Source: an uncultured Chloroflexia bacterium
Lineage (GTDB): Bacteria; Chloroflexota; Limnocylindria; Limnocylindrales; CSP1-4
Reading direction: 5' to 3'
Length of the DNA: 64,000 nucleotides
NCBI GenBank assembly: GCA_963806265.1
Contig: CAWDXT010000015.1
Span: 193,975 to 257,974, forward strand
Part shown: one piece after another, positions 1 through 64,000 of the stretch
Layout of the letters: each line of letters begins with the position of its first letter
How positions within the stretch are numbered: the stretch's first letter is position 1
The notes under the pieces: model-generated
Databases searched by the model: none
What the model was told of the DNA's origin: nothing
Seen by the model: only the letters and a program-made list of their open reading frames with translations
Made by a program: the position numbers and the translations under genes

Positions 1-1583
1 ACCAGGGCCCGGGTCGAGGCGACCATCGATGCCATCGAGGAGCGGACGGGCGCCGAGATCGTCGTCTACACGCAGCTCGTCCCGCCCTCGACCGACAGCG
101 CCGAGGCGGAGAGGCAGGCCCGGGCGCTGATGGACCAGTGGGGCGTTGGGCGGCGCGGCATCGACGATGGGCTGGTGATCCTGTTCGACCTCGACCAGAG
201 CGACACCTGCCACGGCCAGGTGCAGCTCTATGCCGGCCCCGGCTACCGGGCGACGTACCTGTCCAACAGCGAGCGCCAGGCGATCTACGAGAACGACATG
301 CTGCCGCTGCTGCGCAGCTGCGACCTCGACGGCGCCCTGCTGGCCGCGATGGACAAGATCGATGCGGCCGCCACGCCCGCCCACGCCGCGACGCTCGAGG
401 CCGCTCGCGTGGGCAATGCGATCCTGGGGCTGATGGTCGCTCCGCTGCTGGCGGTGCTGATCATCGGCTACACCGTCGTCTCGTGGCGGCGGTACGGAAA
501 GGACCCGGTCTACCTCGATGACGCGTCGATCCACATTCCGGCCCCGCCTGCCCAGCTGACACCGGCCGCGGGCGCCGTGATCCGCGACGGTCGCGCCACT
601 CGACGCGCGCTGACGACCGCCAGCCTCGATCTGGCGGCACGGGGTGAGATCGCGTTCGTGAGCGAGCCGACCGGGTTGTTCGGTCAGAGCACCGAGCTGA
701 GCATCACCACCAGCGAGGCCGAGCCCGCCGATCCGGTCGAGCAGGCCCAGCTCGACCGACGCCGGCAGCGACCCATGGACGAGGCGACCCGGTACCTCCA
801 GGACCGCCTCACCGCGCTCGGTGGCGCCGAGCGCCTGATCGATCACAGCGATCTGCTCAAGCTCGGGTCGGACGTCGGCGGCTTCGACCAGCGGATCGAG
901 CAGCATGTCACCGATCGCGGCTGGTTCACCGAGCGTCCGGGATCGGTCACCGGCCGTTGGGTGCTGCGCGGCGCGATCGTGGCGGCGCTGGGCGCCGTGG
1001 CGCTGTTCGGCGGCATCACGTTGCCGGCCGATGGGCTGGTGGTGGTCGGCGTCGCGCTGATCGCCTCGGGCGTGTTCGTCCTGATCCTGTCGCGCAGCAT
1101 GCCCGCCCGGACCATGCCCGGGGCGATGATCCAGGCGATGCTCGAGGCCTATCGGCGGACGCTGGTCAAGACGATGACCATGGCGCGGTCCATGGGCGAG
1201 GTGGTCGAGACGGCCGCGATCCCGTTGATCGAGCAGCCCGATGACGCGGTCGTGTGGGGCGTCGCGCTCGGTCTCCAGGGGGAGGTCGAGGAGGTCCTGC
1301 AGCGAACCGCCAAGGACCTCGAGACGGGAACGATCCGCGGCGGCTACCTCCCGCTGTGGTACTCGAGCGCCGGCAGCGGCGGCTGGGGGGCGGCAGCCAG
1401 GGGGGCTCCTGGGGCGCGGCACCTGGGCTCGCCAGCTCGTCGCCGATCCCGAACTTCGGCGGCATGATGGCCGCGCTGGGGACGATCGGCAACTCGCCCT
1501 CGTCTTCGGGCTCGGGTGGCGGCGGTGGCTTTGGCGGCGGTGGCTCCGGCGGCGGCGGCGGAGGCGCCGGCGGCGGCTTCTGA
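1..1583 (+). pseudogene. TPM-domain / DUF2207-like membrane protein; 5' end outside window; one frame change
   Basis: Frame 1 is open from nt 1 (EERTGAEIVVYTQLVP...QARALMDQWGVGRRGIDDGLVILFDL, a TPM phosphatase-like pattern). TM segments are present (LGLMVAPLLAVLIIGY; ALFGGITLPADGLVVVGVALIASGVFVLIL). The typical Gly-rich C-terminus GGGGGFGGGGSGGGGGGAGGGF lies in another frame (ORF 1254..1583). The switch is at the G6 run 1385-1390. Confidence 0.6.
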
Positions 1584-1698
1584 GCCGCGGCCTGATCGAA
1601 CGGGGCCGGTTCGCCCAGGGTGACTCGAGACGCAGCCGCGATGGCCGGCCCTGGCGAGGTGCCAGCGGGCCGCGAGGCGCGCACGCTACACTCGCCGC

Positions 1699-2034
1699 AT
1701 GGGAGCGACCGACACCATGGAAGTGTTCTTCGAGCTGCTGAACGGCGGCGACGTCAACGGCGCCGTGGCGCTCATGGACGAGCGCACCGAGATGCGCATC
1801 CACGTCGGGGACAACGCTCGGACGCTCCGCGGGGTGGAGCAGGTCGGCGGCTGGTTCCTGCGCGCCGACAAGGGGCTCAAGATGATCCCGGGCGACGTTC
1901 GCGACATGGGCAACACCTACCAGGCCGACCTGGTGGTGATCCGGCCCGGGGCACCCAGCCAGCACCTCGACGCCCAGTTCCGCGTCGAGGCGGGCAAGAT
2001 CACGTCGATCAACCTGACGCCCTACTCCCGGTAG
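1699..2034 (+). CDS. SnoaL/NTF2-like small protein
   Basis: 111-aa ORF with good coding look. MEVFFELLNGGDVNGAVALMDE...AGKITSINL resembles SnoaL-like polyketide-cyclase-fold proteins. No search was run. Confidence 0.5.
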   Translation: MGATDTMEVFFELLNGGDVNGAVALMDERTEMRIHVGDNARTLRGVEQVGGWFLRADKGLKMIPGDVRDMGNTYQADLVVIRPGAPSQHLDAQFRVEAGKITSINLTPYSR

Positions 2035-2124
2035 CGCCCTCACCGGACTCGCATCGAGCCCGATCTCCGCGTCCACGTCGTCGGCCCCCGCCGGCCGGCA
2101 TCGCCGGCTCACGGACTCCACCGC

Positions 2125-3453
2125 CTATGGCGCGGAGGTGACCTCCTCGCTGGCATCGGGCACGCTGCTCGCCTGGGGAACCGGGATGGTGATCTGGTCG
2201 CCGATACCGATCTTGTTGATGTTCTTGATCTGCGGGTTTGCAGCCTGCAGCTCCTCGACCGTGACGCCGAAGCGCTTGGCGATCTTGGAGAACGTGTCGC
2301 CCTTGACGACCACGTAGACCTGCGGCGTCGGCTCCAGCTGGACGGTCGGAGCCGGCGTCAGCGACGCCTCCGCCGAGGGCGCCAGCGTGGCCGCTCCACC
2401 ACCACCGTCGTCGGACCCGATCCCGAGCAGCATCGGCCCGACAAGGAACAGCGCAAGCGCCGCGACGAGGACGGCGAGCGCCGCCAGCCCAAGCCGCGGG
2501 ATCCCCCCCAACCGCGGCAGCCCGACCCTCGTCCGCAGCGTGGGATATGCCTCGTAGCGCCGCGAATGCTCCCAGGCCGGTCCGAACACCTCGGACGGGT
2601 CCTCGGCCTCGTACCGGCGAGGTGCCGGGCGGGCCTGCGCGGTCGACGGCCGCGAGCCGGAGCCGCTCGAAGCCGGGCGGCTCCCGCGTTCGGCGCCCGG
2701 TTGCTCGTAGCTCCCGTACGACCCGGCGTCAACCGCGGCGCCGTGCGCATCCTCCGGCTCGTACCCACCGTGGGGGGCATCGGCAGCGGCGCGGTCCATG
2801 CGATCCGGTGGTCGCGCGCCAGCGTAGGCGCCGTACGCATCGCCAGGGGACGCGTCCACGGGTCGTGCCGGCAGCGGCTCGTCAGGATCGGGTCCGGCGA
2901 GCCGGTAGGCCGCGCTGCCGGCCAATCCGGCGGCCGCGCCGGCCGCGGGATCACGGTCCGACCCGGAACCCTCGGAAGCCGCCGAGTCGCCGGCCTCTTC
3001 GCCGGCCCATGGCGGCGGTGCCGCCCAGTCACGTGACGGGTTGCGACGAGGCGGCATCGGCGGGTCGGACTCGTATCCCGGTCGGTCGTCGGCGTCGATC
3101 GCTCCGTATGCCGGCGGCTGGCTCGGCGGCACCACTGGCTCGGGGCCCTCTGCCGCTGTCGAGGCTCCGGCCCCGGGTCGCGTGGCCGCAGCCTCGCGTC
3201 GTGCCCAGTCCTGGAACGTGGGGCACACGGGAAACGCCGACGACAGGCAGTAGGCCTCCTGGTGGGCAAGCGCCCGAGGAGCGGGGCGTGCCTCCGCGAA
3301 GCAGCGGTGTCGATGGTCGGGAGCCTGGCTTCGGCCATCACGGTCGTCATCGAACGCGACGAACGGACAGGCAGGAGCGCCGTCGACGATCGGTAGCCCA
3401 CGGTCGGTCATCGCAGGGATGATACCCGGCACGGTCGACGGGCTCGCAGGCAC
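2125..3453 (-). CDS. LysM domain membrane protein with Cys/His-rich N-terminal module
   Basis: The C-terminal YVVVKGDTFSKIAKRFGVTVEELQAANPQIKNINKIGIGDQITIP is a canonical LysM. There is a TM helix (LGLAALAVLVAALALFLVGPMLLG) and a long Pro/Ala/Gly linker. The N-terminus reads CPFVAF...HRHRCF...YCLSSAFPVCPTF. The start is uncertain (GTG 3453 or ATG 3411). Confidence 0.75.
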   Translation of the reverse strand: MPASPSTVPGIIPAMTDRGLPIVDGAPACPFVAFDDDRDGRSQAPDHRHRCFAEARPAPRALAHQEAYCLSSAFPVCPTFQDWARREAAATRPGAGASTAAEGPEPVVPPSQPPAYGAIDADDRPGYESDPPMPPRRNPSRDWAAPPPWAGEEAGDSAASEGSGSDRDPAAGAAAGLAGSAAYRLAGPDPDEPLPARPVDASPGDAYGAYAGARPPDRMDRAAADAPHGGYEPEDAHGAAVDAGSYGSYEQPGAERGSRPASSGSGSRPSTAQARPAPRRYEAEDPSEVFGPAWEHSRRYEAYPTLRTRVGLPRLGGIPRLGLAALAVLVAALALFLVGPMLLGIGSDDGGGGAATLAPSAEASLTPAPTVQLEPTPQVYVVVKGDTFSKIAKRFGVTVEELQAANPQIKNINKIGIGDQITIPVPQASSVPDASEEVTSAP

Positions 3454-3463
3454 CCGAGCAGCG

Positions 3464-4030
3464 TCAGCTCGAGCGGCGCGTGACTCGGTACGGCGGCACC
3501 ACGGCGCCGCGGAGCGCGAGGTTGGCGTTGGCGTAGCGAGGATCGGTGCTCACGTCCTGTGCCTCTCCCAGCCAGTCGGGAAGCTCAACGGCTTCGGCCT
3601 CGGATCCGAGCTCGACCTCCACCAGCACCAGGCCGGCTGGCTCGTCGAAGACGTCGATCTCGAGCTTCTGGGCGCCGTGCGCGACCACGTGTCGGGTCTT
3701 GCGAATCCGGCTGCGCGTGGGATCGGCCTCGGCCGCCAGCCGCTGGTACTCGGCCGCGTCGATCTCCGACTCCACCTCCTCGCGGACGAGGTCGCGCAGG
3801 TGGCGCTTTCGGGTAAGCCGGTGTGAGACCGAACCGTCGGGACCCTCGATCCGGCGGATCCGTCGGCCCGCCGGGGGCTCGGAGAGGTAGAGCTGCTCGA
3901 GTCGAAACGATCGGGCGGCGTGCGTCGCCAGCGCATCGTCGCTCGGCGCACCGGCCAGCCGGTACTTGCGCTCGATCTCGAGCGGTCCCTCGTCCACCTG
4001 GCCCCCTGTCGCAACGACCTCGCCATGCAC
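3464..4030 (-). CDS. CYTH (triphosphate tunnel metalloenzyme, CyaB/ThTPase-like) domain protein
   Basis: N-terminal EIERKYRL (the CYTH ExExK signature), a size of about 188 aa, and LVLVEVELGSEAEA acidic strands. Confidence 0.75.
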   Translation of the reverse strand: MHGEVVATGGQVDEGPLEIERKYRLAGAPSDDALATHAARSFRLEQLYLSEPPAGRRIRRIEGPDGSVSHRLTRKRHLRDLVREEVESEIDAAEYQRLAAEADPTRSRIRKTRHVVAHGAQKLEIDVFDEPAGLVLVEVELGSEAEAVELPDWLGEAQDVSTDPRYANANLALRGAVVPPYRVTRRSS

Positions 4031-4225
4031 GGTTCGATGCTACGCGCTCCGCGACCGAACCGAGGAACGGGGAACGACGTCGCGCTGCTCGCGACCCGGC
4101 CGCGGCGGGAGCCCGGGGTGTTTGACAGGCTTAGCAGGCCACCGGACACTTCGAGTGACGGGGGTCAATCCTCGACCCCGGCCCGACCGCGCGGCCGTCC
4201 CGCCGCCACTCCTCCGGAGGTTCTG

Positions 4226-4657
4226 ATGTCGTTGCTTCATCGTCTGCTTGCCCCGACCACGGTTGCCCGCGCCCACTGCGACCTGCCGTGTGGCGTCTAC
4301 GATCCCGAGCAGGCACGGATCGAGGCCGAGTCCTGCTACAAGATCATCGAGAAGATGGGTGCCAACTCCGACCCGGCGTTCACGACGCGAGCGATCGCGA
4401 TCAAGGAGGAGCGGGCCGATCTCGTCAAGCATCACCTCGACGTGCTGTGGCACGACTACTTCAAGCCCGAGCACCTCGAGACCGTGCCCAACCTTCACGA
4501 CCTGTTCTGGAACGCGACCAAGCAGGTCTCGAAGGTCAAGGCATCGACCAACATCGACGACGCCAGGAAGCTGCTGGACATGATCGACGAGGTCGACGCC
4601 GCATGGAAGGCGACGGGCGGCGAGGGCAAGACCCGGGTCGCCGGCCGACCCAGCTGA
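4226..4657 (+). CDS. sodN: Nickel superoxide dismutase precursor
   Basis: MSLLHRLLAPTTVARA / HCDLPCGVYDPEQARIEAES: a cleavable leader followed by the Ni-hook HCDLPCGVY. GGAGG lies 6 nt upstream of ATG 4226. Confidence 0.95.
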   Translation: MSLLHRLLAPTTVARAHCDLPCGVYDPEQARIEAESCYKIIEKMGANSDPAFTTRAIAIKEERADLVKHHLDVLWHDYFKPEHLETVPNLHDLFWNATKQVSKVKASTNIDDARKLLDMIDEVDAAWKATGGEGKTRVAGRPS

Positions 4658-4681
4658 TCCCGGCCGACCTCGTGACACCCG

Positions 4682-4707
4682 GAGACCCCGTCACCCGACG
4701 GGGTCTC
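4682..4707 (+). terminator. GC-rich stem-loop between sodN and sodX (possible attenuator/terminator, no U-tract)
   Basis: Perfect 11-bp inverted repeat gagaccccgtc (4682-4692) / gacggggtctc (4697-4707) with loop accc, 25 nt after the sodN stop. Confidence 0.4.
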
Positions 4708-4712
4708 GTCGC

Positions 4713-5249
4713 GTGACATCCGCTCGAGGTGCCAACCCTCGGCGCATGGTGCCCGGTGAACGACGATCGGGCGGCGCCCTGGCACGCGTGCGTGGACCGT
4801 GGCGGGTGGCCGTGGCCGAGGGCTCGATGCTGCCCACGATCGAGCCCGGAGACTGGATCCTGGTCGATCCCACGACGAGGCGCTGGCCGCGACGCGGCAC
4901 CATCGTCGTGTTCCGCGAGCCCGGCAGCGAGCTGCTGGCCATCAAGCGCGTTGCAGGGCGTCCGGGCGACTGGGTCCCGTTCGCTGACGGCTGGCTGCAG
5001 CTCGCGGACGACGAGGCATGGTTGCTCAGCGACGCTGCGGTCGTGGATCCCGCAGCGAACGACGACCTCGACCATCCCGGCGACGGAGCGCCGATCAATT
5101 CCCGGCGCTACGGCCCGGTCTCCGTGACCGCGCTCGTCGGCCGGGCCTGGCTCCGCTACTGGCCGCCGCCGCGGGTCGGTCTCCTCGGCAAGGCACCGGC
5201 GCGCCCGGTGGCCGCAACCACCGTGCGCGAGGGCCAATTCGCGCCGTAG
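4713..5249 (+). CDS. sodX: NiSOD maturation protease (S26 signal-peptidase family)
   Basis: GSMLPTIEPGDWILVD and LLAIKRVAGRPGD are signal-peptidase-I boxes. The gene lies immediately downstream of sodN, as in known sodN-sodX pairs. The start codon is uncertain. Confidence 0.85.
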   Translation: MTSARGANPRRMVPGERRSGGALARVRGPWRVAVAEGSMLPTIEPGDWILVDPTTRRWPRRGTIVVFREPGSELLAIKRVAGRPGDWVPFADGWLQLADDEAWLLSDAAVVDPAANDDLDHPGDGAPINSRRYGPVSVTALVGRAWLRYWPPPRVGLLGKAPARPVAATTVREGQFAP

Positions 5250-5258
5250 GCTCTGGCG

Positions 5259-6538
5259 ATGGACGACCTTCGACGCTCGCTCGGCAGCTTCGATGCCGAC
5301 GCCCCGCTGCCGGCAGCGCCCGACCCCTGGGACTTCCAGCCGACCCCCAGGGCTCGCTCGGAACCGCCGTGGGCGATGGCCGAGATGATCGCGGCCGAGC
5401 CCGCGCTCGCGGTACGCGTCGGGCGCCGGGTGATGGCCGACGACACCGCGAGCGCCTCGGCGAGGCTCGTCCGTGAGACCGCCCAGGCCGGTGAGGAGGT
5501 CCTGGTCACGGGCTGCGGGACCTCGGAGCACGCCGCGATGGCCGTGGCCGCGATCCTGCGCGATGCGCGACGGCAGGTCCGGCTACCGGGCCCCGACCCC
5601 AGGTCCGTGCAGGCGTTCGAGCTCTCGCTCGACCCGCCGGCAGCCGGGCTCGTGATCGGGTGCAGCCACGAGGGTGGGACGGCGGCGACCAGCGCGGCGC
5701 TTGCGGCGGCCGGCGCCGGTGGAGCGCGTACCGTGCTGATCACCGCGAGCGCCGGCTCGCCCGCCGCGGCCGGGCGCGATCTCGTCGTGGCCACGCACGA
5801 GCTCGACCAGAGCTGGTGCCACACGGTCGGCTACGTGTCCCCCGTCACGGTGGCCGTCATGGTCGCCGGGGAGCTGGTCGGCGAGCGCCTGCAACCGGGC
5901 GCCGTCGGGCGTCGCCTCGCAGAGGGGATCGAGGCGGCGCATGGCGGAACGCCCGACGGTGATGGGCGTCCCGACGCGACGATCGCAGTCAGCCTCGCAG
6001 CCGCCCACCGGCTGCTGATCGTGGCATCTGGCGCCGACCGGATCACGGCCCGGGAGCTCGCGCTCAAGATCGAGGAGGCGTCCTGGCTGCCGGCCGCGAC
6101 CCGGGATCTCGAGACGTTCCTCCACGGCCATCTCCCGCCACCGGTCCCGAGCACGGGTCTCCTGCTCGTGCTGCTCGAGCGCGACGGCCTGGACGCCGCG
6201 CACGAAGCGAGCGCGCCAGGCCCTGCGCGCGGCCGCCGCGGTCGGGATGCGGCCGCGGCGGCCCTGCTCGGCAGCGAGGCGGCGAGTCGCATCCCCGCCG
6301 AGCTGACGCCGGCCGGGCGCGTCGTGGTGCCCGAGTCGACCGAGCTGGCCGGAGCGGCGGCGACGCTGCTGGGCGCGGCGACACCGCTGCAGCTGGTCAC
6401 GCTCGCCATCGCGCGCGGCCCGGGACACCAATCCGGATCCCGATCCGACGCGACGACCCCATCTACCTGCGGGCGGCCGACCTGGCGGACGACCCGAGGC
6501 TCCGCGCTCAGGGCCCCGCCGATCGGCGCGTCTCAGCT
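5259..6538 (+). CDS. SIS-domain sugar isomerase/aminotransferase-like protein (FrlB/GlmS C-terminal-domain-like); 3' end uncertain
   Basis: Two SIS-like blocks are present (VLVTGCGTSEHAAMAVAAIL; LLIVASGADRITARELALKIEEASW...LHGHL). After about 6420 the annotated frame turns into low-quality sequence. The expected ...RG.NPD.IRRDDPIYLRAAD tail is readable only in other frames, so a frameshift is probable. Confidence 0.6.
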
Positions 6539-7493
6539 GATCAGCACCTCGCCGGCCAGGTCGATCATGTCCAGGTCGCGGGCGATGAAGTCCTGGAGCA
6601 TCATCCGCTCGACGCCTGCCTCGGCGAAGCGCGCGACCATCGCCCGAGCCTCGTCCGGCGTGCCGTGGATCCAGCGCGCGCGGCGTGCCTCGAACCAGTC
6701 GGCCCCGCCGTCGGGCTCCCCGAACGCCTGCGAGCAGCGCGGACTCCCGTCGTCGGACCTCGTCCGCCGTCGCTCCCGATCAGGATCCCGACCATCGCAG
6801 AATGCGTGATCGTGCCGGGGTCGCGTCCGGCTGCCCGCAGCGTTTCGTCGAGCTCGGCGAGCTTGTGGGCGGCGACCTCGGGGCTGGACGACGACAGGTT
6901 GAACTCGTCGGCAAATCGTGCGGCAAGCCGGAACGAGCGGGGCGAGCCCTCGCCGCCGATGATGATCGGCGGCCGGCCCGTCTCGCGGCCCGGGATCGAG
7001 CCCGACTTGGGCCGCATGCGGGCGTCCTCGATCGCGTAGTGGCGACCCAGGAACGACCAGCCGTCCGGCTCGTCCCACAGGCCCTGGAGGATCTCCAGCT
7101 CCTCCTCCAGGTGGTCGGCTCGCTCCCTGATCTCGGGGAACGGGAACCCGTGGCGGCGGTGCTCCTCCTCGTGCCAGCCGGCGCCGAGGCCCACCTCGAC
7201 CCGGCCGCCGCTCATCTCGTCGACCGTCAGCACCACCTTGGCAAGGTTGCCCGGCGTGCGGAACAGGACCGGCGAGACGAGGACACCCAGGCCGAGCGTC
7301 GTCGTCTCGCGCGCGAGCCCGGCGAGCACGGCCCAGGCATCGGTCGTCGGCTGGTCGCTGTCGCCGGGGAAGCTCTCGTAGTGATCGGACCGGAACAGGG
7401 CCTCGAACCCGGCTGCCTCGGCTCGCCTGGCGACGGCCAGCTGCTCCTCGTAGGACAACCCCTGCTGGGGCTCGATCATGAGCGCGAACCGCA
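6533..7493 (-). pseudogene. LLM-class (luciferase-like, F420-type) oxidoreductase; frame disrupted near 6770-6800
   Basis: VRFALMIEPQQGLSYEEQLAVARRAEAAGFEALFRSDHY...GRVEVGLGAGWHEEEH. GTG 7493 is preceded by GGAGGAG. The C-terminal FGEPDGGADWFEARRARWIHGTPDEARAMVARFAEAGVERMMLQDF is in another frame. The span of 961 nt is not a multiple of 3. Confidence 0.75.
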
Positions 7494-7529
7494 CGATCCC
7501 TCTCCTCCGTGCCGCGCGAACCTTCCGAT

Positions 7530-7558
7530 TTGACGGAACTATTCGTGTGGTGTAAATA
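7530..7558 (+). promoter_or_regulatory. Sigma-70-like promoter for the MarR-MFS unit (TTGACG-17-TAAATA)
   Basis: TTGACG at 7530-7535, a 17-nt spacer, then TAAATA at 7553-7558, inside a locally AT-rich patch. ATG 7568 lies about 10 nt downstream, giving a short or absent leader. TTCGTGT direct repeats sit at about 7542 and about 7560. Confidence 0.4.
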
Positions 7559-7567
7559 CTTCGTGTT

Positions 7568-8258
7568 ATGCGAACCAACGTCCTGACGGGACCGATGACG
7601 CCAACGTCCGACCGTGCTCGAGGCGGCCGAATGCCGAGCCGCCGACGAGGACGCCGCGCAGGCGCCGAGGCGGCGATGGCGAACCTGGGCGAGCCGTCGG
7701 CTCGCTCCGCTGCGCGGGCTCGCAGCGGCTCGTTCGCCTCGGGCATCAGCATGACCCACTTCCACGTCCTCACGCTGCTTCGCCATCACGATGCGATGCC
7801 GATGGGCCGCATCGCCGAGATCCTCGACGCCTCGGTGTCGAGCGCGACCGGGATCATCGACCGGATGGAGGAGCGGGGGCTCGTCGAGCGGGTGCGGGTT
7901 CCCGACGACCGCCGGGTCGTGCTCGTCCGGCCCACCGCAGACCGGCAACGACCTGGTCGACGAGGCGGAGCTCGTGAAGAGCGAGATCCTCGCCTCCGCG
8001 TTCATGCGGATGGAGCCCGCGCAGCTCGATCGGCTCGCGCTCGCGGCCACCGACCTGGAGCGCGCCATCGGCGAGGAGCTGGCCAGCGACCCCGGACAGT
8101 ACGGCGCGCTGACCCAGATCGCCCAGGACCACCGACATCCGAGATCCGGTCCGGCGGCCCCGCAGCCGCCGGGCAAGCCGTCCCCGCGTCCCCCCTGCCC
8201 GGTCCCACCGGCGCCTGACGAAAGGAAGCCCAGCCCCATTGGAAGCCATGCCCTTTGA
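7568..8258 (+). pseudogene. MarR-family transcriptional regulator; frame change near 7930-7945
   Basis: MTHFHVLTLLRHHDAMPMGRIAEILDASVSSATGIIDRMEERGLVERVRVPDDRRVVLVRPT (a winged HTH) continues in the next frame as GNDLVDEAELVKSEILASAFMRMEPAQLDRLALAATDLERAI. Confidence 0.7.
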
Positions 8259-9980
8259 GAGCGGGCCGGAGACCCCGGATCTCGCTCATGACCCCGCGCT
8301 GGGTCTCGATCGACGCACGAAGTTCGAGATCCTGGGCGCCGTCCTGCTCGGGATGTTCCTGGGCGCGCTCGACCAGACGATCGTCGGGCCGGTGCTGCCC
8401 CACATCGTCGGCGACCTCCAGGGTGCCGACTACTACGCCTGGGTCGTCACCGCCTACCTGCTGACCAGCACGGTCAGCGTGCCCGATCTACGGCAAGCTG
8501 TCGGACCTGTACGGCCGTCGGCCGCTGCTGCTGCTCGGCATCGGCATCTTCCTCGTCGGCTCGGCACTGTCCGGCCTGAGCCAGACCATGTGGCAGCTGA
8601 TCCTGTTCCGCGGCATCCAGGGCCTGGGCGCCGGCGCCCTGTTCCCGATCTCGCTCGCCGTCATCGGCGACCTGTTCACGCCTGCCGAGCGCGGCAAGTA
8701 CCAGGGGCTGTTCGGCGCCGTGTTCGGCGTCGCGTTCCTGCTCGGGCCCGGCCTCGGCGGGTTCCTGACCGATACCTTCAGCTGGCACGCCATCTTCTAC
8801 GTCAACATCCCGATCGGGATCGTCGGCCCTGGTCGTCATCGCTCGCCTGCTGCCGACGGTCAAGACCGAGGGCGCCCGCAACACGATCGACTATCTCGGG
8901 GTCGGCCACGCTGGTCGTCGGCCTGGTGCCGATCCTGATCGCGCTGACGATCGCCGAGGACGGCAACTGGGGCAACCCGTGGATCTGGGCGCTGTTCGCC
9001 TCGGCGCCATCGGGCTGGTCGCGTTCGTGTTCGCCGAGTCGCGCGCGCAGAGGAGCCGATCGTCCCGCTCCACCTGTTCCGCGACCGCACCTTCAGCGCG
9101 TCGATGGTCGCGATCTTCCTGGCCACCTTCGGCTTCGGGGCGGCGATCATCTTCCTTCCCCTCTACTTCCAGGTGGTCCAGGGCGCCAGCGCCACCGAGT
9201 CCGGCTACATGCTGCTGCCGTTCCTGATCGGCCTGATCTTCGCCTCCATCGTGTCGGGCCAGATCGTCGCCCGGACCGGCCGCTATCGGACCCTGCTCGC
9301 TGGTGGCCATGGTGTTGCTGATCGTCGGGCTGGGACTCATGACCCAGCTGCGGTTCGACACGGCCGACACGCGCTGTGGCGTGGATGTTCATCGCCGGCC
9401 TGGGTGTCGGACCGACATTCGCCGTGTTCACGATCGTGGTCCAGAACGCGGTGCCGTTCCACGAGCTGGGCGCTGCCACCAGCGACCTGACGCTGTTCCG
9501 CCAGATCGGAACGACCGTCGGCATCACGATGGCGTTCACGCTGTTCCGCAACAACCTGACCTGGGACCTGCTGCGGACCGAGATCATCGGCGCCGGTGCT
9601 CCGGCCGCCGCTGGTCCCCCAGACGCCGCCGGCCGGCTTCGACCCGGCCGCGCTGACCAATCCCGCCGGTGCGCGGCAGCGTCCTGGACTTCCTGGCCCA
9701 GCTTCCCGCGCAGCTCCAGGCGATCTTCGTCGAGGGCTTCCACAGCGCGTTCACGCTGGCCATCGCGAACAGCATGTGGCTGGGCGTGGCGGCGACCGGC
9801 CTGGCCCTGGTGGCCACGCTCTTCCTGCGCGAGATCCCGCTGCGCCAGACGCTCGGGGCACACGAGGACGACATGGTCTCCGAGGCGGCGATCGCCGTCG
9901 AGGGGCCCAATCTGTCGGCGCCCATTCCGGTGACCGAGTCCGTCCACCGCACGCCGATGGCCCGGCACACGGGCGAGTAG
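8248..9980 (+). pseudogene. MFS drug-efflux transporter (EmrB/QacA 14-TMS type); at least 5 frame changes
   Basis: Conserved blocks are spread over all three frames: LGAVLLGMFLGALDQTIVGPVLPHIVGDL; MWQLILFRGIQGLGAGALFPISLAVIGDLFTPAERGKYQGLFGAVFGVAFLLGPGLGGFLTD; MVAIFLATFGFGAAIIFLPLYFQVVQGASATESGYMLLPFLIGLIFASIVSGQIVARTGRY; FIAGLGVGPTFAVFTIVVQNAVP; FVEGFHSAFTLAIANSMWLGVAATGLALV. Confidence 0.8.
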
Positions 9981-10038
9981 GCCCGCTCCTCCTCCCCGGC
10001 CCGGCCGCCCTCCGGGTGGCCGGGCCGGTTCATGTCCT

Positions 10039-10117
10039 CCGCCTGGTGCCTGGCTCCCCGTGCCGCCGATCCGGACTGGGCACCCGCCTGGTGCCTGGCT
10101 CCCCGTGCCGCCGATCC
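10039..10117. repeat. Exact 34-nt direct duplication (period 45 nt) in the intergenic region
   Basis: ccgcctggtgcctggctccccgtgccgccgatcc occurs at 10039-10072 and again at 10084-10117. Confidence 0.9.
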
Positions 10118-10163
10118 AGTCTCGACGGCCGATGGGCCGGATGTCCCGCGCTACCATCCAGCC

Positions 10164-10640
10164 ATGACCGACGTCCTCGCCATCCCCGACGAGCTGCACG
10201 CCAGCGGCACCGGCGGCGCCGGCTTTCGCCCGGCCCTCCCGCTCGCCGAGCTCCCGCCGGGGGCCATGCGACGCGTCACGTTCGGCGAGCTCGACGTGCT
10301 CATCGCGCACACCGATCGAGGCCTCGTGGCGGTCGACGACCGCTGCCCTCACATGTCGGCGCCACTGTCGATCGGGACGCTCGAGGGCTGCATCGTCGGC
10401 TGCCCGCTCCACAGCGGGCGATTCGACCTCGCATCCGGGGATCCCGTCCAGATGCCGACCACCGGCGGCCTGTGGCCCGACGGCCGCTACGAGCCCGTCT
10501 GGGCGCCACCCGGCCGCGAACCGAAGCCGGATCCGCCCGGGATCAAGGCCGAGGCGCGCCGCCTGACCCGCGTCCGGCGCCTGCGCTACTACCCGATTCG
10601 TGTGGCGGCGGGCGTGATCGAGGTTGCCATCCCCGGCTGA
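10164..10640 (+). CDS. Rieske [2Fe-2S] ferredoxin-type protein
   Basis: CPHMSAPL...GCPLHSGRF is the Rieske CxH...CxxH motif. The start is taken at MTDVLAIP (ATG 10164). The upstream part of the ORF is the duplicated repeat. Confidence 0.75.
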   Translation: MTDVLAIPDELHASGTGGAGFRPALPLAELPPGAMRRVTFGELDVLIAHTDRGLVAVDDRCPHMSAPLSIGTLEGCIVGCPLHSGRFDLASGDPVQMPTTGGLWPDGRYEPVWAPPGREPKPDPPGIKAEARRLTRVRRLRYYPIRVAAGVIEVAIPG

Positions 10641-10644
10641 CCGG

Positions 10645-11541
10645 TCAGGCTGTCGGCGGCTCGATCCCGTTCGCCTGCGCGTACTGCGTGATGATCGTGA
10701 CCGCCTCCTCCGGGTCGTCGGTCACCCGCAGCAGATCGAGGTCGGACTGCGCGATCGCGCCCGCCGGCAGCTGCACCTCCCGCATCCAGGCGACCAGCCC
10801 ATCCCAGTAGGCGTGGCCGATCAGAACGACCGGGAAGTGGCTGATCTTGCCGGTCTGGATCAGGGTCAGCGACTCGAACAGCTCGTCCAGCGTGCCGAAG
10901 CCGCCGGGCAGGATGACGAACGCATCCGAGTACTTCACGAACATCGTCTTGCGCGCGAAGAAGTAGTGGAACTCGATCGACACGTCCACATACGGGTTCA
11001 GGTGCTGCTCGTGCGGCAGCTCGATGTTGCAGCCGATCGACAGCCCGCCCGCCTCGTGGGCGCCCCTGTTGGCCGCCTCCATCACGCCCGGACCGCCGCC
11101 CGTGATCACCGCGAAGCCGGCCTCGGCCAGCTCGCCGCCGATGCGTTGCGCCATGGCATATGCCGGATCGCTCTCCCCCACCCTCGCCGAGCCGAACACG
11201 GCGACCGCCGGGCCGATCTCGGCCAGCGCCTCGAAACCCTCGACGAACTCGGACAGGATCCGCAGGGCACGCCAGGTGTCCGTCTCGAGGAAGGCGGGAC
11301 GCTCGGCGCGCCCGGCGAGCAGCTTCTCATCCTCGGTCCGCTGCCTGCCCGAGAAGCGCGCCACAGCCTCGGGGCGGATCGACACCCGGCCACGGCGCAT
11401 CGCCGCTGGTGCCGGTGCGTGGTCCGTCCGGTCGTGGTCGGTGTGGTCCGCACGCATCCGCGGCGGGTCGGCCTGCTGTGGGTCGGCTCCGGGCGGGCGT
11501 GCATCGGCCCGTTTCGGCTCCGACCGCTCCTGATCGCTCAT
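10645..11541 (-). CDS. LOG-family (TIGR00730) nucleotide 5'-monophosphate nucleosidase with an approximately 80-aa low-complexity N-terminal extension
   Basis: AVFGSARVGESDPAY...VITGGGPGVMEAANRGA...FVILPGGFGTLDELFESLTLIQTGK (the PGGxGTxxE motif). Confidence 0.85.
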   Translation of the reverse strand: MSDQERSEPKRADARPPGADPQQADPPRMRADHTDHDRTDHAPAPAAMRRGRVSIRPEAVARFSGRQRTEDEKLLAGRAERPAFLETDTWRALRILSEFVEGFEALAEIGPAVAVFGSARVGESDPAYAMAQRIGGELAEAGFAVITGGGPGVMEAANRGAHEAGGLSIGCNIELPHEQHLNPYVDVSIEFHYFFARKTMFVKYSDAFVILPGGFGTLDELFESLTLIQTGKISHFPVVLIGHAYWDGLVAWMREVQLPAGAIAQSDLDLLRVTDDPEEAVTIITQYAQANGIEPPTA

Positions 11542-11732
11542 GGTTGGTTCAGCATGCCACCGGTCACGCGCCGCTGCGCGGTGGCGCGAGGCTCGGAACG
11601 CCCCGGTCGCTATGCCGGACGGCGGCCCGGTCGGGCGTACCGGCCCTTGCGCCCCGAGAGGATGCGCCGAATCGTCTGGATGGCTGCTCGGCGCCTGATC
11701 GCCGAGGGCGCCGGCAGGTAGGGGTGCGCACG

Positions 11733-13580
11733 ATGAGCTCGCGTGGTCGTCCGGTGCCGCGTCCCACGGGGGGACTCCCCGTCGCCATCCTGGTTACGGT
11801 CCTGCTCGTCGCCTCGTGCGGCGACGGCACGAGCAACACGCCCAGCGCACCCGCATCAGGCTCCAGCGCGGGGTCGGCGTCGCCCGCCACGCCCGCGGCA
11901 CCCGCCACGCCCGCGGCACCCTCCATGCAATCCGCCTCAGCCACGCCGGTGGCCACAGCGACGCCGGCCGCAACCGATGCCTCCGCCTTTGCCCCGGGGG
12001 CGCTTGCGGTCACCGTGTCGGACAGGATCAGGGTGCGGTCGAAGCCCGGCGTCAGCGACGATTCGGTCCGCTACCAGCCACTGCTCCCGACCGGGACTCA
12101 GCTCGTGATCACCGGTGGTCCGGTCAATGCCGCCGGGTACTCCTGGTACCGGGTCGTCCCGCTGAACATGACGCTGGAGGGAGGGGTCGAAGAGGGATGG
12201 GTGGCGATCGCCGACCACGATGGCACGCCGTGGGTGGCGCTGGCCGATGATCCCACGCCGGGCTTCGAGCTCGCCTCGGTCGCGACGAACCGCCCGGCGC
12301 CGAGCGTCGCGGCGGCCCACGACGGCGCCGCGAGCATCAACGGCTTCGGTCTCTCGCTGTACCGCGAGCTGCTGCTCGGGAGCTCGCTCGCGGGCGACCC
12401 GACCAACGTCGTGGTCTCGCCAACGAGCGTCGCGCTCGCGCTCACCATGGCTCGCGCCGGCGCCCGAGGCGCCACGGCCACGGAGCTTGACAAGCTCCTC
12501 GAGACGTCCGGGTGGGATGCCCTGAGCGGCGGGATGGCCTCGCTGCAACAGCTGCTGGCCACGCGGGACACCGCCTGGACCGACTGGGATGGCACTACCC
12601 ACGCGCTCGCGCTCCGGATTGCAAACGCGGCGTTTGCGCAGGATGGATGGGCGATCCGCCCTGAGTTCCTGCAACAGATCGACCAGGCTCTCGGCGCAGG
12701 CCTTGGGCTGCTGGACTACCAGGCGGACCCGGAGGCAGCACGCGAGGCGATCAACGGCTGGGTGGCCCGCCAGACCGTCGGTCGCATTCCCCATCTTCTC
12801 GCCACCGGCGACGTCAGCGAGCTCACCCGGCTCGTGCTGGTCAACGCGATGTACCTCAAGGCGCAGTGGGAGGTCGAGTTCCAGACCGGAGGCACGAGGG
12901 ACCGGGCGTTCACGATGCCCGACGGCACTCGCGAGCAGGTGCCCACGATGACGCTCCAGGGTGGCCAGTCCGTCCCGTACGCTTCGGGCTCCGGCTGGCA
13001 GGCGACCGAGCTGCGGTACCTCGGCGCGGACGGCTCGGCGCCGCTCGCGATGACACTGATCGTCCCCGACGACCTGGCGCGCTTCGAACGCGGCCTCACC
13101 AGCGGGAGGCTCACAACCATCGTCGACCGTCTGGATGCGGAGCGAGACGGCCTGCAACGGCTGACGGACGCGGAGTCGACCGCCGACCCCTCCTGCTCCT
13201 TCTATGCCTATGAGGTGCACCTGCTGATGCCGCGGTTCGGGATCGACACCCGGGCTGATCTCAAGCCGGTGCTCGCGGCGATGGGCATGGTCACCTCCGG
13301 CGACCCGGGTTCGGCCGACTTCAGCGGGATCACCAGCCCGAGCTCCGTCTACATCTCCAAGATCATTCACCAGGCGAACATCGATGTCGACGAGCACGGC
13401 ACCGAAGCCGCGGCCGCGACCGCCATCGGCATGGATACGACGGGTGGCTGCGGTCGGCCCCAGCCGGAACGGACCATCACGCTGCGGCTGAACCGGCCGT
13501 TCCTGTTCGCGCTGCGGGACCTCCAAACCGGCGCGATCCTGTTCCTGGGCCACGTGGTCGATCCCACCGCGCGCAGCTGA
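11733..13580 (+). CDS. Lipoprotein serpin (serine protease inhibitor) with an N-terminal SH3b-like domain
   Basis: Signal peptide and lipobox (LPVAILVTVLLVASCG). SH3-like segment (IRVRSKPGVSDDSVRYQPLLPTGTQLVITGGPVNAAGYSWYRV). Serpin core (NVVVSPTSVALALTMARAGARGATATEL...LVLVNAMYLKAQW...) with an inhibitory hinge/RCL GTEAAAATAIGMDTTGGCGRPQPERTITLRLNRPFLFAL. Confidence 0.85.
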   Translation: MSSRGRPVPRPTGGLPVAILVTVLLVASCGDGTSNTPSAPASGSSAGSASPATPAAPATPAAPSMQSASATPVATATPAATDASAFAPGALAVTVSDRIRVRSKPGVSDDSVRYQPLLPTGTQLVITGGPVNAAGYSWYRVVPLNMTLEGGVEEGWVAIADHDGTPWVALADDPTPGFELASVATNRPAPSVAAAHDGAASINGFGLSLYRELLLGSSLAGDPTNVVVSPTSVALALTMARAGARGATATELDKLLETSGWDALSGGMASLQQLLATRDTAWTDWDGTTHALALRIANAAFAQDGWAIRPEFLQQIDQALGAGLGLLDYQADPEAAREAINGWVARQTVGRIPHLLATGDVSELTRLVLVNAMYLKAQWEVEFQTGGTRDRAFTMPDGTREQVPTMTLQGGQSVPYASGSGWQATELRYLGADGSAPLAMTLIVPDDLARFERGLTSGRLTTIVDRLDAERDGLQRLTDAESTADPSCSFYAYEVHLLMPRFGIDTRADLKPVLAAMGMVTSGDPGSADFSGITSPSSVYISKIIHQANIDVDEHGTEAAAATAIGMDTTGGCGRPQPERTITLRLNRPFLFALRDLQTGAILFLGHVVDPTARS

Positions 13581-13853
13581 GCTGGACCGCTCGGCGGCCC
13601 ATCCGCCGATGCCTGCCGGCTCCCGATGCCTGCCAGTCATCGAAGCTGGGCGCTGGGCGCGGTTCGCGGCCGTCCGGTGGCTTCAGTTCGCTTCCCCATG
13701 ACCACGCGTCATGGATTCGACTCGAGAGGGACGGCCAGGCGCGCTATCTCGCACAAGCGTTGCCTGCTGGACATTGCTGCCCCGCCGGGTGACGGCGATG
13801 GCAGGGGGATGGCCCGGGCACAACCCGTTCGGCGCGGCACCCGTGCCTGCAGG

Positions 13854-14210
13854 TCAGCCCGGCTTCGCCAGCCAGGCCTTCCAGGTCGCCTCGTCCTTGC
13901 CAGCCGTCACCTGCTCGCCGTAGCGAACCAGCGGCAGCCGGATCAGCCTGGCGTCCGCCAGCAGGCGCGCGGTGATGCCGGCCTCGTCCAGGGCGAGGTG
14001 GTCCAGGCCCTCGTCGCGATACGGACGGCTGTTGTGATCGAGCAGCGCCGTCGCACCCAGGCGGTCCGTGAAACGACGGAGCTCACCGGGTGCGAGGGGC
14101 TTCTTCTTCAGATCGACGAAGTGGACGACGATCCGCCGCTCGCGGAAGAAGCGGAGGGCGGCCCGGGTCGGCTGTGAGTCGTTGGTGCCGAACACCTGGA
14201 TGTTGGGCAT
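13854..14210 (-). CDS. ArsC/Spx/YffB-family (glutaredoxin-fold) protein lacking the N-terminal Cys
   Basis: MPNIQVFGTNDSQPTRAALRFFRERRIVVHFVDLKKKPLAPGELRRF...LIRLPLV matches the ArsC-like fold pattern. The usual Cys position reads Asp/Ser. The start is taken at M13 of the ORF. Confidence 0.65.
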   Translation of the reverse strand: MPNIQVFGTNDSQPTRAALRFFRERRIVVHFVDLKKKPLAPGELRRFTDRLGATALLDHNSRPYRDEGLDHLALDEAGITARLLADARLIRLPLVRYGEQVTAGKDEATWKAWLAKPG

Positions 14211-14300
14211 CTTCTTCGTCGGCGTGGTGCCGAGCTTGGCGGGCATGTCCCCCGCAGGCTACCGCGTGGGCCGCGTACCATGCGAGCAAGGAGGTTTCGC

Positions 14301-14570
14301 GTGACGATCTGGTTCACCGTCCAGCTCGATGACCGCCCCGGGGCCCTGGCCGAGGTCGCCCGGGCCCTCGCCGATCGCGGCGTCAACATCACCGGGATCG
14401 TCGGCGTGGCGGAGGACACCGACGGCGCGCTGATGCTCACCACGAGCGACGCCGCAGCCACCCGGGAGGCATTCACCGGACTGGGCGTCACGTTCGAGGA
14501 GCACGACCCGACGAGCGCAGAGCCGACCGGGATGTCGATCAGCGACGTCGTTGCCAGCCGGTCGGGCTGA
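14301..14570 (+). CDS. ACT-domain protein
   Basis: VTIWFTVQLDDRPGALAEVARALADRGVNITGIVGV (ACT beta-alpha-beta). GTG 14301 is preceded by AAGGAGG. Confidence 0.65.
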   Translation: MTIWFTVQLDDRPGALAEVARALADRGVNITGIVGVAEDTDGALMLTTSDAAATREAFTGLGVTFEEHDPTSAEPTGMSISDVVASRSG

Positions 14571-14576
14571 CCGCGC

Positions 14577-15317
14577 GTGACCAGCGACCAGAGCCCCGGG
14601 AGGCCCCTGCCTCCGGCTGTCGCGCTGCGTCTCGAGATCGCCGACGAGCCAGGGGCGATCTCGGTCATCGCGGGCCGTGTGGCGGAGGCCGGCGGGCGCG
14701 TGCGCACGCTGTCCACCGTGCGTCGGCTCGCGGGCCAGGGCTCGCATCCGGCCATTTCGCATCCGGCCGATTCGCATCCGGCGGGTCAGTCGATCGCCGA
14801 CCTCGAGCTCGAGATCGAGGACGCCGACGAGCACGCCCTGGTCGAGGCGCTCGGGTCGCTGCGCGAGGTCATCGCGATCCACCTCACCCGGCCGCTGGGC
14901 AAGGTGTTCGGCAAGCGCGTGATCGTGGTCGGGGGTGGCGCTCAGGTGGCCCAGGTCGCGCTGGGCGCCGTGACCGAGGCCGATCGCCACAACCTCCGCG
15001 GCGAGCGAATCTCGGTCGACACGATCCCGCTCGTCGGCGAGGAGGTCATCGCTGCGGCGGTGCGGGCCGTCGCCGACCTGCCGCGAGCGAGGCTGCTGGT
15101 GCTCGCGGGCTCGATCATGGGTGGCGAGATCAGCCGTGCCGCCGAGGAGCTGCGTGCGGTCGGGATCCCCATCATCGCGCTCAACATGGTGGGCTCGATC
15201 ACGCGACACGTGGACCTCGTCGTGAGCGATCCGGTCCAGGCGGGCACGATGGCCGTGATGGCCGTCGCGGACACGGCCACGTTCGAGCTCGCTCGCCAGC
15301 GCGGCCGCCGATACTGA
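14577..15317 (+). CDS. ACT-domain protein with a C-terminal Rossmann-like domain (family not identified)
   Basis: LRLEIADEPGAISVIAGRVAEAGGRV (ACT-like), followed by GKRVIVVGGGAQVAQVALGAVTEADRHNL...LVLAGSIMGGEI. An internal SHPAx x3 repeat forms the linker. Confidence 0.55.
   Translation: MTSDQSPGRPLPPAVALRLEIADEPGAISVIAGRVAEAGGRVRTLSTVRRLAGQGSHPAISHPADSHPAGQSIADLELEIEDADEHALVEALGSLREVIAIHLTRPLGKVFGKRVIVVGGGAQVAQVALGAVTEADRHNLRGERISVDTIPLVGEEVIAAAVRAVADLPRARLLVLAGSIMGGEISRAAEELRAVGIPIIALNMVGSITRHVDLVVSDPVQAGTMAVMAVADTATFELARQRGRRY
14742..14786 (+). repeat. In-frame 15-nt tandem repeat x3 (SHPAI-SHPAD-SHPAG)
   Basis: tcgcatccggcc recurs with a 15-nt period starting at 14742, 14757 and 14772. 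Confidence 0.85.
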
Positions 15318-15351
15318 GCAGCTGCATCGACGGAGGACGGAGCCCCCACCC

Positions 15352-16251
15352 ATGCGCATCGCGACCTGGAACGTCAACTCGCTCAAGGCCCGCATGGAGG
15401 CGGTCGAGAGATGGCTCGTGCGCGCCGAGCCCGACGTCCTCCTGATCCAGGAGACCAAGCTCTCCGATTCCGACGCTCCGGTGATGCCGATGAGCATGCT
15501 GGGGTACGAGCTGGTGCACCACGGTGAGGGCCGCTGGAACGGCGTCGGGATCCTGAGCCGGGTAGGCGCCACGGACATCGTCACCAACTTCGGCGATGGA
15601 CCGGTGCGGGACTCCTCCGCCGGCGCGGCGGCCGGCGACGACGAGGAGGACTTCGACCCGTTCGACGAGGCGCGGATGGTGACCGCCGTATGCGGCGGAG
15701 TGCGCGTCGTGAGCCTGTATGCGCCGAACGGTCGGGTGGTCGACTCGCCGTTCTACCTGGGGAAGCTGCGCTGGTTCGAGCGGCTTGAGCGATGGCTGGC
15801 CGAGACGCGGTCACCCGAGGAGCCGATGGTGCTCGGCGGCGATTACAACGTGACCCCCGCCGCCGAGGACGTGTGGGACGAGGTGAAGGCACACGGCGGC
15901 ACGCACGTGTCGGAGGCTGAGCGTGCGGCGGTGGCGCGGCTGCGCGGCTGGGGCCTCGTGGACGCGTACCGGGAGGCACGCCCGGAGCCGGATCGGTTCT
16001 CGTGGTGGGACTACCGTGCCGGTAACTTCCACCGGAACGAGGGAATGCGGATCGACCTCCTGTTGGCGACCCCTCCCGTGGCGGCGCGGGTGGTATGGGC
16101 CGAGATCGACCGCGAGGCGCGCAAGGGCCCGCCGACGCCCTCGGACCACGCGCCCGTCGTGATCGATCTTGACGAGCCCGGGAAGCCGTTCGATGCCGGC
16201 TGGGAGGGCGCGCTGGCGCGGATCTCTGCGCGGACGAAGCCGCGGCGCTGA
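15352..16251 (+). CDS. xthA: Exodeoxyribonuclease III
   Basis: MRIATWNVNSLKARMEAVERWL...LLIQETK...GDYNV...WWDYR...RIDLLLAT...PSDHAPVVIDL (the EEP nuclease signature). Confidence 0.9.
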   Translation: MRIATWNVNSLKARMEAVERWLVRAEPDVLLIQETKLSDSDAPVMPMSMLGYELVHHGEGRWNGVGILSRVGATDIVTNFGDGPVRDSSAGAAAGDDEEDFDPFDEARMVTAVCGGVRVVSLYAPNGRVVDSPFYLGKLRWFERLERWLAETRSPEEPMVLGGDYNVTPAAEDVWDEVKAHGGTHVSEAERAAVARLRGWGLVDAYREARPEPDRFSWWDYRAGNFHRNEGMRIDLLLATPPVAARVVWAEIDREARKGPPTPSDHAPVVIDLDEPGKPFDAGWEGALARISARTKPRR

Positions 16252-16269
16252 GACGCCAGCGACGACGAC

Positions 16270-16653
16270 CTACTCCTCGCCCTGCTGGACGATGCCCAGC
16301 AGGTTGCCTTCGGGATCCTTGAACCAGGCTGCTCGATTGGGTCCCATCTGGGCGATCCCGTCGACCGTCGTCAGGTTGGGTGTCGCGTACTCCTCGAGGC
16401 TGATGCCGCGCGACCGGAGCTCCGCGACGTCGGCATCGATGTCGGGCGTCAGGAACACCATCTGGGTGTGCGTGCCCGACGCCTGCCCCGAGCTCAGCGA
16501 CAGCGCGAACGAGGTGCCCTCACCCATCGCGTAGAAGATCGCCGTATCGCCGACCCAGCCCGGCTCCAGGCCCAGCGTGCCATCGTAGAAGCGGCGCCCG
16601 GCCTCGAGGTCCGCGGTCGGGATGACGGCCTGGACGCGACGCTCGAACAGCAT
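16270..16653 (-). CDS. VOC/glyoxalase-family protein
   Basis: 127 aa. IPTADLEAGRRFYDGTLGLE...AAWFKDPEGNLLGIVQ. Confidence 0.75.
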   Translation of the reverse strand: MLFERRVQAVIPTADLEAGRRFYDGTLGLEPGWVGDTAIFYAMGEGTSFALSLSSGQASGTHTQMVFLTPDIDADVAELRSRGISLEEYATPNLTTVDGIAQMGPNRAAWFKDPEGNLLGIVQQGEE

Positions 16654-16776
16654 GCCTGCCCTCCTCGATGTGCAGCGGTGATGGGCTCGACGATACGCTC
16701 CTGACCAGGAGGGGGGCCGGCACCGAACCGGCGCTCGCTGCCGGACGCGTCGCCCGCGAGCGGAAGCTGGCCGGCC

Positions 16777-17737
16777 TCAGTCGACGGCCGCCAGCGATCG
16801 CGACCGACCGGATCGCGCGCGCGGCGCGACGGGGCGCGCGACGATCGTGCCTGCATCCTCGTGGAGCATCGCCTCGGCGTCGGTCAGCGACCCGATCGCG
16901 GCGAACCCGCTGTTCGCACGTACGAAACGGCAGGCGGCCTCGACCTTGGGGCCCATCGACCCCGGCGCGAACGCGTGCGCCGCCAGCTCGTCGGGCGACG
17001 CTCGCCGGATCGGCCGGGCGTCAGGCGTGCCCCATCCCTCGAACACGGCCTCGACATCGGTCAGCATCAGGAACGCGTCGGCATGCAGCGAGGTCGCGAG
17101 CAGCGCACCCGCGAAGTCCTTGTCGATCACCGCCTCGACGCCCTCGTGACGGCCCCCGGCCGCCCGCACCACGGGGATCCCGCCACCGCCCGCGCAGACG
17201 ACGATGACGCCCTCCCGGACGAGCAGGTCGATCACCGGCAGCTCCAGGATCCGCTGCGGTTGGGGCGAGGGCACCACGCGTCGCCAGCGGTTGCCATCGG
17301 GCGCGATCGTCCACGACTGCGGCGAGAGCCCGCTCTTCCGCCTCCTCGCGCGAGTAGACGGGACCGATGGGCTTGCTCGGGTGGCCGAACGCCGCGTCGT
17401 GGGGGTCGACCTCGATCCGGGTCAGGATCGTGGCCAGCGACCGCCCCGGAGGCAGGACATTGCCCAGCTCCTGCTCGAGCAGGTAGCCGATCATGCCCTC
17501 GGTCTCGGCATCGAGGATGTCCAGGGGGTAGAGCTCGTCGGGCCGGTAGGCGGCGTTCTGGAGCGCGAGCAGGCCAACCTGCGGCCCGTTGCCATGGGTC
17601 AGGATCAGGTCATGCTCGAGCGCGATCGGGAGCAGCGCTCGCGCGGCCAGGGCCACGTTGGCACGCTGGTTCTCGGCCGTCATCGGCTGGCCGCGCCGAA
17701 GCAGCGCGTTCCCACCCAGCGCAGCGACGACGCGCAT
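16777..17737 (-). pseudogene. arcC: Carbamate kinase; one frame change near 17325-17335
   Basis: [24 protein letters not shown]...[16 protein letters not shown], then in another frame [48 protein letters not shown]...[13 protein letters not shown]...PGSMGPKVEAACRF. The span is 961 nt. Confidence 0.85.
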
Positions 17738-18759
17738 CAGGAGGGCGCTCCGGCGAGGGTCGCCACGAGGACGGCCTTGATCGTGTGCATCCGGTTCTCC
17801 GCCTGGTCGAACACGATCGATGCCGGCGACTCGAACACCTCGTCGGTCACCTCCATCGCGGTCAGGCCGTGGCGCTCGAACATCGCCCGGCCGACCTCGG
17901 TCTCGAGGTCATGGAAGGCCGGCAGACAGTGCATGAAGCGGACGTCGGGATTGCCGGTCATGGCCATCATCGCGGCGTTCACCTGGTACGGGCGGAGCAG
18001 CGCGATGCGCTCGTCCCAGGCCGACTCCGGCTCCCCCATCGAGACCCAGACATCGGTATAGATGGCATCGACGCCGGCGACGCCCTCGGCAATGTCGTCG
18101 GTGACCGTGATCCGGGCGCCGCTCGTGGCCGCCAGCGAGCGGGCGAGCTCGAGGAAGTCCTCGCGCGGCCATACGGCGCGGGGGGCGACGATCCGAAGGT
18201 GCATGCCCATCGTCGCGCAGCCGATCAGCAGCTCGTCCCCCATGTTGCCGCGGGCGTCGCCCACGTAGGCGATCGCCTGGTCACGCAGCGGACGCTGCAC
18301 GTGCTCGCGCAGGGTGAGCAGGTCGGCCAGCACCTGGGTCGGATGGTCCTCGTCGGTGAGCCCGTTGTAGACGGGGACGCCGGCCCATCGGGACAGCGTC
18401 TCGACATCGGACTGGTGGAAGCCACGGAACTCGATCGCGTCGTACACGCGACCCAGCACGCGCGCCGTGTCCCTGACCGACTCCTTCCTGCCGACGTGGC
18501 TGCCCGTCGGGCCGAGGTAGGTCACGTGGGCACCCTGGTCGTAGGCGGCAACCTCGAACCCGATCCGGGTCCGGGTGCTGTCCTTCTCGAAGATGAGCGC
18601 GATCGACCGACCGGCGAGACGCCGGGTCTCGCGTCCCTCCCGCTTCTCGGTCTTCAACCGGGCCGCGAGGTCGAGCAGCAGCTCGATCTCGTCGGCGCTG
18701 AAGTCACGCAGCGTGAGGAACGAGCGACCGAGGAGAGGTGAACCGAGGTGGAGAGCCAT
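17737..18759 (-). CDS. argF: Ornithine carbamoyltransferase (possibly catabolic, since it is coupled to arcC)
   Basis: [13 protein letters not shown]...[11 protein letters not shown]...DVWVSMGE...FMHCLPAFH. The stop overlaps the arcC start. The start is taken at [10 protein letters not shown]. Confidence 0.9.
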
Positions 18760-18995
18760 TGCCGACTCCGGGATCTGGTGGCGCAGCAACGGGTCAGGGC
18801 CCGAACGCGCCGTGCCGGCGTTCGGGTCAAGGTGACCCGAGCGTGCGCGAGCCTCAACCACCTGTCATGGTCCGGCCGGCCCATCAGGGATGGGCTGGAC
18901 GGGCCGACCGACGCAGGGCGCCGGCAGGCGGCGGCGAGTTGCGCCCGAGGCACTGCCGGCCGTAGCGTGCGCTACGACGGACGCGACGCTGGTGC

Positions 18996-19955
18996 GTGCT
19001 GGAGCTGGAGGAACGCTTGCGCATCCTGGTGACCGGGGGGGCCGGGTTCATCGGCTCGAACGTTGCCGACCGTTTCGCGCTGCTCGGGCACGACGTCGCG
19101 GTGTTCGACAACCTGTCGAGCGGCATCCGGCGGCAGGTGCCGGCCGGTGCGCGCTTCTACGAGGGCGACCTCGCGGATCCAGCGGCGGTCGACGCCTGTG
19201 TCGGGGACTTCCGGCCGGACGTCGTCGATCACCACGCAGCGCAGATCGATGTGCGGGCATCGGTCGCCGACCCCGTGTTCGACGCCAGGGTCAACATCCT
19301 CGGCTCGCTCTCGCTTCTTCGGGCGTGTACGACATACGGGGTGAGCAAGATCGTGTACGCATCGACCGGCGGGGCCCTCTATGGCGAAGGGCGCGAGCTG
19401 CCTGCGACCGAGGATCACCCGGTGAACCCGGAGTCGCCGTACGGCGCAAGCAAGCATGCCGTCGAGCACTACCTCTATCTCTGGAAGGTGCTCCACGGGC
19501 TCGACTACACGATCCTGCGCTATCCAAACGTCTTCGGCCCGAGGCAGAACCCCCGCGGCGAGGCCGGCGTCAACGCGATCTTCATCGGCCGCATGCTGGC
19601 GCGGCAGGCGCCCGAGATCTTCGGCGACGGGACCGCGGTGCGCGACTACCTGTTCGTGGGTGATGCCGTCGAGGCGAACGTGCTGGCGCTGACCCGGGGC
19701 AGCGGCGAGATCGTGAACCTGGGCACGGGTGTCCCGACGTCGGTGAACGACATCGTTGACGAGCTGCGCCGGATCATCGGGGTCGACGTCGAGGCCGTGC
19801 ACCTGCCCCCGCGGCCGGGTGAGGTTCAGCGAATCTACCTCGATGCGTCGCGGGCGCGGCGCGTCCTTGGCTGGGAGCCCGCGGTGACGTTCGGCAAGGG
19901 CCTGCGGCTCACCGTCGAGTGGTCGAGAGCCAACCCGGAACCAGCCGACGCCTGA
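18996..19955 (+). CDS. NAD-dependent epimerase/dehydratase (GalE-like SDR)
   Basis: ILVTGGAGFIGSNV...YASTGGALYG...SPYGASKHAVE (YxxxK)... Confidence 0.8.
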   Translation: MLELEERLRILVTGGAGFIGSNVADRFALLGHDVAVFDNLSSGIRRQVPAGARFYEGDLADPAAVDACVGDFRPDVVDHHAAQIDVRASVADPVFDARVNILGSLSLLRACTTYGVSKIVYASTGGALYGEGRELPATEDHPVNPESPYGASKHAVEHYLYLWKVLHGLDYTILRYPNVFGPRQNPRGEAGVNAIFIGRMLARQAPEIFGDGTAVRDYLFVGDAVEANVLALTRGSGEIVNLGTGVPTSVNDIVDELRRIIGVDVEAVHLPPRPGEVQRIYLDASRARRVLGWEPAVTFGKGLRLTVEWSRANPEPADA

Positions 19956-20037
19956 TCGCCCACCTGGCCTCGGGCCGCGGTTGCGGCTGTCGAACAGCAG
20001 GTACGTGGGATCGCGTCGGATGCGACACTACGCCGCC

Positions 20038-21717
20038 ATGACAGCGATCGCGGACCGGCTCCGGACGACGCTGCGCGTCGCGGGACGCGTGGTCGGCAAC
20101 CCGGGTCTGCTGCGAGTCGAGCTCGCCTTCCTCGCGTTCAACATCGTCGAGTACGGCAGCTGGATCGCGATCCTCCTGTTCGCCTACGAGGCGACGGGTC
20201 CGGAGTCGGTCGGCGTGGTGGCGCTGGGCCTGCTGATCCCCGCGGCGATCGCGGCGCCCCTGATGTCGACGGTGGGCGATCGATACCCGCGCCAGCTCGT
20301 GCTGGTGGGGGCGTATGGAGGCCTTGGGCTGGTGACCGGGCTCGTCGCCGCGGGCATGCTGGCCGGCTGGCCAGCTCTCCTCGTCTACGTCCTCTCGGCC
20401 ACTGACGCGTTCCCGCTGACACCGGTCAGACCGACGCACAACGCGCTGCTGCCCTCGCTTGCCCGCGACCCCGACGAGCTGACCGCGGCCAATGCCGTGA
20501 CCAGCATCGCCGAAGCCGGCGGCATGCTCCTCGGGCCGATGCTGGCCGCAATCGTGCTGTGGTTCGCGACGCCCGGTGCCGTGCTCGTCGCGCTTGCCAT
20601 CGTGTCCGGGATGGCGATGCTGCTCATCGCGCCCGGTGCGTTTCGCGGCGCGACGAGCCCCGATGGTGAGCTGGTCACCACCGCCACCGGGGACGATGAG
20701 CCATTGGCGGTGCGGATCGTTGCCGGGTTCCGGGCGCTGATGATCGACGGCGAAGCCCGGATGATCGTCCTGATCCTGGGCGCACGAACGCTGATGATCG
20801 GCGTGACCGATGTCCTGTTCGTGCTGCTCGCCCTGGAGCTGTTCGGGACCGGCGACTCGGGGGCCGCGGTGCTCTCTGCGGCCATGGGCGTCGGCGGGAT
20901 CATCGGGGGCGGCGCGGCCATCGCCGTCGTCGGGCGTGAGCGGATGTCGACCATCATGCTCGCCAGCGCGCTGACCTGGGGCGCGGCGTTTGCGGTGCTG
21001 GGGATCGTGGGTTCGGGCAGCCTCGCGCCGATCCTGATCGCGCTCGGCGGCAGCGGCCTGAGCCTGCTCGACGTGGCCGGTCGCACGGTGCTCCAGCGGG
21101 GCGTCCGGAACGCGATCCTGGCCCGCGTGTTCGGGATCCTGGAGAGCCTCATGATGGCGGCCCTGGCCGTCGGGTCGATCCTGGTTCCGGTCGTGGTCGC
21201 CCTGGTCGGGCTCGAGGCCTCGGTGCTCGTGTTCGCTGCGCTGCTGCCCGTCGTCCTGGCGCTGTCCTGGTCCGGGCTCCGTGCCCTGGACCGCCGGGTA
21301 GCCGTCCCGGAGCGCGAGCTCGGTCTCCTGCGTCGCATCCGGATGCTCGAGGCGCTGGACCCGCCCGCGATGGAGGGCCTGGCCCGGGCTGCCGCCTGGC
21401 TGGAGGTGCCCGCCGGTGCCGTGGTCATCCGCGAGGGCGACCTCGGCGACCGCTTCTACGTGCTCGAGACGGGCGCCGTGGCGGTGAGCCGTGACGGCGT
21501 CCCGCTCCGGACGCTGGACACCACGGGCAATTCCTTCGGCGAGATCGCGCTGCTGCTGGACGTGCCCCGGACCGCGACGGTCATGGCCTCCGTGCCGTCC
21601 GTGCTGCTGGTCCTCGACCGGGCCACGTTCCTTGCCGCGGTCACCGGTCATCCGGTCGTGCGTGCCACGGTCATCCGGACGGTCGACGACCACCTGCGCA
21701 CGGACGCCACGCGGTAG
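20038..21717 (+). CDS. MFS transporter fused to a C-terminal cyclic-nucleotide-binding domain
   Basis: About 12 hydrophobic segments, then LRRIRMLEALDPPAMEGLARAAAWLEVPAGAVVIREGDLGDRFYVLETGAVAV...GNSFGEIALLLDVPRTATVMA (a CAP_ED phosphate-binding cassette). The start is taken at MTAIADRL. Confidence 0.8.
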   Translation: MTAIADRLRTTLRVAGRVVGNPGLLRVELAFLAFNIVEYGSWIAILLFAYEATGPESVGVVALGLLIPAAIAAPLMSTVGDRYPRQLVLVGAYGGLGLVTGLVAAGMLAGWPALLVYVLSATDAFPLTPVRPTHNALLPSLARDPDELTAANAVTSIAEAGGMLLGPMLAAIVLWFATPGAVLVALAIVSGMAMLLIAPGAFRGATSPDGELVTTATGDDEPLAVRIVAGFRALMIDGEARMIVLILGARTLMIGVTDVLFVLLALELFGTGDSGAAVLSAAMGVGGIIGGGAAIAVVGRERMSTIMLASALTWGAAFAVLGIVGSGSLAPILIALGGSGLSLLDVAGRTVLQRGVRNAILARVFGILESLMMAALAVGSILVPVVVALVGLEASVLVFAALLPVVLALSWSGLRALDRRVAVPERELGLLRRIRMLEALDPPAMEGLARAAAWLEVPAGAVVIREGDLGDRFYVLETGAVAVSRDGVPLRTLDTTGNSFGEIALLLDVPRTATVMASVPSVLLVLDRATFLAAVTGHPVVRATVIRTVDDHLRTDATR

Positions 21718-21744
21718 CACCCGGGTCGGAGCGGTGGCGCCCTG

Positions 21745-22062
21745 CTAGAGCCGGATCACGTCCTCGAGGTCGACCAGGAGGATCGTGGCGCCGCCGTACT
21801 GGACGACGCGCTCCTGCCAGTCCTGGAGACGCTCGGTGAGGACCAGCGGCAGCTCCACGTCCCGTCCCGTGCAATGGGCGCGGAACAGTGCCACCACGTC
21901 GGGCAGCGACTCGTCGCTCACCGCCAGCAGGAGCGTGACGTTGGGCGTGCCGAGATAGCCACCGGTCGAGGCGATCCGCGTGAACCGGTGCCCGTCGGCG
22001 CGCAGCGCGTCCCCGACCGCCTCGGCGTCGTCCTCGTGGACGATCGCGACCAGCAGCTTCAT
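21745..22062 (-). CDS. darA: PII-like cyclic-di-AMP receptor (DarA/PstA family)
   Basis: MKLLVAIVHEDDAEAVGDALRADGHRFTRIASTGGYLGTPNVTLLLAV...GGATILLVDLEDV parallels B. subtilis DarA (MKLIVAVVQDQD...TKLATTGGFL...GGATVFVLPV), compared from memory. GGGAGGTGG sits upstream. The ATG overlaps the upstream stop (ATGA). Confidence 0.8.
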   Translation of the reverse strand: MKLLVAIVHEDDAEAVGDALRADGHRFTRIASTGGYLGTPNVTLLLAVSDESLPDVVALFRAHCTGRDVELPLVLTERLQDWQERVVQYGGATILLVDLEDVIRL

Positions 22063-23429
22063 GCTCCACCTCCCGATCCCGCGCCGTCGTGCCGGGTGCC
22101 GTCGTGCCGGGCGCCGTCGTGCCGGGCGCCGTCACCCCCCGAGCCGTTGCCCTGGGCACCGCCGGGTCGTGCGCCAAGCGCACGCGTCACCTGGCGCCGC
22201 TCGGAGGCGGTCTCCGTGCGCCAGCCGCGCACGGTGCGCGATCCGTCGTTCGCGTACCGGTCGGCAACCATGATGTCGAACGCGTGGACCGCCGCCTCCT
22301 GGTTCGAGTAGCGGCCGGCCGTCCAGCTTCGGCTCCGTGTACCCTGCTGCTGGAGCTCGACCACGTGGTAGTCCTCGCGGTTGGTGATGTCCCAGAACTC
22401 GACCGCACCCGAGACGTCGAGATCACCGGCGCGATCACCCTCGACGTACAGGTCGCAATGGACGGTCGTGCGGTTCGGTCCGTCCGGCCAGGCCTGGTGG
22501 GTCAGCACGTAGTCGGGGTGCACCGAGACGATGAGGTTGGGCCACAGGATGTAGTAGTAGATCCGGCGCGCCTCCGTCTCGTCGCGCGCGTACAGCAGGG
22601 GCCGGCCGTCGCGTGAGCCGCTGACCGACATCGTCTCGCAACCCTCGGCGAACACCATCCAGCCACCCTTCCACGGGCCATCGGCCTGGAAGTCCTCGCC
22701 GAGATCGTACGGCGTCAGCTTGTTGAGCAGCGGGTGGACGCCCGGGCAGTGGTAGCACTCGCTGTAGTTCTCGGCCACGATCTTCCAGTTGGCCGCCACG
22801 TCGTAGGTCAGACGCGCGGCCCGACGCAGGGTGGACATGTCGCGGCCGAAGCCGGCATGGTGCTCGAACCAGTCGCCCATGTACTTGCGCAGCGGCGCCG
22901 TGACCGCCTCGTCGTCGGTGAAGGACAGGAACACGAAGCCCTGCCACGTCTCGCAGCGGATGGGCGTGAGGCCGAAGGCGTCGAGGCTGAAGTCGTCGAG
23001 GTCCTCGGTGTGCTTGGCGCGAACCAGGCGTCCCTCGAGGTCGTAGATCCAGGCGTGGTACGGGCACTGGAAGCGCACGGCCTTGCCGCACGCTCGCTCC
23101 TCGACCGCGGTGCCGCGATGGCGGCACACGTTGTAGAAGGCGCGGATCACGTCGTCCCGGCCGCGAACGATCAGGACGCTCTCGCCGAACAGGTCGCGGA
23201 GGATGAACGAACCGGGCTCCGGGACCTCCTCGGCACGGCCAACCGCGATCCAGTCGCGCAGGAAGATCTCGTCGAGCTCCCAGTCGTAGATGACATCGTC
23301 GTGGTAGGCACGGGCCGGCAGCAGCGTGGCGCCCCGGAACGGGGCACGGATGCGGGCCAGCTCCTCGGGGCCGACGGGCGCCGGCCGCCGGGGGGCGTTC
23401 GACGGTGCAGCCGGAGCGGTGATGGACAC
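22059..23429 (-). CDS. Rieske non-heme iron oxygenase alpha subunit (GbcA/CntA/choline-monooxygenase-like); substrate unknown
   Basis: CRHRGTAV...CPYHAWIY (Rieske) and NWKIVAENYSECYHCPGVHP (mononuclear Fe site). The C-terminal tail is repetitive: DGARHDGARHDGTRHDGAGSGGGA. Confidence 0.85.
   Translation of the reverse strand: MSITAPAAPSNAPRRPAPVGPEELARIRAPFRGATLLPARAYHDDVIYDWELDEIFLRDWIAVGRAEEVPEPGSFILRDLFGESVLIVRGRDDVIRAFYNVCRHRGTAVEERACGKAVRFQCPYHAWIYDLEGRLVRAKHTEDLDDFSLDAFGLTPIRCETWQGFVFLSFTDDEAVTAPLRKYMGDWFEHHAGFGRDMSTLRRAARLTYDVAANWKIVAENYSECYHCPGVHPLLNKLTPYDLGEDFQADGPWKGGWMVFAEGCETMSVSGSRDGRPLLYARDETEARRIYYYILWPNLIVSVHPDYVLTHQAWPDGPNRTTVHCDLYVEGDRAGDLDVSGAVEFWDITNREDYHVVELQQQGTRSRSWTAGRYSNQEAAVHAFDIMVADRYANDGSRTVRGWRTETASERRQVTRALGARPGGAQGNGSGGDGARHDGARHDGTRHDGAGSGGGA
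22083..22133 (-). repeat. In-frame 15-nt tandem repeat x3.4 encoding the oxygenase tail
   Basis: gccgtcgtgccgggY at 22083, 22098 and 22113, plus a partial copy at 22128. Confidence 0.9.
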
Positions 23430-23548
23430 GGGCGACCTCGCGTGTGGGGACGCCGTGATCCTAGCCGGTCGGGTTGTCGCGCGTCAGCCTGGTTGCCGTC
23501 GACCGGCGGCCGGGCCACGCGACGGTAACGCGTCGGCTTGCTGCCGCG

Positions 23549-25104
23549 TCAGTCGAGGGACACCGTCTCGTGCCACACGGGCACCCGGACGTCGAGACCC
23601 AGCTGCTCGATCCTCGGCGCCAGCGCCCGTTGTGCCGGGGGATCGCCGTGTACCAGGAAGACCCGCTTCGGCACACCCGCGTCGCCCGGCCGCCGACCCT
23701 GCACGAAGTTTGTGAGCCAGGCGACGAGCTCGGGCTCGTCCGCATGCGCCGACAGGCCGTCCAGCGTGCGGATCCTCGCCCGCACCTGCACCTCGCGACC
23801 ACCGATGCGGGCCGTCGTGGCACCACGCGTCAGGTGCCCGCCGAGCGTTCCCTCGCCCTGGTAGCCGACGAACAGCACGGTCGCCGACGGATCCGGCAGC
23901 AGCCACTGGGCGTGTCCCACCGATCGTCCCCCGGTGAGCATCCCGTTTGACGCGACGATGATCAGCGGGCGGTGCGCCCGGGCGATCCGCTCCGACTCCT
24001 GGACGTTCTGCACGACATGCTGGCCCGGGTAGTCGAGCGGTGACTCGTGCGCCTCCAGCAGGTCGTGGGTCTCCTGGTCGTACGCCTCCGGATGGCTTCG
24101 GTAGATGTCGGACGCGGACTTGGCCATCGGCGAGTCGAGGTAGAGCGGCAGCTGCGGGATCCGCCCGGCGACCACCAGCCGATCGAGCTCCCACACGATC
24201 TCCTGCGTGCGTCCGATCGCGAACGACGGGATGAGCAGCGCGCCCTTGCGGCCGGCGACGTCGTTCACGACCTCCTCGAGCACCTGTGTCGAGCGTCGCC
24301 CGGCTCGTGCTCACGCCCGCCGTAGGTGGACTCGCAGATCACGAAATCGGCCTCGGGCACCGGCGTCGGGTCGCGCAGGATCGGCGTACCCGGACGACCC
24401 AGGTCTCCCGAGAACACGATCAACGTGTCGCGCCCGCCGCCGATCGGGACCAGCCGCATGCGGACCAGCGCCGATCCCAGGATGTGGCCGGCGTCGAGCA
24501 GCGTGACCCGCACGCCCGGGGCGACCTCGTGCTCGGCGCCGTAGGGGATGTGGCGCAGCATGGGCAGCACCGCCGCGGCGTCGTCGACGGTGTAGATCGG
24601 CTCATCGAGGTCGAGCACGACCTCCGGAGGGGCGCCCCGGAGCAGATCCTCGGGATCGGGACCGCCGGGGCTCTCCGCGCCGGCCAGCGCGAGCTCGAGA
24701 TCGGCGTCGTAGCGCTGCTCCTCGCGCGCCTCGTCGGCAGCCGCACGCTCCGGATCGCGCCGAGCCCGACGATGGGCTCGCCTGGCGAACTCCTCCTGCA
24801 GCTTGGCCGAGTCGAGCAGGACGAGACGCGTCAGCTCGGCCGTGGCCGCGGTGCACAGGATCGGGCCCCGAAAGCCCTCATGGACGAGGAGCGGCAGCAG
24901 CCCGCAGTGATCGAGGTGGGCATGGGTCAGGACGACGGCGTCGAGCGTCGCGGGATCCAGCCCGAGCGGGATCCGGTTGCGCATCGTCTCGTCGGGGCCA
25001 CCCTGGAACATCCCGCAGTCCACGAGCACGCGCGCGTGGCCCGTGTCCACCAGGTGGCGTGATCCCGTGACGGTCCGCGCCCCGCCGAGGAAGGTGAGCT
25101 CCAT
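23549..25104 (-). pseudogene. MBL-fold beta-CASP hydrolase (RNA-metabolising metallo-beta-lactamase family); frame change near 24285-24300
   Basis: MELTFLGGARTVTGSRHLV...VLTHAHLDHCGLLP...VICESTYGGREHEP, then in the next frame LEEVVNDVAGRKGALLIPSFAIGRTQEIVWEL...LDGLSAHAD...VFLVHGD. Confidence 0.8.
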
Positions 25105-25163
25105 GACACGGATCGTGCCACACCGGGCGGGTCGGCGGTCGCTGTGGCCATCGGGAGTCGCGC

Positions 25164-25234
25164 GACGCTGATCCGGGTCGGCAGCGGCGTGACGCTGATC
25201 CGGGTCGGCAGCGGCGTGACGCTGATCCGGGTCG
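25164..25234. repeat. 27-nt tandem repeat x2.6 in a divergent intergenic region
   Basis: gacgctgatccgggtcggcagcggcgt at 25164-25190 and 25191-25217, plus a partial copy at 25218-25234. Confidence 0.9.
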
Positions 25235-25315
25235 TCAACCGCGCGGCGCTGCTCCGGCTCGTCCGCCGCGCGGAACGCCCTCGCGTCGGCGATCCCCGCA
25301 TGGCAGCATCCGGCG

Positions 25316-27043
25316 GTGGGATCCTCGCAACTGGCAACGCTCGAGGGAGCCTACCTGGCGGCGCGCGACGCACGTGACCGGCTGGATGTCGCACGGGCAC
25401 GGGGCGTGCCCGCGGATATGCGCTCCCTCGAGGCCGCGGCATTCGACACCGAGCGCCAGGTGCGAGCCGAGCTGGCCGCGTTCGAAGCCTCGCTGGGGCC
25501 GGGCCAAGCGCCGCGAGCCATGGACGACGACCTCGACGAGGAGGATCGGCGGGCACTGGCCGTCATCCGGTCCGGCGTGGTCACGGCCCTGGGCGAGGCG
25601 GGCGGACTCCCGGTCACGCCCGACGCGTCTCTCGCCGACTGCGACGACGCGCGTGCCTGGTCGACGGCGCTCGCTGCCGGAGGGACCACGCTGCGCAACC
25701 GGACGGAGGCGTGCTACGGGGCCGTTGCCCGGGCCATCGAGGTCGAGGGCCGAACCCTCAACCGGCTCCAGGTTCTCGCGCGGCTGGCGGCGGAGCCCGA
25801 CGAGCGACGGCGACGGGACCTGCTGCTTGCGCTGCGCCCCCTGTGGCGGGTGGTCGATGGCCACGGTGCAAACGCCGGCGCGGCGGACGCTCGTAAGCGG
25901 GCAGCAGGCGGCCCGGACCGATCTCCGTATGCGGCCCTCGTCCGGGAGTCAGCCGCGACCTGGCGCACCGGCGGCTCGCCGATCGCGGCCAACGCGGCGG
26001 CGCTGGGCGTCGCAGAGGACGAGATCGAGGCATGGGTGCTCGCGATCCTCGATGCCTGGCGCACGACCATCGTCGAACCGGACCTGGGCGCCGGGCGGGC
26101 GCCGCTGGAGCCGTGGGACTGGTGGTGGCGCGCCGCCTCGGCCGGGCGGACGCGCGCAGGCGAGCTGCCTCGGGATGCGATCCTCGCCGTCAACCACGCT
26201 CTGTACGCGTCGCTGGGTGCCGACCTCGATGCCCTGGGCGTGGTGCTCGACGTGACGCCTCGGCCGTCGCGGCCGGCCGTCCCGGTGGCGTTCACCACGT
26301 TTGGGGGACGGCCCCACGCCCGTCCGGACGGATCGTGGTGGTGCGGGCAGCCGACCGTCCTCGCCACCTACGTCGACGGCGGCGTCGACGAGCTGGCCGA
26401 GCTCGTCCACGAGACCGGCCACGCAATCCATCTGGCGGCGATCCGCACCAGGCCGGCGTTCACCGACTGGCCGGCCTCGGACGCGCTGACCGAGGCGCTG
26501 GCCGACCTCGTCGCGCACGACGTCTCCGACGCCGCATGGCAACGGCGCTGGGTCCCCGGCCACCCGAGGCCGAGGTCCGCGACGCCGGACCGGTCCGCGA
26601 CCGACGGTCGCGAGACCATCCGCAGCCGGCACGCGCAGACGGTGCTCGATGCCGCGTGGACGCTGCTCGAGATCCGCCAGCACGCCGACCCGGACCGTCC
26701 GGCCAACGACATCTGGACCGAGATCACCTCGACCTGGCTCGGGGTGAAGCCACATCCCGAGTGGTCGTGGTGGGCGATACGCGGGCAGCTCATCCAGGAG
26801 CCGGGTTACATGGCCAACTACACGATCGGTGCCGTGCTGTCGGCCGACATGCGCGCGGCGATCCGGTCGGCGAGGGGCGGCTGGCTGGATGGTGACCCCG
26901 GCTGGTACGGCTGGGTCAGCGAGCGTCTCTATCGATTCGGCCTGGAGCGCTCCCCGGCACAGGTCCTCCACGATCTGCTGGGCCGGGCGCCGACCGCCGC
27001 GGCGCTCCTGGCCGAGCTGACGGGCTCGCTCGGCGACCGCTGA
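25316..27043 (+). CDS. HExxH gluzincin metallopeptidase (M3/M2-like)
   Basis: LAELVHETGHAIHLAAIRTRPAFTDWPASDALTEALADLV (HExxH plus a downstream Glu), in a protein of about 575 aa. The family assignment is tentative. GTG start. Confidence 0.65.
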   Translation: MGSSQLATLEGAYLAARDARDRLDVARARGVPADMRSLEAAAFDTERQVRAELAAFEASLGPGQAPRAMDDDLDEEDRRALAVIRSGVVTALGEAGGLPVTPDASLADCDDARAWSTALAAGGTTLRNRTEACYGAVARAIEVEGRTLNRLQVLARLAAEPDERRRRDLLLALRPLWRVVDGHGANAGAADARKRAAGGPDRSPYAALVRESAATWRTGGSPIAANAAALGVAEDEIEAWVLAILDAWRTTIVEPDLGAGRAPLEPWDWWWRAASAGRTRAGELPRDAILAVNHALYASLGADLDALGVVLDVTPRPSRPAVPVAFTTFGGRPHARPDGSWWCGQPTVLATYVDGGVDELAELVHETGHAIHLAAIRTRPAFTDWPASDALTEALADLVAHDVSDAAWQRRWVPGHPRPRSATPDRSATDGRETIRSRHAQTVLDAAWTLLEIRQHADPDRPANDIWTEITSTWLGVKPHPEWSWWAIRGQLIQEPGYMANYTIGAVLSADMRAAIRSARGGWLDGDPGWYGWVSERLYRFGLERSPAQVLHDLLGRAPTAAALLAELTGSLGDR

Positions 27044-27046
27044 GGG

Positions 27047-27976
<930 letters not shown>

Positions 27977-29102
27977 GGCGCGGCGGTGGTGGACGCGGCG
28001 CCGGTGGTGGGCGCGGCGTCGGTCGTGGCACCGGTGGCGGGGCCCGGGGTCGGATCGGCCGGCGTTCCCTGCCCGGGGCCGGGCGCCGAGGCAGGCTCGC
28101 GCACCGTCCGCGTTCGCGCATCGAAGTAGGACGCCGCCGCGAGGCCGACCATCATGGCCCAGATGATCGCGCCCAGCGCGAGGTGCAGCGTCTGCGTCCA
28201 CTCGGCCAGCCCGGTCAGGACCTGGAGACCGCCCACGACCGCCTGGATCGTGAACAGCACGGCCGACCAGACCGCGAGCCGCACGAGCAGCGGGCGATCA
28301 CGTTGCGTGCGCCACGCGACGAGCGCGGTGGCCCACACGATCAGCCCGACCACCATGGCCACCCAGCGATGGAGCACGTGCGCGGTGTCGGCGTCGGTCA
28401 GCGGCGGGAACAGGGAGCCGTTCATCAGCGGCCAGTCCGGGAACACGTACCACTGCGAGGTCGCGGTGACGTTGGATCCGAACAGGAGCAGGGCGTACAC
28501 GGTCGCCGCGGTGAACGTGGCCAGGAGGGTGAACCGCTGGCTGGCACCGCGACCCGTGATCCGCGCTGGATAGTAGCTGCGGACCAGGATGAACACGAGC
28601 AGCCCCAGCAGGGCCATCGCCGAGGCCAGGTGGGCGGTCACCGATGCGCCGGAGTTGTTGAGCATCACGGTCTCGCGACCAAGCCACGCCTGGAACCCGA
28701 CGAGCAGCACGGCCACGAGCGACATCCACGCGATCGTCCGGTTGTCGCGGTGGTCGCGCCAGGCAAGGAAGGCGAGGCCCAGGATCTCGAACCCGATCAC
28801 GGCGGCGACCGTCCGGTGGATCCACTCCAGCCACGCCTTGTAGTCGTCGAGCGGAGGGATCACCTGGCCGTGGCACAGCGGCCAGTCCGGGCAGCCCATT
28901 CCCGACCCTGTGGCGCGCACGATCACGCCGATCGTCACGAGCAGCACGGTCGTGACCACCGTCGCGGCGGCGAGCTTCTGGAATCGGGTCACGGCGCTGA
29001 CAGATGGCCTCGGAACGAGCTGGTGGGGTCGGGGCGCGACGCCCGCCATTCTACGCGTGCGGCATTCCGGCGCGATCTTCTGACCCGGTCTACTCTGCAG
29101 CC

Positions 29103-30143
29103 ATGTTCCGCCAGACGGCCCTTCGGTCGCACCTCGCCGTTCCCACTGTCGTCGTCACGCTCGCGATCGCGGCCGCCGCCTGCACCTCCGGCAGCAGCGC
29201 CACGCCCGCAGGCCGGCACCCAACGCCTCGCCCGGCGCCACACCCGTCCGGCGCTCGGGGGCAGCCGTCCGCCGGCCCCGTCGGTGCTGCCCGCTGATCG
29301 TCAGCTCGCAGCAGGTCGTGGGTCAGAACCGGTTCTGTTCTCGTTCCTCGATCCCGCGAACAACCGCCGGTGGCGACCCCGGACCGGACGGCGTCGGTCG
29401 CCTTCTCGCACCTGGCGATACGGAGCCCGGACCGGCGACCCAGGCGACGTTCATCTGGGGCATCGAGGGCTCCCGGGGCGACTACGTCGCGAACGTCGAG
29501 TTCCCGGCGGCCGGCGACTGGAGGGCAATGTTCACGACCGCAGGCACCGGCGAGCCGCCGGAGACGATCCGCGTCGGGTTCCAGGTCCAGGAGCACGGGC
29601 TCACGGTCGGCGTCGGGCAAGGCACCGGCCGTCGAAGACGCCGACCGCCGCGGACGTCGGTGGCGACCTGGCGCAGATCGCCACCGACCCGAGCCCCGAT
29701 CCGGCCTTCTACCAGCTGTCCATCGCCAGGCGCGTCCCCAGCACAAGCCGTTCGTGGTGGTCTTCGCCACGCCCGCGTTCTGCACGAGCGCCCGTGCGGG
29801 CCCACCCTCGACCGGGTCAAGCGGTCGCGGCCACGTCCCCGCGAACATGGCGTTCATCAACGTCGAGCCCTACAAGCTCCAGTTCACGGAGGGCCGGCTC
29901 CAGCCCGTCCTGGACGCCAACAACCAGCTCCAGCCGGTGGACGCCGTCAACCAGTGGAAGCCTGCTGTCCGAGCCGTGGATCTTCACGGTGGACTGGAAC
30001 GGGATCGTCCGCGGCTCGTTCGAGGGCGCGTCGGGACCGACGAGCTGCAGGCGGCGATCGCGGCGATCGCCGGGCGCGAGCGGCTGCACCGCGGACCCGA
30101 CCCCGCGGCGGTCCGGCCTGCCCGCGCGTCCTCGAGCCGGTAG
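29103..30143 (+). pseudogene. Thioredoxin-fold (SCO/TlpA-like) lipoprotein; at least 5 frame changes; 3' end uncertain
   Basis: Lipobox MFRQTALRSHLAVPTVVVTLAIAAAACTSG. Conserved-looking pieces are scattered over three frames: ATFIWGIEGSRGDYVANVEFPAAGDWRAMFTT; TPTAADVGGDLAQIATDPSPDPAFYQLSIA; KPFVVVFATPAFCTSA; NMAFINVEPYKLQFTEGRLQPVLDANNQLQPVDAVNQW; LLSEPWIFTVDWNGIVRGSFEG; TDELQAAIAAIAG. Confidence 0.5.
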
Positions 30144-30538
30144 ACCACGAGGTCGCGCCGCTCTGCCCGGAAGAAGACCGCACCGGCGCCGACGTCGCCA
30201 TGTGCTCCGCGAGGTGGCCGGGCGGGAACTGGTCACCATTCTCGAGCGTGCCGATGCGGAACGTGATCACGGCCGGTCGACGAGCCGCAGCGTGAAGGCG
30301 GTGACCTGTGACAGGCCCGGTGGCGTCGATGTGGACCAGCACCCCGTCGACCGGCGAGGTCGGCACGGCATCGGTCGCCGGGCTGTCACCGGGCGTCGCG
30401 CTCGCCGGGGCGGCGATCGACGCCGTCTCGAGCGGGCCCTGCGTCGGCTCGGGCCCGGTCGCGCAGCCCGACCACCAGGACCAGCACCGCGGCACCAGGC
30501 GACGGCGGACGGCGACAAGGCGAGCGAGTCCGGCTCAC
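30100..30538 (-). pseudogene. Small hypothetical lipoprotein; frame-disrupted; 3' end unclear
   Basis: GTG 30538 overlaps the pyrE stop (GTGA). VSRTRSPCRRPPSPGAAVLVLVV then shifts to WSGCATGPEPTQ (lipobox). Further pieces are VDGVLVHIDATGPVT / VTAFTLRLVDRP / VITFRIGTLENGDQFPPGHLAEHM / VFFRAERRDLVVYRLEDA. The evidence is weak. Confidence 0.3.
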
Positions 30539-31223
30539 GCAGGTCCGATGCCCGTGCCACTGCTGCCGGGCTTGACGGCCGGCTCGCCCGCCGCGCAGCG
30601 CGGGCAGGTCGCCGGGCCCGGCCTCATAGGAGTCCAGCTCGAGCTGCCACAGCGCCCGGAGCGGATAGACGGCGGCCCGTCGCGGGCGAGGTGAGCGTGC
30701 GCCAGGCCGCCCGGAGCGGTCGACCAGCACCGCGCACTCGACGATCTCGCCGCCGGCCGCCTCCACCGCCGGGATCATCGCCAGCAGCGAGCCGCCGGTG
30801 GTCAGGATGTCGTCGACGAGCAGCACCCGCTCGCCGGGGCCGATCACGAACCCGCGCCGGAACTCGCGCCGGGGCCGGTCCGTCGGCGCTGGCCACCTCC
30901 TCGGCGAAGATGGCACGGGTGCCCAGCTGGCGGCCCGTCTCGAAGGCGAGGATCACGCCACCCGTCGTCGGGCCGGCAACGAGGTCCACGCGCGGGCACC
31001 GCCGTGGTCGCGCCATTCGGCCGCCCAGAAGCCGCACAGCTCGCTCGTCGCGGCCGGATCCTGGAGCACCTGGAACTTCTCCAGGTAGGCATCGGAATGG
31101 CGACCGCTCTTGAGCACGAAATGACCGTCTGCGCAGGGCGCCGCTCGCGCGGAACAGCGCCTCGGTGCGCTCTCCGATCGCGCGACGCGCGGCGATCTCG
31201 CGGGTCCGCTTGAGGGTGGTCAT
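30535..31223 (-). pseudogene. pyrE: Orotate phosphoribosyltransferase; at least 3 frame changes
   Basis: The pieces are MTTLKRTREIAARRAIGERTEALFRA; GHFVLKSGRHSDAYLEKFQVLQDPAATSELCGFWAAEW; VDLVAGPTTGGVILAFETGRQLGTRAIFAEEV; RREFRRGFVIGPGERVLLVDDILTTGGSLLAMIPAVEAAGGEIVECAVLVDRSG; CPRCAAGEPAVKPGSSGTGIGPA-stop. Confidence 0.8.
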
Positions 31224-31317
31224 CGGCGCCGAATTCTAGGGCCAAGCCACGATCACCGGGATCTGCGGCTCCGCGGGCCTGGGCAGGCGCAGCCGTGGTG
31301 CCATCCTGCGGCAGGCC

Positions 31318-31358
31318 CAGCCGGACTCCCCAGCCCGGACTCCACAGCCCGGACTCCA
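31318..31358. repeat. 13-14-nt tandem repeat x3
   Basis: cagccggactccc / cagcccggactcca / cagcccggactcca, lying between the hypothetical gene and pyrE. Confidence 0.85.
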
Positions 31359-31364
31359 CCTCGG

Positions 31365-32340
31365 CTACGGAACCGCGACCTGGTAGCGCCGCACGCCCTC
31401 GAGTCGCGCGACCACATCCCAGCCCAGCGTCGCGATGGGGCATGGTGACTGGCCCGCGCCACACGCCGGGTGGAACGCGTGGCGCACGAGGAACGTGCCC
31501 ACCAGCCGGGTCGTTCCATCGCCCAGCCCGACGGCATCGCCCTCCAGCGCCACCGTCGCGCCACGGTCCGAGGTCACGGTCCCGTTGCGGAGCGGCTGGT
31601 CGTCGGCCAGGAACGGCGGCGACACGGGACAGGGCGTCGCGCCGGGCGCCGGCGTGCACAGGCCGTGAGGATCGGTCAACAGCCGAGCCGCCGACCAGCG
31701 CCAGCGTCATCGGGAAGGGCCGGGTCGGTCGCCCGGCAAGCAGCCCGCGCATCGACGACACCGGATCGCCGGGTCGGATCACGCCGAGGTACACGAGCCT
31801 GCCCGCCTGTGGCCGCATCACCAGCACCGAGCCTGGCGGTGGCGCCTCCCAGTACACGAGCGCGGGGGCCAGGTCGATGGGGATGTCGAGGCCGGGCACG
31901 ACCGCCACCAGGCAATCGATGGCGAAGCTCTGACCGCACAGCTGCTGCTGGGCGACCAGGCGGGCGCTCAGGAATACCAACGATCCGTCCAGGCCGCCAT
32001 TCACCACCCCTGCCTCGAGCTCGGCCGGATCCAGGGTCACCGGGTCCGGCAGGGCCGGCCAGTCGAAGGCGACGGCCGGCGAGGAGTCGGGCGACGGTCG
32101 CGTTGTCGATGGCCCCGGTGACGGTGAGCTGCGCGATTGCGGTGAGCCCTCGGAGCGCAACGCCTGGTCGGGCGATGGGGTCGGCGGCGATCCCAGCGTG
32201 GCCAACCCCAGGCCGACCACGATGATGCCCACCACGATGGCTCCGGCCACCAGCGCCCGGGCCCGTCCGCCCCGGGGTCCCGGCAGCCGGGTGGGCTCGA
32301 CCCGAAGCTCTCGATCAGGCGGCAGTCGCTGGTCAGCCAT
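31365..32340 (-). pseudogene. Hypothetical N-terminally membrane-anchored protein; frame change near 31680
   Basis: MADQRLPPDRELRVEP...ALVAGAIVVGIIVVGLGLATLG (anchor), a Ser/Pro linker, then FDWPALPDPVTLDPAELEAGVVNGGLDGSLVFLSARLV...ALVYWEAPPPGSVLVMRPQAGRLVYLGVIRPGDP. It continues in another frame as LTDPHGLCTPAPGATPCPVSPPFLADDQPLRNGTVTSDRGATVALEGDAVGLGDGTTRLVGTFLVRHAFHPACG. I recognised no family. Confidence 0.5.
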
Positions 32341-32349
32341 CGCTCGGAC

Positions 32350-32619
32350 TCAGCGCACGAGCAGCGCGATCACGATCACCGCCCATAGCGCGCTCGCGAC
32401 CGTCTGCACGACCCAGAAGGAGCGGTGCAGCGTCTTGTGGCGCAGGCCGAGGAACACGATCCACGCGCCGACCACGCCACCGGCCAGGCACAGCAGCCAC
32501 AGCGTCCGCTCGCGGACGCGCCGGGCGCCACGAGGCGCCGCCGCCTTGTCGTACGCGTAGGCCGCTGCCGTGACGACGTTGACCAGCACCAGCCAGGCGA
32601 CCAGCACCGATTCGATCAC
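32350..32619 (-). CDS. DUF1294 small membrane protein
   Basis: VIESVLVAWLVLVNVVTAAAYAYDKAAAPRGARRVRERTLWLLCLAGGVVGAWIVFLGLRHKTLHRSFW (YDK...RxxExxL...GG..GA...RHKT pattern). GTG 32619 overlaps the pyrD stop (GTGA). Confidence 0.75.
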   Translation of the reverse strand: MIESVLVAWLVLVNVVTAAAYAYDKAAAPRGARRVRERTLWLLCLAGGVVGAWIVFLGLRHKTLHRSFWVVQTVASALWAVIVIALLVR

Positions 32620-33626
32620 GGCGCGTACTCGGCTCCATGCGTCGCGGACATCGGGACGCGCGTCGGCCGGGCCGTGCCCACGAGATCGGCTGCCGAATCG
32701 AGACCGCGTGCCCGGCAGGCCGCCGCCAGCGCGCCGGCCAGTCGAACCGGCAGCATCGGCTCCGCCAGCGCCGCGACACCGACGCCGACGGCAACGGCAC
32801 CGACCGCCAGCAGGTCGAGGACGTCGTCGATCGTGGCGACACCGCCGATCCCGATCACGGGGACGTCGACCGCCCCCACAACCTCGTATGCGATCCGCAG
32901 GGCGATCGGACGCAGGGCGGGCCCGCACAGACCGCCGTACGTGGCGCCCAGGGCCGGCCGGTCCCGATCGGCGGCAAGCGCGAGCGCCGGCATCGTGTTG
33001 ACGGCCGCGATCGCGTCCGCTCCCGCGTCCTCGACCGCCCGCGCGATCGAGCGCACGTCGGATGCGGCCGGCGTGAGCTTGGCGATCAGTGGCAGCTCGG
33101 TGGCTCGTCGCACTGCCGCGACCAGGGAGCCCGCGCTCGCCGCATCGAGCCCGAACGCCGCGCCGGCGCGTGCGCCGTTGGGACACGAGAGATTGAGCTC
33201 GAGCCCCGCCACCCCGGGCGCGCCATCGACCCGGTGCGCCAGCTCGGTCAGGTCCCGGATCGAGGTGCCACCCACGTTGAGGATCACCGGCACCGGCCAC
33301 CCGGCCCACGTCGGCGCATACCGGTCGAGGACCACGTCGATCCCGGGGCTCTGGAGGCCCGTCCCGCTGAGCAGACCGGCCGGCACCTCGACCAGGCGGG
33401 GCGCCCCGTGACCGTTGGCGGGCTTGAGCGTCGTCCCACGGGTGACGATGCCGCCCAGCCGGGTGAGATCCACCTGGTCAGCGACCTCGACCCCGTACCC
33501 GAACGATCCGGCGGCGGCGAGCAGCGGGTTGCGCAGCACGAGCCCTCGCCCCAGATCGACCTCGAGCGCCACCGGCGCACGGTCCGGCGCCGAGGACCGG
33601 CCGGACGGCGACGAGCCCGCCGCCAT
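32616..33626 (-). CDS. pyrD: Dihydroorotate dehydrogenase, class 1B catalytic subunit
   Basis: LRNPLLAAAGSFGYG...GGIVTRGTTLKPANGHGAPRLVEVPAGLLSGTGLQSPG...LELNLSCPN...IAKLTP...AVNTM...GGLCGPALRPIALR...PVIGIGGV. The start is ATG 33626, with GTG 33713 as an alternative. Confidence 0.9.
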   Translation of the reverse strand: MAAGSSPSGRSSAPDRAPVALEVDLGRGLVLRNPLLAAAGSFGYGVEVADQVDLTRLGGIVTRGTTLKPANGHGAPRLVEVPAGLLSGTGLQSPGIDVVLDRYAPTWAGWPVPVILNVGGTSIRDLTELAHRVDGAPGVAGLELNLSCPNGARAGAAFGLDAASAGSLVAAVRRATELPLIAKLTPAASDVRSIARAVEDAGADAIAAVNTMPALALAADRDRPALGATYGGLCGPALRPIALRIAYEVVGAVDVPVIGIGGVATIDDVLDLLAVGAVAVGVGVAALAEPMLPVRLAGALAAACRARGLDSAADLVGTARPTRVPMSATHGAEYAP

Positions 33627-33778
33627 GCCCCGGCGGCCAGCCGGCGATGCGGACGAGGCGCCGGCCGGTCGAGGGCCTGACTCACGCGGCACGGGCACGA
33701 TCGCCGGCTTCACCCGGCGCACCGTCGGCGTGCGTCGGCCTCGGACGCCGGTCCCGGGCACGACCCGTCGCCTGGGCT

Positions 33779-34747
33779 TCACGCCGGACCCCCGACGGCG
33801 GCATCGCTCGTACCGAGCGCCAGCTCGGCCGCTGCGAACGAGGGGCCTTCGCGACACACCCGCAGCGGGACGCCGGCCGAGCCCATGACGGCACACCCCA
33901 GGCAGGTGCCGGCCGCGCAACCGATCGACTGGGGCAGGACGACCTGGAGCCACGCGCGGCGGCGCGCCTCGGGTGAGCCCGGCACCGGTGGCCGTCCCCC
34001 ACCCCGCTTCCGGCCCAGGCTCGCGACGCCCAGGCGGGACCGTCGACCCGAGGCCAGCCTGGCGACGGCGGCCAGCAGCGAGGGGGGCCCGGCCGCGAAT
34101 GCCTGATCCGCCCACGCCTCGTACTCGGTGACCAGGTCCACCACCGACCCCCGGTGGCCCAGGCTGCCGTCGGCGGTTGCGACCACGTACTCGACCTCGT
34201 CGGGCAGCAGGGTCGAGGGGTGCACGCGAGCCGCCGAGGGTGCGCCCATCAGCACCACGACCGATCGAGCGTCGCGGACGGCCTCGGCGGCCAGGAGACG
34301 CAGCAGGGCCATGCCGTCGCCATCGGCGATCAGCAGCAGGTGCCGGGAGCGGGGATCGAGCTCGAACGGGCGCCCGAACGGCCCCAGCAGGTCACCCGGG
34401 TCGCCGACGCGCAACGCGCCGGGGACGCCGGCAGCGCCGGAAAGCGCACCGTGAACGGCGACGCTGCCACTGGCCGCGTCGGCGGCCACGAGCGGCAGGA
34501 CCCGTCGTACCGGCAACCCACCGGTCTCGACGGTGCGGAGATGCACGTACTGGCCGGCTCGGGCGCCACTCGCGATCGACGGCGCGTGCCACGTGGACTG
34601 CCACTGGCCCGGCAGGATCTCGCGAAGGTCGAGCAGCTCCGACCCGCCGATCAGGATCGCCGGTCCGCGCGGGCCTGATGCGGGCTCGTCCGCCGTCGGC
34701 GCGCCCGTGCTACGCCGGGCGCCCGTCGTCCGAGTCGTCACCGGCAT
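33779..34747 (-). CDS. pyrK: Dihydroorotate dehydrogenase electron-transfer subunit (FAD/[2Fe-2S])
   Basis: GQYVHLR...LPLVAAD...LLLIADGDGMALL...C-terminal IGCAAGTCLGCAV...LRVCREGP (cluster Cys). It lies upstream of pyrD. Confidence 0.85.
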   Translation of the reverse strand: MPVTTRTTGARRSTGAPTADEPASGPRGPAILIGGSELLDLREILPGQWQSTWHAPSIASGARAGQYVHLRTVETGGLPVRRVLPLVAADAASGSVAVHGALSGAAGVPGALRVGDPGDLLGPFGRPFELDPRSRHLLLIADGDGMALLRLLAAEAVRDARSVVVLMGAPSAARVHPSTLLPDEVEYVVATADGSLGHRGSVVDLVTEYEAWADQAFAAGPPSLLAAVARLASGRRSRLGVASLGRKRGGGRPPVPGSPEARRRAWLQVVLPQSIGCAAGTCLGCAVMGSAGVPLRVCREGPSFAAAELALGTSDAAVGGPA

Positions 34748-35648
34748 CGCCGTCGTCGGGGGAGTCGCCCTCCTCCTGGGAAACGTCCTCGTCGTCCGCC
34801 TCGCCGGTCAGCTCGCTCCCCGGGATCGCGCCTGGGAATGCCTCCGCGAGCGCGTCGGCCAGGTCGCCGAAGATGTCCGTGGGATCGTAGAACTCGACCA
34901 GGTCATCGGTGGCGGTGAGCTCGCGCCACTCGCCGTTCGAGTCCTCGGGCAGCACCTCGGCCCGCAGGTGTCCCGTGGATCCGAGGACGAGCCGCTCGTC
35001 GTCGTCGTCCACGATGATCATGTCGCCCAGCAGCTCGGCCAGCCGCGACACCGACTCCTCGAACTGGTCGAGCAACCGGGCCTCGTTGTGCTGGCTCCGC
35101 TCCTGGTAATCGAGCGCGAGGTTGTAGAGCGCGATCGCGGCGGATTCCTCGTCCTGCGCCTCGGCCACCACCGGCTGCGCGGCGGCCCACGAATCGGCCG
35201 CCGCCGCGTACCCGCTGTCGGCGTCGTCGAGGGCGAACGTGTCCTCGGGCGCGATGCCGGCGGTCATCATCAGCTCGTCCGTTGCCGTCGGCTCCGCATC
35301 CAGGCCTGCCGCCTCGCGCGTCGCCTCGATGAACGCCTGGTAGACCTCGGCCGGGTTGTAGAGATCGACCAGCTCCGAAGGCGAGTCCACGACCTCGGTG
35401 TCGGACACCCACTGGCCCGTGTCGGGATCCTCGTACCGGCTCCGCACGCGGAACGTGCCGTCAGGCGCGATCGAGAGGTAGTCGGGATCCTCGTCGATCA
35501 GGGTCAGGCCGCCCAGGGCGGCGATCCGGCCCCGGTTGCGATCGAGGAACTTGTGCAGCTGCTCGGTGGCCTGGACCACGAAGTCGTTGCGTTCGAGGGT
35601 GGCGTCGTTGGCCAGCTCGCCCAGCATGTCGTTGCGGCTCACGTCCAC
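34710..35648 (-). CDS. Hypothetical highly acidic protein
   Basis: GTG 35648 is preceded by AGGAGG. 312 aa with strong Asp/Glu bias and clean codon structure (DEDPDYLSIAPDGTFRVRSRYEDPDTGQWVSDTEVVDSPSELVDLYNPAEVYQAF; a second similar half reads VLPEDSNGEWRELTATDDLVEFYDPTDIFGDLADAL). I recognised no family. Confidence 0.55.
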   Translation of the reverse strand: MDVSRNDMLGELANDATLERNDFVVQATEQLHKFLDRNRGRIAALGGLTLIDEDPDYLSIAPDGTFRVRSRYEDPDTGQWVSDTEVVDSPSELVDLYNPAEVYQAFIEATREAAGLDAEPTATDELMMTAGIAPEDTFALDDADSGYAAAADSWAAAQPVVAEAQDEESAAIALYNLALDYQERSQHNEARLLDQFEESVSRLAELLGDMIIVDDDDERLVLGSTGHLRAEVLPEDSNGEWRELTATDDLVEFYDPTDIFGDLADALAEAFPGAIPGSELTGEADDEDVSQEEGDSPDDGDAGDDSDDGRPA

Positions 35649-35661
35649 GCGATCGCCTCCT

Positions 35662-35988
35662 TCACCCGTGGTACTCGAGGTCCGCTCCGAGGCGCTCCCG
35701 GAGGAACATCGAGTGATGTCGCTCGAAGATCCACTCACCCGCTCGGTGGCCCAGGGCCCGCGTCGCCTCGTCCGCCTCCAGGCGGTCGAGGGTGGCGTAG
35801 TCCGGGAGATCCAGCAGGATCACGTTGTCGAAGTCCCAGCCGTGCGCCACGTTGTACCAGCCCACGAAGCGGATGCCGAACTTCTCCTCGTACTCCTTCA
35901 CCTGGCGCGGGAAGATCGTCTTCATGAAGAACTTGAAGAACGGATCCCGGCCACGACGGACGGAGAAGAAGGTCGCGAGCACTGGCAC
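35662..35988 (-). CDS. Hypothetical small protein (about 108 aa)
   Basis: VPVLATFFSVRRGRDPFFKFFMKTIFPRQVKEYEEKFGIRFVGWYNVAHGWDFDNVILLDLPDYATLDRLEADE.... GTG 35988 has AGGAGG about 11 nt upstream. The family was not identified. Confidence 0.45.
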   Translation of the reverse strand: MPVLATFFSVRRGRDPFFKFFMKTIFPRQVKEYEEKFGIRFVGWYNVAHGWDFDNVILLDLPDYATLDRLEADEATRALGHRAGEWIFERHHSMFLRERLGADLEYHG

Positions 35989-36029
35989 CTGGCCGACTGC
36001 CTCCTGATGCGCCTGGATGATGGGCGCCG

Positions 36030-36434
36030 CTATTCTCGCATGCCCTGATCGCCGGGCCGGGCGTCTCCCGCGCCGCCCGTCTCGCCCTCGACGGCCGTCG
36101 GCTGGCCCGCCCGATCCTCGAGCTCGCCGACCGTCCGGGTGGCGCTGTCGAGCGGTCGACGGCGTCCCTCCCGGCGGTCCGCCGCGACGAGGCGCAGCAG
36201 GAAGATCACGGTCTGACCGGCGAACAGCAGCAGCACGATCGTGAGCAGCAGCAGGACCACGCTCACCGGTGTCGGCCATACCCAGACCACCGACAACGGT
36301 GTCAGCACGATCAGCACCGCCAGCAGCACGAGCTGGAAGCGGAAGCACCCGAGGCCCGGGCCCCGGGCCGCATCGAGCGGCTCGCCCTTGTACTCGACAG
36401 GGCGAACCGAGGGCGGTCGATCGGGGGAGGTCAC
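36030..36434 (-). CDS. Hypothetical small membrane protein
   Basis: Two or three hydrophobic helices (FRFQLVLLAVLIVLTPLSVVWVW; VSVVLLLLTIVLLLFAGQTVIFLLRLV). Confidence 0.5.
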   Translation of the reverse strand: MTSPDRPPSVRPVEYKGEPLDAARGPGLGCFRFQLVLLAVLIVLTPLSVVWVWPTPVSVVLLLLTIVLLLFAGQTVIFLLRLVAADRREGRRRPLDSATRTVGELEDRAGQPTAVEGETGGAGDARPGDQGMRE

Positions 36435-36507
36435 GCGCCCACTGTACCGTCAGCCGTCGGGATGAGACGCCGCATGGCGCCCCCGGCCCGCCCTACCATG
36501 GCGGACG

Positions 36508-38089
36508 ATGGACGATCCGCTCGCGCCGTTCCGCTGGCATCCGGAGCCCGAGCTCATCGGGGTCCGCGACCCCGCCACGTCGAGACCCGCGCTCGAGCGA
36601 GCCGGAGCGGCGACGTGGCAGGCATCGATCGACTGGCTCTACGACCACGCGATGCGGACCGCCATCGGCCAGCCGACCGGGTATCTCGACCTCCGCGAGC
36701 GCTACTTCGGGGAGCGCGGCGGTCCGGCGCCCGCCCCGACAGGCCCGCTGCCGCTCGAGGCCGTGCTCGAGGAGTTCAGCAAGCGGATTGCGCCCTACAC
36801 GCTCAACAGCTTCCATCCGCGCGCGCTCAGCTACTTCACGCCGCCACCGCTGATCGCCTCGATCGCCGGGGAGGTGCTCGCCCAGTGGCTCAACCAGGGC
36901 GTCGACGTGTGGCAGGCGGGCCCGGTCGGCGCGCTCGTCGAGGAGGAGGTCGGGCGGTGGCTGTGCGACCTCGCGGGCTACGACGCGCAGAGCTTCGGCC
37001 TGCTGACCTCGGGCGGGGTGATGGCCAACTTCATCGCGATGGCCCTGGTGCGAGACGTCCACCTCCGCCGGCTGGCCGGGCTCGACGCTCCGCCCCGTGG
37101 ATCCGCGCTCGAGGGGGTCCGGGTCTATGCCGGCGACCAGGCGCACTTCTCGATCGGTCGCGCGCTCGACGAGCTGGGCTTCCCGCGGCGCACCCTCGTC
37201 GCGTTGCCGACCGATGACCGGTTCCGCCTCCATGCCGAGCCCGTCCGACGGGCGATCGCCGCCGATCGTGCGCAGGGTCTGCGACCCGTGGCGATCGCGG
37301 CCGTGGCCGGCTCGACCAACACCGGTGCGATCGATCGCATCGAGGACCTCGCGAGCCTGGCCGGCGACGAAGGGCTGTGGCTGCACGTGGACGCGGCCTA
37401 CGGAGGGGCCGTCCGACTGTCCGGCCGCGACGCCGATCGGATGCCGGGCCTGCAGCTGGCCAACTCGGTCACGATCGATCCGCACAAGTGGTTCTTCCAG
37501 GCCTACGACCTGGGCGCGATCCTCGTCCGGGAGGGTGCGCACCTGCGAGACGACGTTCGACCGCTCCCCCGAGTACTACCGCGGTGGCGAGACGGCCTCC
37601 GTGGCTGACGCGCCGGGATCCGGCGGTGTGCCGGGGTCCGGCGGCGAGCCGCTCAACTACTACAAGCTCGGGTTCGAGGGAACCCGTCGATTCCGGGCTC
37701 TCAAGCTGTGGGCGAGCTGGAAGCATCTGGGCACGAGCGGGCTCGCGCGGCTCGTGGAGCGCAACCTCGACATCGCCGCGTACCTGGTCGCACGCTGCGC
37801 TGAGGCCGACGATCTCGAGGCCTATCCGACCGAGCCAGAGCTGTCGGTGGTGTGCTTCCGGCATCTGCCGGGGGGCACCGCCGCAGCGGCCGCGCTCCAA
37901 CCCGATGCGCTCGATGCGCACCAGGACCGGCTGGCGGCCGACCTGGAGGCATCGGGCGATGGCTGGCTGTCGACCACGACGTTGCGCGGACGAACCTACC
38001 TTCGCGCGGGCATCGTCAACTACCTCGCGACCGAGGCCGACATCGACCGCCTGCTCGCCACGCTGCGCCGGCTGGCCGCTCCCGGCTGA
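36508..38089 (+). pseudogene. Group II PLP-dependent amino-acid decarboxylase; one frame change near 37547-37553
   Basis: HPRALSYFTPPPL...LLTSGGVMANFIAMALVRD...LWLHVDAAYGGA...SVTIDPHKWFFQAYDLGAILV (PLP Lys), then in the next frame ETFDRSPEYYRGG...NYYKLGFEGTRRFRALKLWASWKHLG. Confidence 0.85.
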
Positions 38090-38172
38090 CCGGGCTCCGG
38101 CCCCTCCGGGCGGCCGCCCTCAACCAGCGCTCAGCCGCGATCGGGAGAGCCATGCCCGCCGACGCCGGCGGG

Positions 38173-39552
38173 TCAGCTCTCGGGCTCGGCGTACGCGACG
38201 CGACCCCCGGCCAGCGTGAGCCGCACGACCCCGGGCAGCGTCTGCCCGATGAACGGGGAGTTCCTCCCCTTCGAACGGAGCGTCGCCGCAGTCACGGTCC
38301 AGGATGCCGAGCGATCGATCACCACGAGGTCCGCGGGCTCGCCCTCGCGCAGCCCGGGGCGAACCGCCGGGCGCTCCCCGAGGACTCGTGCCGGACCGAT
38401 GGTGAGCAGCTCCACCGCACGGGCCAGGGTGAGGCGTCCGGCGCCGACCGCGGCGAGCACGACCCCGATCGCGGTCTCGATGCCGCTGATGCCGTTGGCC
38501 GCCCAGCCGAACTCGACGTGCTTGTCCACCTCGGTGTGCGGCGCGTGGTCGGTCGCGATCGCATCGACCGTGCCGTCGGCCAGGCCCTCGAGGCACGCGA
38601 CGGCATCCTCGGCGCGGCGCAGCGGCGGGTTGACCCGCAACGAGGTGTCGTACGGGGCGGCGACACGCGCGCCGTCCTGCCACGGATCGAGCGCGTGCCC
38701 CGCCTCGTCCAGCGCGGCCCAGGACCAGCGCCGGGCGCCGGCCAGCCACTCGTCGGTGAGCCCCATGTGATGCGGCGTGACCTCGCACGTGACCGGGAGC
38801 CCGGCCGCCTTCGCTGCGCGGACATGGGCGAGCGACGCGGCTGTCGATACGTGGCACAGGTGGAGCCGCGCCCCGGGCACGTCGCGAACCACGTCGGCGA
38901 GGATCGCGATCGAGCGGGCGATCGATGATGCCTCGGCCGCGACCGGCCAGCCCCTGAGCCCGAGCACCGTCGCAACGTATCCCTCGGACGCTTCCGCCCC
39001 GGCCGTCAGCGCAGGCTCCTCGGGGTGATCGAGGATGGGCAGCTCAAGGGCACCCGCGTACGAGAGCGCGTTGCGCATCAGCGTCGGCGATGCGACCGGG
39101 CTGCCGTCGTCCGAGAACCCGACCACGCCGACATCGGCCAGCTCGCCCATCGCGGACAGCGTCTCCCCCGCCCGAGCCCGGGTCACGGCTCCGTGCACCA
39201 GCACCCGCACCGGCGAGCCGGAGGCCAGCGCCGCTCGCTCGACCTGCGAGACGACCGATGGATCGTCGATCGCCGGCGTGGTGTTGGGCATCAGGCACAC
39301 CGTCGTGAACCCACCGTGCGCCGCCGCCAGCTGGCCCGTCGCGACCGTCTCGGCATCCTCGTTGCCCGGCTCGCGGAAGTGGGCGTGGATATCGACCAGG
39401 CCGGGCAGCAGCAGCGTGCCGTCGGGCGTGAGCCCGTCCGCGCGGTCGCCCTCGAGCCACGTCAGCCGGTCCAGGGTCCCGTCACGTACCGCGACCTCGG
39501 CCGGACCCTCGCGAGCGGCCGCCGGGTCGACCGCCCAGCCACGGACCGTCAC
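38173..39552 (-). CDS. pyrC: Dihydroorotase
   Basis: LLLPGLVDIHAHFREPG...GGFTTVCLMPNT...HLCHVSTA...VTPHH...RVNPPLR...DAIATDHAPH. Confidence 0.9.
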   Translation of the reverse strand: MTVRGWAVDPAAAREGPAEVAVRDGTLDRLTWLEGDRADGLTPDGTLLLPGLVDIHAHFREPGNEDAETVATGQLAAAHGGFTTVCLMPNTTPAIDDPSVVSQVERAALASGSPVRVLVHGAVTRARAGETLSAMGELADVGVVGFSDDGSPVASPTLMRNALSYAGALELPILDHPEEPALTAGAEASEGYVATVLGLRGWPVAAEASSIARSIAILADVVRDVPGARLHLCHVSTAASLAHVRAAKAAGLPVTCEVTPHHMGLTDEWLAGARRWSWAALDEAGHALDPWQDGARVAAPYDTSLRVNPPLRRAEDAVACLEGLADGTVDAIATDHAPHTEVDKHVEFGWAANGISGIETAIGVVLAAVGAGRLTLARAVELLTIGPARVLGERPAVRPGLREGEPADLVVIDRSASWTVTAATLRSKGRNSPFIGQTLPGVVRLTLAGGRVAYAEPES

Positions 39553-39598
39553 CCCGTCGGCGAGCTCCCCGGGCGTGGTCCCCGGAGCAGGGCTGCGC

Positions 39599-41283
<1,685 letters not shown>

Positions 41284-41833
41284 CTAGTAGACGGACACCG
41301 TGACCTTGGTGGTACCAGCCCACGACCCACAGCCGCAGATCTTGAAGAAGTCGGGCCGGTACAGGTCCACGACCCGGATCTTCTTGACCGGACCATAGTC
41401 GGTGACCGTGCGTTGGATGCAGCCGGCTTTGCCGCAGATCCGGACGACGGTGCCGCGCGGCAGCCGCATCGCCGTCGTCCCGTTGTCGTAGAAGGACGCG
41501 TAGCCGGAGATCGTGTACTTCGGCTGCTTCCAGGCCTGGCCCGAGCGTGCGGCCGGTTGATCGGCCCTGGGCCGGGCAGTCGGCCCGTCAGGCACCGCAC
41601 CGAGCTCCACGAACCCGGCATCGCTGGTGGCCTTGCCGGCCTGCTGCAGGGCAGCGTCAACCTCGCCCGGGACCGAATTGTTCAGGGCGTTCGCTGGGAT
41701 GGTGACCGTCGAGTAGGCGACCGGACCCAGCGCCAGGGACGTCGAGATTGACCTCGAGCCCGCGGGATCCGGCAGCCCGGCCAGTGCGACCACGGCGATG
41801 AGCGCCGCAGCCGCGACGACCGTTCTGCGTCGC
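41284..41833 (-). CDS. Secreted RlpA-like double-psi beta-barrel (DPBB) protein
   Basis: Signal peptide MRRRTVVAAAALIAVVALAG. C-terminal SGYASFYDNGTTAMRLPRGTVVRICGKAGCIQRTVTDYGP...VVDLYRPDFFKI. Confidence 0.75.
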
Positions 41834-41952
41834 ATGACTGGGCCAAGGGTATCCCATGCCATCGATCCGCGTGGGTGACGGGGTGGCCACCGGCGAGGAC
41901 CGCATGGGCTGAGCGCCGAGCGTCCGGCCGCTGAACGTCCGGACCACGCGCC

Positions 41953-43708
41953 TCAGCGAACGATGCTGGCGCCGGCGATCGTGGACAGCTGGAGTCGCCC
42001 GAACGTGCTTCCCTGCCAGGCGAGCACCTCGACCTTGGTATCGCTGCCCGGATCGGGGTGCCGACCACGCGAGGTGGCCGGTTCGGAGCGAGATGCTGTC
42101 GTAGGCGGGTGCGTTCTCGAGCACCGGGTGCTTCAGATCCGCGAGGCCCGTCGCCTGATCGACGGGATAGAGGCTCAGGCGGCCAACCTCGTCAGGTCCG
42201 TCGGACACCCACACCGCCACCACCGAGCTGTCCTGATCCCACTGGACCTCCCAGTCACCCAGGGGGCCGTCCGCCAGCACCTGGGCGTCGGACGCGCCGT
42301 CCGGCCACGGCGCGAGGACCAGGTGACCCTGATCGGGGATCCACATCTGGCCGTCAGCTGCGGGCTTGACCGTGCCTTCCCACCATGCGGCAACCTGACC
42401 GTCCGGTGAGACCGTGGGTCGCCACATCGACGCGTCGCCCACCTTCTCCTCCTCGCCCGAATGTCTCGATCGAGGATTGCCGTGACCGGGTTGCCATCGA
42501 CGACCCGGCTGATCAGGAGTCGATTGCCCAGCCACCCGTTGAACACCGACCTGTGGTCACTGGTCACCGCGACCGCACGCGCATCGCTCCCCTGCCACAC
42601 GAAGACGTCGGGACCGGCAGAGCCATCCGCTGGTCGCGCCGAGAACGCAAACGCGCTTCCATCGTCCGAGTAGCCCGCTGCGGATCCGACCACCGTCACG
42701 TCGCTCGCGATCTCGAGCGCGCCGTCGGGCCCCGGCGAGACCGCAACGCTCGGTGCCGGCGTCGGGAGCCTCAGAGCCGTCCGGTGGGGCCGACGGTGAT
42801 CCGGACGGAGATCCGGTGTCCGAGGGCGCGACCGACGGCGACTCGGACGCGGGTTGGGTCGGGACATCGCTGGCGGTCGGGGACGGCGACCTCGGTCGGC
42901 CCAGGGGTGGCGCTAGGCTCGGCGGTCGACGCAGGCGAGCCGGACGCCGCGGGCGTCTTCCCGGCCGACGGCGACGTCGAGGGCGCGGGCGTCCCGCTCG
43001 GCGCGGATGTCTCGGGCGCTGGGCTGCCCGCCTCCGCGTGTGACATCGCCACCACGTACAGCCGCTGCGGACCCGAACCACGCTCGAGGACCACGAGGTG
43101 ATCCTGCGTCGGCGAGATGATCCCAGCGAGCCTGGCATTACCCTCCAGCCGCGTGGACTGGGTGACGTCCATGGCGGCGGACAGCCCGCAGCTGGTCGTC
43201 CCCATGGGGCATACCTGGTCGAGCTGCCGGGAGAGGATCTCGACCGATCCGTCCTCTGCGCGGCTGACCATCCGAAGCACGCCGCCGGGGATCGTGATCG
43301 GCGTCGCCTCGGCGACAGCGCCCGAGCCGGGCAGCAGCGGCGACCTCCGTTCAGCACCCCGAGGACCGCGAGCGCGACGACAAGGAGCCCCGCGGCCGGC
43401 GCGAGCGGCAGCCATCCCCGGCCATTCGCCCGTGCGCCGGGTGCCGGGTGGGCGTCGATCGCGGCTGCGGTCCGTGCCCAGAGGTCGCGCGGCGGCTCCG
43501 GCCGGGCGTTGCGCAGCGCGTGCAGGGCCGAACGCTGCGCCGCATAGTCGGCGGCGATCGACCGGCATCGATCACAGCTCCCTAGGTGGGCGTTCAGCCA
43601 CGCCTCGTCCGCCGATGCCAGCGGCTCGTCCATTCGCCGGGCCGCCAGCTCCCCCGCGCGCGTGTGTGTCCCGAGCCCCGGGGTCAGGCGCCTGAGCCAA
43701 TCGCTCAT
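41953..43708 (-). pseudogene. Anti-sigma factor (zf-HC2) with TM segment, Ser/Pro linker and TolB/PD40-like beta-propeller domain; at least 5 frame changes
   Basis: WLNAHLGSCDRCRSIAADY (zf-HC2). TM WLPLAPAAGLLVVALAVLGVL. Later pieces in other frames: PITIPGGVLRMVSRAEDGSVEILSRQLDQVCPMG; GYSDDGSAFAFSARPADGSAGPDVFVWQGS; VSPDGQVAAWWEGTVKPAADGQMWIPDQGHLVLAPW; VEVLAWQGSTFGRLQLSTIAGASIVR-stop. The start overlaps the sigma stop (ATGA). Confidence 0.7.
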
Positions 43709-44328
43709 GACCGATCTCCCGCGTCCGTCGCGGACTCGGCACCTGCCAGCGCCTCCCGCTCCACCACAAGCGCACGCCGGAGGCTCTCACGTGCCCGGGT
43801 GAGCAGCGCCCGCGCGGCGACGTGTGAGACGCCAAGGGCCGACGCAAGCTCGAGGCCCGTGAGATCGTGCAGCTCGGACAGGAGCAGTGCAGAGCGCTGA
43901 CGCTCGGGGATCCGACCCAGCGCACGCTCCAGCTCGCCGGACAGCCGCGCGTCCATCACCAGCTGCTCGGCCGATGGGGCCGTCGCTCGCGCCTCGCCCG
44001 CGAGCGGCACGAACCGGACGATGCGCCGGCGTCGCAGCTCGTCGAGCGCGACCCGATGGGCGATCTGGTACAGCCACGCCCGGGCGTTCTCGGGCTTCTG
44101 GAGCGAGTCGTAGGCGCGATAGGCCTTGACGAACGCGTCCTGCGTGAGGTCCGCGGCCAGCTCCTCGTCGCGGAGCATCCGCGCGAGGTACGCGTAGATC
44201 TCGTGGTGGTGCCTGGCGAACAGGTCCTCGACGAACCGGTAGGCATCGTCGCGGTCCCAGGCGGCGCTCACGCGGAGCCCCGCCGCCAGCGGCGCATTGG
44301 GCTCGAGCTCGAAGGATCTGACGACCAC
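43705..44328 (-). CDS. ECF-type RNA polymerase sigma-70 factor
   Basis: IYAYLARMLRDEELAADLTQDAFVKAYRAYDSL (region 2) and RSALLLSELHDLTGLELASALGVSHVAARALLTRARESL (region 4 HTH). The start is tentative at GTG 44328. Confidence 0.85.
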   Translation of the reverse strand: MVVRSFELEPNAPLAAGLRVSAAWDRDDAYRFVEDLFARHHHEIYAYLARMLRDEELAADLTQDAFVKAYRAYDSLQKPENARAWLYQIAHRVALDELRRRRIVRFVPLAGEARATAPSAEQLVMDARLSGELERALGRIPERQRSALLLSELHDLTGLELASALGVSHVAARALLTRARESLRRALVVEREALAGAESATDAGDRS

Positions 44329-44456
44329 GAGTACTCCGTGAAGGGCTTCGGCTGCCGGGCATGGCGCGACATACCAGGACCGGGGGCCCCGACCACGTGT
44401 GACGAGAGGGGCTGCTCGCGTGTGACGGCTCGATCCCCCCGGCCCGCTCATCGCAC

Positions 44457-45454
44457 TCACCCGCCCTCCGCGCTTCCGGCGGCGAGCCCGGTCCGCAGCT
44501 CCTCGACAGCGTCCTCCGGCGAGACTGGGTTCACCGGCAGACCCGGTGCCCAGCTCCAGGCCGGCGATCTCGCGCAGGCGCGGATGGATCTCCCAGTGCC
44601 AGTGGTAGGTCGAGTCGACCTGCTCCCGGAGCGGCGCGCTGTGCAGGATGAGGTTGTAGGGCGGAGCGTCAAGGCTGGCCGCCAGCCGGCCGAGCACCTG
44701 GCGAAGCGCCTCCGCCGTGGCGGCGACATCCGCGTCGGCGGCCCGCGCGAAGTCCGCGTCGTGGCGACGCGGGACGACCCACACCTCGAACGGCGAGCGC
44801 GACGCGTAGGGGGCGAACGCGACCGCGTGGTCGTCCGCGTACAGCAGGTGGTCAGGACGCCGTACCTCGTCGCGGACCAGGCGGCAGTAGGGGCACTCGC
44901 CCTCGCGGATGAGGAACCGCGCCGCGCCACCGAGCTCCTCGGCGACGCGATGCGGGATCTGCGGCAGGTCGTAGAGGTCGAAGCACAGGTGGTTGGTGCG
45001 GGCCCCCGCCTGGGCGCCCCAGTTCTGGACGATCTGCAGGTGCTCGGTCCGGTCCGCGCGGCGCGGCAACGCCGATCTCGTCCCGGCACCGGCGCAGCAG
45101 GCCCTCGATGACCTCGTTGCCGACCGCGTGCAGCGGTCGATGCTCGCCGGGTGGCGCAACCACCGTCCGCCATGAGCCCGCCGCGCGCGCGTCCGTGAGG
45201 GTGACCTGGGCAACCGTTCCCTCGCGCGCGCGCGCCTCCTCCTCCGTGCCCGCGACCGTGAACGCGAAGTCCTTGAGCACGCGCAGGCGGATGCCGTCGC
45301 CCTCCGGCAGCCGACAGTTGAAGCAGTCGTCACGGTCGTCGATGCGGGCTGCCTTGAGCGCGAACCGCTCGCGCGCGAACGAGCGATCCACCACCGTGGC
45401 GACCCACCAACCGGTGATCGCATCCTTGCGAAGCTCGAACAGTCCCTGGCTCAT
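44457..45454 (-). pseudogene. galT: Galactose-1-phosphate uridylyltransferase-family (HIT superfamily) protein; 2 frame changes (about 45075, about 44540)
   Basis: MSQGLFELRKDAITGWWVATVVDR...CFNCRLPEG; then QNWGAQAGARTNHLCFDLYDLPQIP...CPYCRL...FAPYASRSPFEVWVVPRRH...STYHWHWEIHPRLREIAGLELGTG; the tail LPVNPVSPEDAVEELR is in a third frame. Confidence 0.75.
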
Positions 45455-45465
45455 GCTCGCCGACC

Positions 45466-46248
45466 TCAAGCGGCCGAGGCGGCGACGATGCGGTCCAGGG
45501 CAGCGCGCTCCCGGATCGGATCGGCAGCCGGCGGCAGCCGGCCGGCGAGCGTCGCCCCCAGCTCTGCGGCCAGCGCCCTCGCAAACGATGCCGCCGCACG
45601 ACCCACGCTCTCGGTCGTCGGCCGGACATCATGGTGACCGAGCTCGGCCTCGATCGATGCCGACCGAAGGCCTGGCATGCCGCACGGATCGATCAGGTCG
45701 AAGTCCCGGAGATCGACCGAGACGTTGAGCGCGATCCCGTGAAACGCGACGCCGCGCTCGACCCTGACCCCCAGCGCGCCGATCTTGCGCGGCAGCGGAC
45801 CGTCGGGATCGATCCAGCAACCGGGATGGCCATCCCGTCGCCCGGCATCCACGCCCAGGCTCGCGCACGTTCCGGTCAGGGCGGCCTCCAACGCCCGGAC
45901 GTAGGGGCGCAGGAGCAGGGACCTGTCCTCCAGACGGACGATCGGGTATGCGACCAGCTGACCTGGGCCGTGATAGGTGACCTCGCCGCCGCGCTCGACC
46001 CGGATCAGCTCGATGCCACGCGCGGCGAGCAGCGGCTCGGGCGCGAGCACGTGCCCCGCGTCCGCATGGCGCCCGAGCGTGAGCACCGGCTCGTGCTCGA
46101 GCAGCAGCAGCTGGTCCCCGATCGCACCGGCAGCGCGGGCTCCAGCGAGGCACTTCTGGAGGTCCCACGCCTCGCGATAGGCGATCCGCCCCAGCCAGCG
46201 GGCCGTGATCGGGGATCGGGCCGCCGATCGTTCGACCTCCCGTTCCAT
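45466..46248 (-). CDS. lipB: Lipoyl(octanoyl) transferase
   Basis: YREAWDLQ...LLLLEHEPVLTLGRH...RGGEVTYHGPGQLVAYPIV...RKIGALGVRVERGVAFHGIALNV. It forms the 3' part of a 1150-aa GC-artefact ORF. The start is ATG 46248. Confidence 0.9.
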   Translation of the reverse strand: MEREVERSAARSPITARWLGRIAYREAWDLQKCLAGARAAGAIGDQLLLLEHEPVLTLGRHADAGHVLAPEPLLAARGIELIRVERGGEVTYHGPGQLVAYPIVRLEDRSLLLRPYVRALEAALTGTCASLGVDAGRRDGHPGCWIDPDGPLPRKIGALGVRVERGVAFHGIALNVSVDLRDFDLIDPCGMPGLRSASIEAELGHHDVRPTTESVGRAAASFARALAAELGATLAGRLPPAADPIRERAALDRIVAASAA

Positions 46249-46381
46249 GCCCGCACGATAGCAGGAGCGCCCGCGCATGAGACGCAGCGTCTCCCGTGCC
46301 CCGCATGGGGGTGCGGTCGACCTCCACCCGGGTGCTAGGCTGGCGGCATCCCGCCGTTCGCAGCCACGAATGACGGGCCAG

Positions 46382-46412
46382 GACCCGGAGGCGACGGAAC
46401 CGCCTCCGGGTC
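46382..46412. other. Perfect 12-bp GC-rich stem-loop in the lipB / VOC divergent region
   Basis: gacccggaggcg (46382-46393), loop acggaac, cgcctccgggtc (46401-46412). There is no flanking T/A tract on either strand. Confidence 0.8.
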
Positions 46413-46473
46413 TGATCGTTCGGGCACGGTCGAACATGACGATGGCGAGCGTGAGAGGCGCGGGAGGCGGGCC

Positions 46474-46881
46474 ATGGCAGGCGGCGTCGGAGAGATGCGA
46501 CTGGTCGTCACCGCCGACGACTACGACGAGGCGGTGCGCTTCTACCGGGACGTGCTGGGGCTGCACGAGATCGGGGCATTCGACGATGGCGCCGGGCGGG
46601 TCGCGATCCTCGACGCCGGGCGCGCCACGCTGGAGCTGTCCGATGTTCCCCATGCGGAGCACATCGACCGGCTGGAGGTCGGTCGACGGGTCGCGGGCCA
46701 CATCCGGGTGGCCTTCGCGGTCGACGACGCGGAGGCCATGACGGGCGAGCTGGTGCGCGGCGGTGCAGCGCTGATCGCCGCGCCCGTGGAAACGCCGTGG
46801 GGCTCGCGCAACAGCCGCCTGGCGGCGCCGGCCGGGTTGCAGCTCACCCTGTTCCAGGAGCTGACGCGGGAGCGTGCGTGA
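46474..46881 (+). CDS. VOC/glyoxalase-family protein
   Basis: MRLVVTADDYDEAVRFYRDVLGLHE...RVAFAVDDAEAM...PWGSRNSRLAAPAGLQLTLFQ. The start is ATG 46474 or ATG 46495. Confidence 0.7.
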   Translation: MAGGVGEMRLVVTADDYDEAVRFYRDVLGLHEIGAFDDGAGRVAILDAGRATLELSDVPHAEHIDRLEVGRRVAGHIRVAFAVDDAEAMTGELVRGGAALIAAPVETPWGSRNSRLAAPAGLQLTLFQELTRERA

Positions 46882-47151
46882 CGTTTCAGGCCTGCACGCC
46901 ACCGGGCCGACCGTCGCCATGGTCGATCTCACAGGCTCGCGCCTGATGGCCGAGCCACGCCGAACCCCATGCCCATGAGCCTGTGGCGCGCGATGGAGGC
47001 GGCCGAGGCGCTGCCCGCGCAGGACGTGGATCGTGTGCATGGTCGTCGGCCCGTCGATCGTCCCGGTGTCCGAGATCGGCAAGCTGCTGATCCGGACGCC
47101 GGTCGACGATGAGTGACCGCCTGATCCCAGTCGAGGAGGACGCTGCAGAAG

Positions 47152-48057
47152 ATGCCTGACCAGACCAGGCGGCTCCGGGAGCTGCGCGCCATGATCGAGC
47201 CGTTGCGGGTCGAGCCCGGCCGGACCGTTCGGCTTCCGGACGACTTCGACCCCGGCCATACCGGGAGCTTCGTGACCAAGAAGGATGCTGCCGCGACGCT
47301 CCGGCGCGGTGTCGAGCTGCTCGCGGAGTACCAGGCGCGACTTGCCGCGCAGGATACGTATGGGCTGCTGGTCGTGTTCCAGGCCATGGATGCGGCCGGC
47401 AAGGATGGGACGATCAAGCATGTGATGAGCGGGGTCAATCCACAGGGTGTCGAGGTCAGCTCGTTCAAGGTCCCGTCGAGCGAGGAGCTCGACCACGACT
47501 ACCTGTGGCGCTATGCGCGGCGCATGCCGGGCCGCGGGACGATCGGGATCTTCAACCGCAGCTACTACGAGGAGGTCCTCGTGGTGCGGGTCCACCAGGA
47601 CATCCTCGCCGGTCAGAAGCTGCCACCCAGCGCTCGCCGAGGCAACGTCTGGAAGCGTCGCTTCCGAGAGATCAACGACTGGGAGCGGTACCTGACGGAC
47701 AACGGGATCCGCATCGTGAAGCTGTTCCTCAACGTCTCGCGGGACGAGCAGCGGAAGCGGTTCCTGCGCCGGATCGACGATCTCGAGCGCAACTGGAAGT
47801 TCTCCAGCGCGGACGTTCGCGAGCGGCAGCACTGGCACGACTACCAGTCCGCGTTCAGCGAGATGCTCAGCAACACCAGCACCGAGCACGCTCCGTGGTG
47901 GGTGATCCCGGCCGACCACAAGTGGTTCATGCGCATTGCTGCCGGTGGTGTCATCCTGAGCGAGCTCGCCCGCATCGACCCCAGGTTCCCGGAGGTCAGC
48001 GAGGAGGCACGCGCCGCGATGCTGGCGGCGCGCGATGAGCTGCTTGGAGAGGACTGA
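47152..48057 (+). CDS. ppk2: Polyphosphate kinase 2 family (polyphosphate:nucleotide phosphotransferase)
   Basis: LLVVFQAMDAAGKDGTIKHV (Walker A)...DYLWRYARRMPGRGTIGIFNRSYYEEVLVVRVH...KLFLNVSRDEQRKRFLRRIDD...WKFSSADVRER. Confidence 0.9.
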   Translation: MPDQTRRLRELRAMIEPLRVEPGRTVRLPDDFDPGHTGSFVTKKDAAATLRRGVELLAEYQARLAAQDTYGLLVVFQAMDAAGKDGTIKHVMSGVNPQGVEVSSFKVPSSEELDHDYLWRYARRMPGRGTIGIFNRSYYEEVLVVRVHQDILAGQKLPPSARRGNVWKRRFREINDWERYLTDNGIRIVKLFLNVSRDEQRKRFLRRIDDLERNWKFSSADVRERQHWHDYQSAFSEMLSNTSTEHAPWWVIPADHKWFMRIAAGGVILSELARIDPRFPEVSEEARAAMLAARDELLGED

Positions 48058-49476
48058 ATGCCGATCGTCGGACGCCTGCTGCTGATCTCCCTGGTCACGG
48101 TCGGGCTCGGCGGATGCGCGGCTGCCGGGGCGACGCCGACCCCCGAGGCCGCCTCCGAGCCGGCCCCCTCGGGGACCGCCGCGGATGGCGGTCCGACGGC
48201 CACCGCGATCGCCTTCCTCAATGCCCTTGCCACGGGTGACGCCAGCACGGCGGAGGCGATGGAGGGGGCAACCATGCGCTCGGCTGCGCCGGCGGCCACC
48301 CTCACCCAGCTGTGGGACCAGCTGGTGACGCAGCTCGGGACATTCTCGGGTCTCGGAGGAGCCGAGACGTCCCAGGCGGGCGTGTTCACGAACGTGACCG
48401 TCGAGGGGCAGTTCGCGAACGCGACGGTGCCCCTGATCGTGAGCCTGAACGCCGATGGCGAGATAGCCGGGCTGCACCTTGGCGCGCCCGGTCCGACGGC
48501 ATCGGGGTCCGGCGCCTCGCCCACGGCCACCCCATCCCCGGCCAGCTACGTGGACCCCGGTGCGTTCACCGAGACCGAGGTCACCGTCGGGACATCCCCC
48601 TGGGAGCTCCCTGGCACGCTCGCGATGCCGGTCGGTGACGGCCCGTTCCCGGCTGTCGTGCTGGTCGCGGGCTCCGGCCCGAACGACCGCAACGAGACGA
48701 TCGGCCCCAACGCGCCCCTGCGCGATCTCGCCTGGGGCCTCGCGTCGAACGGGATCGCCACCCTGCGCTATGACAAGCGCACCCTGGTTCACGGCGCCGC
48801 GATGGCCGGTTCCGGCGTGACGGTCCACGAGGAGACGATGGACGACGCTGAGACCGCGGTCGAGCTCCTGCGACAGACGCCGGGCATCGATCCCGACCGC
48901 GTGTTCCTGGTCGGTCACAGCCTGGGTGGCTACCTGGCGCCGCGGATCGCGGCCGAGATCCCGGACCGTCTCGCCGGCATCGGCATGCTCGAGCCGGGCA
49001 GCAGCTCGCTGGCAACGCTGATCCTCGATCAGTACCAGTACCTCGCGTCGGGCGAGGGCGGGGCCGATCCGCAGGCCAAGGCCGCGCTACCCGAGATCCG
49101 CAAGCAGGTGGCGCTCGTGCAGTCGGACGCGCTGACGGCGTCAACGCCCGCCTCCGAGCTGCCGCTCGGCATCCCAGCCGCGTACTGGCTCGATCTCCGC
49201 GGCTACGACCCTGTCACCACCGCGGAGCAGCTGACGCTGCCGATGTTCATCAGCCAGGGCGGGCGTGACTACCAGGTGCCGCCATCCGAGCTCGCGCCGT
49301 ACCAGCAGGCGCTCGGTGCTCGCTCGAACGTGATGATCCGCGAGTATCCGTCGCTCAACCACCTGCTGATCGCGGGCGAGGGTCCGGCCAGACCGGCCGA
49401 GTACGCGCAGCCGGGCCACGTCGCGAGCGAGGTGGTGGCAGATCTCGTGGCCTGGGTGGACGGCCGCAGCCGCTGA
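48058..49476 (+). CDS. Lipoprotein alpha/beta hydrolase with an N-terminal DUF3887-like domain
   Basis: Lipobox LLLISLVTVGLGGCAA. PFPAVVLVAGSGPNDRNE...VFLVGHSLGGYLAP (nucleophile elbow). The ATG immediately follows the ppk2 stop (TGAATG). Confidence 0.8.
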   Translation: MPIVGRLLLISLVTVGLGGCAAAGATPTPEAASEPAPSGTAADGGPTATAIAFLNALATGDASTAEAMEGATMRSAAPAATLTQLWDQLVTQLGTFSGLGGAETSQAGVFTNVTVEGQFANATVPLIVSLNADGEIAGLHLGAPGPTASGSGASPTATPSPASYVDPGAFTETEVTVGTSPWELPGTLAMPVGDGPFPAVVLVAGSGPNDRNETIGPNAPLRDLAWGLASNGIATLRYDKRTLVHGAAMAGSGVTVHEETMDDAETAVELLRQTPGIDPDRVFLVGHSLGGYLAPRIAAEIPDRLAGIGMLEPGSSSLATLILDQYQYLASGEGGADPQAKAALPEIRKQVALVQSDALTASTPASELPLGIPAAYWLDLRGYDPVTTAEQLTLPMFISQGGRDYQVPPSELAPYQQALGARSNVMIREYPSLNHLLIAGEGPARPAEYAQPGHVASEVVADLVAWVDGRSR

Positions 49477-49604
49477 GCCCGCTCCCGCCACGAGGGACCG
49501 ACCAGCGTGGCCGCCCGGGATCCCGACCGAGGTCGCCTGCCGACACACGAATCGCCGATCACGATCACGATACGGCCATGGCGTTCTCGCACCACACCCG
49601 GACC

Positions 49605-50663
49605 ATGGCGCGGGTCGCGATCGTCGCCGCCGCCACGGCGATCGCCCTGGCGGGTCTCCCGGGCGTCGGCGCGGCGCCCGCGGCGGCCGCGGGCCTGCCG
49701 CGCTGGACGGGCGGCCTGGACCTGTATCGGAACGGGACGTTCACCACCCAGCAGACGTGGCTATGGTGCACCGCCGCTGACGTGCAGATCATGCGGAACA
49801 TCGTCGACCACCAACGTGACCACTCGCGATCGGCCCAGCAGCGCTACTTCGACGACATGCGGCACCACAACCGGTATTCGATCCCGGTCTCGGACGGCGT
49901 CGACCCGGTCGGCTGGGCGGCCGGGCTCCGGCGGTACGTGGATCGCCGCTACCAGCTGGTGACGAGCGGCAGCTTCAAGGCCGCGCTCCGATCAGCCGTG
50001 CGCAATCTGCGGCTCACCGGCCTGCCGGTCGGGCTCACGGTCTCGCACGGCAACCACGCCTGGGTGCTCACCGGGTTCACGGCGACGGCCGACCCGGCCG
50101 TCACCAGCCACTTCACGGTCACGGGCGTGCGGGTCGTCGGTCCCCTGTGGGGGCTCCAGAGCCGCAGCTATGGCTACGACATGCGGCCGGACACCAGGCT
50201 GACACGACGGCAGCTGCGGTCCTTCTTCACGCCGTGGCACTACGCCGGCGTGCGGATGGCGTGGGAAGGTGACTGGGTCTCGGTGCAGCCCGGGCCAACG
50301 GCAGCGGATCGGGCCCGCGCCGCCACGCCCGCACCGGTGACGACGACCCCGACGCCCCCCTCGACGCGGTCGCCAGGCCCGCCGGCGGCGGGTGTGATGG
50401 CCTCGCCGGCAGACGACACGCCCTCACCGGCGGGTGACACGCCGCCGGCGGCCTCGATCGAGCGGGGAGCAGCGGCGCTCGTCGTCGGCACCCGCAAGAC
50501 GTCCGAGCCGAACCCATCGCCGCGCCCGGTGCCGGCCGCCACGCGGGAGCCGGCGATGCTCGACCTCGGTGGCGCCATCGCCGTGCTGCTCGTGGTGATC
50601 GCCGGGGCGGGCGCGGCCGGGCTGGTCGCGTCACGCCGTCGGCGCCGCCCGGGCGACCGGTGA
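49605..50663 (+). CDS. Secreted papain-fold (C39-like) putative cysteine peptidase with a Pro-rich linker and C-terminal TM anchor
   Basis: Signal peptide MARVAIVAAATAIALAGLPGVGAAPAAAA. QQTWLWCTAADVQIM (Gln...Cys) and GNHAWVLTGF (His). C-terminal LGGAIAVLLVVIAGAGAAGLVASRRRRRP. The family call is tentative. Confidence 0.5.
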   Translation: MARVAIVAAATAIALAGLPGVGAAPAAAAGLPRWTGGLDLYRNGTFTTQQTWLWCTAADVQIMRNIVDHQRDHSRSAQQRYFDDMRHHNRYSIPVSDGVDPVGWAAGLRRYVDRRYQLVTSGSFKAALRSAVRNLRLTGLPVGLTVSHGNHAWVLTGFTATADPAVTSHFTVTGVRVVGPLWGLQSRSYGYDMRPDTRLTRRQLRSFFTPWHYAGVRMAWEGDWVSVQPGPTAADRARAATPAPVTTTPTPPSTRSPGPPAAGVMASPADDTPSPAGDTPPAASIERGAAALVVGTRKTSEPNPSPRPVPAATREPAMLDLGGAIAVLLVVIAGAGAAGLVASRRRRRPGDR

Positions 50664-50691
50664 CTGGTCGCCCTTGCCCGGCGCGGTGCCG

Positions 50692-51699
50692 TCAGGCACC
50701 CAGGTGCCGAGCGAGGAAATCGAGCCGGTCCATCGCCTGATCCAGCTGGGCCGCATCGTGGCCGACGTAAGGCCAGACCCGGATGTCCTTGTCGCCCGCG
50801 TACTCGTTGTAGGCGGCGAACACCGTCGAGGGCGGCGTGACCGTGTCCTCCAGCCCAACGGAGAACAGCGCCGGCACGGACGAGCGGGCCGCGAAATGGC
50901 GGCCATCGAAGTAATCGAGCGTCCGAAACACCTGCGCCTCCGAGCCACGCTGCGCGCGCAGGAAGCCGCGGATCTCCCCGTAGGGCATCTCGTCCGTGAC
51001 CTCCAGCGCCCGGCGGAAGTGGCACAGGAAGGGCACGTCGATCGCCGCCGCCCGAACACCGTCGGCGAGGGCGGCGACCGCGAGCGACAGCCCGCCGCCC
51101 TGGCTGGCGCCGGTGATCGCGATTCGATCGGCATCGACGATCGGGTGCGAGCGTGCCGCATCAACGGCAAGCACGGCATCGGTCATGAGCCGACGGTAGT
51201 AGTAGGTGGCCGGATCGAGGATGCCCCGGGTCATGACGCCCGGGTACTGCGGCCCGGTCCCCGTCGGCTCAATGTCGGAGGTGTCGCCTGACTGCCATGC
51301 GCCGCCCTGCCCCCGGGTGTCCATCACCAGGTGCGCGAACCCGGCCGAGGCCCAGAACAGCCAGCTCCACGATCGCCCGCGACCGCCGCCGTAGCCCAGG
51401 TACTCGATGACCGTGGGCAGGGGAGCGCTCGCCCCGGCCGGCCACACGAGCCAGGCCCTGATCGGCTGCCCCGCGTAGCCCGCGAACGTCACGTCAGCGG
51501 TGCGAACGGTTCGCAGGCGATTGTCGACATCGCGGAACTCGGGAGCCGACCCCGCCGCTCGGCTCGAGGCCAGCGTCGCAGACCAGAAGGCATCAAAGTC
51601 CTCGGGCTCGCTGCGCGCCGGTCGATATTCACGGAGCTCCTCGAGGGACAGATCGAACTGGGCCAAGATGGGGACCTCCGTCAGGTTGTCGGCTGGCAT
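50692..51699 (-). CDS. Acetylxylan esterase / cephalosporin-C deacetylase (CE7, AXE1 family)
   Basis: DFDAFW...VTFAGYAGQPIRAWLVWP...RIAITGASQGGGLSLAVAAL...FSVGLEDTVTPPSTVFAAYN. Confidence 0.85.
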   Translation of the reverse strand: MPADNLTEVPILAQFDLSLEELREYRPARSEPEDFDAFWSATLASSRAAGSAPEFRDVDNRLRTVRTADVTFAGYAGQPIRAWLVWPAGASAPLPTVIEYLGYGGGRGRSWSWLFWASAGFAHLVMDTRGQGGAWQSGDTSDIEPTGTGPQYPGVMTRGILDPATYYYRRLMTDAVLAVDAARSHPIVDADRIAITGASQGGGLSLAVAALADGVRAAAIDVPFLCHFRRALEVTDEMPYGEIRGFLRAQRGSEAQVFRTLDYFDGRHFAARSSVPALFSVGLEDTVTPPSTVFAAYNEYAGDKDIRVWPYVGHDAAQLDQAMDRLDFLARHLGA

Positions 51700-51766
51700 G
51701 CCGAGGATAGCCTCAGGTGCGGGCCGGAAACGTCCCGGGGCGGTAGGCTCGGTCGAGGAGGTTGCG

Positions 51767-52720
51767 ATGGCGAGACGTGCGAACCGCGGCGCCGACGCCG
51801 CGCCCGACCAGGCGCCTGACCCCGAGTGGGCCCAGCTCCAGCGGCGGCTCGAGCTGGCGCTCGCGGCGATGCACGAGGAGACCTACCTGCTGCTCACCAC
51901 CCTGCCCGACGCCGACGACCGCGCCTTCTACGTCCAGTTCGCATGGGGCGCAGGGACGCTGCGCTCCGAGGCGGTGGGCAGCGCCTACCTGCCGTCCGAT
52001 CACCCGCTGACGAAGCGCCAGGAGACGCGGTTGGCGCGCATGGGCTGGGAGCCGCCTCGCGCGGACCAGCCGACCCGCAACTTCCATCGCGAGGATCAGC
52101 AGCCGATCCCGTATCAGGAAGCGGCTGCGCGCGCGGTCGAGACGCTGCGCGACGTCTACGGCGTCGCCTCACCCACCGAGCTGCGCTACCTGTATCGCTC
52201 GTTCGAGGACGCCGACGTGCCCCCGCTCGAGCTGGGCATCGAGCCCCAGGAGCGGTCGACGCCGGCGACCACCGGTCGCGGCGTCGGCTTGACCGCGCCC
52301 GAGCTCCGGGAGCGCGTCGAGGCCGGCCTGCGTCAATGGCTGATGATCCCGGAGCTGGTCACGGATCGCGACGGCGACTACCCGTGCCGCTCCGGCAGCG
52401 CGATGGTGTACGTCCGGATCGTCGACGGGACGCCGCCCTTCGTGACCGTGTTCTCGCCCATCCTGCGCGACATCGACGGCAGCCCGGCGCTGCTGACCGC
52501 GCTCAACGACCTCAACCTGCGGATCCGGTTCGGGCGCGTGTTCTGGGTCCAGCGCCAGGTGATCGTGATGTCCGAGATCACCGCCGTCGACGTGACCCCG
52601 GACCAGGTCGCGATCACGTGCATGGAGCTGGGCAACCTGGCGGACACGCTGGACGATGTGCTGCACGGACGGTTCGGCGGACGCACGATGTTCGAGGGCG
52701 GCCCCCGCCTGCTGAACTGA
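51767..52720 (+). CDS. Two-domain YbjN / T3SS-chaperone-like (TY-Chap) protein
   Basis: ATG 51767 is preceded by GAGGAGG. N-terminal half ETYLLLTTLPDADDRAFYVQFAWGAGTLRSEAV...LARMGWEPP. C-terminal half GDYPCRSGSAMVYVRIVDGTPPFVTVFSPILRDIDGSPALLTALNDLNLRIRFGRVFW. The family was recalled from pattern only. Confidence 0.55.
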   Translation: MARRANRGADAAPDQAPDPEWAQLQRRLELALAAMHEETYLLLTTLPDADDRAFYVQFAWGAGTLRSEAVGSAYLPSDHPLTKRQETRLARMGWEPPRADQPTRNFHREDQQPIPYQEAAARAVETLRDVYGVASPTELRYLYRSFEDADVPPLELGIEPQERSTPATTGRGVGLTAPELRERVEAGLRQWLMIPELVTDRDGDYPCRSGSAMVYVRIVDGTPPFVTVFSPILRDIDGSPALLTALNDLNLRIRFGRVFWVQRQVIVMSEITAVDVTPDQVAITCMELGNLADTLDDVLHGRFGGRTMFEGGPRLLN

Positions 52721-52758
52721 CGGGCGTCGCCCCCGATCGGTCATCCTCCAGCTGGTCG

Positions 52759-53529
52759 TCAGCCGCTGGATCCCTCCTGCGGCCGGGGTTGCGGTGTCCC
52801 CGGCACCGCGATCGACGCACGCGGCTGCCACGGGGTGCCGAGCACCGGCAGCAGCCAACGGTCGACGCCGTAGTAGCCCGCCACCTTCCAGGCCAGGATC
52901 ACGCCGATCGCGAGCGTGAACATCACGGGGTTGGTCGACGCCGAGCCGGCCAGCAGGTAGGCCATGTTCATGAATGCCCCGAAGAACGAGGCAAATCCGG
53001 TGAGGATCCCGAAGATCAGGCCCAACCCGACCGCGATCTCGCCGAACACGATCAGCTTCGCGAACCACGTGTAGGCACCGTTGTTGAGCATGAACAACAG
53101 GAACTCGCGGTACCAGTCATAGGTGATCGCGCCCTTGCCCGTGTCCGACACCGTCGTCGCCGACTGCCAGTAGCCCTGGAGGGCGGCCCCACCATCCATC
53201 CAGCCGGTGCCCACGAACTTGTGCCAGCCGGCCTCGAGCCAGGTGAAGCCGAGGAACAGCCGGATCGGCAGCCAGACCAGGCCGGCTCGCGAGTTGCTGA
53301 ACAGGAAACGGGCGAATGCCGGTCCCTCGATCTCGACCTGATCCGCGTGCGGATCGCGGCGGGAGTCGATGTAGAGCACGATCACGAGCGCGATCGCGAG
53401 GATCCAGAACGCCCACTGGACGATGAGCGATAGCGAGTCGGGCACGGCCAGCCACGGGTTGACCATCCAGACCAGGAGAACGGTGGCGACGACGCCGATG
53501 ACGGCCGCCGCGGAACGCGCCTGGGACAT
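52759..53529 (-). CDS. DoxX-family membrane protein
   Basis: ATG 53529 with GGAGG upstream. Four or five TM helices. RLFLGFTWLEAGWHKF...FAKLIVFGEIAVGLGLIFGILTGFASFFGAFMNMAYLLAG. Confidence 0.7.
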   Translation of the reverse strand: MSQARSAAAVIGVVATVLLVWMVNPWLAVPDSLSLIVQWAFWILAIALVIVLYIDSRRDPHADQVEIEGPAFARFLFSNSRAGLVWLPIRLFLGFTWLEAGWHKFVGTGWMDGGAALQGYWQSATTVSDTGKGAITYDWYREFLLFMLNNGAYTWFAKLIVFGEIAVGLGLIFGILTGFASFFGAFMNMAYLLAGSASTNPVMFTLAIGVILAWKVAGYYGVDRWLLPVLGTPWQPRASIAVPGTPQPRPQEGSSG

Positions 53530-53691
53530 GTGCGCCTCCGCGTCCCAACATGGAGTTCCGGTGGCCGCACCGGTGGGACGTGGCCGATGCGACGCCTCAC
53601 GGCTCGCGCGCATGCCGCGTTCGATGCCGTTCTCCCCTGTTATACGCCGATCAACGTTGTGACGGCATGAGAGCCGAGGCCCGGGCGTCAA

Positions 53692-54942
53692 TCAGGCTCC
53701 GTGCACCGGTCGCCGAGCAGGATCTCCCCGGCCGACGACGATCAGTCCCGCGAGAACAAGCACGGCGGCCGCGGCCGGCAGGACCGCGACCAGCGCGATC
53801 TCACGCGCCGGAAGCCCCATCGCGAGCATGGTGCCCCCGACGGCCGGCCCGATGATCGAGCCGATCCGTCCCGACGCGGCCGCCCACCCGACGCCCGTGG
53901 TACGCAGCCCGGGCGAGTACATCGAGATGGCGACCGCGCTCTGGCCGATGGAGCTGCCGATCAGACCGGCTCCGGTCCCGAACACGAGCGGCAGGACGAG
54001 CGCGGGAGACGTCGCGAACCAACCCAGCAGGACCAGGCAAAGGATCGCGAAGGCCGAAGCCAGGATCAGCACATAACCCACGCCCAGTCTCCTCGTGAAC
54101 CCGACGATGAGCATGCTGCCCACCAACCCGCCCAGCCCGAACGCGGCTGCGCCGAGTGGTGCCTGAACCGTCGAGAAGCCGACCTCGGTCAACAGGGTCG
54201 GGATCCAGTAGGCCAGGCCGTAGGCGACCAGGAACACCAGGAAGGCGAAGCACCAGAGGAGCACGGTGGGCGTGCCGAGGCCATACCGGAACAGGGCCGT
54301 GACCGGGTTCGAGTCACCGCGACCTGCGGGCTCCTCCTGGGCCGAGAGCGAATGCGCGAACGCCGGAAGCAGCAGCAATGGAAGCGCGCCTCCGACGATG
54401 AACACCGCCTGCCAGCCGAAGGCGCCGATGAGCGGCCCGCCGAGGAGGCCCCCGACCACGCTGCCCGCTGCGAACCCGGTCGCCGCCAACATCGCCGCGC
54501 TCGTCCGACGATCAGGCGAAACCACGCCAGCTGACGCCGTGATCGCGATCGGCAGCGCGCCACCAAGGCCGACGGCCGCCACCAGCCGCAGGAGGGACAG
54601 GGTGGCCACGTCGCTCGCGCTGATGGTCAGCAGCGTGACGATCCCGAACAGGGCGATGCTCGTGGTCCCGACCGCGCGCTGACCGATCCGTCTCGCGAGC
54701 GGGCCGCTGGCCATGTAGCCGATCACGGCCCCGACGCTGGTCGCCACGAAGGCCGGGGTGAACGCGGCCGCCGCCAGGCCCCACGCGTCGCCGATCGCCG
54801 GCGCCACGAACGAGATCGATGTCGTGTCAAGACCATCGAGCAGCACGACGAGGAAGAAGATGGACAGCGCCCGGACCTGGACGCGTGGGCTCGCGACCGG
54901 TAGCTCGCCGGTGCGCGGCTGGGTGCGAACGTTCGCGCTCAT
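53692..54942 (-). CDS. MFS transporter (aromatic acid:H+ symporter-like)
   Basis: FFLVVLLDGLDTTSISFVAPAIGDAWGL...GYMASGPLARRIGQR...LRLVAAVGLGGALP. Twelve TMS and 416 aa. The start is ATG 54942. Confidence 0.85.
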   Translation of the reverse strand: MSANVRTQPRTGELPVASPRVQVRALSIFFLVVLLDGLDTTSISFVAPAIGDAWGLAAAAFTPAFVATSVGAVIGYMASGPLARRIGQRAVGTTSIALFGIVTLLTISASDVATLSLLRLVAAVGLGGALPIAITASAGVVSPDRRTSAAMLAATGFAAGSVVGGLLGGPLIGAFGWQAVFIVGGALPLLLLPAFAHSLSAQEEPAGRGDSNPVTALFRYGLGTPTVLLWCFAFLVFLVAYGLAYWIPTLLTEVGFSTVQAPLGAAAFGLGGLVGSMLIVGFTRRLGVGYVLILASAFAILCLVLLGWFATSPALVLPLVFGTGAGLIGSSIGQSAVAISMYSPGLRTTGVGWAAASGRIGSIIGPAVGGTMLAMGLPAREIALVAVLPAAAAVLVLAGLIVVGRGDPARRPVHGA

Positions 54943-54944
54943 CG

Positions 54945-55993
54945 TCAGCTTCCTGCGAGCGCCTGCTCGGCGGGCGCTGCCGCTGCGCGGGCACGAGGCT
55001 GCTGATCGAGCGCCGCTCGGCCCTCGGGGACTCGATCGGCGAGGAAGGCCCCGACCGCGTCCGCGCACAGGTCGGGCCATCTCGATCCACGGGAGCATGC
55101 CCGGCGTCCTCGATGACCTGGAGCCGCGCGTTCGGCATCCGGTCGACCAGCTGCCGACCATCGCCCGGGGTCCCGAGCGGATCCCGGTCGCCCCAAAGGA
55201 ACAGCGATGGCGTCCCGAGCCGGCCGAGCTCGGGCTTGAGCGCATGGGTGCCGACCGACCCGCGGGCGAAGATGCCCGAACCCGCAGGAACGAAGATCCG
55301 TTCCACCATCGTGCGGAAGCTGCGAGAAGCTCCAGGCATGCTCGCACCGGCCGCGAGGCACTCCAGCATGGCATCGGACGCACGGTCGGGATCCGCGAGC
55401 AACCGGCCACGCGCGAGGCCGGCCCGGGCACCGGCACCATCCTTCGGTGGCCGAAGCACCGTCGCGTACAGCAGCGCGTTGAGGCCCCGGGTGCCCACCA
55501 GCCGGTGGTAGCGGAGCCGCGATCCGAGCGACACCGGCCGGTGTTGGCGGGCTCGCCGAGCAAGCACGAGCTTCGAGACCCGCTCCGGGTGGGCCAGGGC
55601 GAACGCCATCGCGAAGTAGCCGCCCATCGAGTTGCCCACGATCGCAGCGCGGTTGCGGCCCATCGCATCGAGCAGTGCCTCCAGGAGCGTGACGCCGTGC
55701 TCGCGCAGGTCGACGCCGCGGAAGTCGAACATCGTCGACAGCCCGTGCCCGGGCGGTCGACCATCAGCAGCTCGTAGCGTGAGCTCAGGCGTGCGGCGAG
55801 GGGCACCCACATGGCCGCCGGCGAGTTGCCGGGGATCATCAGCACCGGGTCCCCGGTTCCCGCCGACAGCACGTGCACCCGTCCCAGGGGCGAGCCGAGG
55901 TCGAGGAACGTGGAGGTGGCGTCGAGGCCGTTTTCGGCGAGGACGCCGCTCCTGTGCCTGGCGAAACCGCGCCGCTGCCGCCTGGCTGTTCAT
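54945..55993 (-). pseudogene. Alpha/beta hydrolase (meta-cleavage-product hydrolase-like); at least 4 frame changes
   Basis: The pieces are MNSQAAAARFRQAQE; VHVLSAGTGDPVLMIPGNSPAAMWVPLAARLSSRYELLMVDRPG; HGLSTMFDFRGVDLREHGVTLLEALLDAMGRNRAAIVGNSMGGYFAMAFALAHPERVSKLVL; PSLFLWGDRDPLGTPGDGRQLVDRMPNARLQVIEDAGH; LCADAVGAFLADR. Confidence 0.75.
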
Positions 55994-56059
55994 CGCGGAC
56001 ACTCCTCGTCGTGCGTGCCTTCGCTCGACCGCGGCGCGGACCGTTCGCCTCGGATATTC

Positions 56060-56085
56060 GATGAGTGTCACTCATCTAATATAAT
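56060..56085 (+). promoter_or_regulatory. Perfect 8-1-8 palindrome (candidate TetR operator) abutting a consensus TATAAT; the TetR mRNA is probably leaderless
   Basis: GATGAGTG-T-CACTCATC at 56060-56076, and TATAAT at 56080-56085. The A of ATG 56092 lies 7 nt after the -10 element. The patch is locally AT-rich. Confidence 0.5.
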
Positions 56086-56091
56086 GCCGAC

Positions 56092-56715
56092 ATGCCGGGC
56101 CGTGTCAAGAAGCGCACGTATGTCTCCCCCGCCCGCCGGGCGCAGGCCGACGCGACGCGCCGACGGATCCTGGATGCCGCCGCCTCGCTGTTCCTCGAGC
56201 GTGGCTACGCGCGAACCAGCACCGCCTCGATCGCGCGGGCGGCACGGACCTCAGAGGCGACCGTGTTCGCGGTCTTCGGCACGAAGGCCAACCTGCTGGT
56301 CTCGGTCATCGCTGACCAGGTGGGCCGGCAGGACTTCCCGCTGCGGAGCGACCCGATCTGGCTCGTGCTGGCGGCCAACGCCGACAAGCGGCCGGCCGTC
56401 GAGCAGATGGCACGCGTCGTGCGGGGCGCCCACGACCGCAGCTGGCGCCTCCTCGCCATCGCGTGGGCCGCGGCCGAAGACGATCCCGAGGTTGCCAGGG
56501 CAGCTCGTCGCGGGGCTGACAGCCGTCACGGCGACGCTGCGTGGTTCGTGCGGGACGTCATCGGGATCGGCGATCCGGAGGCCAGCCCCGTCATCGACGC
56601 CGTCTGGACGCTGGTCAGCGTCGAGAACTACCGACACCTCGTCGTGGAGCGGTCATGGGCGCCCGAGCGCTACGAGGAGTGGCTGGCGGCGATGGTGACC
56701 GCCGTGCTTGGCTGA
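56092..56715 (+). CDS. TetR-family transcriptional regulator
   Basis: RRRILDAAASLFLERGYARTSTASIARAARTSEATVFAVFGTKANLL (TetR HTH). It is divergent from the hydrolase-MFS pair. Confidence 0.85.
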   Translation: MPGRVKKRTYVSPARRAQADATRRRILDAAASLFLERGYARTSTASIARAARTSEATVFAVFGTKANLLVSVIADQVGRQDFPLRSDPIWLVLAANADKRPAVEQMARVVRGAHDRSWRLLAIAWAAAEDDPEVARAARRGADSRHGDAAWFVRDVIGIGDPEASPVIDAVWTLVSVENYRHLVVERSWAPERYEEWLAAMVTAVLG

Positions 56716-56762
56716 GCGAGGATGGCCGCCGAGGCTGCTGCGCTTCGCGACGGCAACCCGGA

Positions 56763-57008
56763 TCAGTGCTTCTTGTCGTTGACCGTCTGCATCTGGGCGC
56801 CCGCGGCCGCAACCGAGAGCTGCGCGAACGCATCGACGATCGCGCGTGTCAACGGCTGGCTGAGCCGGATGCGGGCGACGATCTCGCCGGGATCCTGGTG
56901 CGGGCCGGGCTCCAGGGTCGGCTGGGATCGTGTGAGCGTCAGCGTCACCCCGAACGGGCCGGTCGTGAGGCTGAAGCCATCCGCGTAGATGTCCGGGTAA
57001 TCGGCCAT
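56763..57008 (-). CDS. DUF3467-like small protein
   Basis: MADYPDIYADGFSLTTGPFGVTLTLTRSQP...GEIVARIRLSQPLTRAIVDAFAQ resembles the DUF3467 pattern (YANgf.i..tpfdf.l.f...varv.ms...ak.l...l), recalled from memory. GGAGGG sits 8 nt upstream of the ATG. Confidence 0.55.
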   Translation of the reverse strand: MADYPDIYADGFSLTTGPFGVTLTLTRSQPTLEPGPHQDPGEIVARIRLSQPLTRAIVDAFAQLSVAAAGAQMQTVNDKKH

Positions 57009-57076
57009 GCCATGCCCTCCGTGCTGAGACTGGGTCCCGTGGCGCGTCATCGCCCGGGGATTCTCGCGCCCGGTCG

Positions 57077-57865
57077 CTATTCCTGCCGATTGAACGCGAT
57101 CACCGCGCCGCCCAGCAGGATGGCACCCAGGATCCCGACCACCACGATCTCCTCGACGATGGTCATCGTGTGCCCGAAGACCATGACGCCCAGCCCGCTG
57201 CTGGTGCCGAGGAAGATCTGGCGGATGGCGTCGACGCCGTAGGTCAGCGGGTTGATCTTGGAGATGACCGCCAGCCAGGCCGGCACGTCGTTCACCGGGA
57301 AGAAGACGCCGGCCAGGAAGATGAGCGGGAAGATCAGCAGCTGGATGACCAGCTGGAAGCCCTGCTGGCTGGTCATGAACGTCGCGATCAGGATGCCCAG
57401 CCCGGACAGCCCGAGCGCCAGGATCGCCACGATCGGGATGAGCGCCGAGCACGATCGCGGGCGTGAGCGTCACGCCGACGATCGGCGCCAGGACGAGCAT
57501 GATCACGACCTGGAGCAGCACCGGTGATCGTCGCCCCGATCGCCTTGCCCAGGACGATCCCCGCTGCGCCCGATCGGGGCGACCAGGATCTCGCGCAGGA
57601 AGCCGTACTCGCGGTCCCAGACGACCGACACGCCGGCGAACAGCGAGCTGGTCAGCACCGTCATCGCCACGATGCCCGGGTACATGAACTGGATGAAGTC
57701 GACGCCCGGCGCCACGGTGCCGATGACATTGGCGAACCCGGCACCGAAGATCACCAGGAACAGCAGCGGGAAGGCCAGGCTGGAGATGATCCGCGAGCGC
57801 TCGTTGACGAACCGCAGCAGCTCCCGGTAGGCGACGACCCAGGTGCCGCGCCAGATCTCGGCCAT
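57077..57865 (-). pseudogene. ABC-2 type transporter permease; 2-3 frame changes near 57430-57530
   Basis: MAEIWRGTWVVAYRELLRFVNERSRIISSLAFPLLFLVIFGAGF...VVWDREYGFLREILVAPI; middle LLQVVIMLVLAPIVGVTLTPA; C-terminal half MAILALGLSGLGILIATFMTSQQGFQLVIQLLIFPLIFLAGVFFPVNDVPAWLAVISKINPLTYGVDAIRQ. Confidence 0.75.
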
Positions 57866-57930
57866 CAGTCGCGCGACCTCGCCTCCCCCAGCGCCCGCCC
57901 CTGGAGCATCTGCTCGCGGGCGTCCAGCTC

Positions 57931-58935
57931 CTAGTCCCGGATCTCGTGGCCGGTCAGGGTGATGAACACGTCATCGAGGCTGGGGCGCTGCAGGCTGATC
58001 GACTGGCAGCGGCTGCGGGAAGGTGCGGACGAACTCGGGCAGGAACGTGTCGCCGGCCGGGACGTGGAACCGGACCACGCCGTCCTGGACCCCGGGCTCG
58101 ACGTCGTAGCGTCGCCGGACCTCGTCGGCCGCGGCGGCCGGGTCGTCCACCGAGAACGTGATCAGATCGCCGCCGACGGCGCGCTTGAGCCCGTCCGGGC
58201 GTGTCGAGCGCCACGATCTCGCCGCGGTCGATGATCGCGATCCGGTCGCAGTTCTCGGCCTCGTCCAGGTACTGGGTGGTGAGGAAGATCGTGAGCTGCT
58301 CCTGCTCGCGCAGGCGGAGCAGGTACTCCCAGATGTGGCGCCGGGTCTGGGGGTCGAGGCCGATCGTCGGCTCGTCGAGGAAGAGCACCTTGGGGTGGTG
58401 GACCAGGCCGCGCGCGATCTCCAGGCGGCGCTTCATGCCGCCCGAGAAGGTGCGCACGCTGCCCTTGCGCCGATCCCACAGCTCGACCATCTCGAGCAGC
58501 TCGCGGATGCGCCGGTCGCGGACCTCCGCCGGGCACGTCGTAGGCATAGGCGTGGAACCGAAGGTTCTGCTCGGCGCTCAGGTACTCGTCGACGGTCGTC
58601 TGCTGGAACACCAGCCCGATCGAGCGCCGGACCTCGCTCCGCTGGCGGGCGACGTCGAAGCCGTTGACCGTCGCCCGGCCGCCCGACGGGTGGAGCAGCG
58701 TGCACAGCATGTTGATCGTGGTCGACTTGCCGGCACCGTTCGGGCCCAGGAAGCCGAACAGCTCGCCCTCGGCGACCTCGAACGAGACGCCCTTGACGGC
58801 CTCGATCGCCCCGAACCGCCGAGCGAGCTGATCGACCTCGATCGCGTTCGGGGTTCCGGGACCGGGCCGCATTCGCCCATCGTTCGACCCGGGCGCAGCA
58901 GTGGAACGCTCCGGGGCAACCTCGACCTGGGTCAT
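57931..58935 (-). pseudogene. ABC transporter ATP-binding protein (DrrA-like); at least 3 frame changes
   Basis: FGFLGPNGAGKSTTINML (Walker A)...LVFQQTTVDEYLSAEQNL; then SGGMKRRLEIARGLVHHPKVLFLDEPTIGLDP (signature/Walker B)...FLTTQYLDEAENCDRIAIIDRGEIVALDTP; tail LDDVFITLTGHEIRD-stop. Confidence 0.85.
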
Positions 58936-59032
58936 CGGGTCCGGTGGGGTGGTCGGCGGTGACTCCACCGCGATGACGACGATCGTTCCTGGGACGACAT
59001 CGATCGAATTCTACGCTCGGTCCGCGGATGCC

Positions 59033-60266
59033 TCAGGCGGGTGTTCCGCCGGCAGCCGCCGAGCGCCGCGGGCTCGGGCCACGCCGGCCGATATGGCGCA
59101 TCAGCAGCACCCGGCCCAGGAGCATGAGGACCACGGCCAGCATCGCCAGCGTGGCGGTTGCGAGCCAGGTGACCGTGTAGCCCGCCTGGATGACGAGCGC
59201 TCCCGCGGCGACCGGGCCGAGCATCGCGCCGGTGGACGGACCCAGGCGCACGATCGCCATCGCGGTTGCGGGCGAGGTCGGATTGGAGCGGGAGACCGCC
59301 AGCAGCACCAGGCCCTGGTACCCCCAGCCCCCGCCGAAGGCCAGGATCGTCGCGAGCACGATCATGGCCGGGTCGCTCCCGGCCAGGGCCAGCATGAGGT
59401 AGCCCGCCGCGCCGATGACCTGGAGCACGATGACGATCTTGAGCGAGCCGCGACCCAGCCGGTCGGCAACCCAGCCGCTGAAGATCCGCATCGACACGCC
59501 GGCCAGGCTGCCGAACGTCAGCAGCAGACCGGCAGCTGATGCCTGGAACCCGTTCGCGGCGGCCGACTGGACCGTGAACGAGGCCAGCGCGTTGCCTGCG
59601 GCCGCGCCCGAGCCCGGCCGCGATGGCGATCACGAGCAGCGCCTGGACCGGCGCATCGCCCTCGCGCGACGCGCGGTCTGCCGGGCGCCTGAACGGCCGC
59701 GGCCGGCCGGCGAGCCGGAACACCACCAGCGCGCCGCCGGCGGCAAGGATGAACGCCCACCGCCACCCGATGGTCAGCCCGATGGCCGGGACGGCGAGAC
59801 CGGCGAGGAGACCGGCCAGCGGGATCGAAGACTGCTTGACGCCGTAGGCGAGACCCTGGCGGTCGGGTCGAACCGCGGTCGCGAGGAGGTGATTGATGGC
59901 GATCGGTCCGATCGTGTTGCCGGTGCCGGCAACGAACATCCAGGCGACGAGCGCGGGCCAGCTCCGGGCCGTGACTGCGATCCCGACCAGCGCAACGGCG
60001 GTGATCGCCACGCCCGCCAACAGGGCGCGATGCGGGCCGAGTCGCTCCGAGACCAGCCCGGCCGGGATCGAGAACAGGACGGATGCGGCGAAGAAGGCGG
60101 AGATCGCCAACCCGAGCTGGAACTCGTCGAGGCCGAGATCGGCGCGCACCAGGACCGCCAACCCGGCGACCAGCAGGGCCGGCAGCGACCCAACGGTCGA
60201 CGCGGTGATCGCCGTCGCGACGGTGCGGGACAGGCCGGGCGGCGATGGCGTCGGGTCGAGGGGCAC
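59033..60266 (-). pseudogene. MFS transporter; frame change(s) near 59500-59620
   Basis: N-terminal half LPALLVAGLAVLVRADLGLDEFQLGLAISAFFAASVLFSIPAGLVSERLGPHRALLAGV...AYGVKQSSIPLAGLLAGLAVP. C-terminal half in another frame FSGWVADRLGRGSLKIVIVLQVIGAAGYLMLAL...AFGGGWGYQGLVLLAVSR. The start is tentative at GTG 60266. Confidence 0.75.
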
Positions 60267-60601
60267 GACTCGAATCGTAGGTCGCTGGCGAGCTGGGGAA
60301 GCCGTGTAAGTGCTCTCGAGCCGTGGCCGCAACTCCGTGGTCACCGATGGCGGGCGGCCAGGAGCCACGTTGCGTCGGGGCGCGTCGCAGGTGCAGCGCG
60401 TATGGACGGGTGCCGTAGGATCGAGGTGACCCCACGTTCGCGATCAGGATTGGCGTTCCCATGACGACTTTGGCGGCCCCATGACGATCGACCTGGAAGC
60501 ACTGTCACTCGAGGAGCTGACCGAGCTCCAGAACGATCTCGCGGCGGTGCTGCGCCGCCGGGCCGGGGCCCCCACGGATCGCCGGGACGGAGCTCCACGA
60601 C

Positions 60602-61813
60602 GTGATCCGGGTCGGGATGCACCGCTACCGGGCCGTGGTGGAATCGGTGGCCCCGTGGACCAGGCGGGACACGTACCTGACCGAGTACCGGCGCTGCGTC
60701 CTGGGGATCAGCCTGGGGAGCCGAAGCTCGGAGGGCGCCCGGTTCGAGGCCGCCGTTCGCTGGGTGGCCGAGAACTACGACGAATGTGCGCTGGGCGTCG
60801 GGGACGGCATGTACCGGTACACGCTGCAGGTCACCGACGGCCGATCGGGGAACCCGCGGCGCGACATGACGCCGGAGGCCTGGCACGCGCTGGCGATCGA
60901 GGCCGGCCGGGAGTTTCAGCAGCACGCCGAGCAAATCGTCGCCCCGTATCGTGATCAGTGCCGGTTCACGTGGTATCCGATGTCGAGGATCGTGGCGGGC
61001 AGCTCGTTCCGGGAGGACCTCGCCGCCTACCGGGCCCTCTACGAGACCAACGATCCGTATCGCAACCTGGTCCACGAGTTCGCCGCAGGCTACCTCGCGC
61101 GTGTGCTCCAGACCGATGGGACGTCACCGCCTGACCCTGCCCATCACCAGGCTGCCTGCGACTACCTCCTCGAGGAGAGCGCGATCTTCACCCAGCTGTG
61201 CCGCGAAGGTTGGGAGCTGCTGGTCTACCCGGGCTCCATCGCGATGTTCTCGGCGATCGCCGAGGGCCGGTTCCCCGAGGTGCCGGACCCGATCAAGAGG
61301 CTGGTCCACGTCGCCCTGAAGCTCAAGCGCGGCAGCCTGTTCTTCGCCGAGAGCACCGAGTATCCATATCCGGCCCTGCCGGATGATCACGTTCACGCCG
61401 ACTCGGACGAGGACGCGATCGCGCCGGGCGTGCTGTGCGAGTTCGGCGAGGACGAGTGGCGGCGATTCATGCCCTACACCACGCGCCGGCACATGCTGGC
61501 GGGCGAGATCCTGGCGCCTGCGGGTGACCTGGACCGCAGCCTGTACATCCTGCTCGAGGGCGATCTCGAGGTGCTCGACGGCGACTGGCGATCGGGGAAG
61601 CTCACGCAGCTGTCGACGCACCATCCGGGCTCGGTGCTGGGCGAGCGAAGCTTCGTCGACGGCCGGCCGAGAACGACCACCGTGGCCGCCCTCGGCGAGT
61701 GCGAGGTGCTGGTCCTGCCGCAGAAGCAGATGCAGCGCATGCGGCAGCGGGATCCGGCGCTCGCGGCAGCGCTGCTGTTCGACATCAGCCGGGAGCTGGC
61801 GCTCAAGGGCTGA
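60602..61813 (+). CDS. tRNA-dependent cyclodipeptide synthase (XYP-type)-like domain fused to a C-terminal cyclic-nucleotide-binding domain
   Basis: RRCVLGISLGSRS...AAVRWVAENYDECALGVGDGMYRYTL...CDYLLEESAIF...LLVYPGS parallels AlbC ALIGISAGNSYFS...LLQWAGQRFERTDVVYVD...NYVLAEAPLF...CYH, compared from memory. The C-terminal LYILLEGDLEVL...GSVLGERSFVDGRPRTTTVAALGECEVLVL is a CAP_ED phosphate-binding cassette. The start is GTG 60602 or ATG 60617. A 5' extension from ATG 60481 is possible. Confidence 0.7.
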   Translation: MIRVGMHRYRAVVESVAPWTRRDTYLTEYRRCVLGISLGSRSSEGARFEAAVRWVAENYDECALGVGDGMYRYTLQVTDGRSGNPRRDMTPEAWHALAIEAGREFQQHAEQIVAPYRDQCRFTWYPMSRIVAGSSFREDLAAYRALYETNDPYRNLVHEFAAGYLARVLQTDGTSPPDPAHHQAACDYLLEESAIFTQLCREGWELLVYPGSIAMFSAIAEGRFPEVPDPIKRLVHVALKLKRGSLFFAESTEYPYPALPDDHVHADSDEDAIAPGVLCEFGEDEWRRFMPYTTRRHMLAGEILAPAGDLDRSLYILLEGDLEVLDGDWRSGKLTQLSTHHPGSVLGERSFVDGRPRTTTVAALGECEVLVLPQKQMQRMRQRDPALAAALLFDISRELALKG

Positions 61814-61880
61814 GCCCGCGAGCTCCGCGGTCGCTGCGTTCGCGGTGCTGGTCGCCGCGCGGGTCGCCGGCCACGGAACC

Positions 61881-64000
61881 CTAGGGCAGCGGCGCCCACT
61901 GCAGATACAGCTGGCCGTTCACCAGCCAGATCGTCGCGAACCCGTCCGTGGTCGCGAACCTGACCGGGTTGCCGGTCAGGTAGTCGAGATTGACCTGGTC
62001 CACTCCCGAGCCGAGCGACCGGCGCCGTCGCGACCTGGACCGGCGGCGAGCCGTCGGCCGGCTGGCGCAGCAGCTCCTCCTCGGCGCGCGAGCGCTGGAG
62101 GTACACCCCGGTCGCATCGCCGCCCACGACCGTACCGTCCTCGATGGGGATGGTGGCGGACGGACCTCCCGTCCCTTCGATGAACACGGCGTTGCCCGAC
62201 TGGTCGGTCGTCCACACGCCGTCACCGGCCGGGAACACGCCGAACAGGCTGCCCAGGTCGACGAACGCCTGGTCCTGGTCGGTGAGCCGGGACAGGCTGT
62301 TCTGGGTCGTGTAGCCGTACACGGCCGTCGGCGCGTCCTGGCAGCAGCCGCCGATGTTGTCGAGCGCCACGCTCCGACCCGGCTTGTTGGTGCCAGGGTC
62401 GATCCGGGTGAGCCTGGCGCCCGTCTGTGAGCTGAGGTCGTAGGCGGACGTATCCACGAACCAGACCGAGGTACCCATCGAGACGATCCGTGGACCCGTG
62501 TAGCCGAACGTGCACGGGATGGGGAAGGTCGCCTGGACGTCGAGCGTGTCCGGGTCGAACCGGGTGACGGTGCATACGTTGCCGCTCGAGTCATTGCTCA
62601 GGCCTGACGCCCACAGCGAGCCGTCGGCGACGTGGAGGTCAGTCGCCCGCGGCTCGTCGACCTGCTTGAGCACCTTGCCGGACTTCGGATCGATGGCCAG
62701 GATCTGGGGTTTCCCGGCAGCCGTGTCGACCGAGAGGTCGATGATGCCGTCGGCCGAGATCGCCTGGCCCTGGATATCAACCGCCTCACCGATCGGCGTC
62801 ACGCCGGTCCCGCCGGCGCCGGGCGAGATCGACGGCGCGGGGCTCTGGGACGCCGGCGCCGCGATCCCGCTGTCGTACAGGTCCTGCTGCGCCTCGTACC
62901 CGCCGGCGAAGCCGTCGTCGCCGGTCGCTGCCACATCGAACACGCACTCGGGGTGAAGCTCCTCGTCGGTGACGGTCGCGCAGGCCGTCTCGGCGGTCAG
63001 GAGCACGTCCGGCGGAAAGCTGGGCTGGGCCTGGTTCGGGGCGTCGGCCGGGAAGTCGCGGTCCGTGAACGTCGTCGTCGACGTACCTGGGTCGTAGTCG
63101 AAAAGCGAGGTCGCGTCGGTCACCCGCCAGGCGTCGGCGAACTGGCCGTACAGAACCTGGTCGCGGGTCGCCTGGTCCGGCGCGGCCGGCAGCTGGGTGC
63201 CGTCGGGGAGCGCCGGCACGCCCATCCCGCCCGGAGTGATCGGGCCGAGCAGGCCCGTGCCACCGCTGCGCAGCTCATCGGATGGCTGGATCACGGCATG
63301 GATGCCCCACTTCCCGGCCGACAATGCCCACAGGATGGTCCCGTCAGGCATGTCGACCTGGATCCCGTGGTCGACGGCACGGACGTCGCCCGCACCGACG
63401 GGCACCGCGGATGACGGATCGACATCCTGACCGTCCACCTTGACGTCGAGGCCACCGATCGCGTCGACATAGATGCCGACGCGGTGCTCGTCCACCCTCG
63501 CCGCGATCGCCTGGTTGACGGAGAAGGGCACGGTCTCGTACGGCACCTGGCGCACCTGGATCTCGACGCTCCCGTCGGGCGAGCGCAGGAGCGTGAACTC
63601 GCCCGCGCCCTGGAAGTCATACCGGTAGCGGTTGACCGTGCGCAGGTGCGGGTCGCCGTTCGAATCGGGCAGCTTGCCTGGCATGGGGTGCTGGGCTGGA
63701 TCGACGGCAGCGGCTTGCAGTACTCGTCGAGCGCGTGCCCTGTGACCGTGGCGTTGGCACCTGCGAGGCTGCCGGTCAGCGCGAGCTCGAACACGTCGGG
63801 CGCCGGCTGCAGATCCGGGCCGGCGAACCGCGTCCCGGCCGGGCAGTCACAGCCGCCGCTCTTCGTACACAGCCAGCGCTGCGCGGTGTCGGTCTCATCG
63901 CGTCCCGTGTCGGTGTGAATGCGGACGTGCCCGGTGGCGTGGATCTCAACGACGTCCGCCTGCGAGGTGAAGGTCCAATCCTGGTTCTGCACCTCGACGG
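61881..64000 (-). pseudogene. Large secreted protein with a von Willebrand factor type D (VWD, GDPH motif) domain and a beta-propeller-like C-terminal region; N-terminus outside window; 2 frame changes (about 63690, about 62010)
   Basis: DSNGDPHLRTVNRYRYDFQGAGEFTLLRSPDGSVEIQVRQVP...VDGQDV (VWD pattern). Upstream piece in another frame WTFTSQADVVEIHATGHVRIHTDTGRDETDTAQRWLCTKSGGCDCPAGTRFAGPD. C-terminal piece VDQVNLDYLTGNPVRFATTDGFATIWLVNGQLYLQWAPLP-stop in a third frame. Confidence 0.6.

Follow-up and report, generated by a model that had tools for sequence, protein, structure and literature searches.

Clustered one-base frame breaks in a 64-kb window of a Limnocylindria assembly are very probably consensus errors

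The 64-kb stretch of DNA analysed here (hereafter the window) contains numerous well-conserved genes that can be read at full length only by switching frame, which raises the question of whether the organism is losing these genes or whether the breaks were introduced when the sequence was built. The initial annotation favoured local indel error over long-term pseudogenisation. The breaks were located, counted in the window and across the assembly, and compared with close relatives.

Census and location of the frame breaks

Same-strand frame switches without a stop in the upstream frame were counted with a codon-usage HMM, which gave 33 across the window, or 5.2 per 10 kb. Individual one-base events were placed by frameshift-aware protein-to-DNA alignment against intact orthologues from the syntenic sister species and from other public contigs. 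Plain nucleotide alignment to the sister species (80–85% identity) produced many spurious paired gaps and was dropped in favour of the protein-guided procedure. Relatives from the same genus (nucleotide identity about 70%) lacked orthologues of the VWD and ABC transporter genes, which were taken from public protein searches. With about 55 orthologue pairs, the alignment resolved 77 one-base breaks, 50 insertion-type and 27 deletion-type, distributed over 20 genes, and about one in three genes of the window was affected. One further gene, encoding a hypothetical protein near 31680, was flagged by the HMM alone. Inspection of an HMM chain running from GyrA into a downstream ribose-phosphate pyrophosphokinase-like gene suggested two adjacent genes wrongly joined; thus, the HMM candidate list holds some false positives (about 0.5–0.8 per 10 kb in controls).

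All switch sites listed in the initial annotation were recovered, mostly within 30 nt, with the site near 31680 backed by the HMM only, and the frame joins proposed there were upheld by alignment to intact orthologues in the 20 genes. Single Pfam matches also spanned the junctions: MFS_1 aligned over 346 of its 347 positions (1–346) across six of them, and AA_kinase, Pyridoxal_deC, ABC_tran and ABC2_membrane each gave one match across the respective junction or junctions. The broken frames exist in the deposited record as one-base indels. They form blocks at 5.2–9.7, 29.2–31.1, 42.0–45.1, 55.1–55.9 and 57.4–58.5 kb, with eight more sites isolated. The clustering of breaks among intact neighbours, as first described, was borne out, since pyrB, pyrC, ppk2, the serpin gene and the CDPS ORF are all unbroken.

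The first block (5233–9677) holds about 21 one-base events in five genes on both strands. These are an S26 peptidase gene with an uncertain break at 5233; a SIS protein gene broken at 6414 and 6439, with a compensated pair at 6198/6260; a luciferase-like (LLM) oxidoreductase gene broken at 6728 and 6768; a MarR gene broken at 7686, 7741, 7937 and 8158; and an EmrB/QacA MFS gene with 10 breaks (8482, 8825, 8904, 9002, 9052, 9299, 9373, 9381, 9610 and 9677). With the breaks allowed for, these genes are 76.6–90.9% identical to their orthologues. The second block (29212–31130) carries 27 events in 1.9 kb, again on both strands, distributed over the gene of a 327-aa lipoprotein on the plus strand (14 events) and, on the minus strand, the gene of a 140-aa protein (six) and pyrE (seven within 680 bp). 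Despite these seven events, pyrE is 92.0% identical to its orthologue, and the adjacent pyrB, pyrC, pyrD, pyrK and pyrR are all intact. The hypothetical gene beside this block, on the minus strand, has a probable break at 31623–31684 (31623/31684) that was detected by the HMM only, the gene being absent from the sister species and having no orthologue to align; a Pfam search with it gave no match.

The remaining three blocks lie on the minus strand. The one at 42058–45064 includes seven events: five in an anti-sigma factor gene (42058, 42461, 42766, 42893 and 43344) and two in a galT/HIT-like gene (44544 and 45064) that retains 94.9% identity to its orthologue, with an intact sigma-factor gene between the two. 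A further seven events fall in an alpha/beta hydrolase gene (55080–55945). In the block at 57443–58533 all events are insertion-type, and they break an ABC-2 permease gene at 57443, 57519 and 57562 and an ABC ATPase gene at 57900, 58006, 58199 and about 58530. An intact homologue of the ATPase is 92% identical. The tail of the ATPase gene also contains an in-frame TAG (57931–57933), a single substitution-type stop, whereas the initial annotation had noticed no in-frame stops.

Among the isolated sites, a TPM-phosphatase-family gene on the plus strand has one deletion-type break at a six-G run (1385–1391), where frame 1 matches the 585-aa orthologue as far as about 1416 and frame 3 does so from 1389 onwards. 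On the minus strand, single breaks occur in the carbamate kinase gene arcC (insertion-type, 17326; conserved at 85%), in a beta-CASP/metallo-beta-lactamase hydrolase gene (deletion-type, 24299), in the linker of a CtaA-CtaB fusion gene (deletion-type, 27974; 92.2% identity to a 629-aa orthologue) and in a second MFS transporter gene (insertion-type, 59609). A PLP-dependent decarboxylase gene on the plus strand has an insertion-type break at 37549. The gene of a VWD-like secreted protein of roughly 1,080 aa, which extends beyond the window end on the minus strand, is broken at 62016 (insertion-type) and at about 63664–63690 (deletion-type); its homologues are single proteins of 1,090–1,200 aa. 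A further switch on the plus strand (60550–60578), at a G4/C5 run directly upstream of the CDPS ORF, itself intact, is an unverified candidate and possibly a false positive. Isolated breaks such as that in the G6 run at 1385–1390 are not provable as artefacts one by one.

Extent across the assembly and in essential genes

The whole assembly comprises 38 contigs and 3.1 Mb, with a CheckM completeness of 62.67% and a contamination of 0.81%; contiguity is high yet marker-gene completeness is low, as expected of a consensus-indel artefact. The same HMM detected about 1,339 switches in it, or 4.3 per 10 kb. Applied to 63 kb of the syntenic sister species it gave none, and in three relatives at least 92% complete it gave 0.5–0.8 per 10 kb; the signal in the window thus greatly exceeds chance. 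The switches were not enriched near contig ends, and the 16S and 23S rRNA genes are absent from the assembly. The 29.6-kb contig C25 is clean, with one candidate, and 220 of the 598 5-kb bins are as clean as this contig.

Comparison with close relatives, which the initial annotation had proposed as a check, demonstrated that every broken gene having an orthologue in the sister species is intact there. Two independent assemblies both have this sister-species contig intact; between them, 42 kb show 35 substitutions, a single 4-nt gap and no one-base indel. Elsewhere, intact homologues of the MFS and ABC ATPase genes reach 88–92% identity.

Essential genes are also affected. The only loci of infB (at least four frame pieces), ffh (two) and ftsZ (two) are all frame-broken, and no piece of these three genes meets the family cut-off in one frame; dnaK, rpoD, glyA, pyrG and metG are broken as well. 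After stitching, IF-2, DnaK, FtsZ, RpoD, Ffh, GlyA, PyrG and MetG each gave one continuous NCBIfam profile match across the junctions. These breaks cannot be functional lesions in a viable cell. The rpoB and rpoC genes are intact, and their cleanliness and that of C25, taken alone, could suggest that essential genes are spared; selection sparing the core genes was considered on the basis of rpoB and rpoC and rejected as a general pattern in view of the eight broken genes named above.

Constraint, lesion spectrum and clustering

Once the breaks were allowed for, identity to orthologues was 84.1% in 17 broken genes versus 85.6% in 35 intact ones (Mann-Whitney p = 0.55). In comparisons with 16 outgroup orthologues, the MFS gene with 10 events was no more distant than the intact sister copy, scoring 1.4 points higher, and the GC3 codon bias was wholly kept in the broken segments. 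The lesions consist of 77 one-base indels versus one in-frame stop, and no larger deletions were found inside the aligned genes. Insertion-type events exceed deletion-type events in the assembly as a whole (955:384) as they do in the window.

The sequence context of the events was random. The longest run within 3 nt of a site averaged 2.44 versus 2.31 at random positions (p = 0.13), and this lack of homopolymer enrichment counts against one type of error, not against artefact as such. Inserted bases follow base composition, only 9 of 25 being equal to an adjacent base. No shared motif or slippery sequence was recognised in 68 local alignments, the contexts of which were heterogeneous. The sites are clustered, with a variance-to-mean ratio of 3.8 in 5-kb bins and with 33% of neighbouring sites less than 300 nt apart versus 13% expected under random placement, and the blocks extend across gene and strand boundaries. 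Genome-wide, HMM switches are denser where local GC is higher (0.43 rising to 1.96 per 2 kb; Spearman 0.19). Local GC at the 77 verified events of the window was similar to that at random positions (0.718 versus 0.714, p = 0.16); the genome-wide trend may be an effect of detection power and was not relied upon.

Origin of the breaks and consequences for annotation

Taken together, these data indicate that the frame breaks in the window are, in all likelihood, indel errors of the assembly consensus and not biology. The preference of the initial annotation for indel error is thus sustained by the breakage of essential genes, the absence of excess divergence, the nearly pure indel spectrum with its insertion excess, and the random context; the blocks crossing genes and strands, the intact sister orthologues and a CheckM value of 63% with 38 contigs add further support. 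A technical cause, whether low read depth, platform or failed polishing, is inferred. On this reading the assembly, from a soil Limnocylindria bacterium, is a metagenome-assembled genome of high contiguity and low accuracy; presumably the noisy long reads behind it were of low or uneven depth, or its polishing was uneven. Within stretches of about 1–6 kb, single bases would then have been wrongly inserted, or less often lost, at a density of 0.2–1.4%, the rest being nearly clean, and the genes of the living organism would be intact. Since a spurious base shifts the frame, such errors lead to truncated or split gene calls and to an under-count of CheckM markers.

Similar effects have been described for long-read MAGs, in which indels shift reading frames, depress CheckM completeness and raise the number of apparent pseudogenes, more severely so at low coverage (Cusco et al., 2021, PMC8103633; Sereika et al., 2022, PMC9262707). 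The present assembly resembles long-read assemblies and MAGs, whether from Nanopore or PacBio CLR data, in that one-base indels split conserved genes genome-wide, more so where the consensus is weak, and in that CheckM is lowered, apparent pseudogenes are inflated and the orthologues are full length in better assemblies. The IDEEL test of Watson and Warr from 2019 is said to measure indel-truncated ORFs in long-read assemblies. Unlike the published Nanopore signature and a classic polished Nanopore consensus, in which homopolymer deletions dominate, the events here have a random, non-homopolymer context, and insertions outnumber deletions about 2:1. In appearance, this spectrum is closer to near-raw long-read error, or to a consensus derived from very few reads.

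Genuine large-scale pseudogenisation, with hundreds of genes inactivated by frameshift in a lineage undergoing reductive decay, is highly improbable. The number of broken genes, which runs into the hundreds, would agree with it, as would the clean contigs with core genes such as rpoB and rpoC, and a single block might conceivably correspond to a dead operon. Mycobacterium leprae, Sodalis and young endosymbionts likewise have disrupted frames in a large share of their genes; however, those genomes spare essential genes, whereas this assembly does not, and the broken sole copies of infB, ffh and ftsZ, together with dnaK, rpoD, glyA, pyrG and metG, contradict this reading. Genomes in reductive decay combine frameshifts with stops, deletions, raised substitution and a deletion bias, none of which accompanies the breaks here beyond the single stop set against 77 indels. 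Bacterial pseudogenes reportedly show a deletion bias (Mira, Ochman and Moran, in 2001), and the insertion bias here is opposite to it. The broken genes have no excess substitution and no larger internal deletions, keep their GC3 codon bias and show no homopolymer preference at the breaks, and a pyrE with seven breaks among five intact pyr genes is likewise hard to reconcile with decay.

A more limited possibility is that most breaks are artefacts and a minority of the isolated ones reflect genuine recent pseudogenisation or phase variation; the TPM, beta-CASP, CtaAB, arcC, PLP decarboxylase and VWD-like genes would be the candidates. A few real pseudogenes occur in any bacterial genome, these sites fall outside the dense blocks, and the six-G run of the TPM gene is a natural context for slippage. 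Even so, we regard this as unlikely: the background of about eight sites in about 45 kb outside the blocks far exceeds the zero that the same method gave over 63 kb of the sister species, conservation is 92% for CtaAB (haem A/O synthesis) and 85% for arcC, and no feature separates the isolated sites from the other breaks. That the DNA is correct and the cell restores its frames by pervasive programmed frameshifting or by insertion/deletion RNA editing is scarcely credible, even though the proteins read perfectly after frame repair. As in prfB, dnaX, IS transposases and Euplotes nuclear genes, the full-length product is obtained only via a change of frame; programmed sites, however, have a defined slippery motif, act in one direction and are conserved between relatives, whereas the window has both +1 and −1 events without a common motif, none of its sites is shared with the sister species at 80–85% nucleotide identity, and the kilobase-scale clustering is independent of gene and strand. 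To our knowledge, no bacterial system restores frames at such a scale. An unknown, motif-independent editing or recoding process that repairs real indels in the living Limnocylindria cell, including those in infB, ftsZ and ffh, either on the transcript or in the course of translation, deserves almost no credence.

Under the consensus-error explanation, the breaks are biologically of little interest, the organism itself almost certainly having these genes intact, and are relevant mainly to annotation. Within the genome collection searched, this assembly apparently represents its species, and gene calls at probably well over a thousand sites across it will wrongly indicate truncation, splitting or pseudogenisation. 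Broken marker genes probably lower its completeness estimate of 63%, and other genomes of the same genus with few contigs and roughly 70% completeness may share the problem. Gene loss, pseudogenes, odd short ORFs or novel domain architectures deduced from this assembly should be checked by frameshift-aware alignment first.

Detection and verification of frame switches

The source genome (3.10 Mb, 38 contigs) had a CheckM completeness of 62.67% and a contamination of 0.81%; homologs of the window proteins carry the source name “Candidatus Limnocylindrales” in database records. The window occupies C15:193975–257974 of this genome. Its G+C content is 71%, and at this value long ORFs were listed in all six frames, so that ORF lists were unusable for judging frames. 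A codon model was therefore trained on 913 long, high-GC3 ORFs from the source genome, and segmentation was performed with a seven-state Viterbi algorithm (six coding frames and a non-coding state). A candidate was recorded where, within 60 nt, the coding potential passed from one frame to a different one on that strand and the upstream frame contained no stop. This HMM gave 33 candidates in the window. When the segments were stitched over the junctions, the Pfam domains AA_kinase, Pyridoxal_deC, ABC_tran, ABC2_membrane, and MFS_1 spanned them as single matches. The stitched MFS transporter covered MFS_1 profile positions 1–346 of 347 across six junctions, and its intact 575-aa homologs showed 88–91% identity over 100% of the length.

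One intact MFS homolog is located on a 438-kb public contig of a sister species (ENA ERZ25039549 contig_42704), whose loci L029, L032, L035, L037, and L038 are collinear with positions 1 to ~60,000 of the window at 80–88% nucleotide identity. All gene calls on this contig are full length. Each of its proteins was aligned to the window with a purpose-written protein-to-DNA aligner that permits one-base insertions and deletions; a ~1,100-aa homolog of the VWD-like protein and the ABC ATPase and permease pair from contig L039 served as additional references. In 20 genes the alignment verified 77 one-base events, of which 50 were insertion-type and 27 deletion-type; it detected none in 35 other ortholog pairs. 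Thus, the frame breaks described in the initial annotation are present, and all its switch sites were recovered, mostly within 30 nt. More events were verified than were listed there, since two events of opposite type lying close together return the reading to its original frame, as in the MarR (7686/7741) and SIS (6198/6260) genes. The initial annotation noticed no in-frame stops, but a single TAG occurs at 57931–57933 (− strand), within the C-terminal tail of the protein encoded by the ABC ATPase gene. Homologs have Ser, Glu, or Ala at this position, and the conserved ELDAREQMLQG carries on in frame downstream. A substitution error is the probable cause of this codon, given its position in a block dense in indels.

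Distribution of the breaks and control genomes

The suggested clustering of breaks in blocks beside intact genes was confirmed. Five blocks were found, at 5.2–9.7 kb (21 events), 29.2–31.1 kb (27 events, one per 74 bp), and 42.0–45.1, 55.1–55.9, and 57.4–58.5 kb (7 events each), with 8 isolated sites outside them. The blocks run over gene boundaries and both strands. The clean genes pyrD, pyrK, pyrC, pyrB, and pyrR adjoin the broken pyrE, and a clean sigma factor gene lies between the broken anti-sigma factor and galT-like genes.

The whole source genome contained 1,339 HMM candidates, or 4.3 per 10 kb (5.2 in the window). Judging from the window, this is an undercount, since the HMM found 33 candidates there against 77 verified events. 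The genome-wide sites were over-dispersed (variance-to-mean ratio 3.8 in 5-kb bins, 220 of 598 bins empty), with bin counts correlated across ~2–6 kb and one third of neighboring sites less than 300 nt apart, versus 13% expected under random placement. The rpoB and rpoC genes and the 29.6-kb contig C25 were clean. This is consistent with breaks arranged in blocks, and it counts for less than the essential genes found broken in other parts of the genome. The density of the candidates climbed with local GC, but this rise was not reproduced for the verified window events; the trend may reflect detection power.

The identical HMM and filter gave no candidates in 63 kb of the sister species and 0.5–0.8 per 10 kb in three same-genus genomes with completeness of at least 92%. 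As a yardstick of natural variation, two sister-species assemblies made independently were compared over 42 kb; they showed 35 substitutions and one gap of 4 nt between them, and no one-base indel. In G008 (loci L021–L024), a same-genus genome (72% complete, 20 contigs), 2.0 frame switches per 10 kb were detected, with an insertion-type excess of 14:2. Five same-genus genomes (G001, G008, G009, G015, and G018) show only 71–77% completeness despite having 2–30 contigs, and their consensus sequences may contain errors of this kind.

Gene content of the window

Several segments of the window have no counterpart on the collinear contig of the sister species: an intact serpin gene (12057–13577, +; Pfam Serpin 2–370 of 370), an NAD-dependent epimerase/dehydratase gene (18996–19952, +), one or more hypothetical genes in the pyrE–pyrD interval (31.3–32.6 kb), a glyoxalase-family gene (46474–46878, +), a 361-aa ORF with no Pfam match (49578–50660, +), and an ABC-2 transporter pair (56.9–59.0 kb). 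These look like ordinary between-species differences in gene content. A fusion of CtaA (COX15) and CtaB (UbiA-type heme O synthase) of ~630–650 aa (27050–28992, −), joined by a low-complexity Thr/Ala/Gly linker, is conserved as a 629-aa protein in the sister species. The gene of an S26-family peptidase follows that of a nickel superoxide dismutase (Sod_Ni) (4226–5246, +), and the two form the usual SodN–SodX maturation pair. An MFS transporter with a fused C-terminal cyclic-nucleotide-binding domain (20053–22062; 567 aa in the sister species) adjoins a small c-di-AMP receptor-family protein (CdAMP_rec). A cNMP-binding domain likewise stands at the end of the CDPS-like ORF (60602–61810), and a G4/C5 run lies just upstream of this ORF (60550–60578, +). 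The coding potential may switch frame at this run; if so, CDPS would gain an N-terminal extension of ~30 aa, starting from the ATG at 60481.

Origin of the frame breaks

Essential genes were located by motif searches, and the stitched proteins were scanned against NCBIfam. IF-2 (four junctions), GlyA (two junctions), DnaK, FtsZ, RpoD, Ffh, PyrG, and MetG each gave one continuous match to an equivalog profile over the junctions. Whole-genome profile searches found infB, ffh, and ftsZ only as single loci split across two to four frames, with no piece reaching the family cut-off and no second copy. With the DNA as deposited, a cell would be unable to start translation, to target its membrane proteins, or to divide.

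Mass pseudogenization is expected to spare essential genes, to bring extra divergence, and to leave a mixed lesion spectrum with a deletion bias. All four expectations failed. Beyond the broken essential genes, no sign of relaxed constraint was seen: with breaks allowed for, mean identity to the sister ortholog was 84.1% for 17 broken genes versus 85.6% for 35 intact ones (p = 0.55). The pyrE gene, with seven events in 680 bp, still showed 92% identity, and the galT-like gene 94.9%; a relative-rate comparison put the ten-event MFS gene, if anything, closer (by 1.4 points) to 16 outgroup orthologs than its intact sister copy. The lesions were almost only indels (77 versus one stop), and insertions exceeded deletions both in the window (50:27) and genome-wide (955:384). 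The inserted bases (G 12, C 8, T 3, A 2) mirrored the base composition and were identical to a neighbor in only 9 of 25 cases, and no homopolymer enrichment was found at break sites (p = 0.13). This spectrum is unlike a natural one. Restoration of the frames by programmed frameshifting or RNA editing is extremely improbable, given that the sites share no motif, differ in event direction, and are not conserved in the sister species. A real lesion at any isolated site, for example at the G6 run (1385–1390), is unlikely, and nothing was found in its support.

The textbook signature of polished Nanopore data is homopolymer deletion, whereas the random context and insertion excess observed here resemble more closely what a consensus built from a handful of noisy reads might give. 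Without high depth or polishing, indels in Nanopore consensus sequences break up gene calls (PMC9262707). Long-read MAGs with uncorrected indels combine few contigs with low marker completeness, exactly as in the source genome, and in the published MAGs frameshift correction raised completeness from ~85% to 94–95%, with the largest effect at low coverage (PMC8103633).

From five independent lines of evidence, rather than from reads, we infer that the frame breaks are assembly errors, as the initial annotation preferred: indispensable genes are broken, broken genes show no relaxed constraint, the lesion spectrum is not natural, the blocks disregard genes, strands, and pathways, and few contigs coincide with low marker completeness. 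The breaks are not a biological feature. The value of this result is a warning: the source genome requires frameshift-aware handling, and its apparent truncations, split genes, and “pseudogenes” warrant no biological interpretation.

Follow-up and report, generated by a model that had tools for sequence, protein, structure and literature searches.

Does a cyclodipeptide synthase (CDPS) that carries a cyclic-nucleotide-binding domain (CNBD) in the same polypeptide answer to a second messenger? To our knowledge, CDPSs are regarded as small, constitutively active, stand-alone enzymes whose pathways are thought to be controlled at the level of transcription, and the CDPS fusion partners that we know of are tailoring or transport domains. 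The question is raised by an open reading frame (ORF) in the DNA of an uncultured Chloroflexia bacterium, in which an initial annotation, made from the letters alone, recognised a CDPS of the XYP type followed by a CAP/CRP-type domain and suggested that diketopiperazine synthesis is gated by cAMP or cGMP. The whole 64,000-nucleotide stretch that we analysed is called the window; the features of the locus are collected in Table 1.

Table 1. Features of the fusion gene and its surroundings (window positions; residues of the 403-aa protein)
Feature	Position	Strand	Remarks
CDPS-CNBD fusion ORF	60602..61813	+	403 aa as assembled; GTG start, TGA stop
N-terminal extension (MTIDLEALSLEELTELQNDLAAVLRRRAGAP...)	60481..60573	+	Frame differs from main ORF; in-frame N-terminus in homologs
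GGGGCCCCC run (G4C5)	60565..60573	+	Likeliest 1-nt insertion site, between extension and CDPS body
XYP-type CDPS domain	60620..61336	+	Residues 7-245; TIGR04539, phmmer, AF2, Foldseek
Predicted catalytic Ser37 codon	60710..60712	+	SsBcmA S43, AlbC S37; acyl-enzyme nucleophile; alignment to 9J61
Y188-L-L-E-E192 (predicted catalytic Tyr, Glu)	61163..61177	+	SsBcmA Y185, E189
Y209-P210 (Y-P of XYP signature)	61226..61231	+	SsBcmA Y206-P207
Interdomain linker	61337..61447	+	Residues 246-282; acidic, length varies among homologs
Cyclic-nucleotide-binding domain	61448..61807	+	Residues 283-402; N-terminal helix, beta-roll, C-terminal helices
Phosphate-binding cassette GERSFVDGRPRTTTVAA	61640..61690	+	G347-E348, R357-T358
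MFS transporter, divergent, split by frame break	58932..60368	-	MFS_1 on two ORFs in different frames; candidate exporter
ABC-2 exporter	57077..58968	-	ATPase 57954-58968 and permease 57077-57865, both frame-broken
TetR-family regulator	56092..56715	+	TetR_N 49.1 bits

The N-terminal domain has the fold and catalytic residues of an XYP-type CDPS

In the N-terminal half, the NCBIfam model TIGR04539 (IPR030903) matches residues 27-236 with 55.8 bits against a cutoff of 45 (E 4.6e-15), and phmmer aligns residues 7-242 with the SsBcmA structure 9J61 (E 2.4e-32), with 5OCD, 5MLQ and 9I5M matching too. The best PDB sequence relatives of the domain are all CDPSs, SsBcmA first. The AF2 model of the protein has a pLDDT of 89.2 and a pTM of 0.76, with most of the CDPS domain above 90, and Foldseek superposes the domain on 9J61 with E 5e-20, a target-normalised TM of 0.93 and an rmsd of 2.4 Å. 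Foldseek ranks 1-22 are occupied by CDPS structures only, 9J61 being followed by the Fdum, Nbra and Rgry XYP CDPSs. The predicted fold is Rossmann-type, resembles class-Ic aminoacyl-tRNA synthetases and superposes on solved CDPSs, so that both the hallmark pattern noted earlier at residues ~25-245 and the structural comparison proposed as its check hold up. The Pfam CDPS model PF16715, proposed as a second check, gave zero match to the window protein even at E<=10. The same model does match homologs (P0002-P0005 in precomputed annotation, P0035, P0070 and P0026), and we attribute the miss to the limited sensitivity of that model for the fusion clade and do not count it against CDPS membership.

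The XYP subfamily is marked by a residue other than Asn at the AlbC N40 position and by Tyr-Pro replacing Tyr-His. We find both marks, S40 and Y209-P210, and the nearest solved structures are all XYP enzymes. The catalytic set of AlbC is S37, Y178, E182 and Y202. Alignment to 9J61 (Table 1) recovers each of the motifs that the initial annotation had compared with AlbC, namely the catalytic-serine pocket, with S40 at the SsBcmA N46 position (the 'X' of XYP) equivalent to N40; CDYLLEESAIF, as the Y178/E182 motif; and LLVYPGS, as a sign of the XYP and not the NYH subfamily. Among the 29 fusion-family members used for all residue-conservation counts, the catalytic Ser is kept in 27, the Tyr188 position in 27, the Glu in 29 and the Tyr209 position in 28. 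The Pro210 position is Pro in 21 of the 29, and A, S or G in 8, which are P0023 and the seven members of a eukaryote-like branch (P0025, P0026, P0030, P0034, P0036, P0037 and P0039). In SsBcmA, mutating the catalytic S, Y, E and Y-P residues abolishes activity (PMC11580168). As far as sequence can tell, the protein belongs to the BcmA-like branch of the XYP subfamily, and it is predicted to be catalytically competent.

SsBcmA, from Streptomyces sapporonensis, is the XYP enzyme that makes cyclo(Ile-Leu) for bicyclomycin biosynthesis. It is the best match in both sequence and structure, with 31% identity and the same catalytic Ser/Tyr/Glu/Tyr-Pro set. In the substrate pockets, P1 residues G35, G67, I195 and F196 and P2 residues F160, Y164 and G211 are identical to those of SsBcmA. 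However, only 4 of the 8 positions of the cLX-type P1 pocket of BcmA (F39, G41, L71, G73, C125, I192, F193 and M204; PMC11580168) are the same, V33, G65, M127 and L207 replacing F, L, C and M. Moreover, BcmA is a stand-alone enzyme of ~240 aa encoded in a cluster of 2OG/Fe oxygenases and a P450, whereas the fusion protein ends in a CNBD, probably begins with an additional helix, lacks tailoring genes beside it and falls in a separate clade. The fusion protein is therefore no BcmA ortholog, since it has neither the BcmA-type pocket nor a BcmA-type cluster. Nbra-CDPS (5MLQ/9I5M), Fdum-CDPS (5OCD) and Rgry-CDPS (5MLP) have the fold and the XYP signature in common with the fusion protein (target-normalised TM 0.68-0.83), but their identity to it is only 16-24% and all are single-domain enzymes. 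For Nbra-CDPS there are also microhelix complexes (9IAJ/9IAM).

The C-terminal domain is a CNBD with a canonical phosphate-binding cassette

The CAP/CRP-type domain assigned earlier to residues ~280-400 is confirmed by PF00027, which matches residues 296-384 with 59.3 bits against a cutoff of 27.5 (E 3.8e-16), and by Foldseek, whose CNBD matches comprise 2PQQ, 4EV0, 3H3U, 1U12, SthK, MloK1 and CRP-type CNBDs. The cassette is canonical and reads G347-E348-RSFVDGRP-R357-T358-TTVAA. The linker that precedes the domain has pLDDT <50 at residues 261-275, is predicted to be disordered there and is gappy in alignment A2. The CNBD fold and the cassette are common to the fusion protein, CRP/FNR factors and Pycsar effectors. 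Unlike CRP/FNR factors, the fusion protein has no helix-turn-helix output domain: the profile searches gave no HTH family match, and the chain stops inside the C-helix, at residue 403. Unlike Pycsar effectors, it lacks a TIR or TM effector, and no cyclase gene lies beside it.

Judged by its cassette, the domain most likely binds cAMP or cGMP, and the sequence gives no choice between them. Across the fusion family, the cassette Glu is kept by 20 of the 29 members and the Arg by 16 (most of the bacterial ones); the Glu is lost in 9 and the Arg in 13, including the entire eukaryote-like branch. The loss of the Arg in those 13 members means that cyclic-nucleotide binding cannot extend to the whole family; the domain may also have a different role that is conserved.

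The window holds a second CNBD fusion that is not a transcription factor, an MFS-CNBD protein at 19981-21717. A recent duplication of its CNBD was considered as the source of the CNBD in the fusion protein and rejected, as the two domains have just 35% identity over 74 aa.

The two domains share one reading frame, and the gene is probably truncated at its 5' end

The coding signal at third codon positions (GC3) stays at 0.88-0.96 in a single frame, unbroken through both domains, from ~60577 to 61825, and this 1249-nt body contains no stop and no frame break. A mis-joining of CDPS and CNBD by an indel is ruled out by the continuous GC3 frame and by collinear homologs. It is also ruled out at the linker, where neither alternative frame is homolog-like and one carries a stop. 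An insertion of 8 residues within the CDPS domain (DGRSGNPRRD, 60836-60865) was considered as a pair of compensating frameshifts and rejected, as the other frames hold no homolog-like sequence there.

Upstream of the ORF, three-frame translations reveal a conserved 40-aa helix, read from 60481. Its pattern, M.IDL..MSLEEL..LQ...RRK, is present in P0002-P0006, P0008, P0010, P0011, P0013 and P0018 (alignments A1/A2), and a custom-built HMM of the extension matches P0002-6, P0008 and P0027. Removing 1 base from the G4C5 run yields a 443-aa protein in which the RRR-to-VIR spacing is 13 residues, exactly as in homologs, and the extension is modelled as a helix at residues 10-27 of this repaired protein. 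A 1-nt insertion, whether an assembly error or a real mutation, most likely occurred in this run, and an assembly error is the likeliest explanation. The conserved helix is missing from the assembled gene because of this indel. The public protein P0001 has 398 aa and begins at ATG 60617, showing that the break exists in the deposited assembly. The earlier description of an intact 403-aa ORF thus needs amending: the ORF is real and its GC3 frame uniform, but it is probably the 5'-truncated form of a native 443-aa gene. Several family members (P0015, P0017, P0019, P0021 and P0023 in alignment A2) naturally have no extension, so that a start at 60602 or 60617 would still yield a complete enzyme. 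Frame breaks resembling that at the 5' end of the fusion gene abound in the window.

The fusion defines a small, nearly monophyletic family

An exhaustive profile search of 1.84 billion proteins identified about 33 cluster representatives (50% identity) with collinear CDPS and CNBD. The family came to light in this search; word-indexed searches, whether started from the protein or from a profile of 29 sequences, gave only 5 proteins each. Scans of genome and metagenome contigs revealed only distant CDPS-only loci with 20-28% identity. Since the domains are collinear in ~33 independent homolog clusters, they are no mis-joined pair; the fusion is real and under selection, and is no assembly artefact. 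The fusion proteins form essentially one clade, apart from BcmA, that includes the eukaryote-like branch, and the host DNA ranges from 44 to 70% GC (homolog loci and window together). The fusion is conserved and near-monophyletic, a small family and no one-off.

A search of the accessible literature found no published description of the CDPS-CNBD architecture, in keeping with the earlier remark that no characterised CDPS is known to carry a nucleotide-sensor domain. The architecture and its spread had been singled out for checking in the initial annotation; no earlier characterisation came to light, and the fusion recurs in ~33 clusters that make up a small family. The combination of a CDPS with a cyclic-nucleotide sensor is a rare, conserved and apparently unstudied one.

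In a neighbouring clade, CDPSs of the same type carry a fused aminoacyl-tRNA editing-like domain or are preceded by a receiver-like domain. These partners suggest that the CDPS branch around the fusion clade is generally modular and regulated.

Transporter and regulator genes adjoin the fusion gene

A scan of the neighbouring genes found no tailoring gene (CDO, oxidase, oxygenase, P450 or methyltransferase) near the fusion gene. The absence of an adjacent oxidase, P450 or methyltransferase had been noted earlier; MFS, ABC-2 and TetR genes lie there instead (Table 1). Of the efflux domains encoded near CDPS genes, MFS is the most frequent (PMC5767969), and transporter and regulator elements occur in CDPS clusters (PMC11610984; PMC5767969), with which the adjacent MFS, ABC-2 and TetR genes fit. 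The transporter genes are broken: a GC3 frame switch lies inside the MFS gene at ~59592, the ABC_tran profile is divided between separate ORFs (positions 1-80 and 81-136), and so is ABC2_membrane (positions 3-89 and 139-211). Around the fusion gene, frame breaks lie at about 57.5, 58.17, 58.5, 59.6 and 62.05 kb.

Neither the window ORFs that were scanned nor any homolog contig yielded a nucleotide cyclase, and no gene neighbourhood is conserved family-wide at the homolog loci. The sole recurring neighbours are an ECF sigma factor and a Ser/Thr kinase upstream of the closely related P0004 and P0006. Rfam, promoter, terminator and inverted-repeat scans yielded nothing informative.

A proposed model for nucleotide-gated cyclodipeptide synthesis

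We lean, with confidence a little better than even, towards the reading that the protein is a catalytically competent CDPS allosterically gated by cAMP or cGMP through its CNBD, a gating that is suggested by the canonical phosphate-binding cassette. We infer the following scheme of catalysis, ligand, direction of regulation, product and export. The CDPS would join two aminoacyl-tRNAs and release a 2,5-diketopiperazine, with Ser37 forming the acyl-enzyme intermediate and Y188, E192 and Y209 carrying out the remaining catalytic steps. About 35 residues of flexible linker connect the CDPS to the C-terminal CNBD, and ligand binding, by analogy with CNBD-fused enzymes, would shift the CNBD helices and their docking on the catalytic domain. 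This shift would turn cyclodipeptide synthesis, and with it charged-tRNA diversion, on or off post-translationally. Without adjacent tailoring enzymes, the cyclodipeptide would probably stay unmodified; hydrophobic residues are probably part of it, and it may leave the cell through either the ABC-2 exporter or the divergent MFS transporter. The model suggests that an intracellular second messenger directly switches the synthesis of a small secreted molecule.

Known proteins offer partial parallels. In known CDPS fusions the CDPS is the N-terminal module, and activity has been demonstrated for one such module in isolation (PMC5816076; Skinnider et al. 2018, PMC5767969). Their partners are tailoring or transport domains, whereas here the partner is a ligand-sensing regulatory domain, which would imply allosteric control and not chemical elaboration. 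cAMP activates mycobacterial Pat (Rv0998 / MSMEG_5458) through a fused CNBD (PMC5861322). Pat, from high-GC bacteria, has a CNBD and a GNAT catalytic domain in one polypeptide and a second messenger that gates activity, and the fusion protein has a weak, CNBD-level match to NCBIfam NF058543 (E 0.015). However, the domain order is reversed (the CNBD of Pat is N-terminal) and the catalytic domains are unrelated, making this an analogy of mechanism and no whole-protein homology. Bd1971, reported to be a cAMP-sensing EAL phosphodiesterase (PMC6717892), is a further precedent for CNBD-gated enzymes.

A broader reading, which we put forward only tentatively and rate below even chance, is that the protein acts as a one-polypeptide relay in which cAMP or cGMP binding switches tRNA-dependent diketopiperazine synthesis to emit a diffusible cyclodipeptide signal with no transcriptional step. 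Production of the diproline pheromone of the diatom Seminavis robusta has been proposed to lie downstream of cGMP signalling (PMC4726125, PMC8027222), and the S. robusta gene Sro105_g053400 carries IPR030903 (PMC8027222, Suppl. Table 4). Because the fusion family reaches microbial eukaryotes, a relative could correspond to the 'non-transcriptionally regulated CDPS' that has been postulated to make that pheromone. This link is the weaker part of the reading, because the eukaryote-like branch lacks the cassette arginine.

Alternative explanations

Two alternatives accept an active or once-active enzyme. The CDPS could be active while its C-terminal domain senses neither cAMP nor cGMP but serves another ligand, dimerisation or partner docking; candidate ligands would be a different nucleotide, the product of the enzyme itself or a metabolite derived from amino acids. 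The CNBD fold of the CRP/FNR superfamily is used for many ligands (e.g. review PMC10187061), the domain is kept although 13 of 29 members have no cassette Arg and 9 of 29 no Glu, pointing to a role independent of a cyclic phosphate, and no cyclase lies near any locus scanned. Against this, the window protein and 15 others keep G-E...G-x-P-R-[ST]-x-T-V-x-A, which is typical of true cNMP binders, PF00027 scores well over its cutoff and the nearest structural matches are nucleotide-binding CNBDs, so that we regard this alternative as rather unlikely. It is improbable that the gene is a decaying pseudogene in the source genome, with the 5' frameshift and the breaks in its neighbours real and the family functional elsewhere. 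The conserved N-terminal extension is indeed out of frame, P0001 places the break in the public assembly, and the ABC ATPase, the ABC-2 permease, the MFS transporter and the downstream gene are each divided between frames. Yet the neighbours are broken by +/-1 indels in short G/C runs; these indels are clustered, one pair lying no more than 45 nt apart, and come without added stops or loss of coding signal, as is typical of long-read assembly errors. The 1249-nt body, in turn, is unbroken with very high GC3, its catalytic and cassette residues are all intact, and the GTG 60602 or ATG 60617 start would still give a complete enzyme.

The other two alternatives assign the protein a different output. 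As a stress or antiphage effector, it would be activated by a cyclic-nucleotide alarm of the CBASS or Pycsar (pyrimidine cyclase system for antiphage resistance) type, drain specific aminoacyl-tRNA pools and arrest translation, the diketopiperazine being a by-product. A CNBD joined to an effector domain is the architecture of Pycsar effectors, CDPSs use up charged tRNA and the family has no tailoring genes; in addition, the CNBD has weak PADLOC matches to PycTIR/Pycsar models (17-21 bits, and up to 44 for P0002), and the PycTIR structure PDB 8JSJ matches at E 1.2e-4. The PADLOC matches, however, do not extend beyond the generic CNBD, and the same matches are obtained with the window's MFS-CNBD protein, which is unrelated. 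No PycC or other cyclase adjoins the gene in the window or in seven homolog contexts, the neighbours include no defence-island genes, and the family extends to eukaryote-like genomes. We reject identity with a Pycsar effector, given weak matches confined to the CNBD and the absence of an adjoining PycC in the window and at the homolog loci, and consider the wider effector role very unlikely. Least credible to us is that the CDPS-like domain makes no cyclodipeptide at all, transferring the aminoacyl group to another acceptor or only binding tRNA. The domain does belong to a separate clade in which no member is characterised, at 31% identity to BcmA and with differing pocket residues, but the full catalytic set for the two-step ping-pong reaction and cyclisation is conserved, the cyclising Tyr209 included, and TIGR04539 scores over its cutoff.

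Implications

The fusion family is small and testable, with ~33 clusters from bacteria to microbial eukaryotes, and yields clear mutational predictions at S37 and R357. It would also offer a ligand-switchable CDPS module for synthetic biology. If cAMP or cGMP gating is true, the protein would provide the first example of a CDPS under direct allosteric control, and hence of such control over the diversion of charged tRNA from translation. Gating would, moreover, place cyclodipeptides, long suspected to be signals, in a signalling chain, with a cyclic nucleotide as the input and a diketopiperazine as the output.

Domain composition of the fusion protein

Profile searches assign the N-terminal half of the fusion protein to the tRNA-dependent cyclodipeptide synthases (CDPSs). 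TIGR04539 (NCBIfam) matches residues 27–236 with 55.8 bits, against a curated cutoff of 45, and the five best sequence matches in the PDB are all CDPSs, namely 9J61 (E 2.4e-32, residues 7–242), followed by 5OCD, 9I5M, 5MLQ and 9IAM. The first of these is SsBcmA of Streptomyces sapporonensis, an XYP-subfamily cyclo(Ile-Leu) synthase of bicyclomycin biosynthesis (PMC11580168). The Pfam CDPS model PF16715, proposed earlier as a check, leaves the window protein unmatched, though several homologs match it; the missing match reflects the limited sensitivity of that model.

An AlphaFold2 model, computed from a family alignment of 29 sequences, has a mean pLDDT of 89.2 and a pTM of 0.76, with values below 50 only in the linker (residues 261–275). 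Superposed on SsBcmA, the predicted N-terminal domain shows the CDPS fold (Foldseek against the PDB: target-normalised TM 0.93, rmsd 2.4 Å, 31% identity), and the next matches are XYP CDPSs from Fluoribacter, Nocardia and Rickettsiella. In SsBcmA, mutation of S43, Y185 or E189 abolishes activity, and N46, Y206 and P207 form the XYP motif (PMC11580168). In the alignment, the equivalent residues of the window protein are S37 (S43), S40 (N46), Y188 (Y185), E192 (E189) and Y209-P210 (Y206-P207). Conservation in 29 fusion proteins (Ser 27/29, Y188 27/29, E192 29/29, Y209 28/29 and G211 29/29) agrees with this alignment in placing the CDPS motifs where the initial annotation had put them. The substrate pockets are only partly BcmA-like, P1 having V33, G35, G65, G67, M127, I195, F196 and L207 in place of F39, G41, L71, G73, C125, I192, F193 and M204 of SsBcmA; the product is probably built from hydrophobic residues. 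Residues 79–88 (DGRSGNPRRD; 60836–60865, + strand) form a lineage-specific insertion in the CDPS domain, eight residues more than in every homolog; it is in frame, and compensating frameshifts do not explain it.

The C-terminal half is a cyclic-nucleotide-binding domain (CNBD). The Pfam profile cNMP_binding (PF00027) matches residues 296–384 with 59.3 bits (cutoff 27.5), and Foldseek retrieves the CNBDs of CRP-like regulators, MloK1 and SthK, so that the domain-level reading of the initial annotation is correct for both halves. The phosphate-binding cassette (PBC) reads G347-E348-R-S-F-V-D-G-R-P-R357-T358-T-T-V-A-A and thus contains both the Gly-Glu and the Arg-Ser/Thr pair. In canonical binders such as PKA, CAP and MloK1, these pairs contact the ribose and the cyclic phosphate. 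A CRP/FNR transcription factor was ruled out, because nothing follows the C-helix of the CNBD.

Reading frame and 5′ end

The ORF runs from a GTG start to a TGA stop and encodes 403 aa in DNA of about 69–70% G+C. Third-position GC (GC3) is 0.88–0.96 in a single frame from ~60577 to 61825, unbroken between the two protein halves, and such uniformly high GC3 in one frame indicates a real coding sequence rather than a spurious high-GC ORF. On the opposite strand, a 736-aa ORF overlapping the 3′ end is an artefact; the downstream gene has its real C-terminus in another frame, with the end at 61881.

The description of the gene as an intact 403-aa ORF holds for its body, which lies in one frame, but the 5′ end is probably cut off. 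In alignments, a conserved M.IDL..MSLEEL..LQ...RRK segment places the start of the homologs ~40 residues further upstream. The window encodes this segment, MTIDLEALSLEELTELQNDLAAVLRRRAGAP, from an ATG at 60481 in a frame different from that of the CDPS body, and removal of one base from the GGGGCCCCC run at 60565–60573 gives a 443-aa protein with spacing exactly as in the homologs. Since P0001, the deposited public version of the protein, starts at ATG 60617, the break lies in the public assembly. The true gene thus probably encodes 443 aa, with an assembly indel at its 5′ end. When the repaired protein is modelled, the extension comes out as an 18-residue helix (residues 10–27, pLDDT about 78) attached through a disordered tether; it is missing in some family members, so the truncated form still holds a complete enzyme.

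The gene might instead be a pseudogene in this genome, as its conserved N-terminal segment is out of frame and neighbouring genes are also split between frames: the ABC ATPase across three to four frames, the ABC-2 permease with two breaks within 45 nt, the MFS transporter (all within 57077–60368, − strand) and the downstream gene, which has a break right behind an LGSG motif at ~62000–62020. Breaks of this kind are very frequent: GC3 segmentation of the whole window counts 41 same-strand frame switches, a number that includes some ordinary gene boundaries. However, Pfam profile positions run on from ORF to ORF across the breaks, the coding signal persists, and the pattern is typical of long-read indel errors. 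The breaks therefore look like errors of an unpolished long-read assembly rather than gene decay, and we regard a pseudogene as improbable. The same segmentation gives no clear coding frame at 2618–4266, 28983–31686 and 41543–43846 (1.6–2.7 kb), although long ORFs overlap these stretches. In an Rfam scan of the window, every family stays below its gathering score.

Distribution of the CDPS–CNBD architecture

A profile search over 1.84 billion representative proteins returned 130 matches at E ≤ 1e-30. Two self-built domain HMMs, run on the best 150 matches, identify ~33 representatives in which a CDPS is followed by a CNBD within one collinear match. The fusion is real and belongs to a small conserved family rather than being a one-off. 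Identity of the fusion homologs to the window protein is 26–54%, and the host DNA, homolog loci and window pooled, ranges from 44 to 70% GC. The window protein itself is a singleton among 15 billion proteins, its closest relative being 53% identical. In a crude neighbour-joining tree of the CDPS domain, the fusions form essentially one clade, interrupted only by three short solo entries of 199–298 aa, with BcmA in the sister group; crude as it is, the tree points to one old fusion event, since retained. One source labels family members merely as tRNA-dependent cyclodipeptide synthase, and full-text searches of open-access papers and preprints found no description of the architecture. Both domains are well known; their combination is uncharacterised.

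Other CDPS architectures occur outside the window. In the BcmA-like sister clade (P0035, P0040, P0070 and about 30 others), the CDPS is preceded by an N-terminal domain of about 150 aa, which in P0035 and P0070 matches Pfam tRNA_edit (YbaK/ProX aminoacyl-tRNA deacylase fold) above the cutoff. Here a CDPS would be fused to a second module that handles aminoacyl-tRNA; our literature search found no paper describing it. P0071 (697 aa) and P0090 (713 aa) have a C-terminal CDPS and a weak, below-cutoff N-terminal match to response-regulator receivers, a hint of further signal-coupled architectures.

Gene neighbourhood

Locations of features in the window and at homolog loci (window positions unless a contig is named)
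Feature	Location	Strand	Remarks
CDPS–CNBD fusion	60602–61813	+	
MFS transporter	58932–60368	−	Upstream, divergent
ABC-2 exporter	57077–58968	−	Beyond MFS transporter
TetR regulator	56092–56715	+	Beyond MFS transporter
Convergent downstream gene	61881–63684	−	Product probably secreted; no Pfam match at E ≤ 0.001
MFS transporter with CNBD	19981–21717	+	Second CNBD fusion; 578 aa, C-terminal cNMP_binding 61.6 bits
Serpin, bacterial	11160–13580	+	Serpin domain 278 bits at residues 392–802 of 806-aa ORF, after a long N-terminal region
ECF sigma factor and kinase	L002 5–4728; L016 96–4482		Upstream of P0004, P0006
Asp/Glu/hydantoin racemase	L003 3600–4172	+	83.7 bits; 12 nt past P0005 stop
P0037 gene	L005 4603–6336		16-kb contig; flanked by Dynamitin, Aha1 and WLM genes

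The absence of an adjacent oxidase, P450 or methyltransferase, noted earlier, extends to the ORFs scanned in the window: none was seen to encode a cyclodipeptide oxidase, a P450, a methyltransferase or a nucleotide cyclase. CDPS clusters typically hold a transporter and a regulator (PMC11610984), and among their efflux domains MFS is the most frequent (PMC5767969); the neighbours seen here would therefore suit a minimal cluster whose product is an untailored cyclodipeptide. The product of the downstream gene begins with a GDPHLRT..YDFQG motif, which is reminiscent of VWD-type domains.

The homolog contexts show no conserved neighbourhood, tailoring genes or cyclases, with two exceptions. The close relatives P0004 and P0006 both have genes for an ECF sigma factor and for a large Ser/Thr protein kinase (TPR or WD40 repeats) upstream, the only recurrent neighbourhood seen. 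The racemase beside P0005, seen in one context only, may epimerise the diketopiperazine or otherwise act as a tailoring partner.

A eukaryote-like branch

A distant branch of the fusion family (P0025, P0026, P0030, P0034, P0036, P0037 and P0039) looks eukaryotic. Its members have A, S or G where XYP has its proline, and another residue, mostly Ser, in place of the PBC arginine. The N-termini of P0025, P0026 and P0037 are long and of low complexity. The diatom Seminavis robusta uses the diketopiperazine diproline as its attraction pheromone, whose synthesis has been inferred to be CDPS-dependent, and the sex-inducing pheromone induces cGMP signalling genes. Since the single gene with the CDPS InterPro signature, Sro105_g053400, shows no transcriptional regulation (PMC8027222, Suppl. 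Table 4), the authors suggested a 'non-transcriptionally regulated' CDPS (PMC4726125, PMC8027222). Because the eukaryote-like branch lacks the PBC arginine, we offer the link as a hypothesis, in which a sensor-bearing CDPS would fit this regulatory gap.

Proposed mechanism and alternatives

The CNBD could serve another ligand or a structural role, as 13 of the 29 family members lack the PBC arginine; we consider this unlikely for the window protein. Still less probable is a Pycsar-like effector that drains tRNA when triggered by a cyclic nucleotide (cNMP): the PADLOC matches are weak, confined to the CNBD and also obtained for the MFS–CNBD protein, and no cyclase adjoins the CDPS–CNBD gene. 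Least probable of all would be an aminoacyl transfer other than cyclodipeptide synthesis.

We favour a cNMP-gated enzyme. The catalytic set of the CDPS fold and the binding cassette of the CNBD are both complete, a flexible linker joins the two, and the fusion has long been conserved. The CDPS is likely active, and the CNBD probably binds a cNMP, which would be cAMP or cGMP. Binding would then alter CDPS activity, for instance if it freed the tRNA-binding face from an autoinhibitory docking; by analogy, we give such allosteric coupling an even chance. Precedents are mycobacterial Pat (Rv0998), activated by cAMP through a fused CNBD (PMC5861322), and Bd1971, an EAL phosphodiesterase that senses cAMP (PMC6717892). 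The MFS–CNBD protein was ruled out as a recent duplicate source of the CDPS-fused CNBD (only 35% identity over 74 aa). As a non-regulator protein, it indicates that the organism uses the CNBD module in fused form. The whole chain, cNMP-gated diketopiperazine synthesis, as the initial annotation had proposed, is plausible and, on balance, somewhat favoured.
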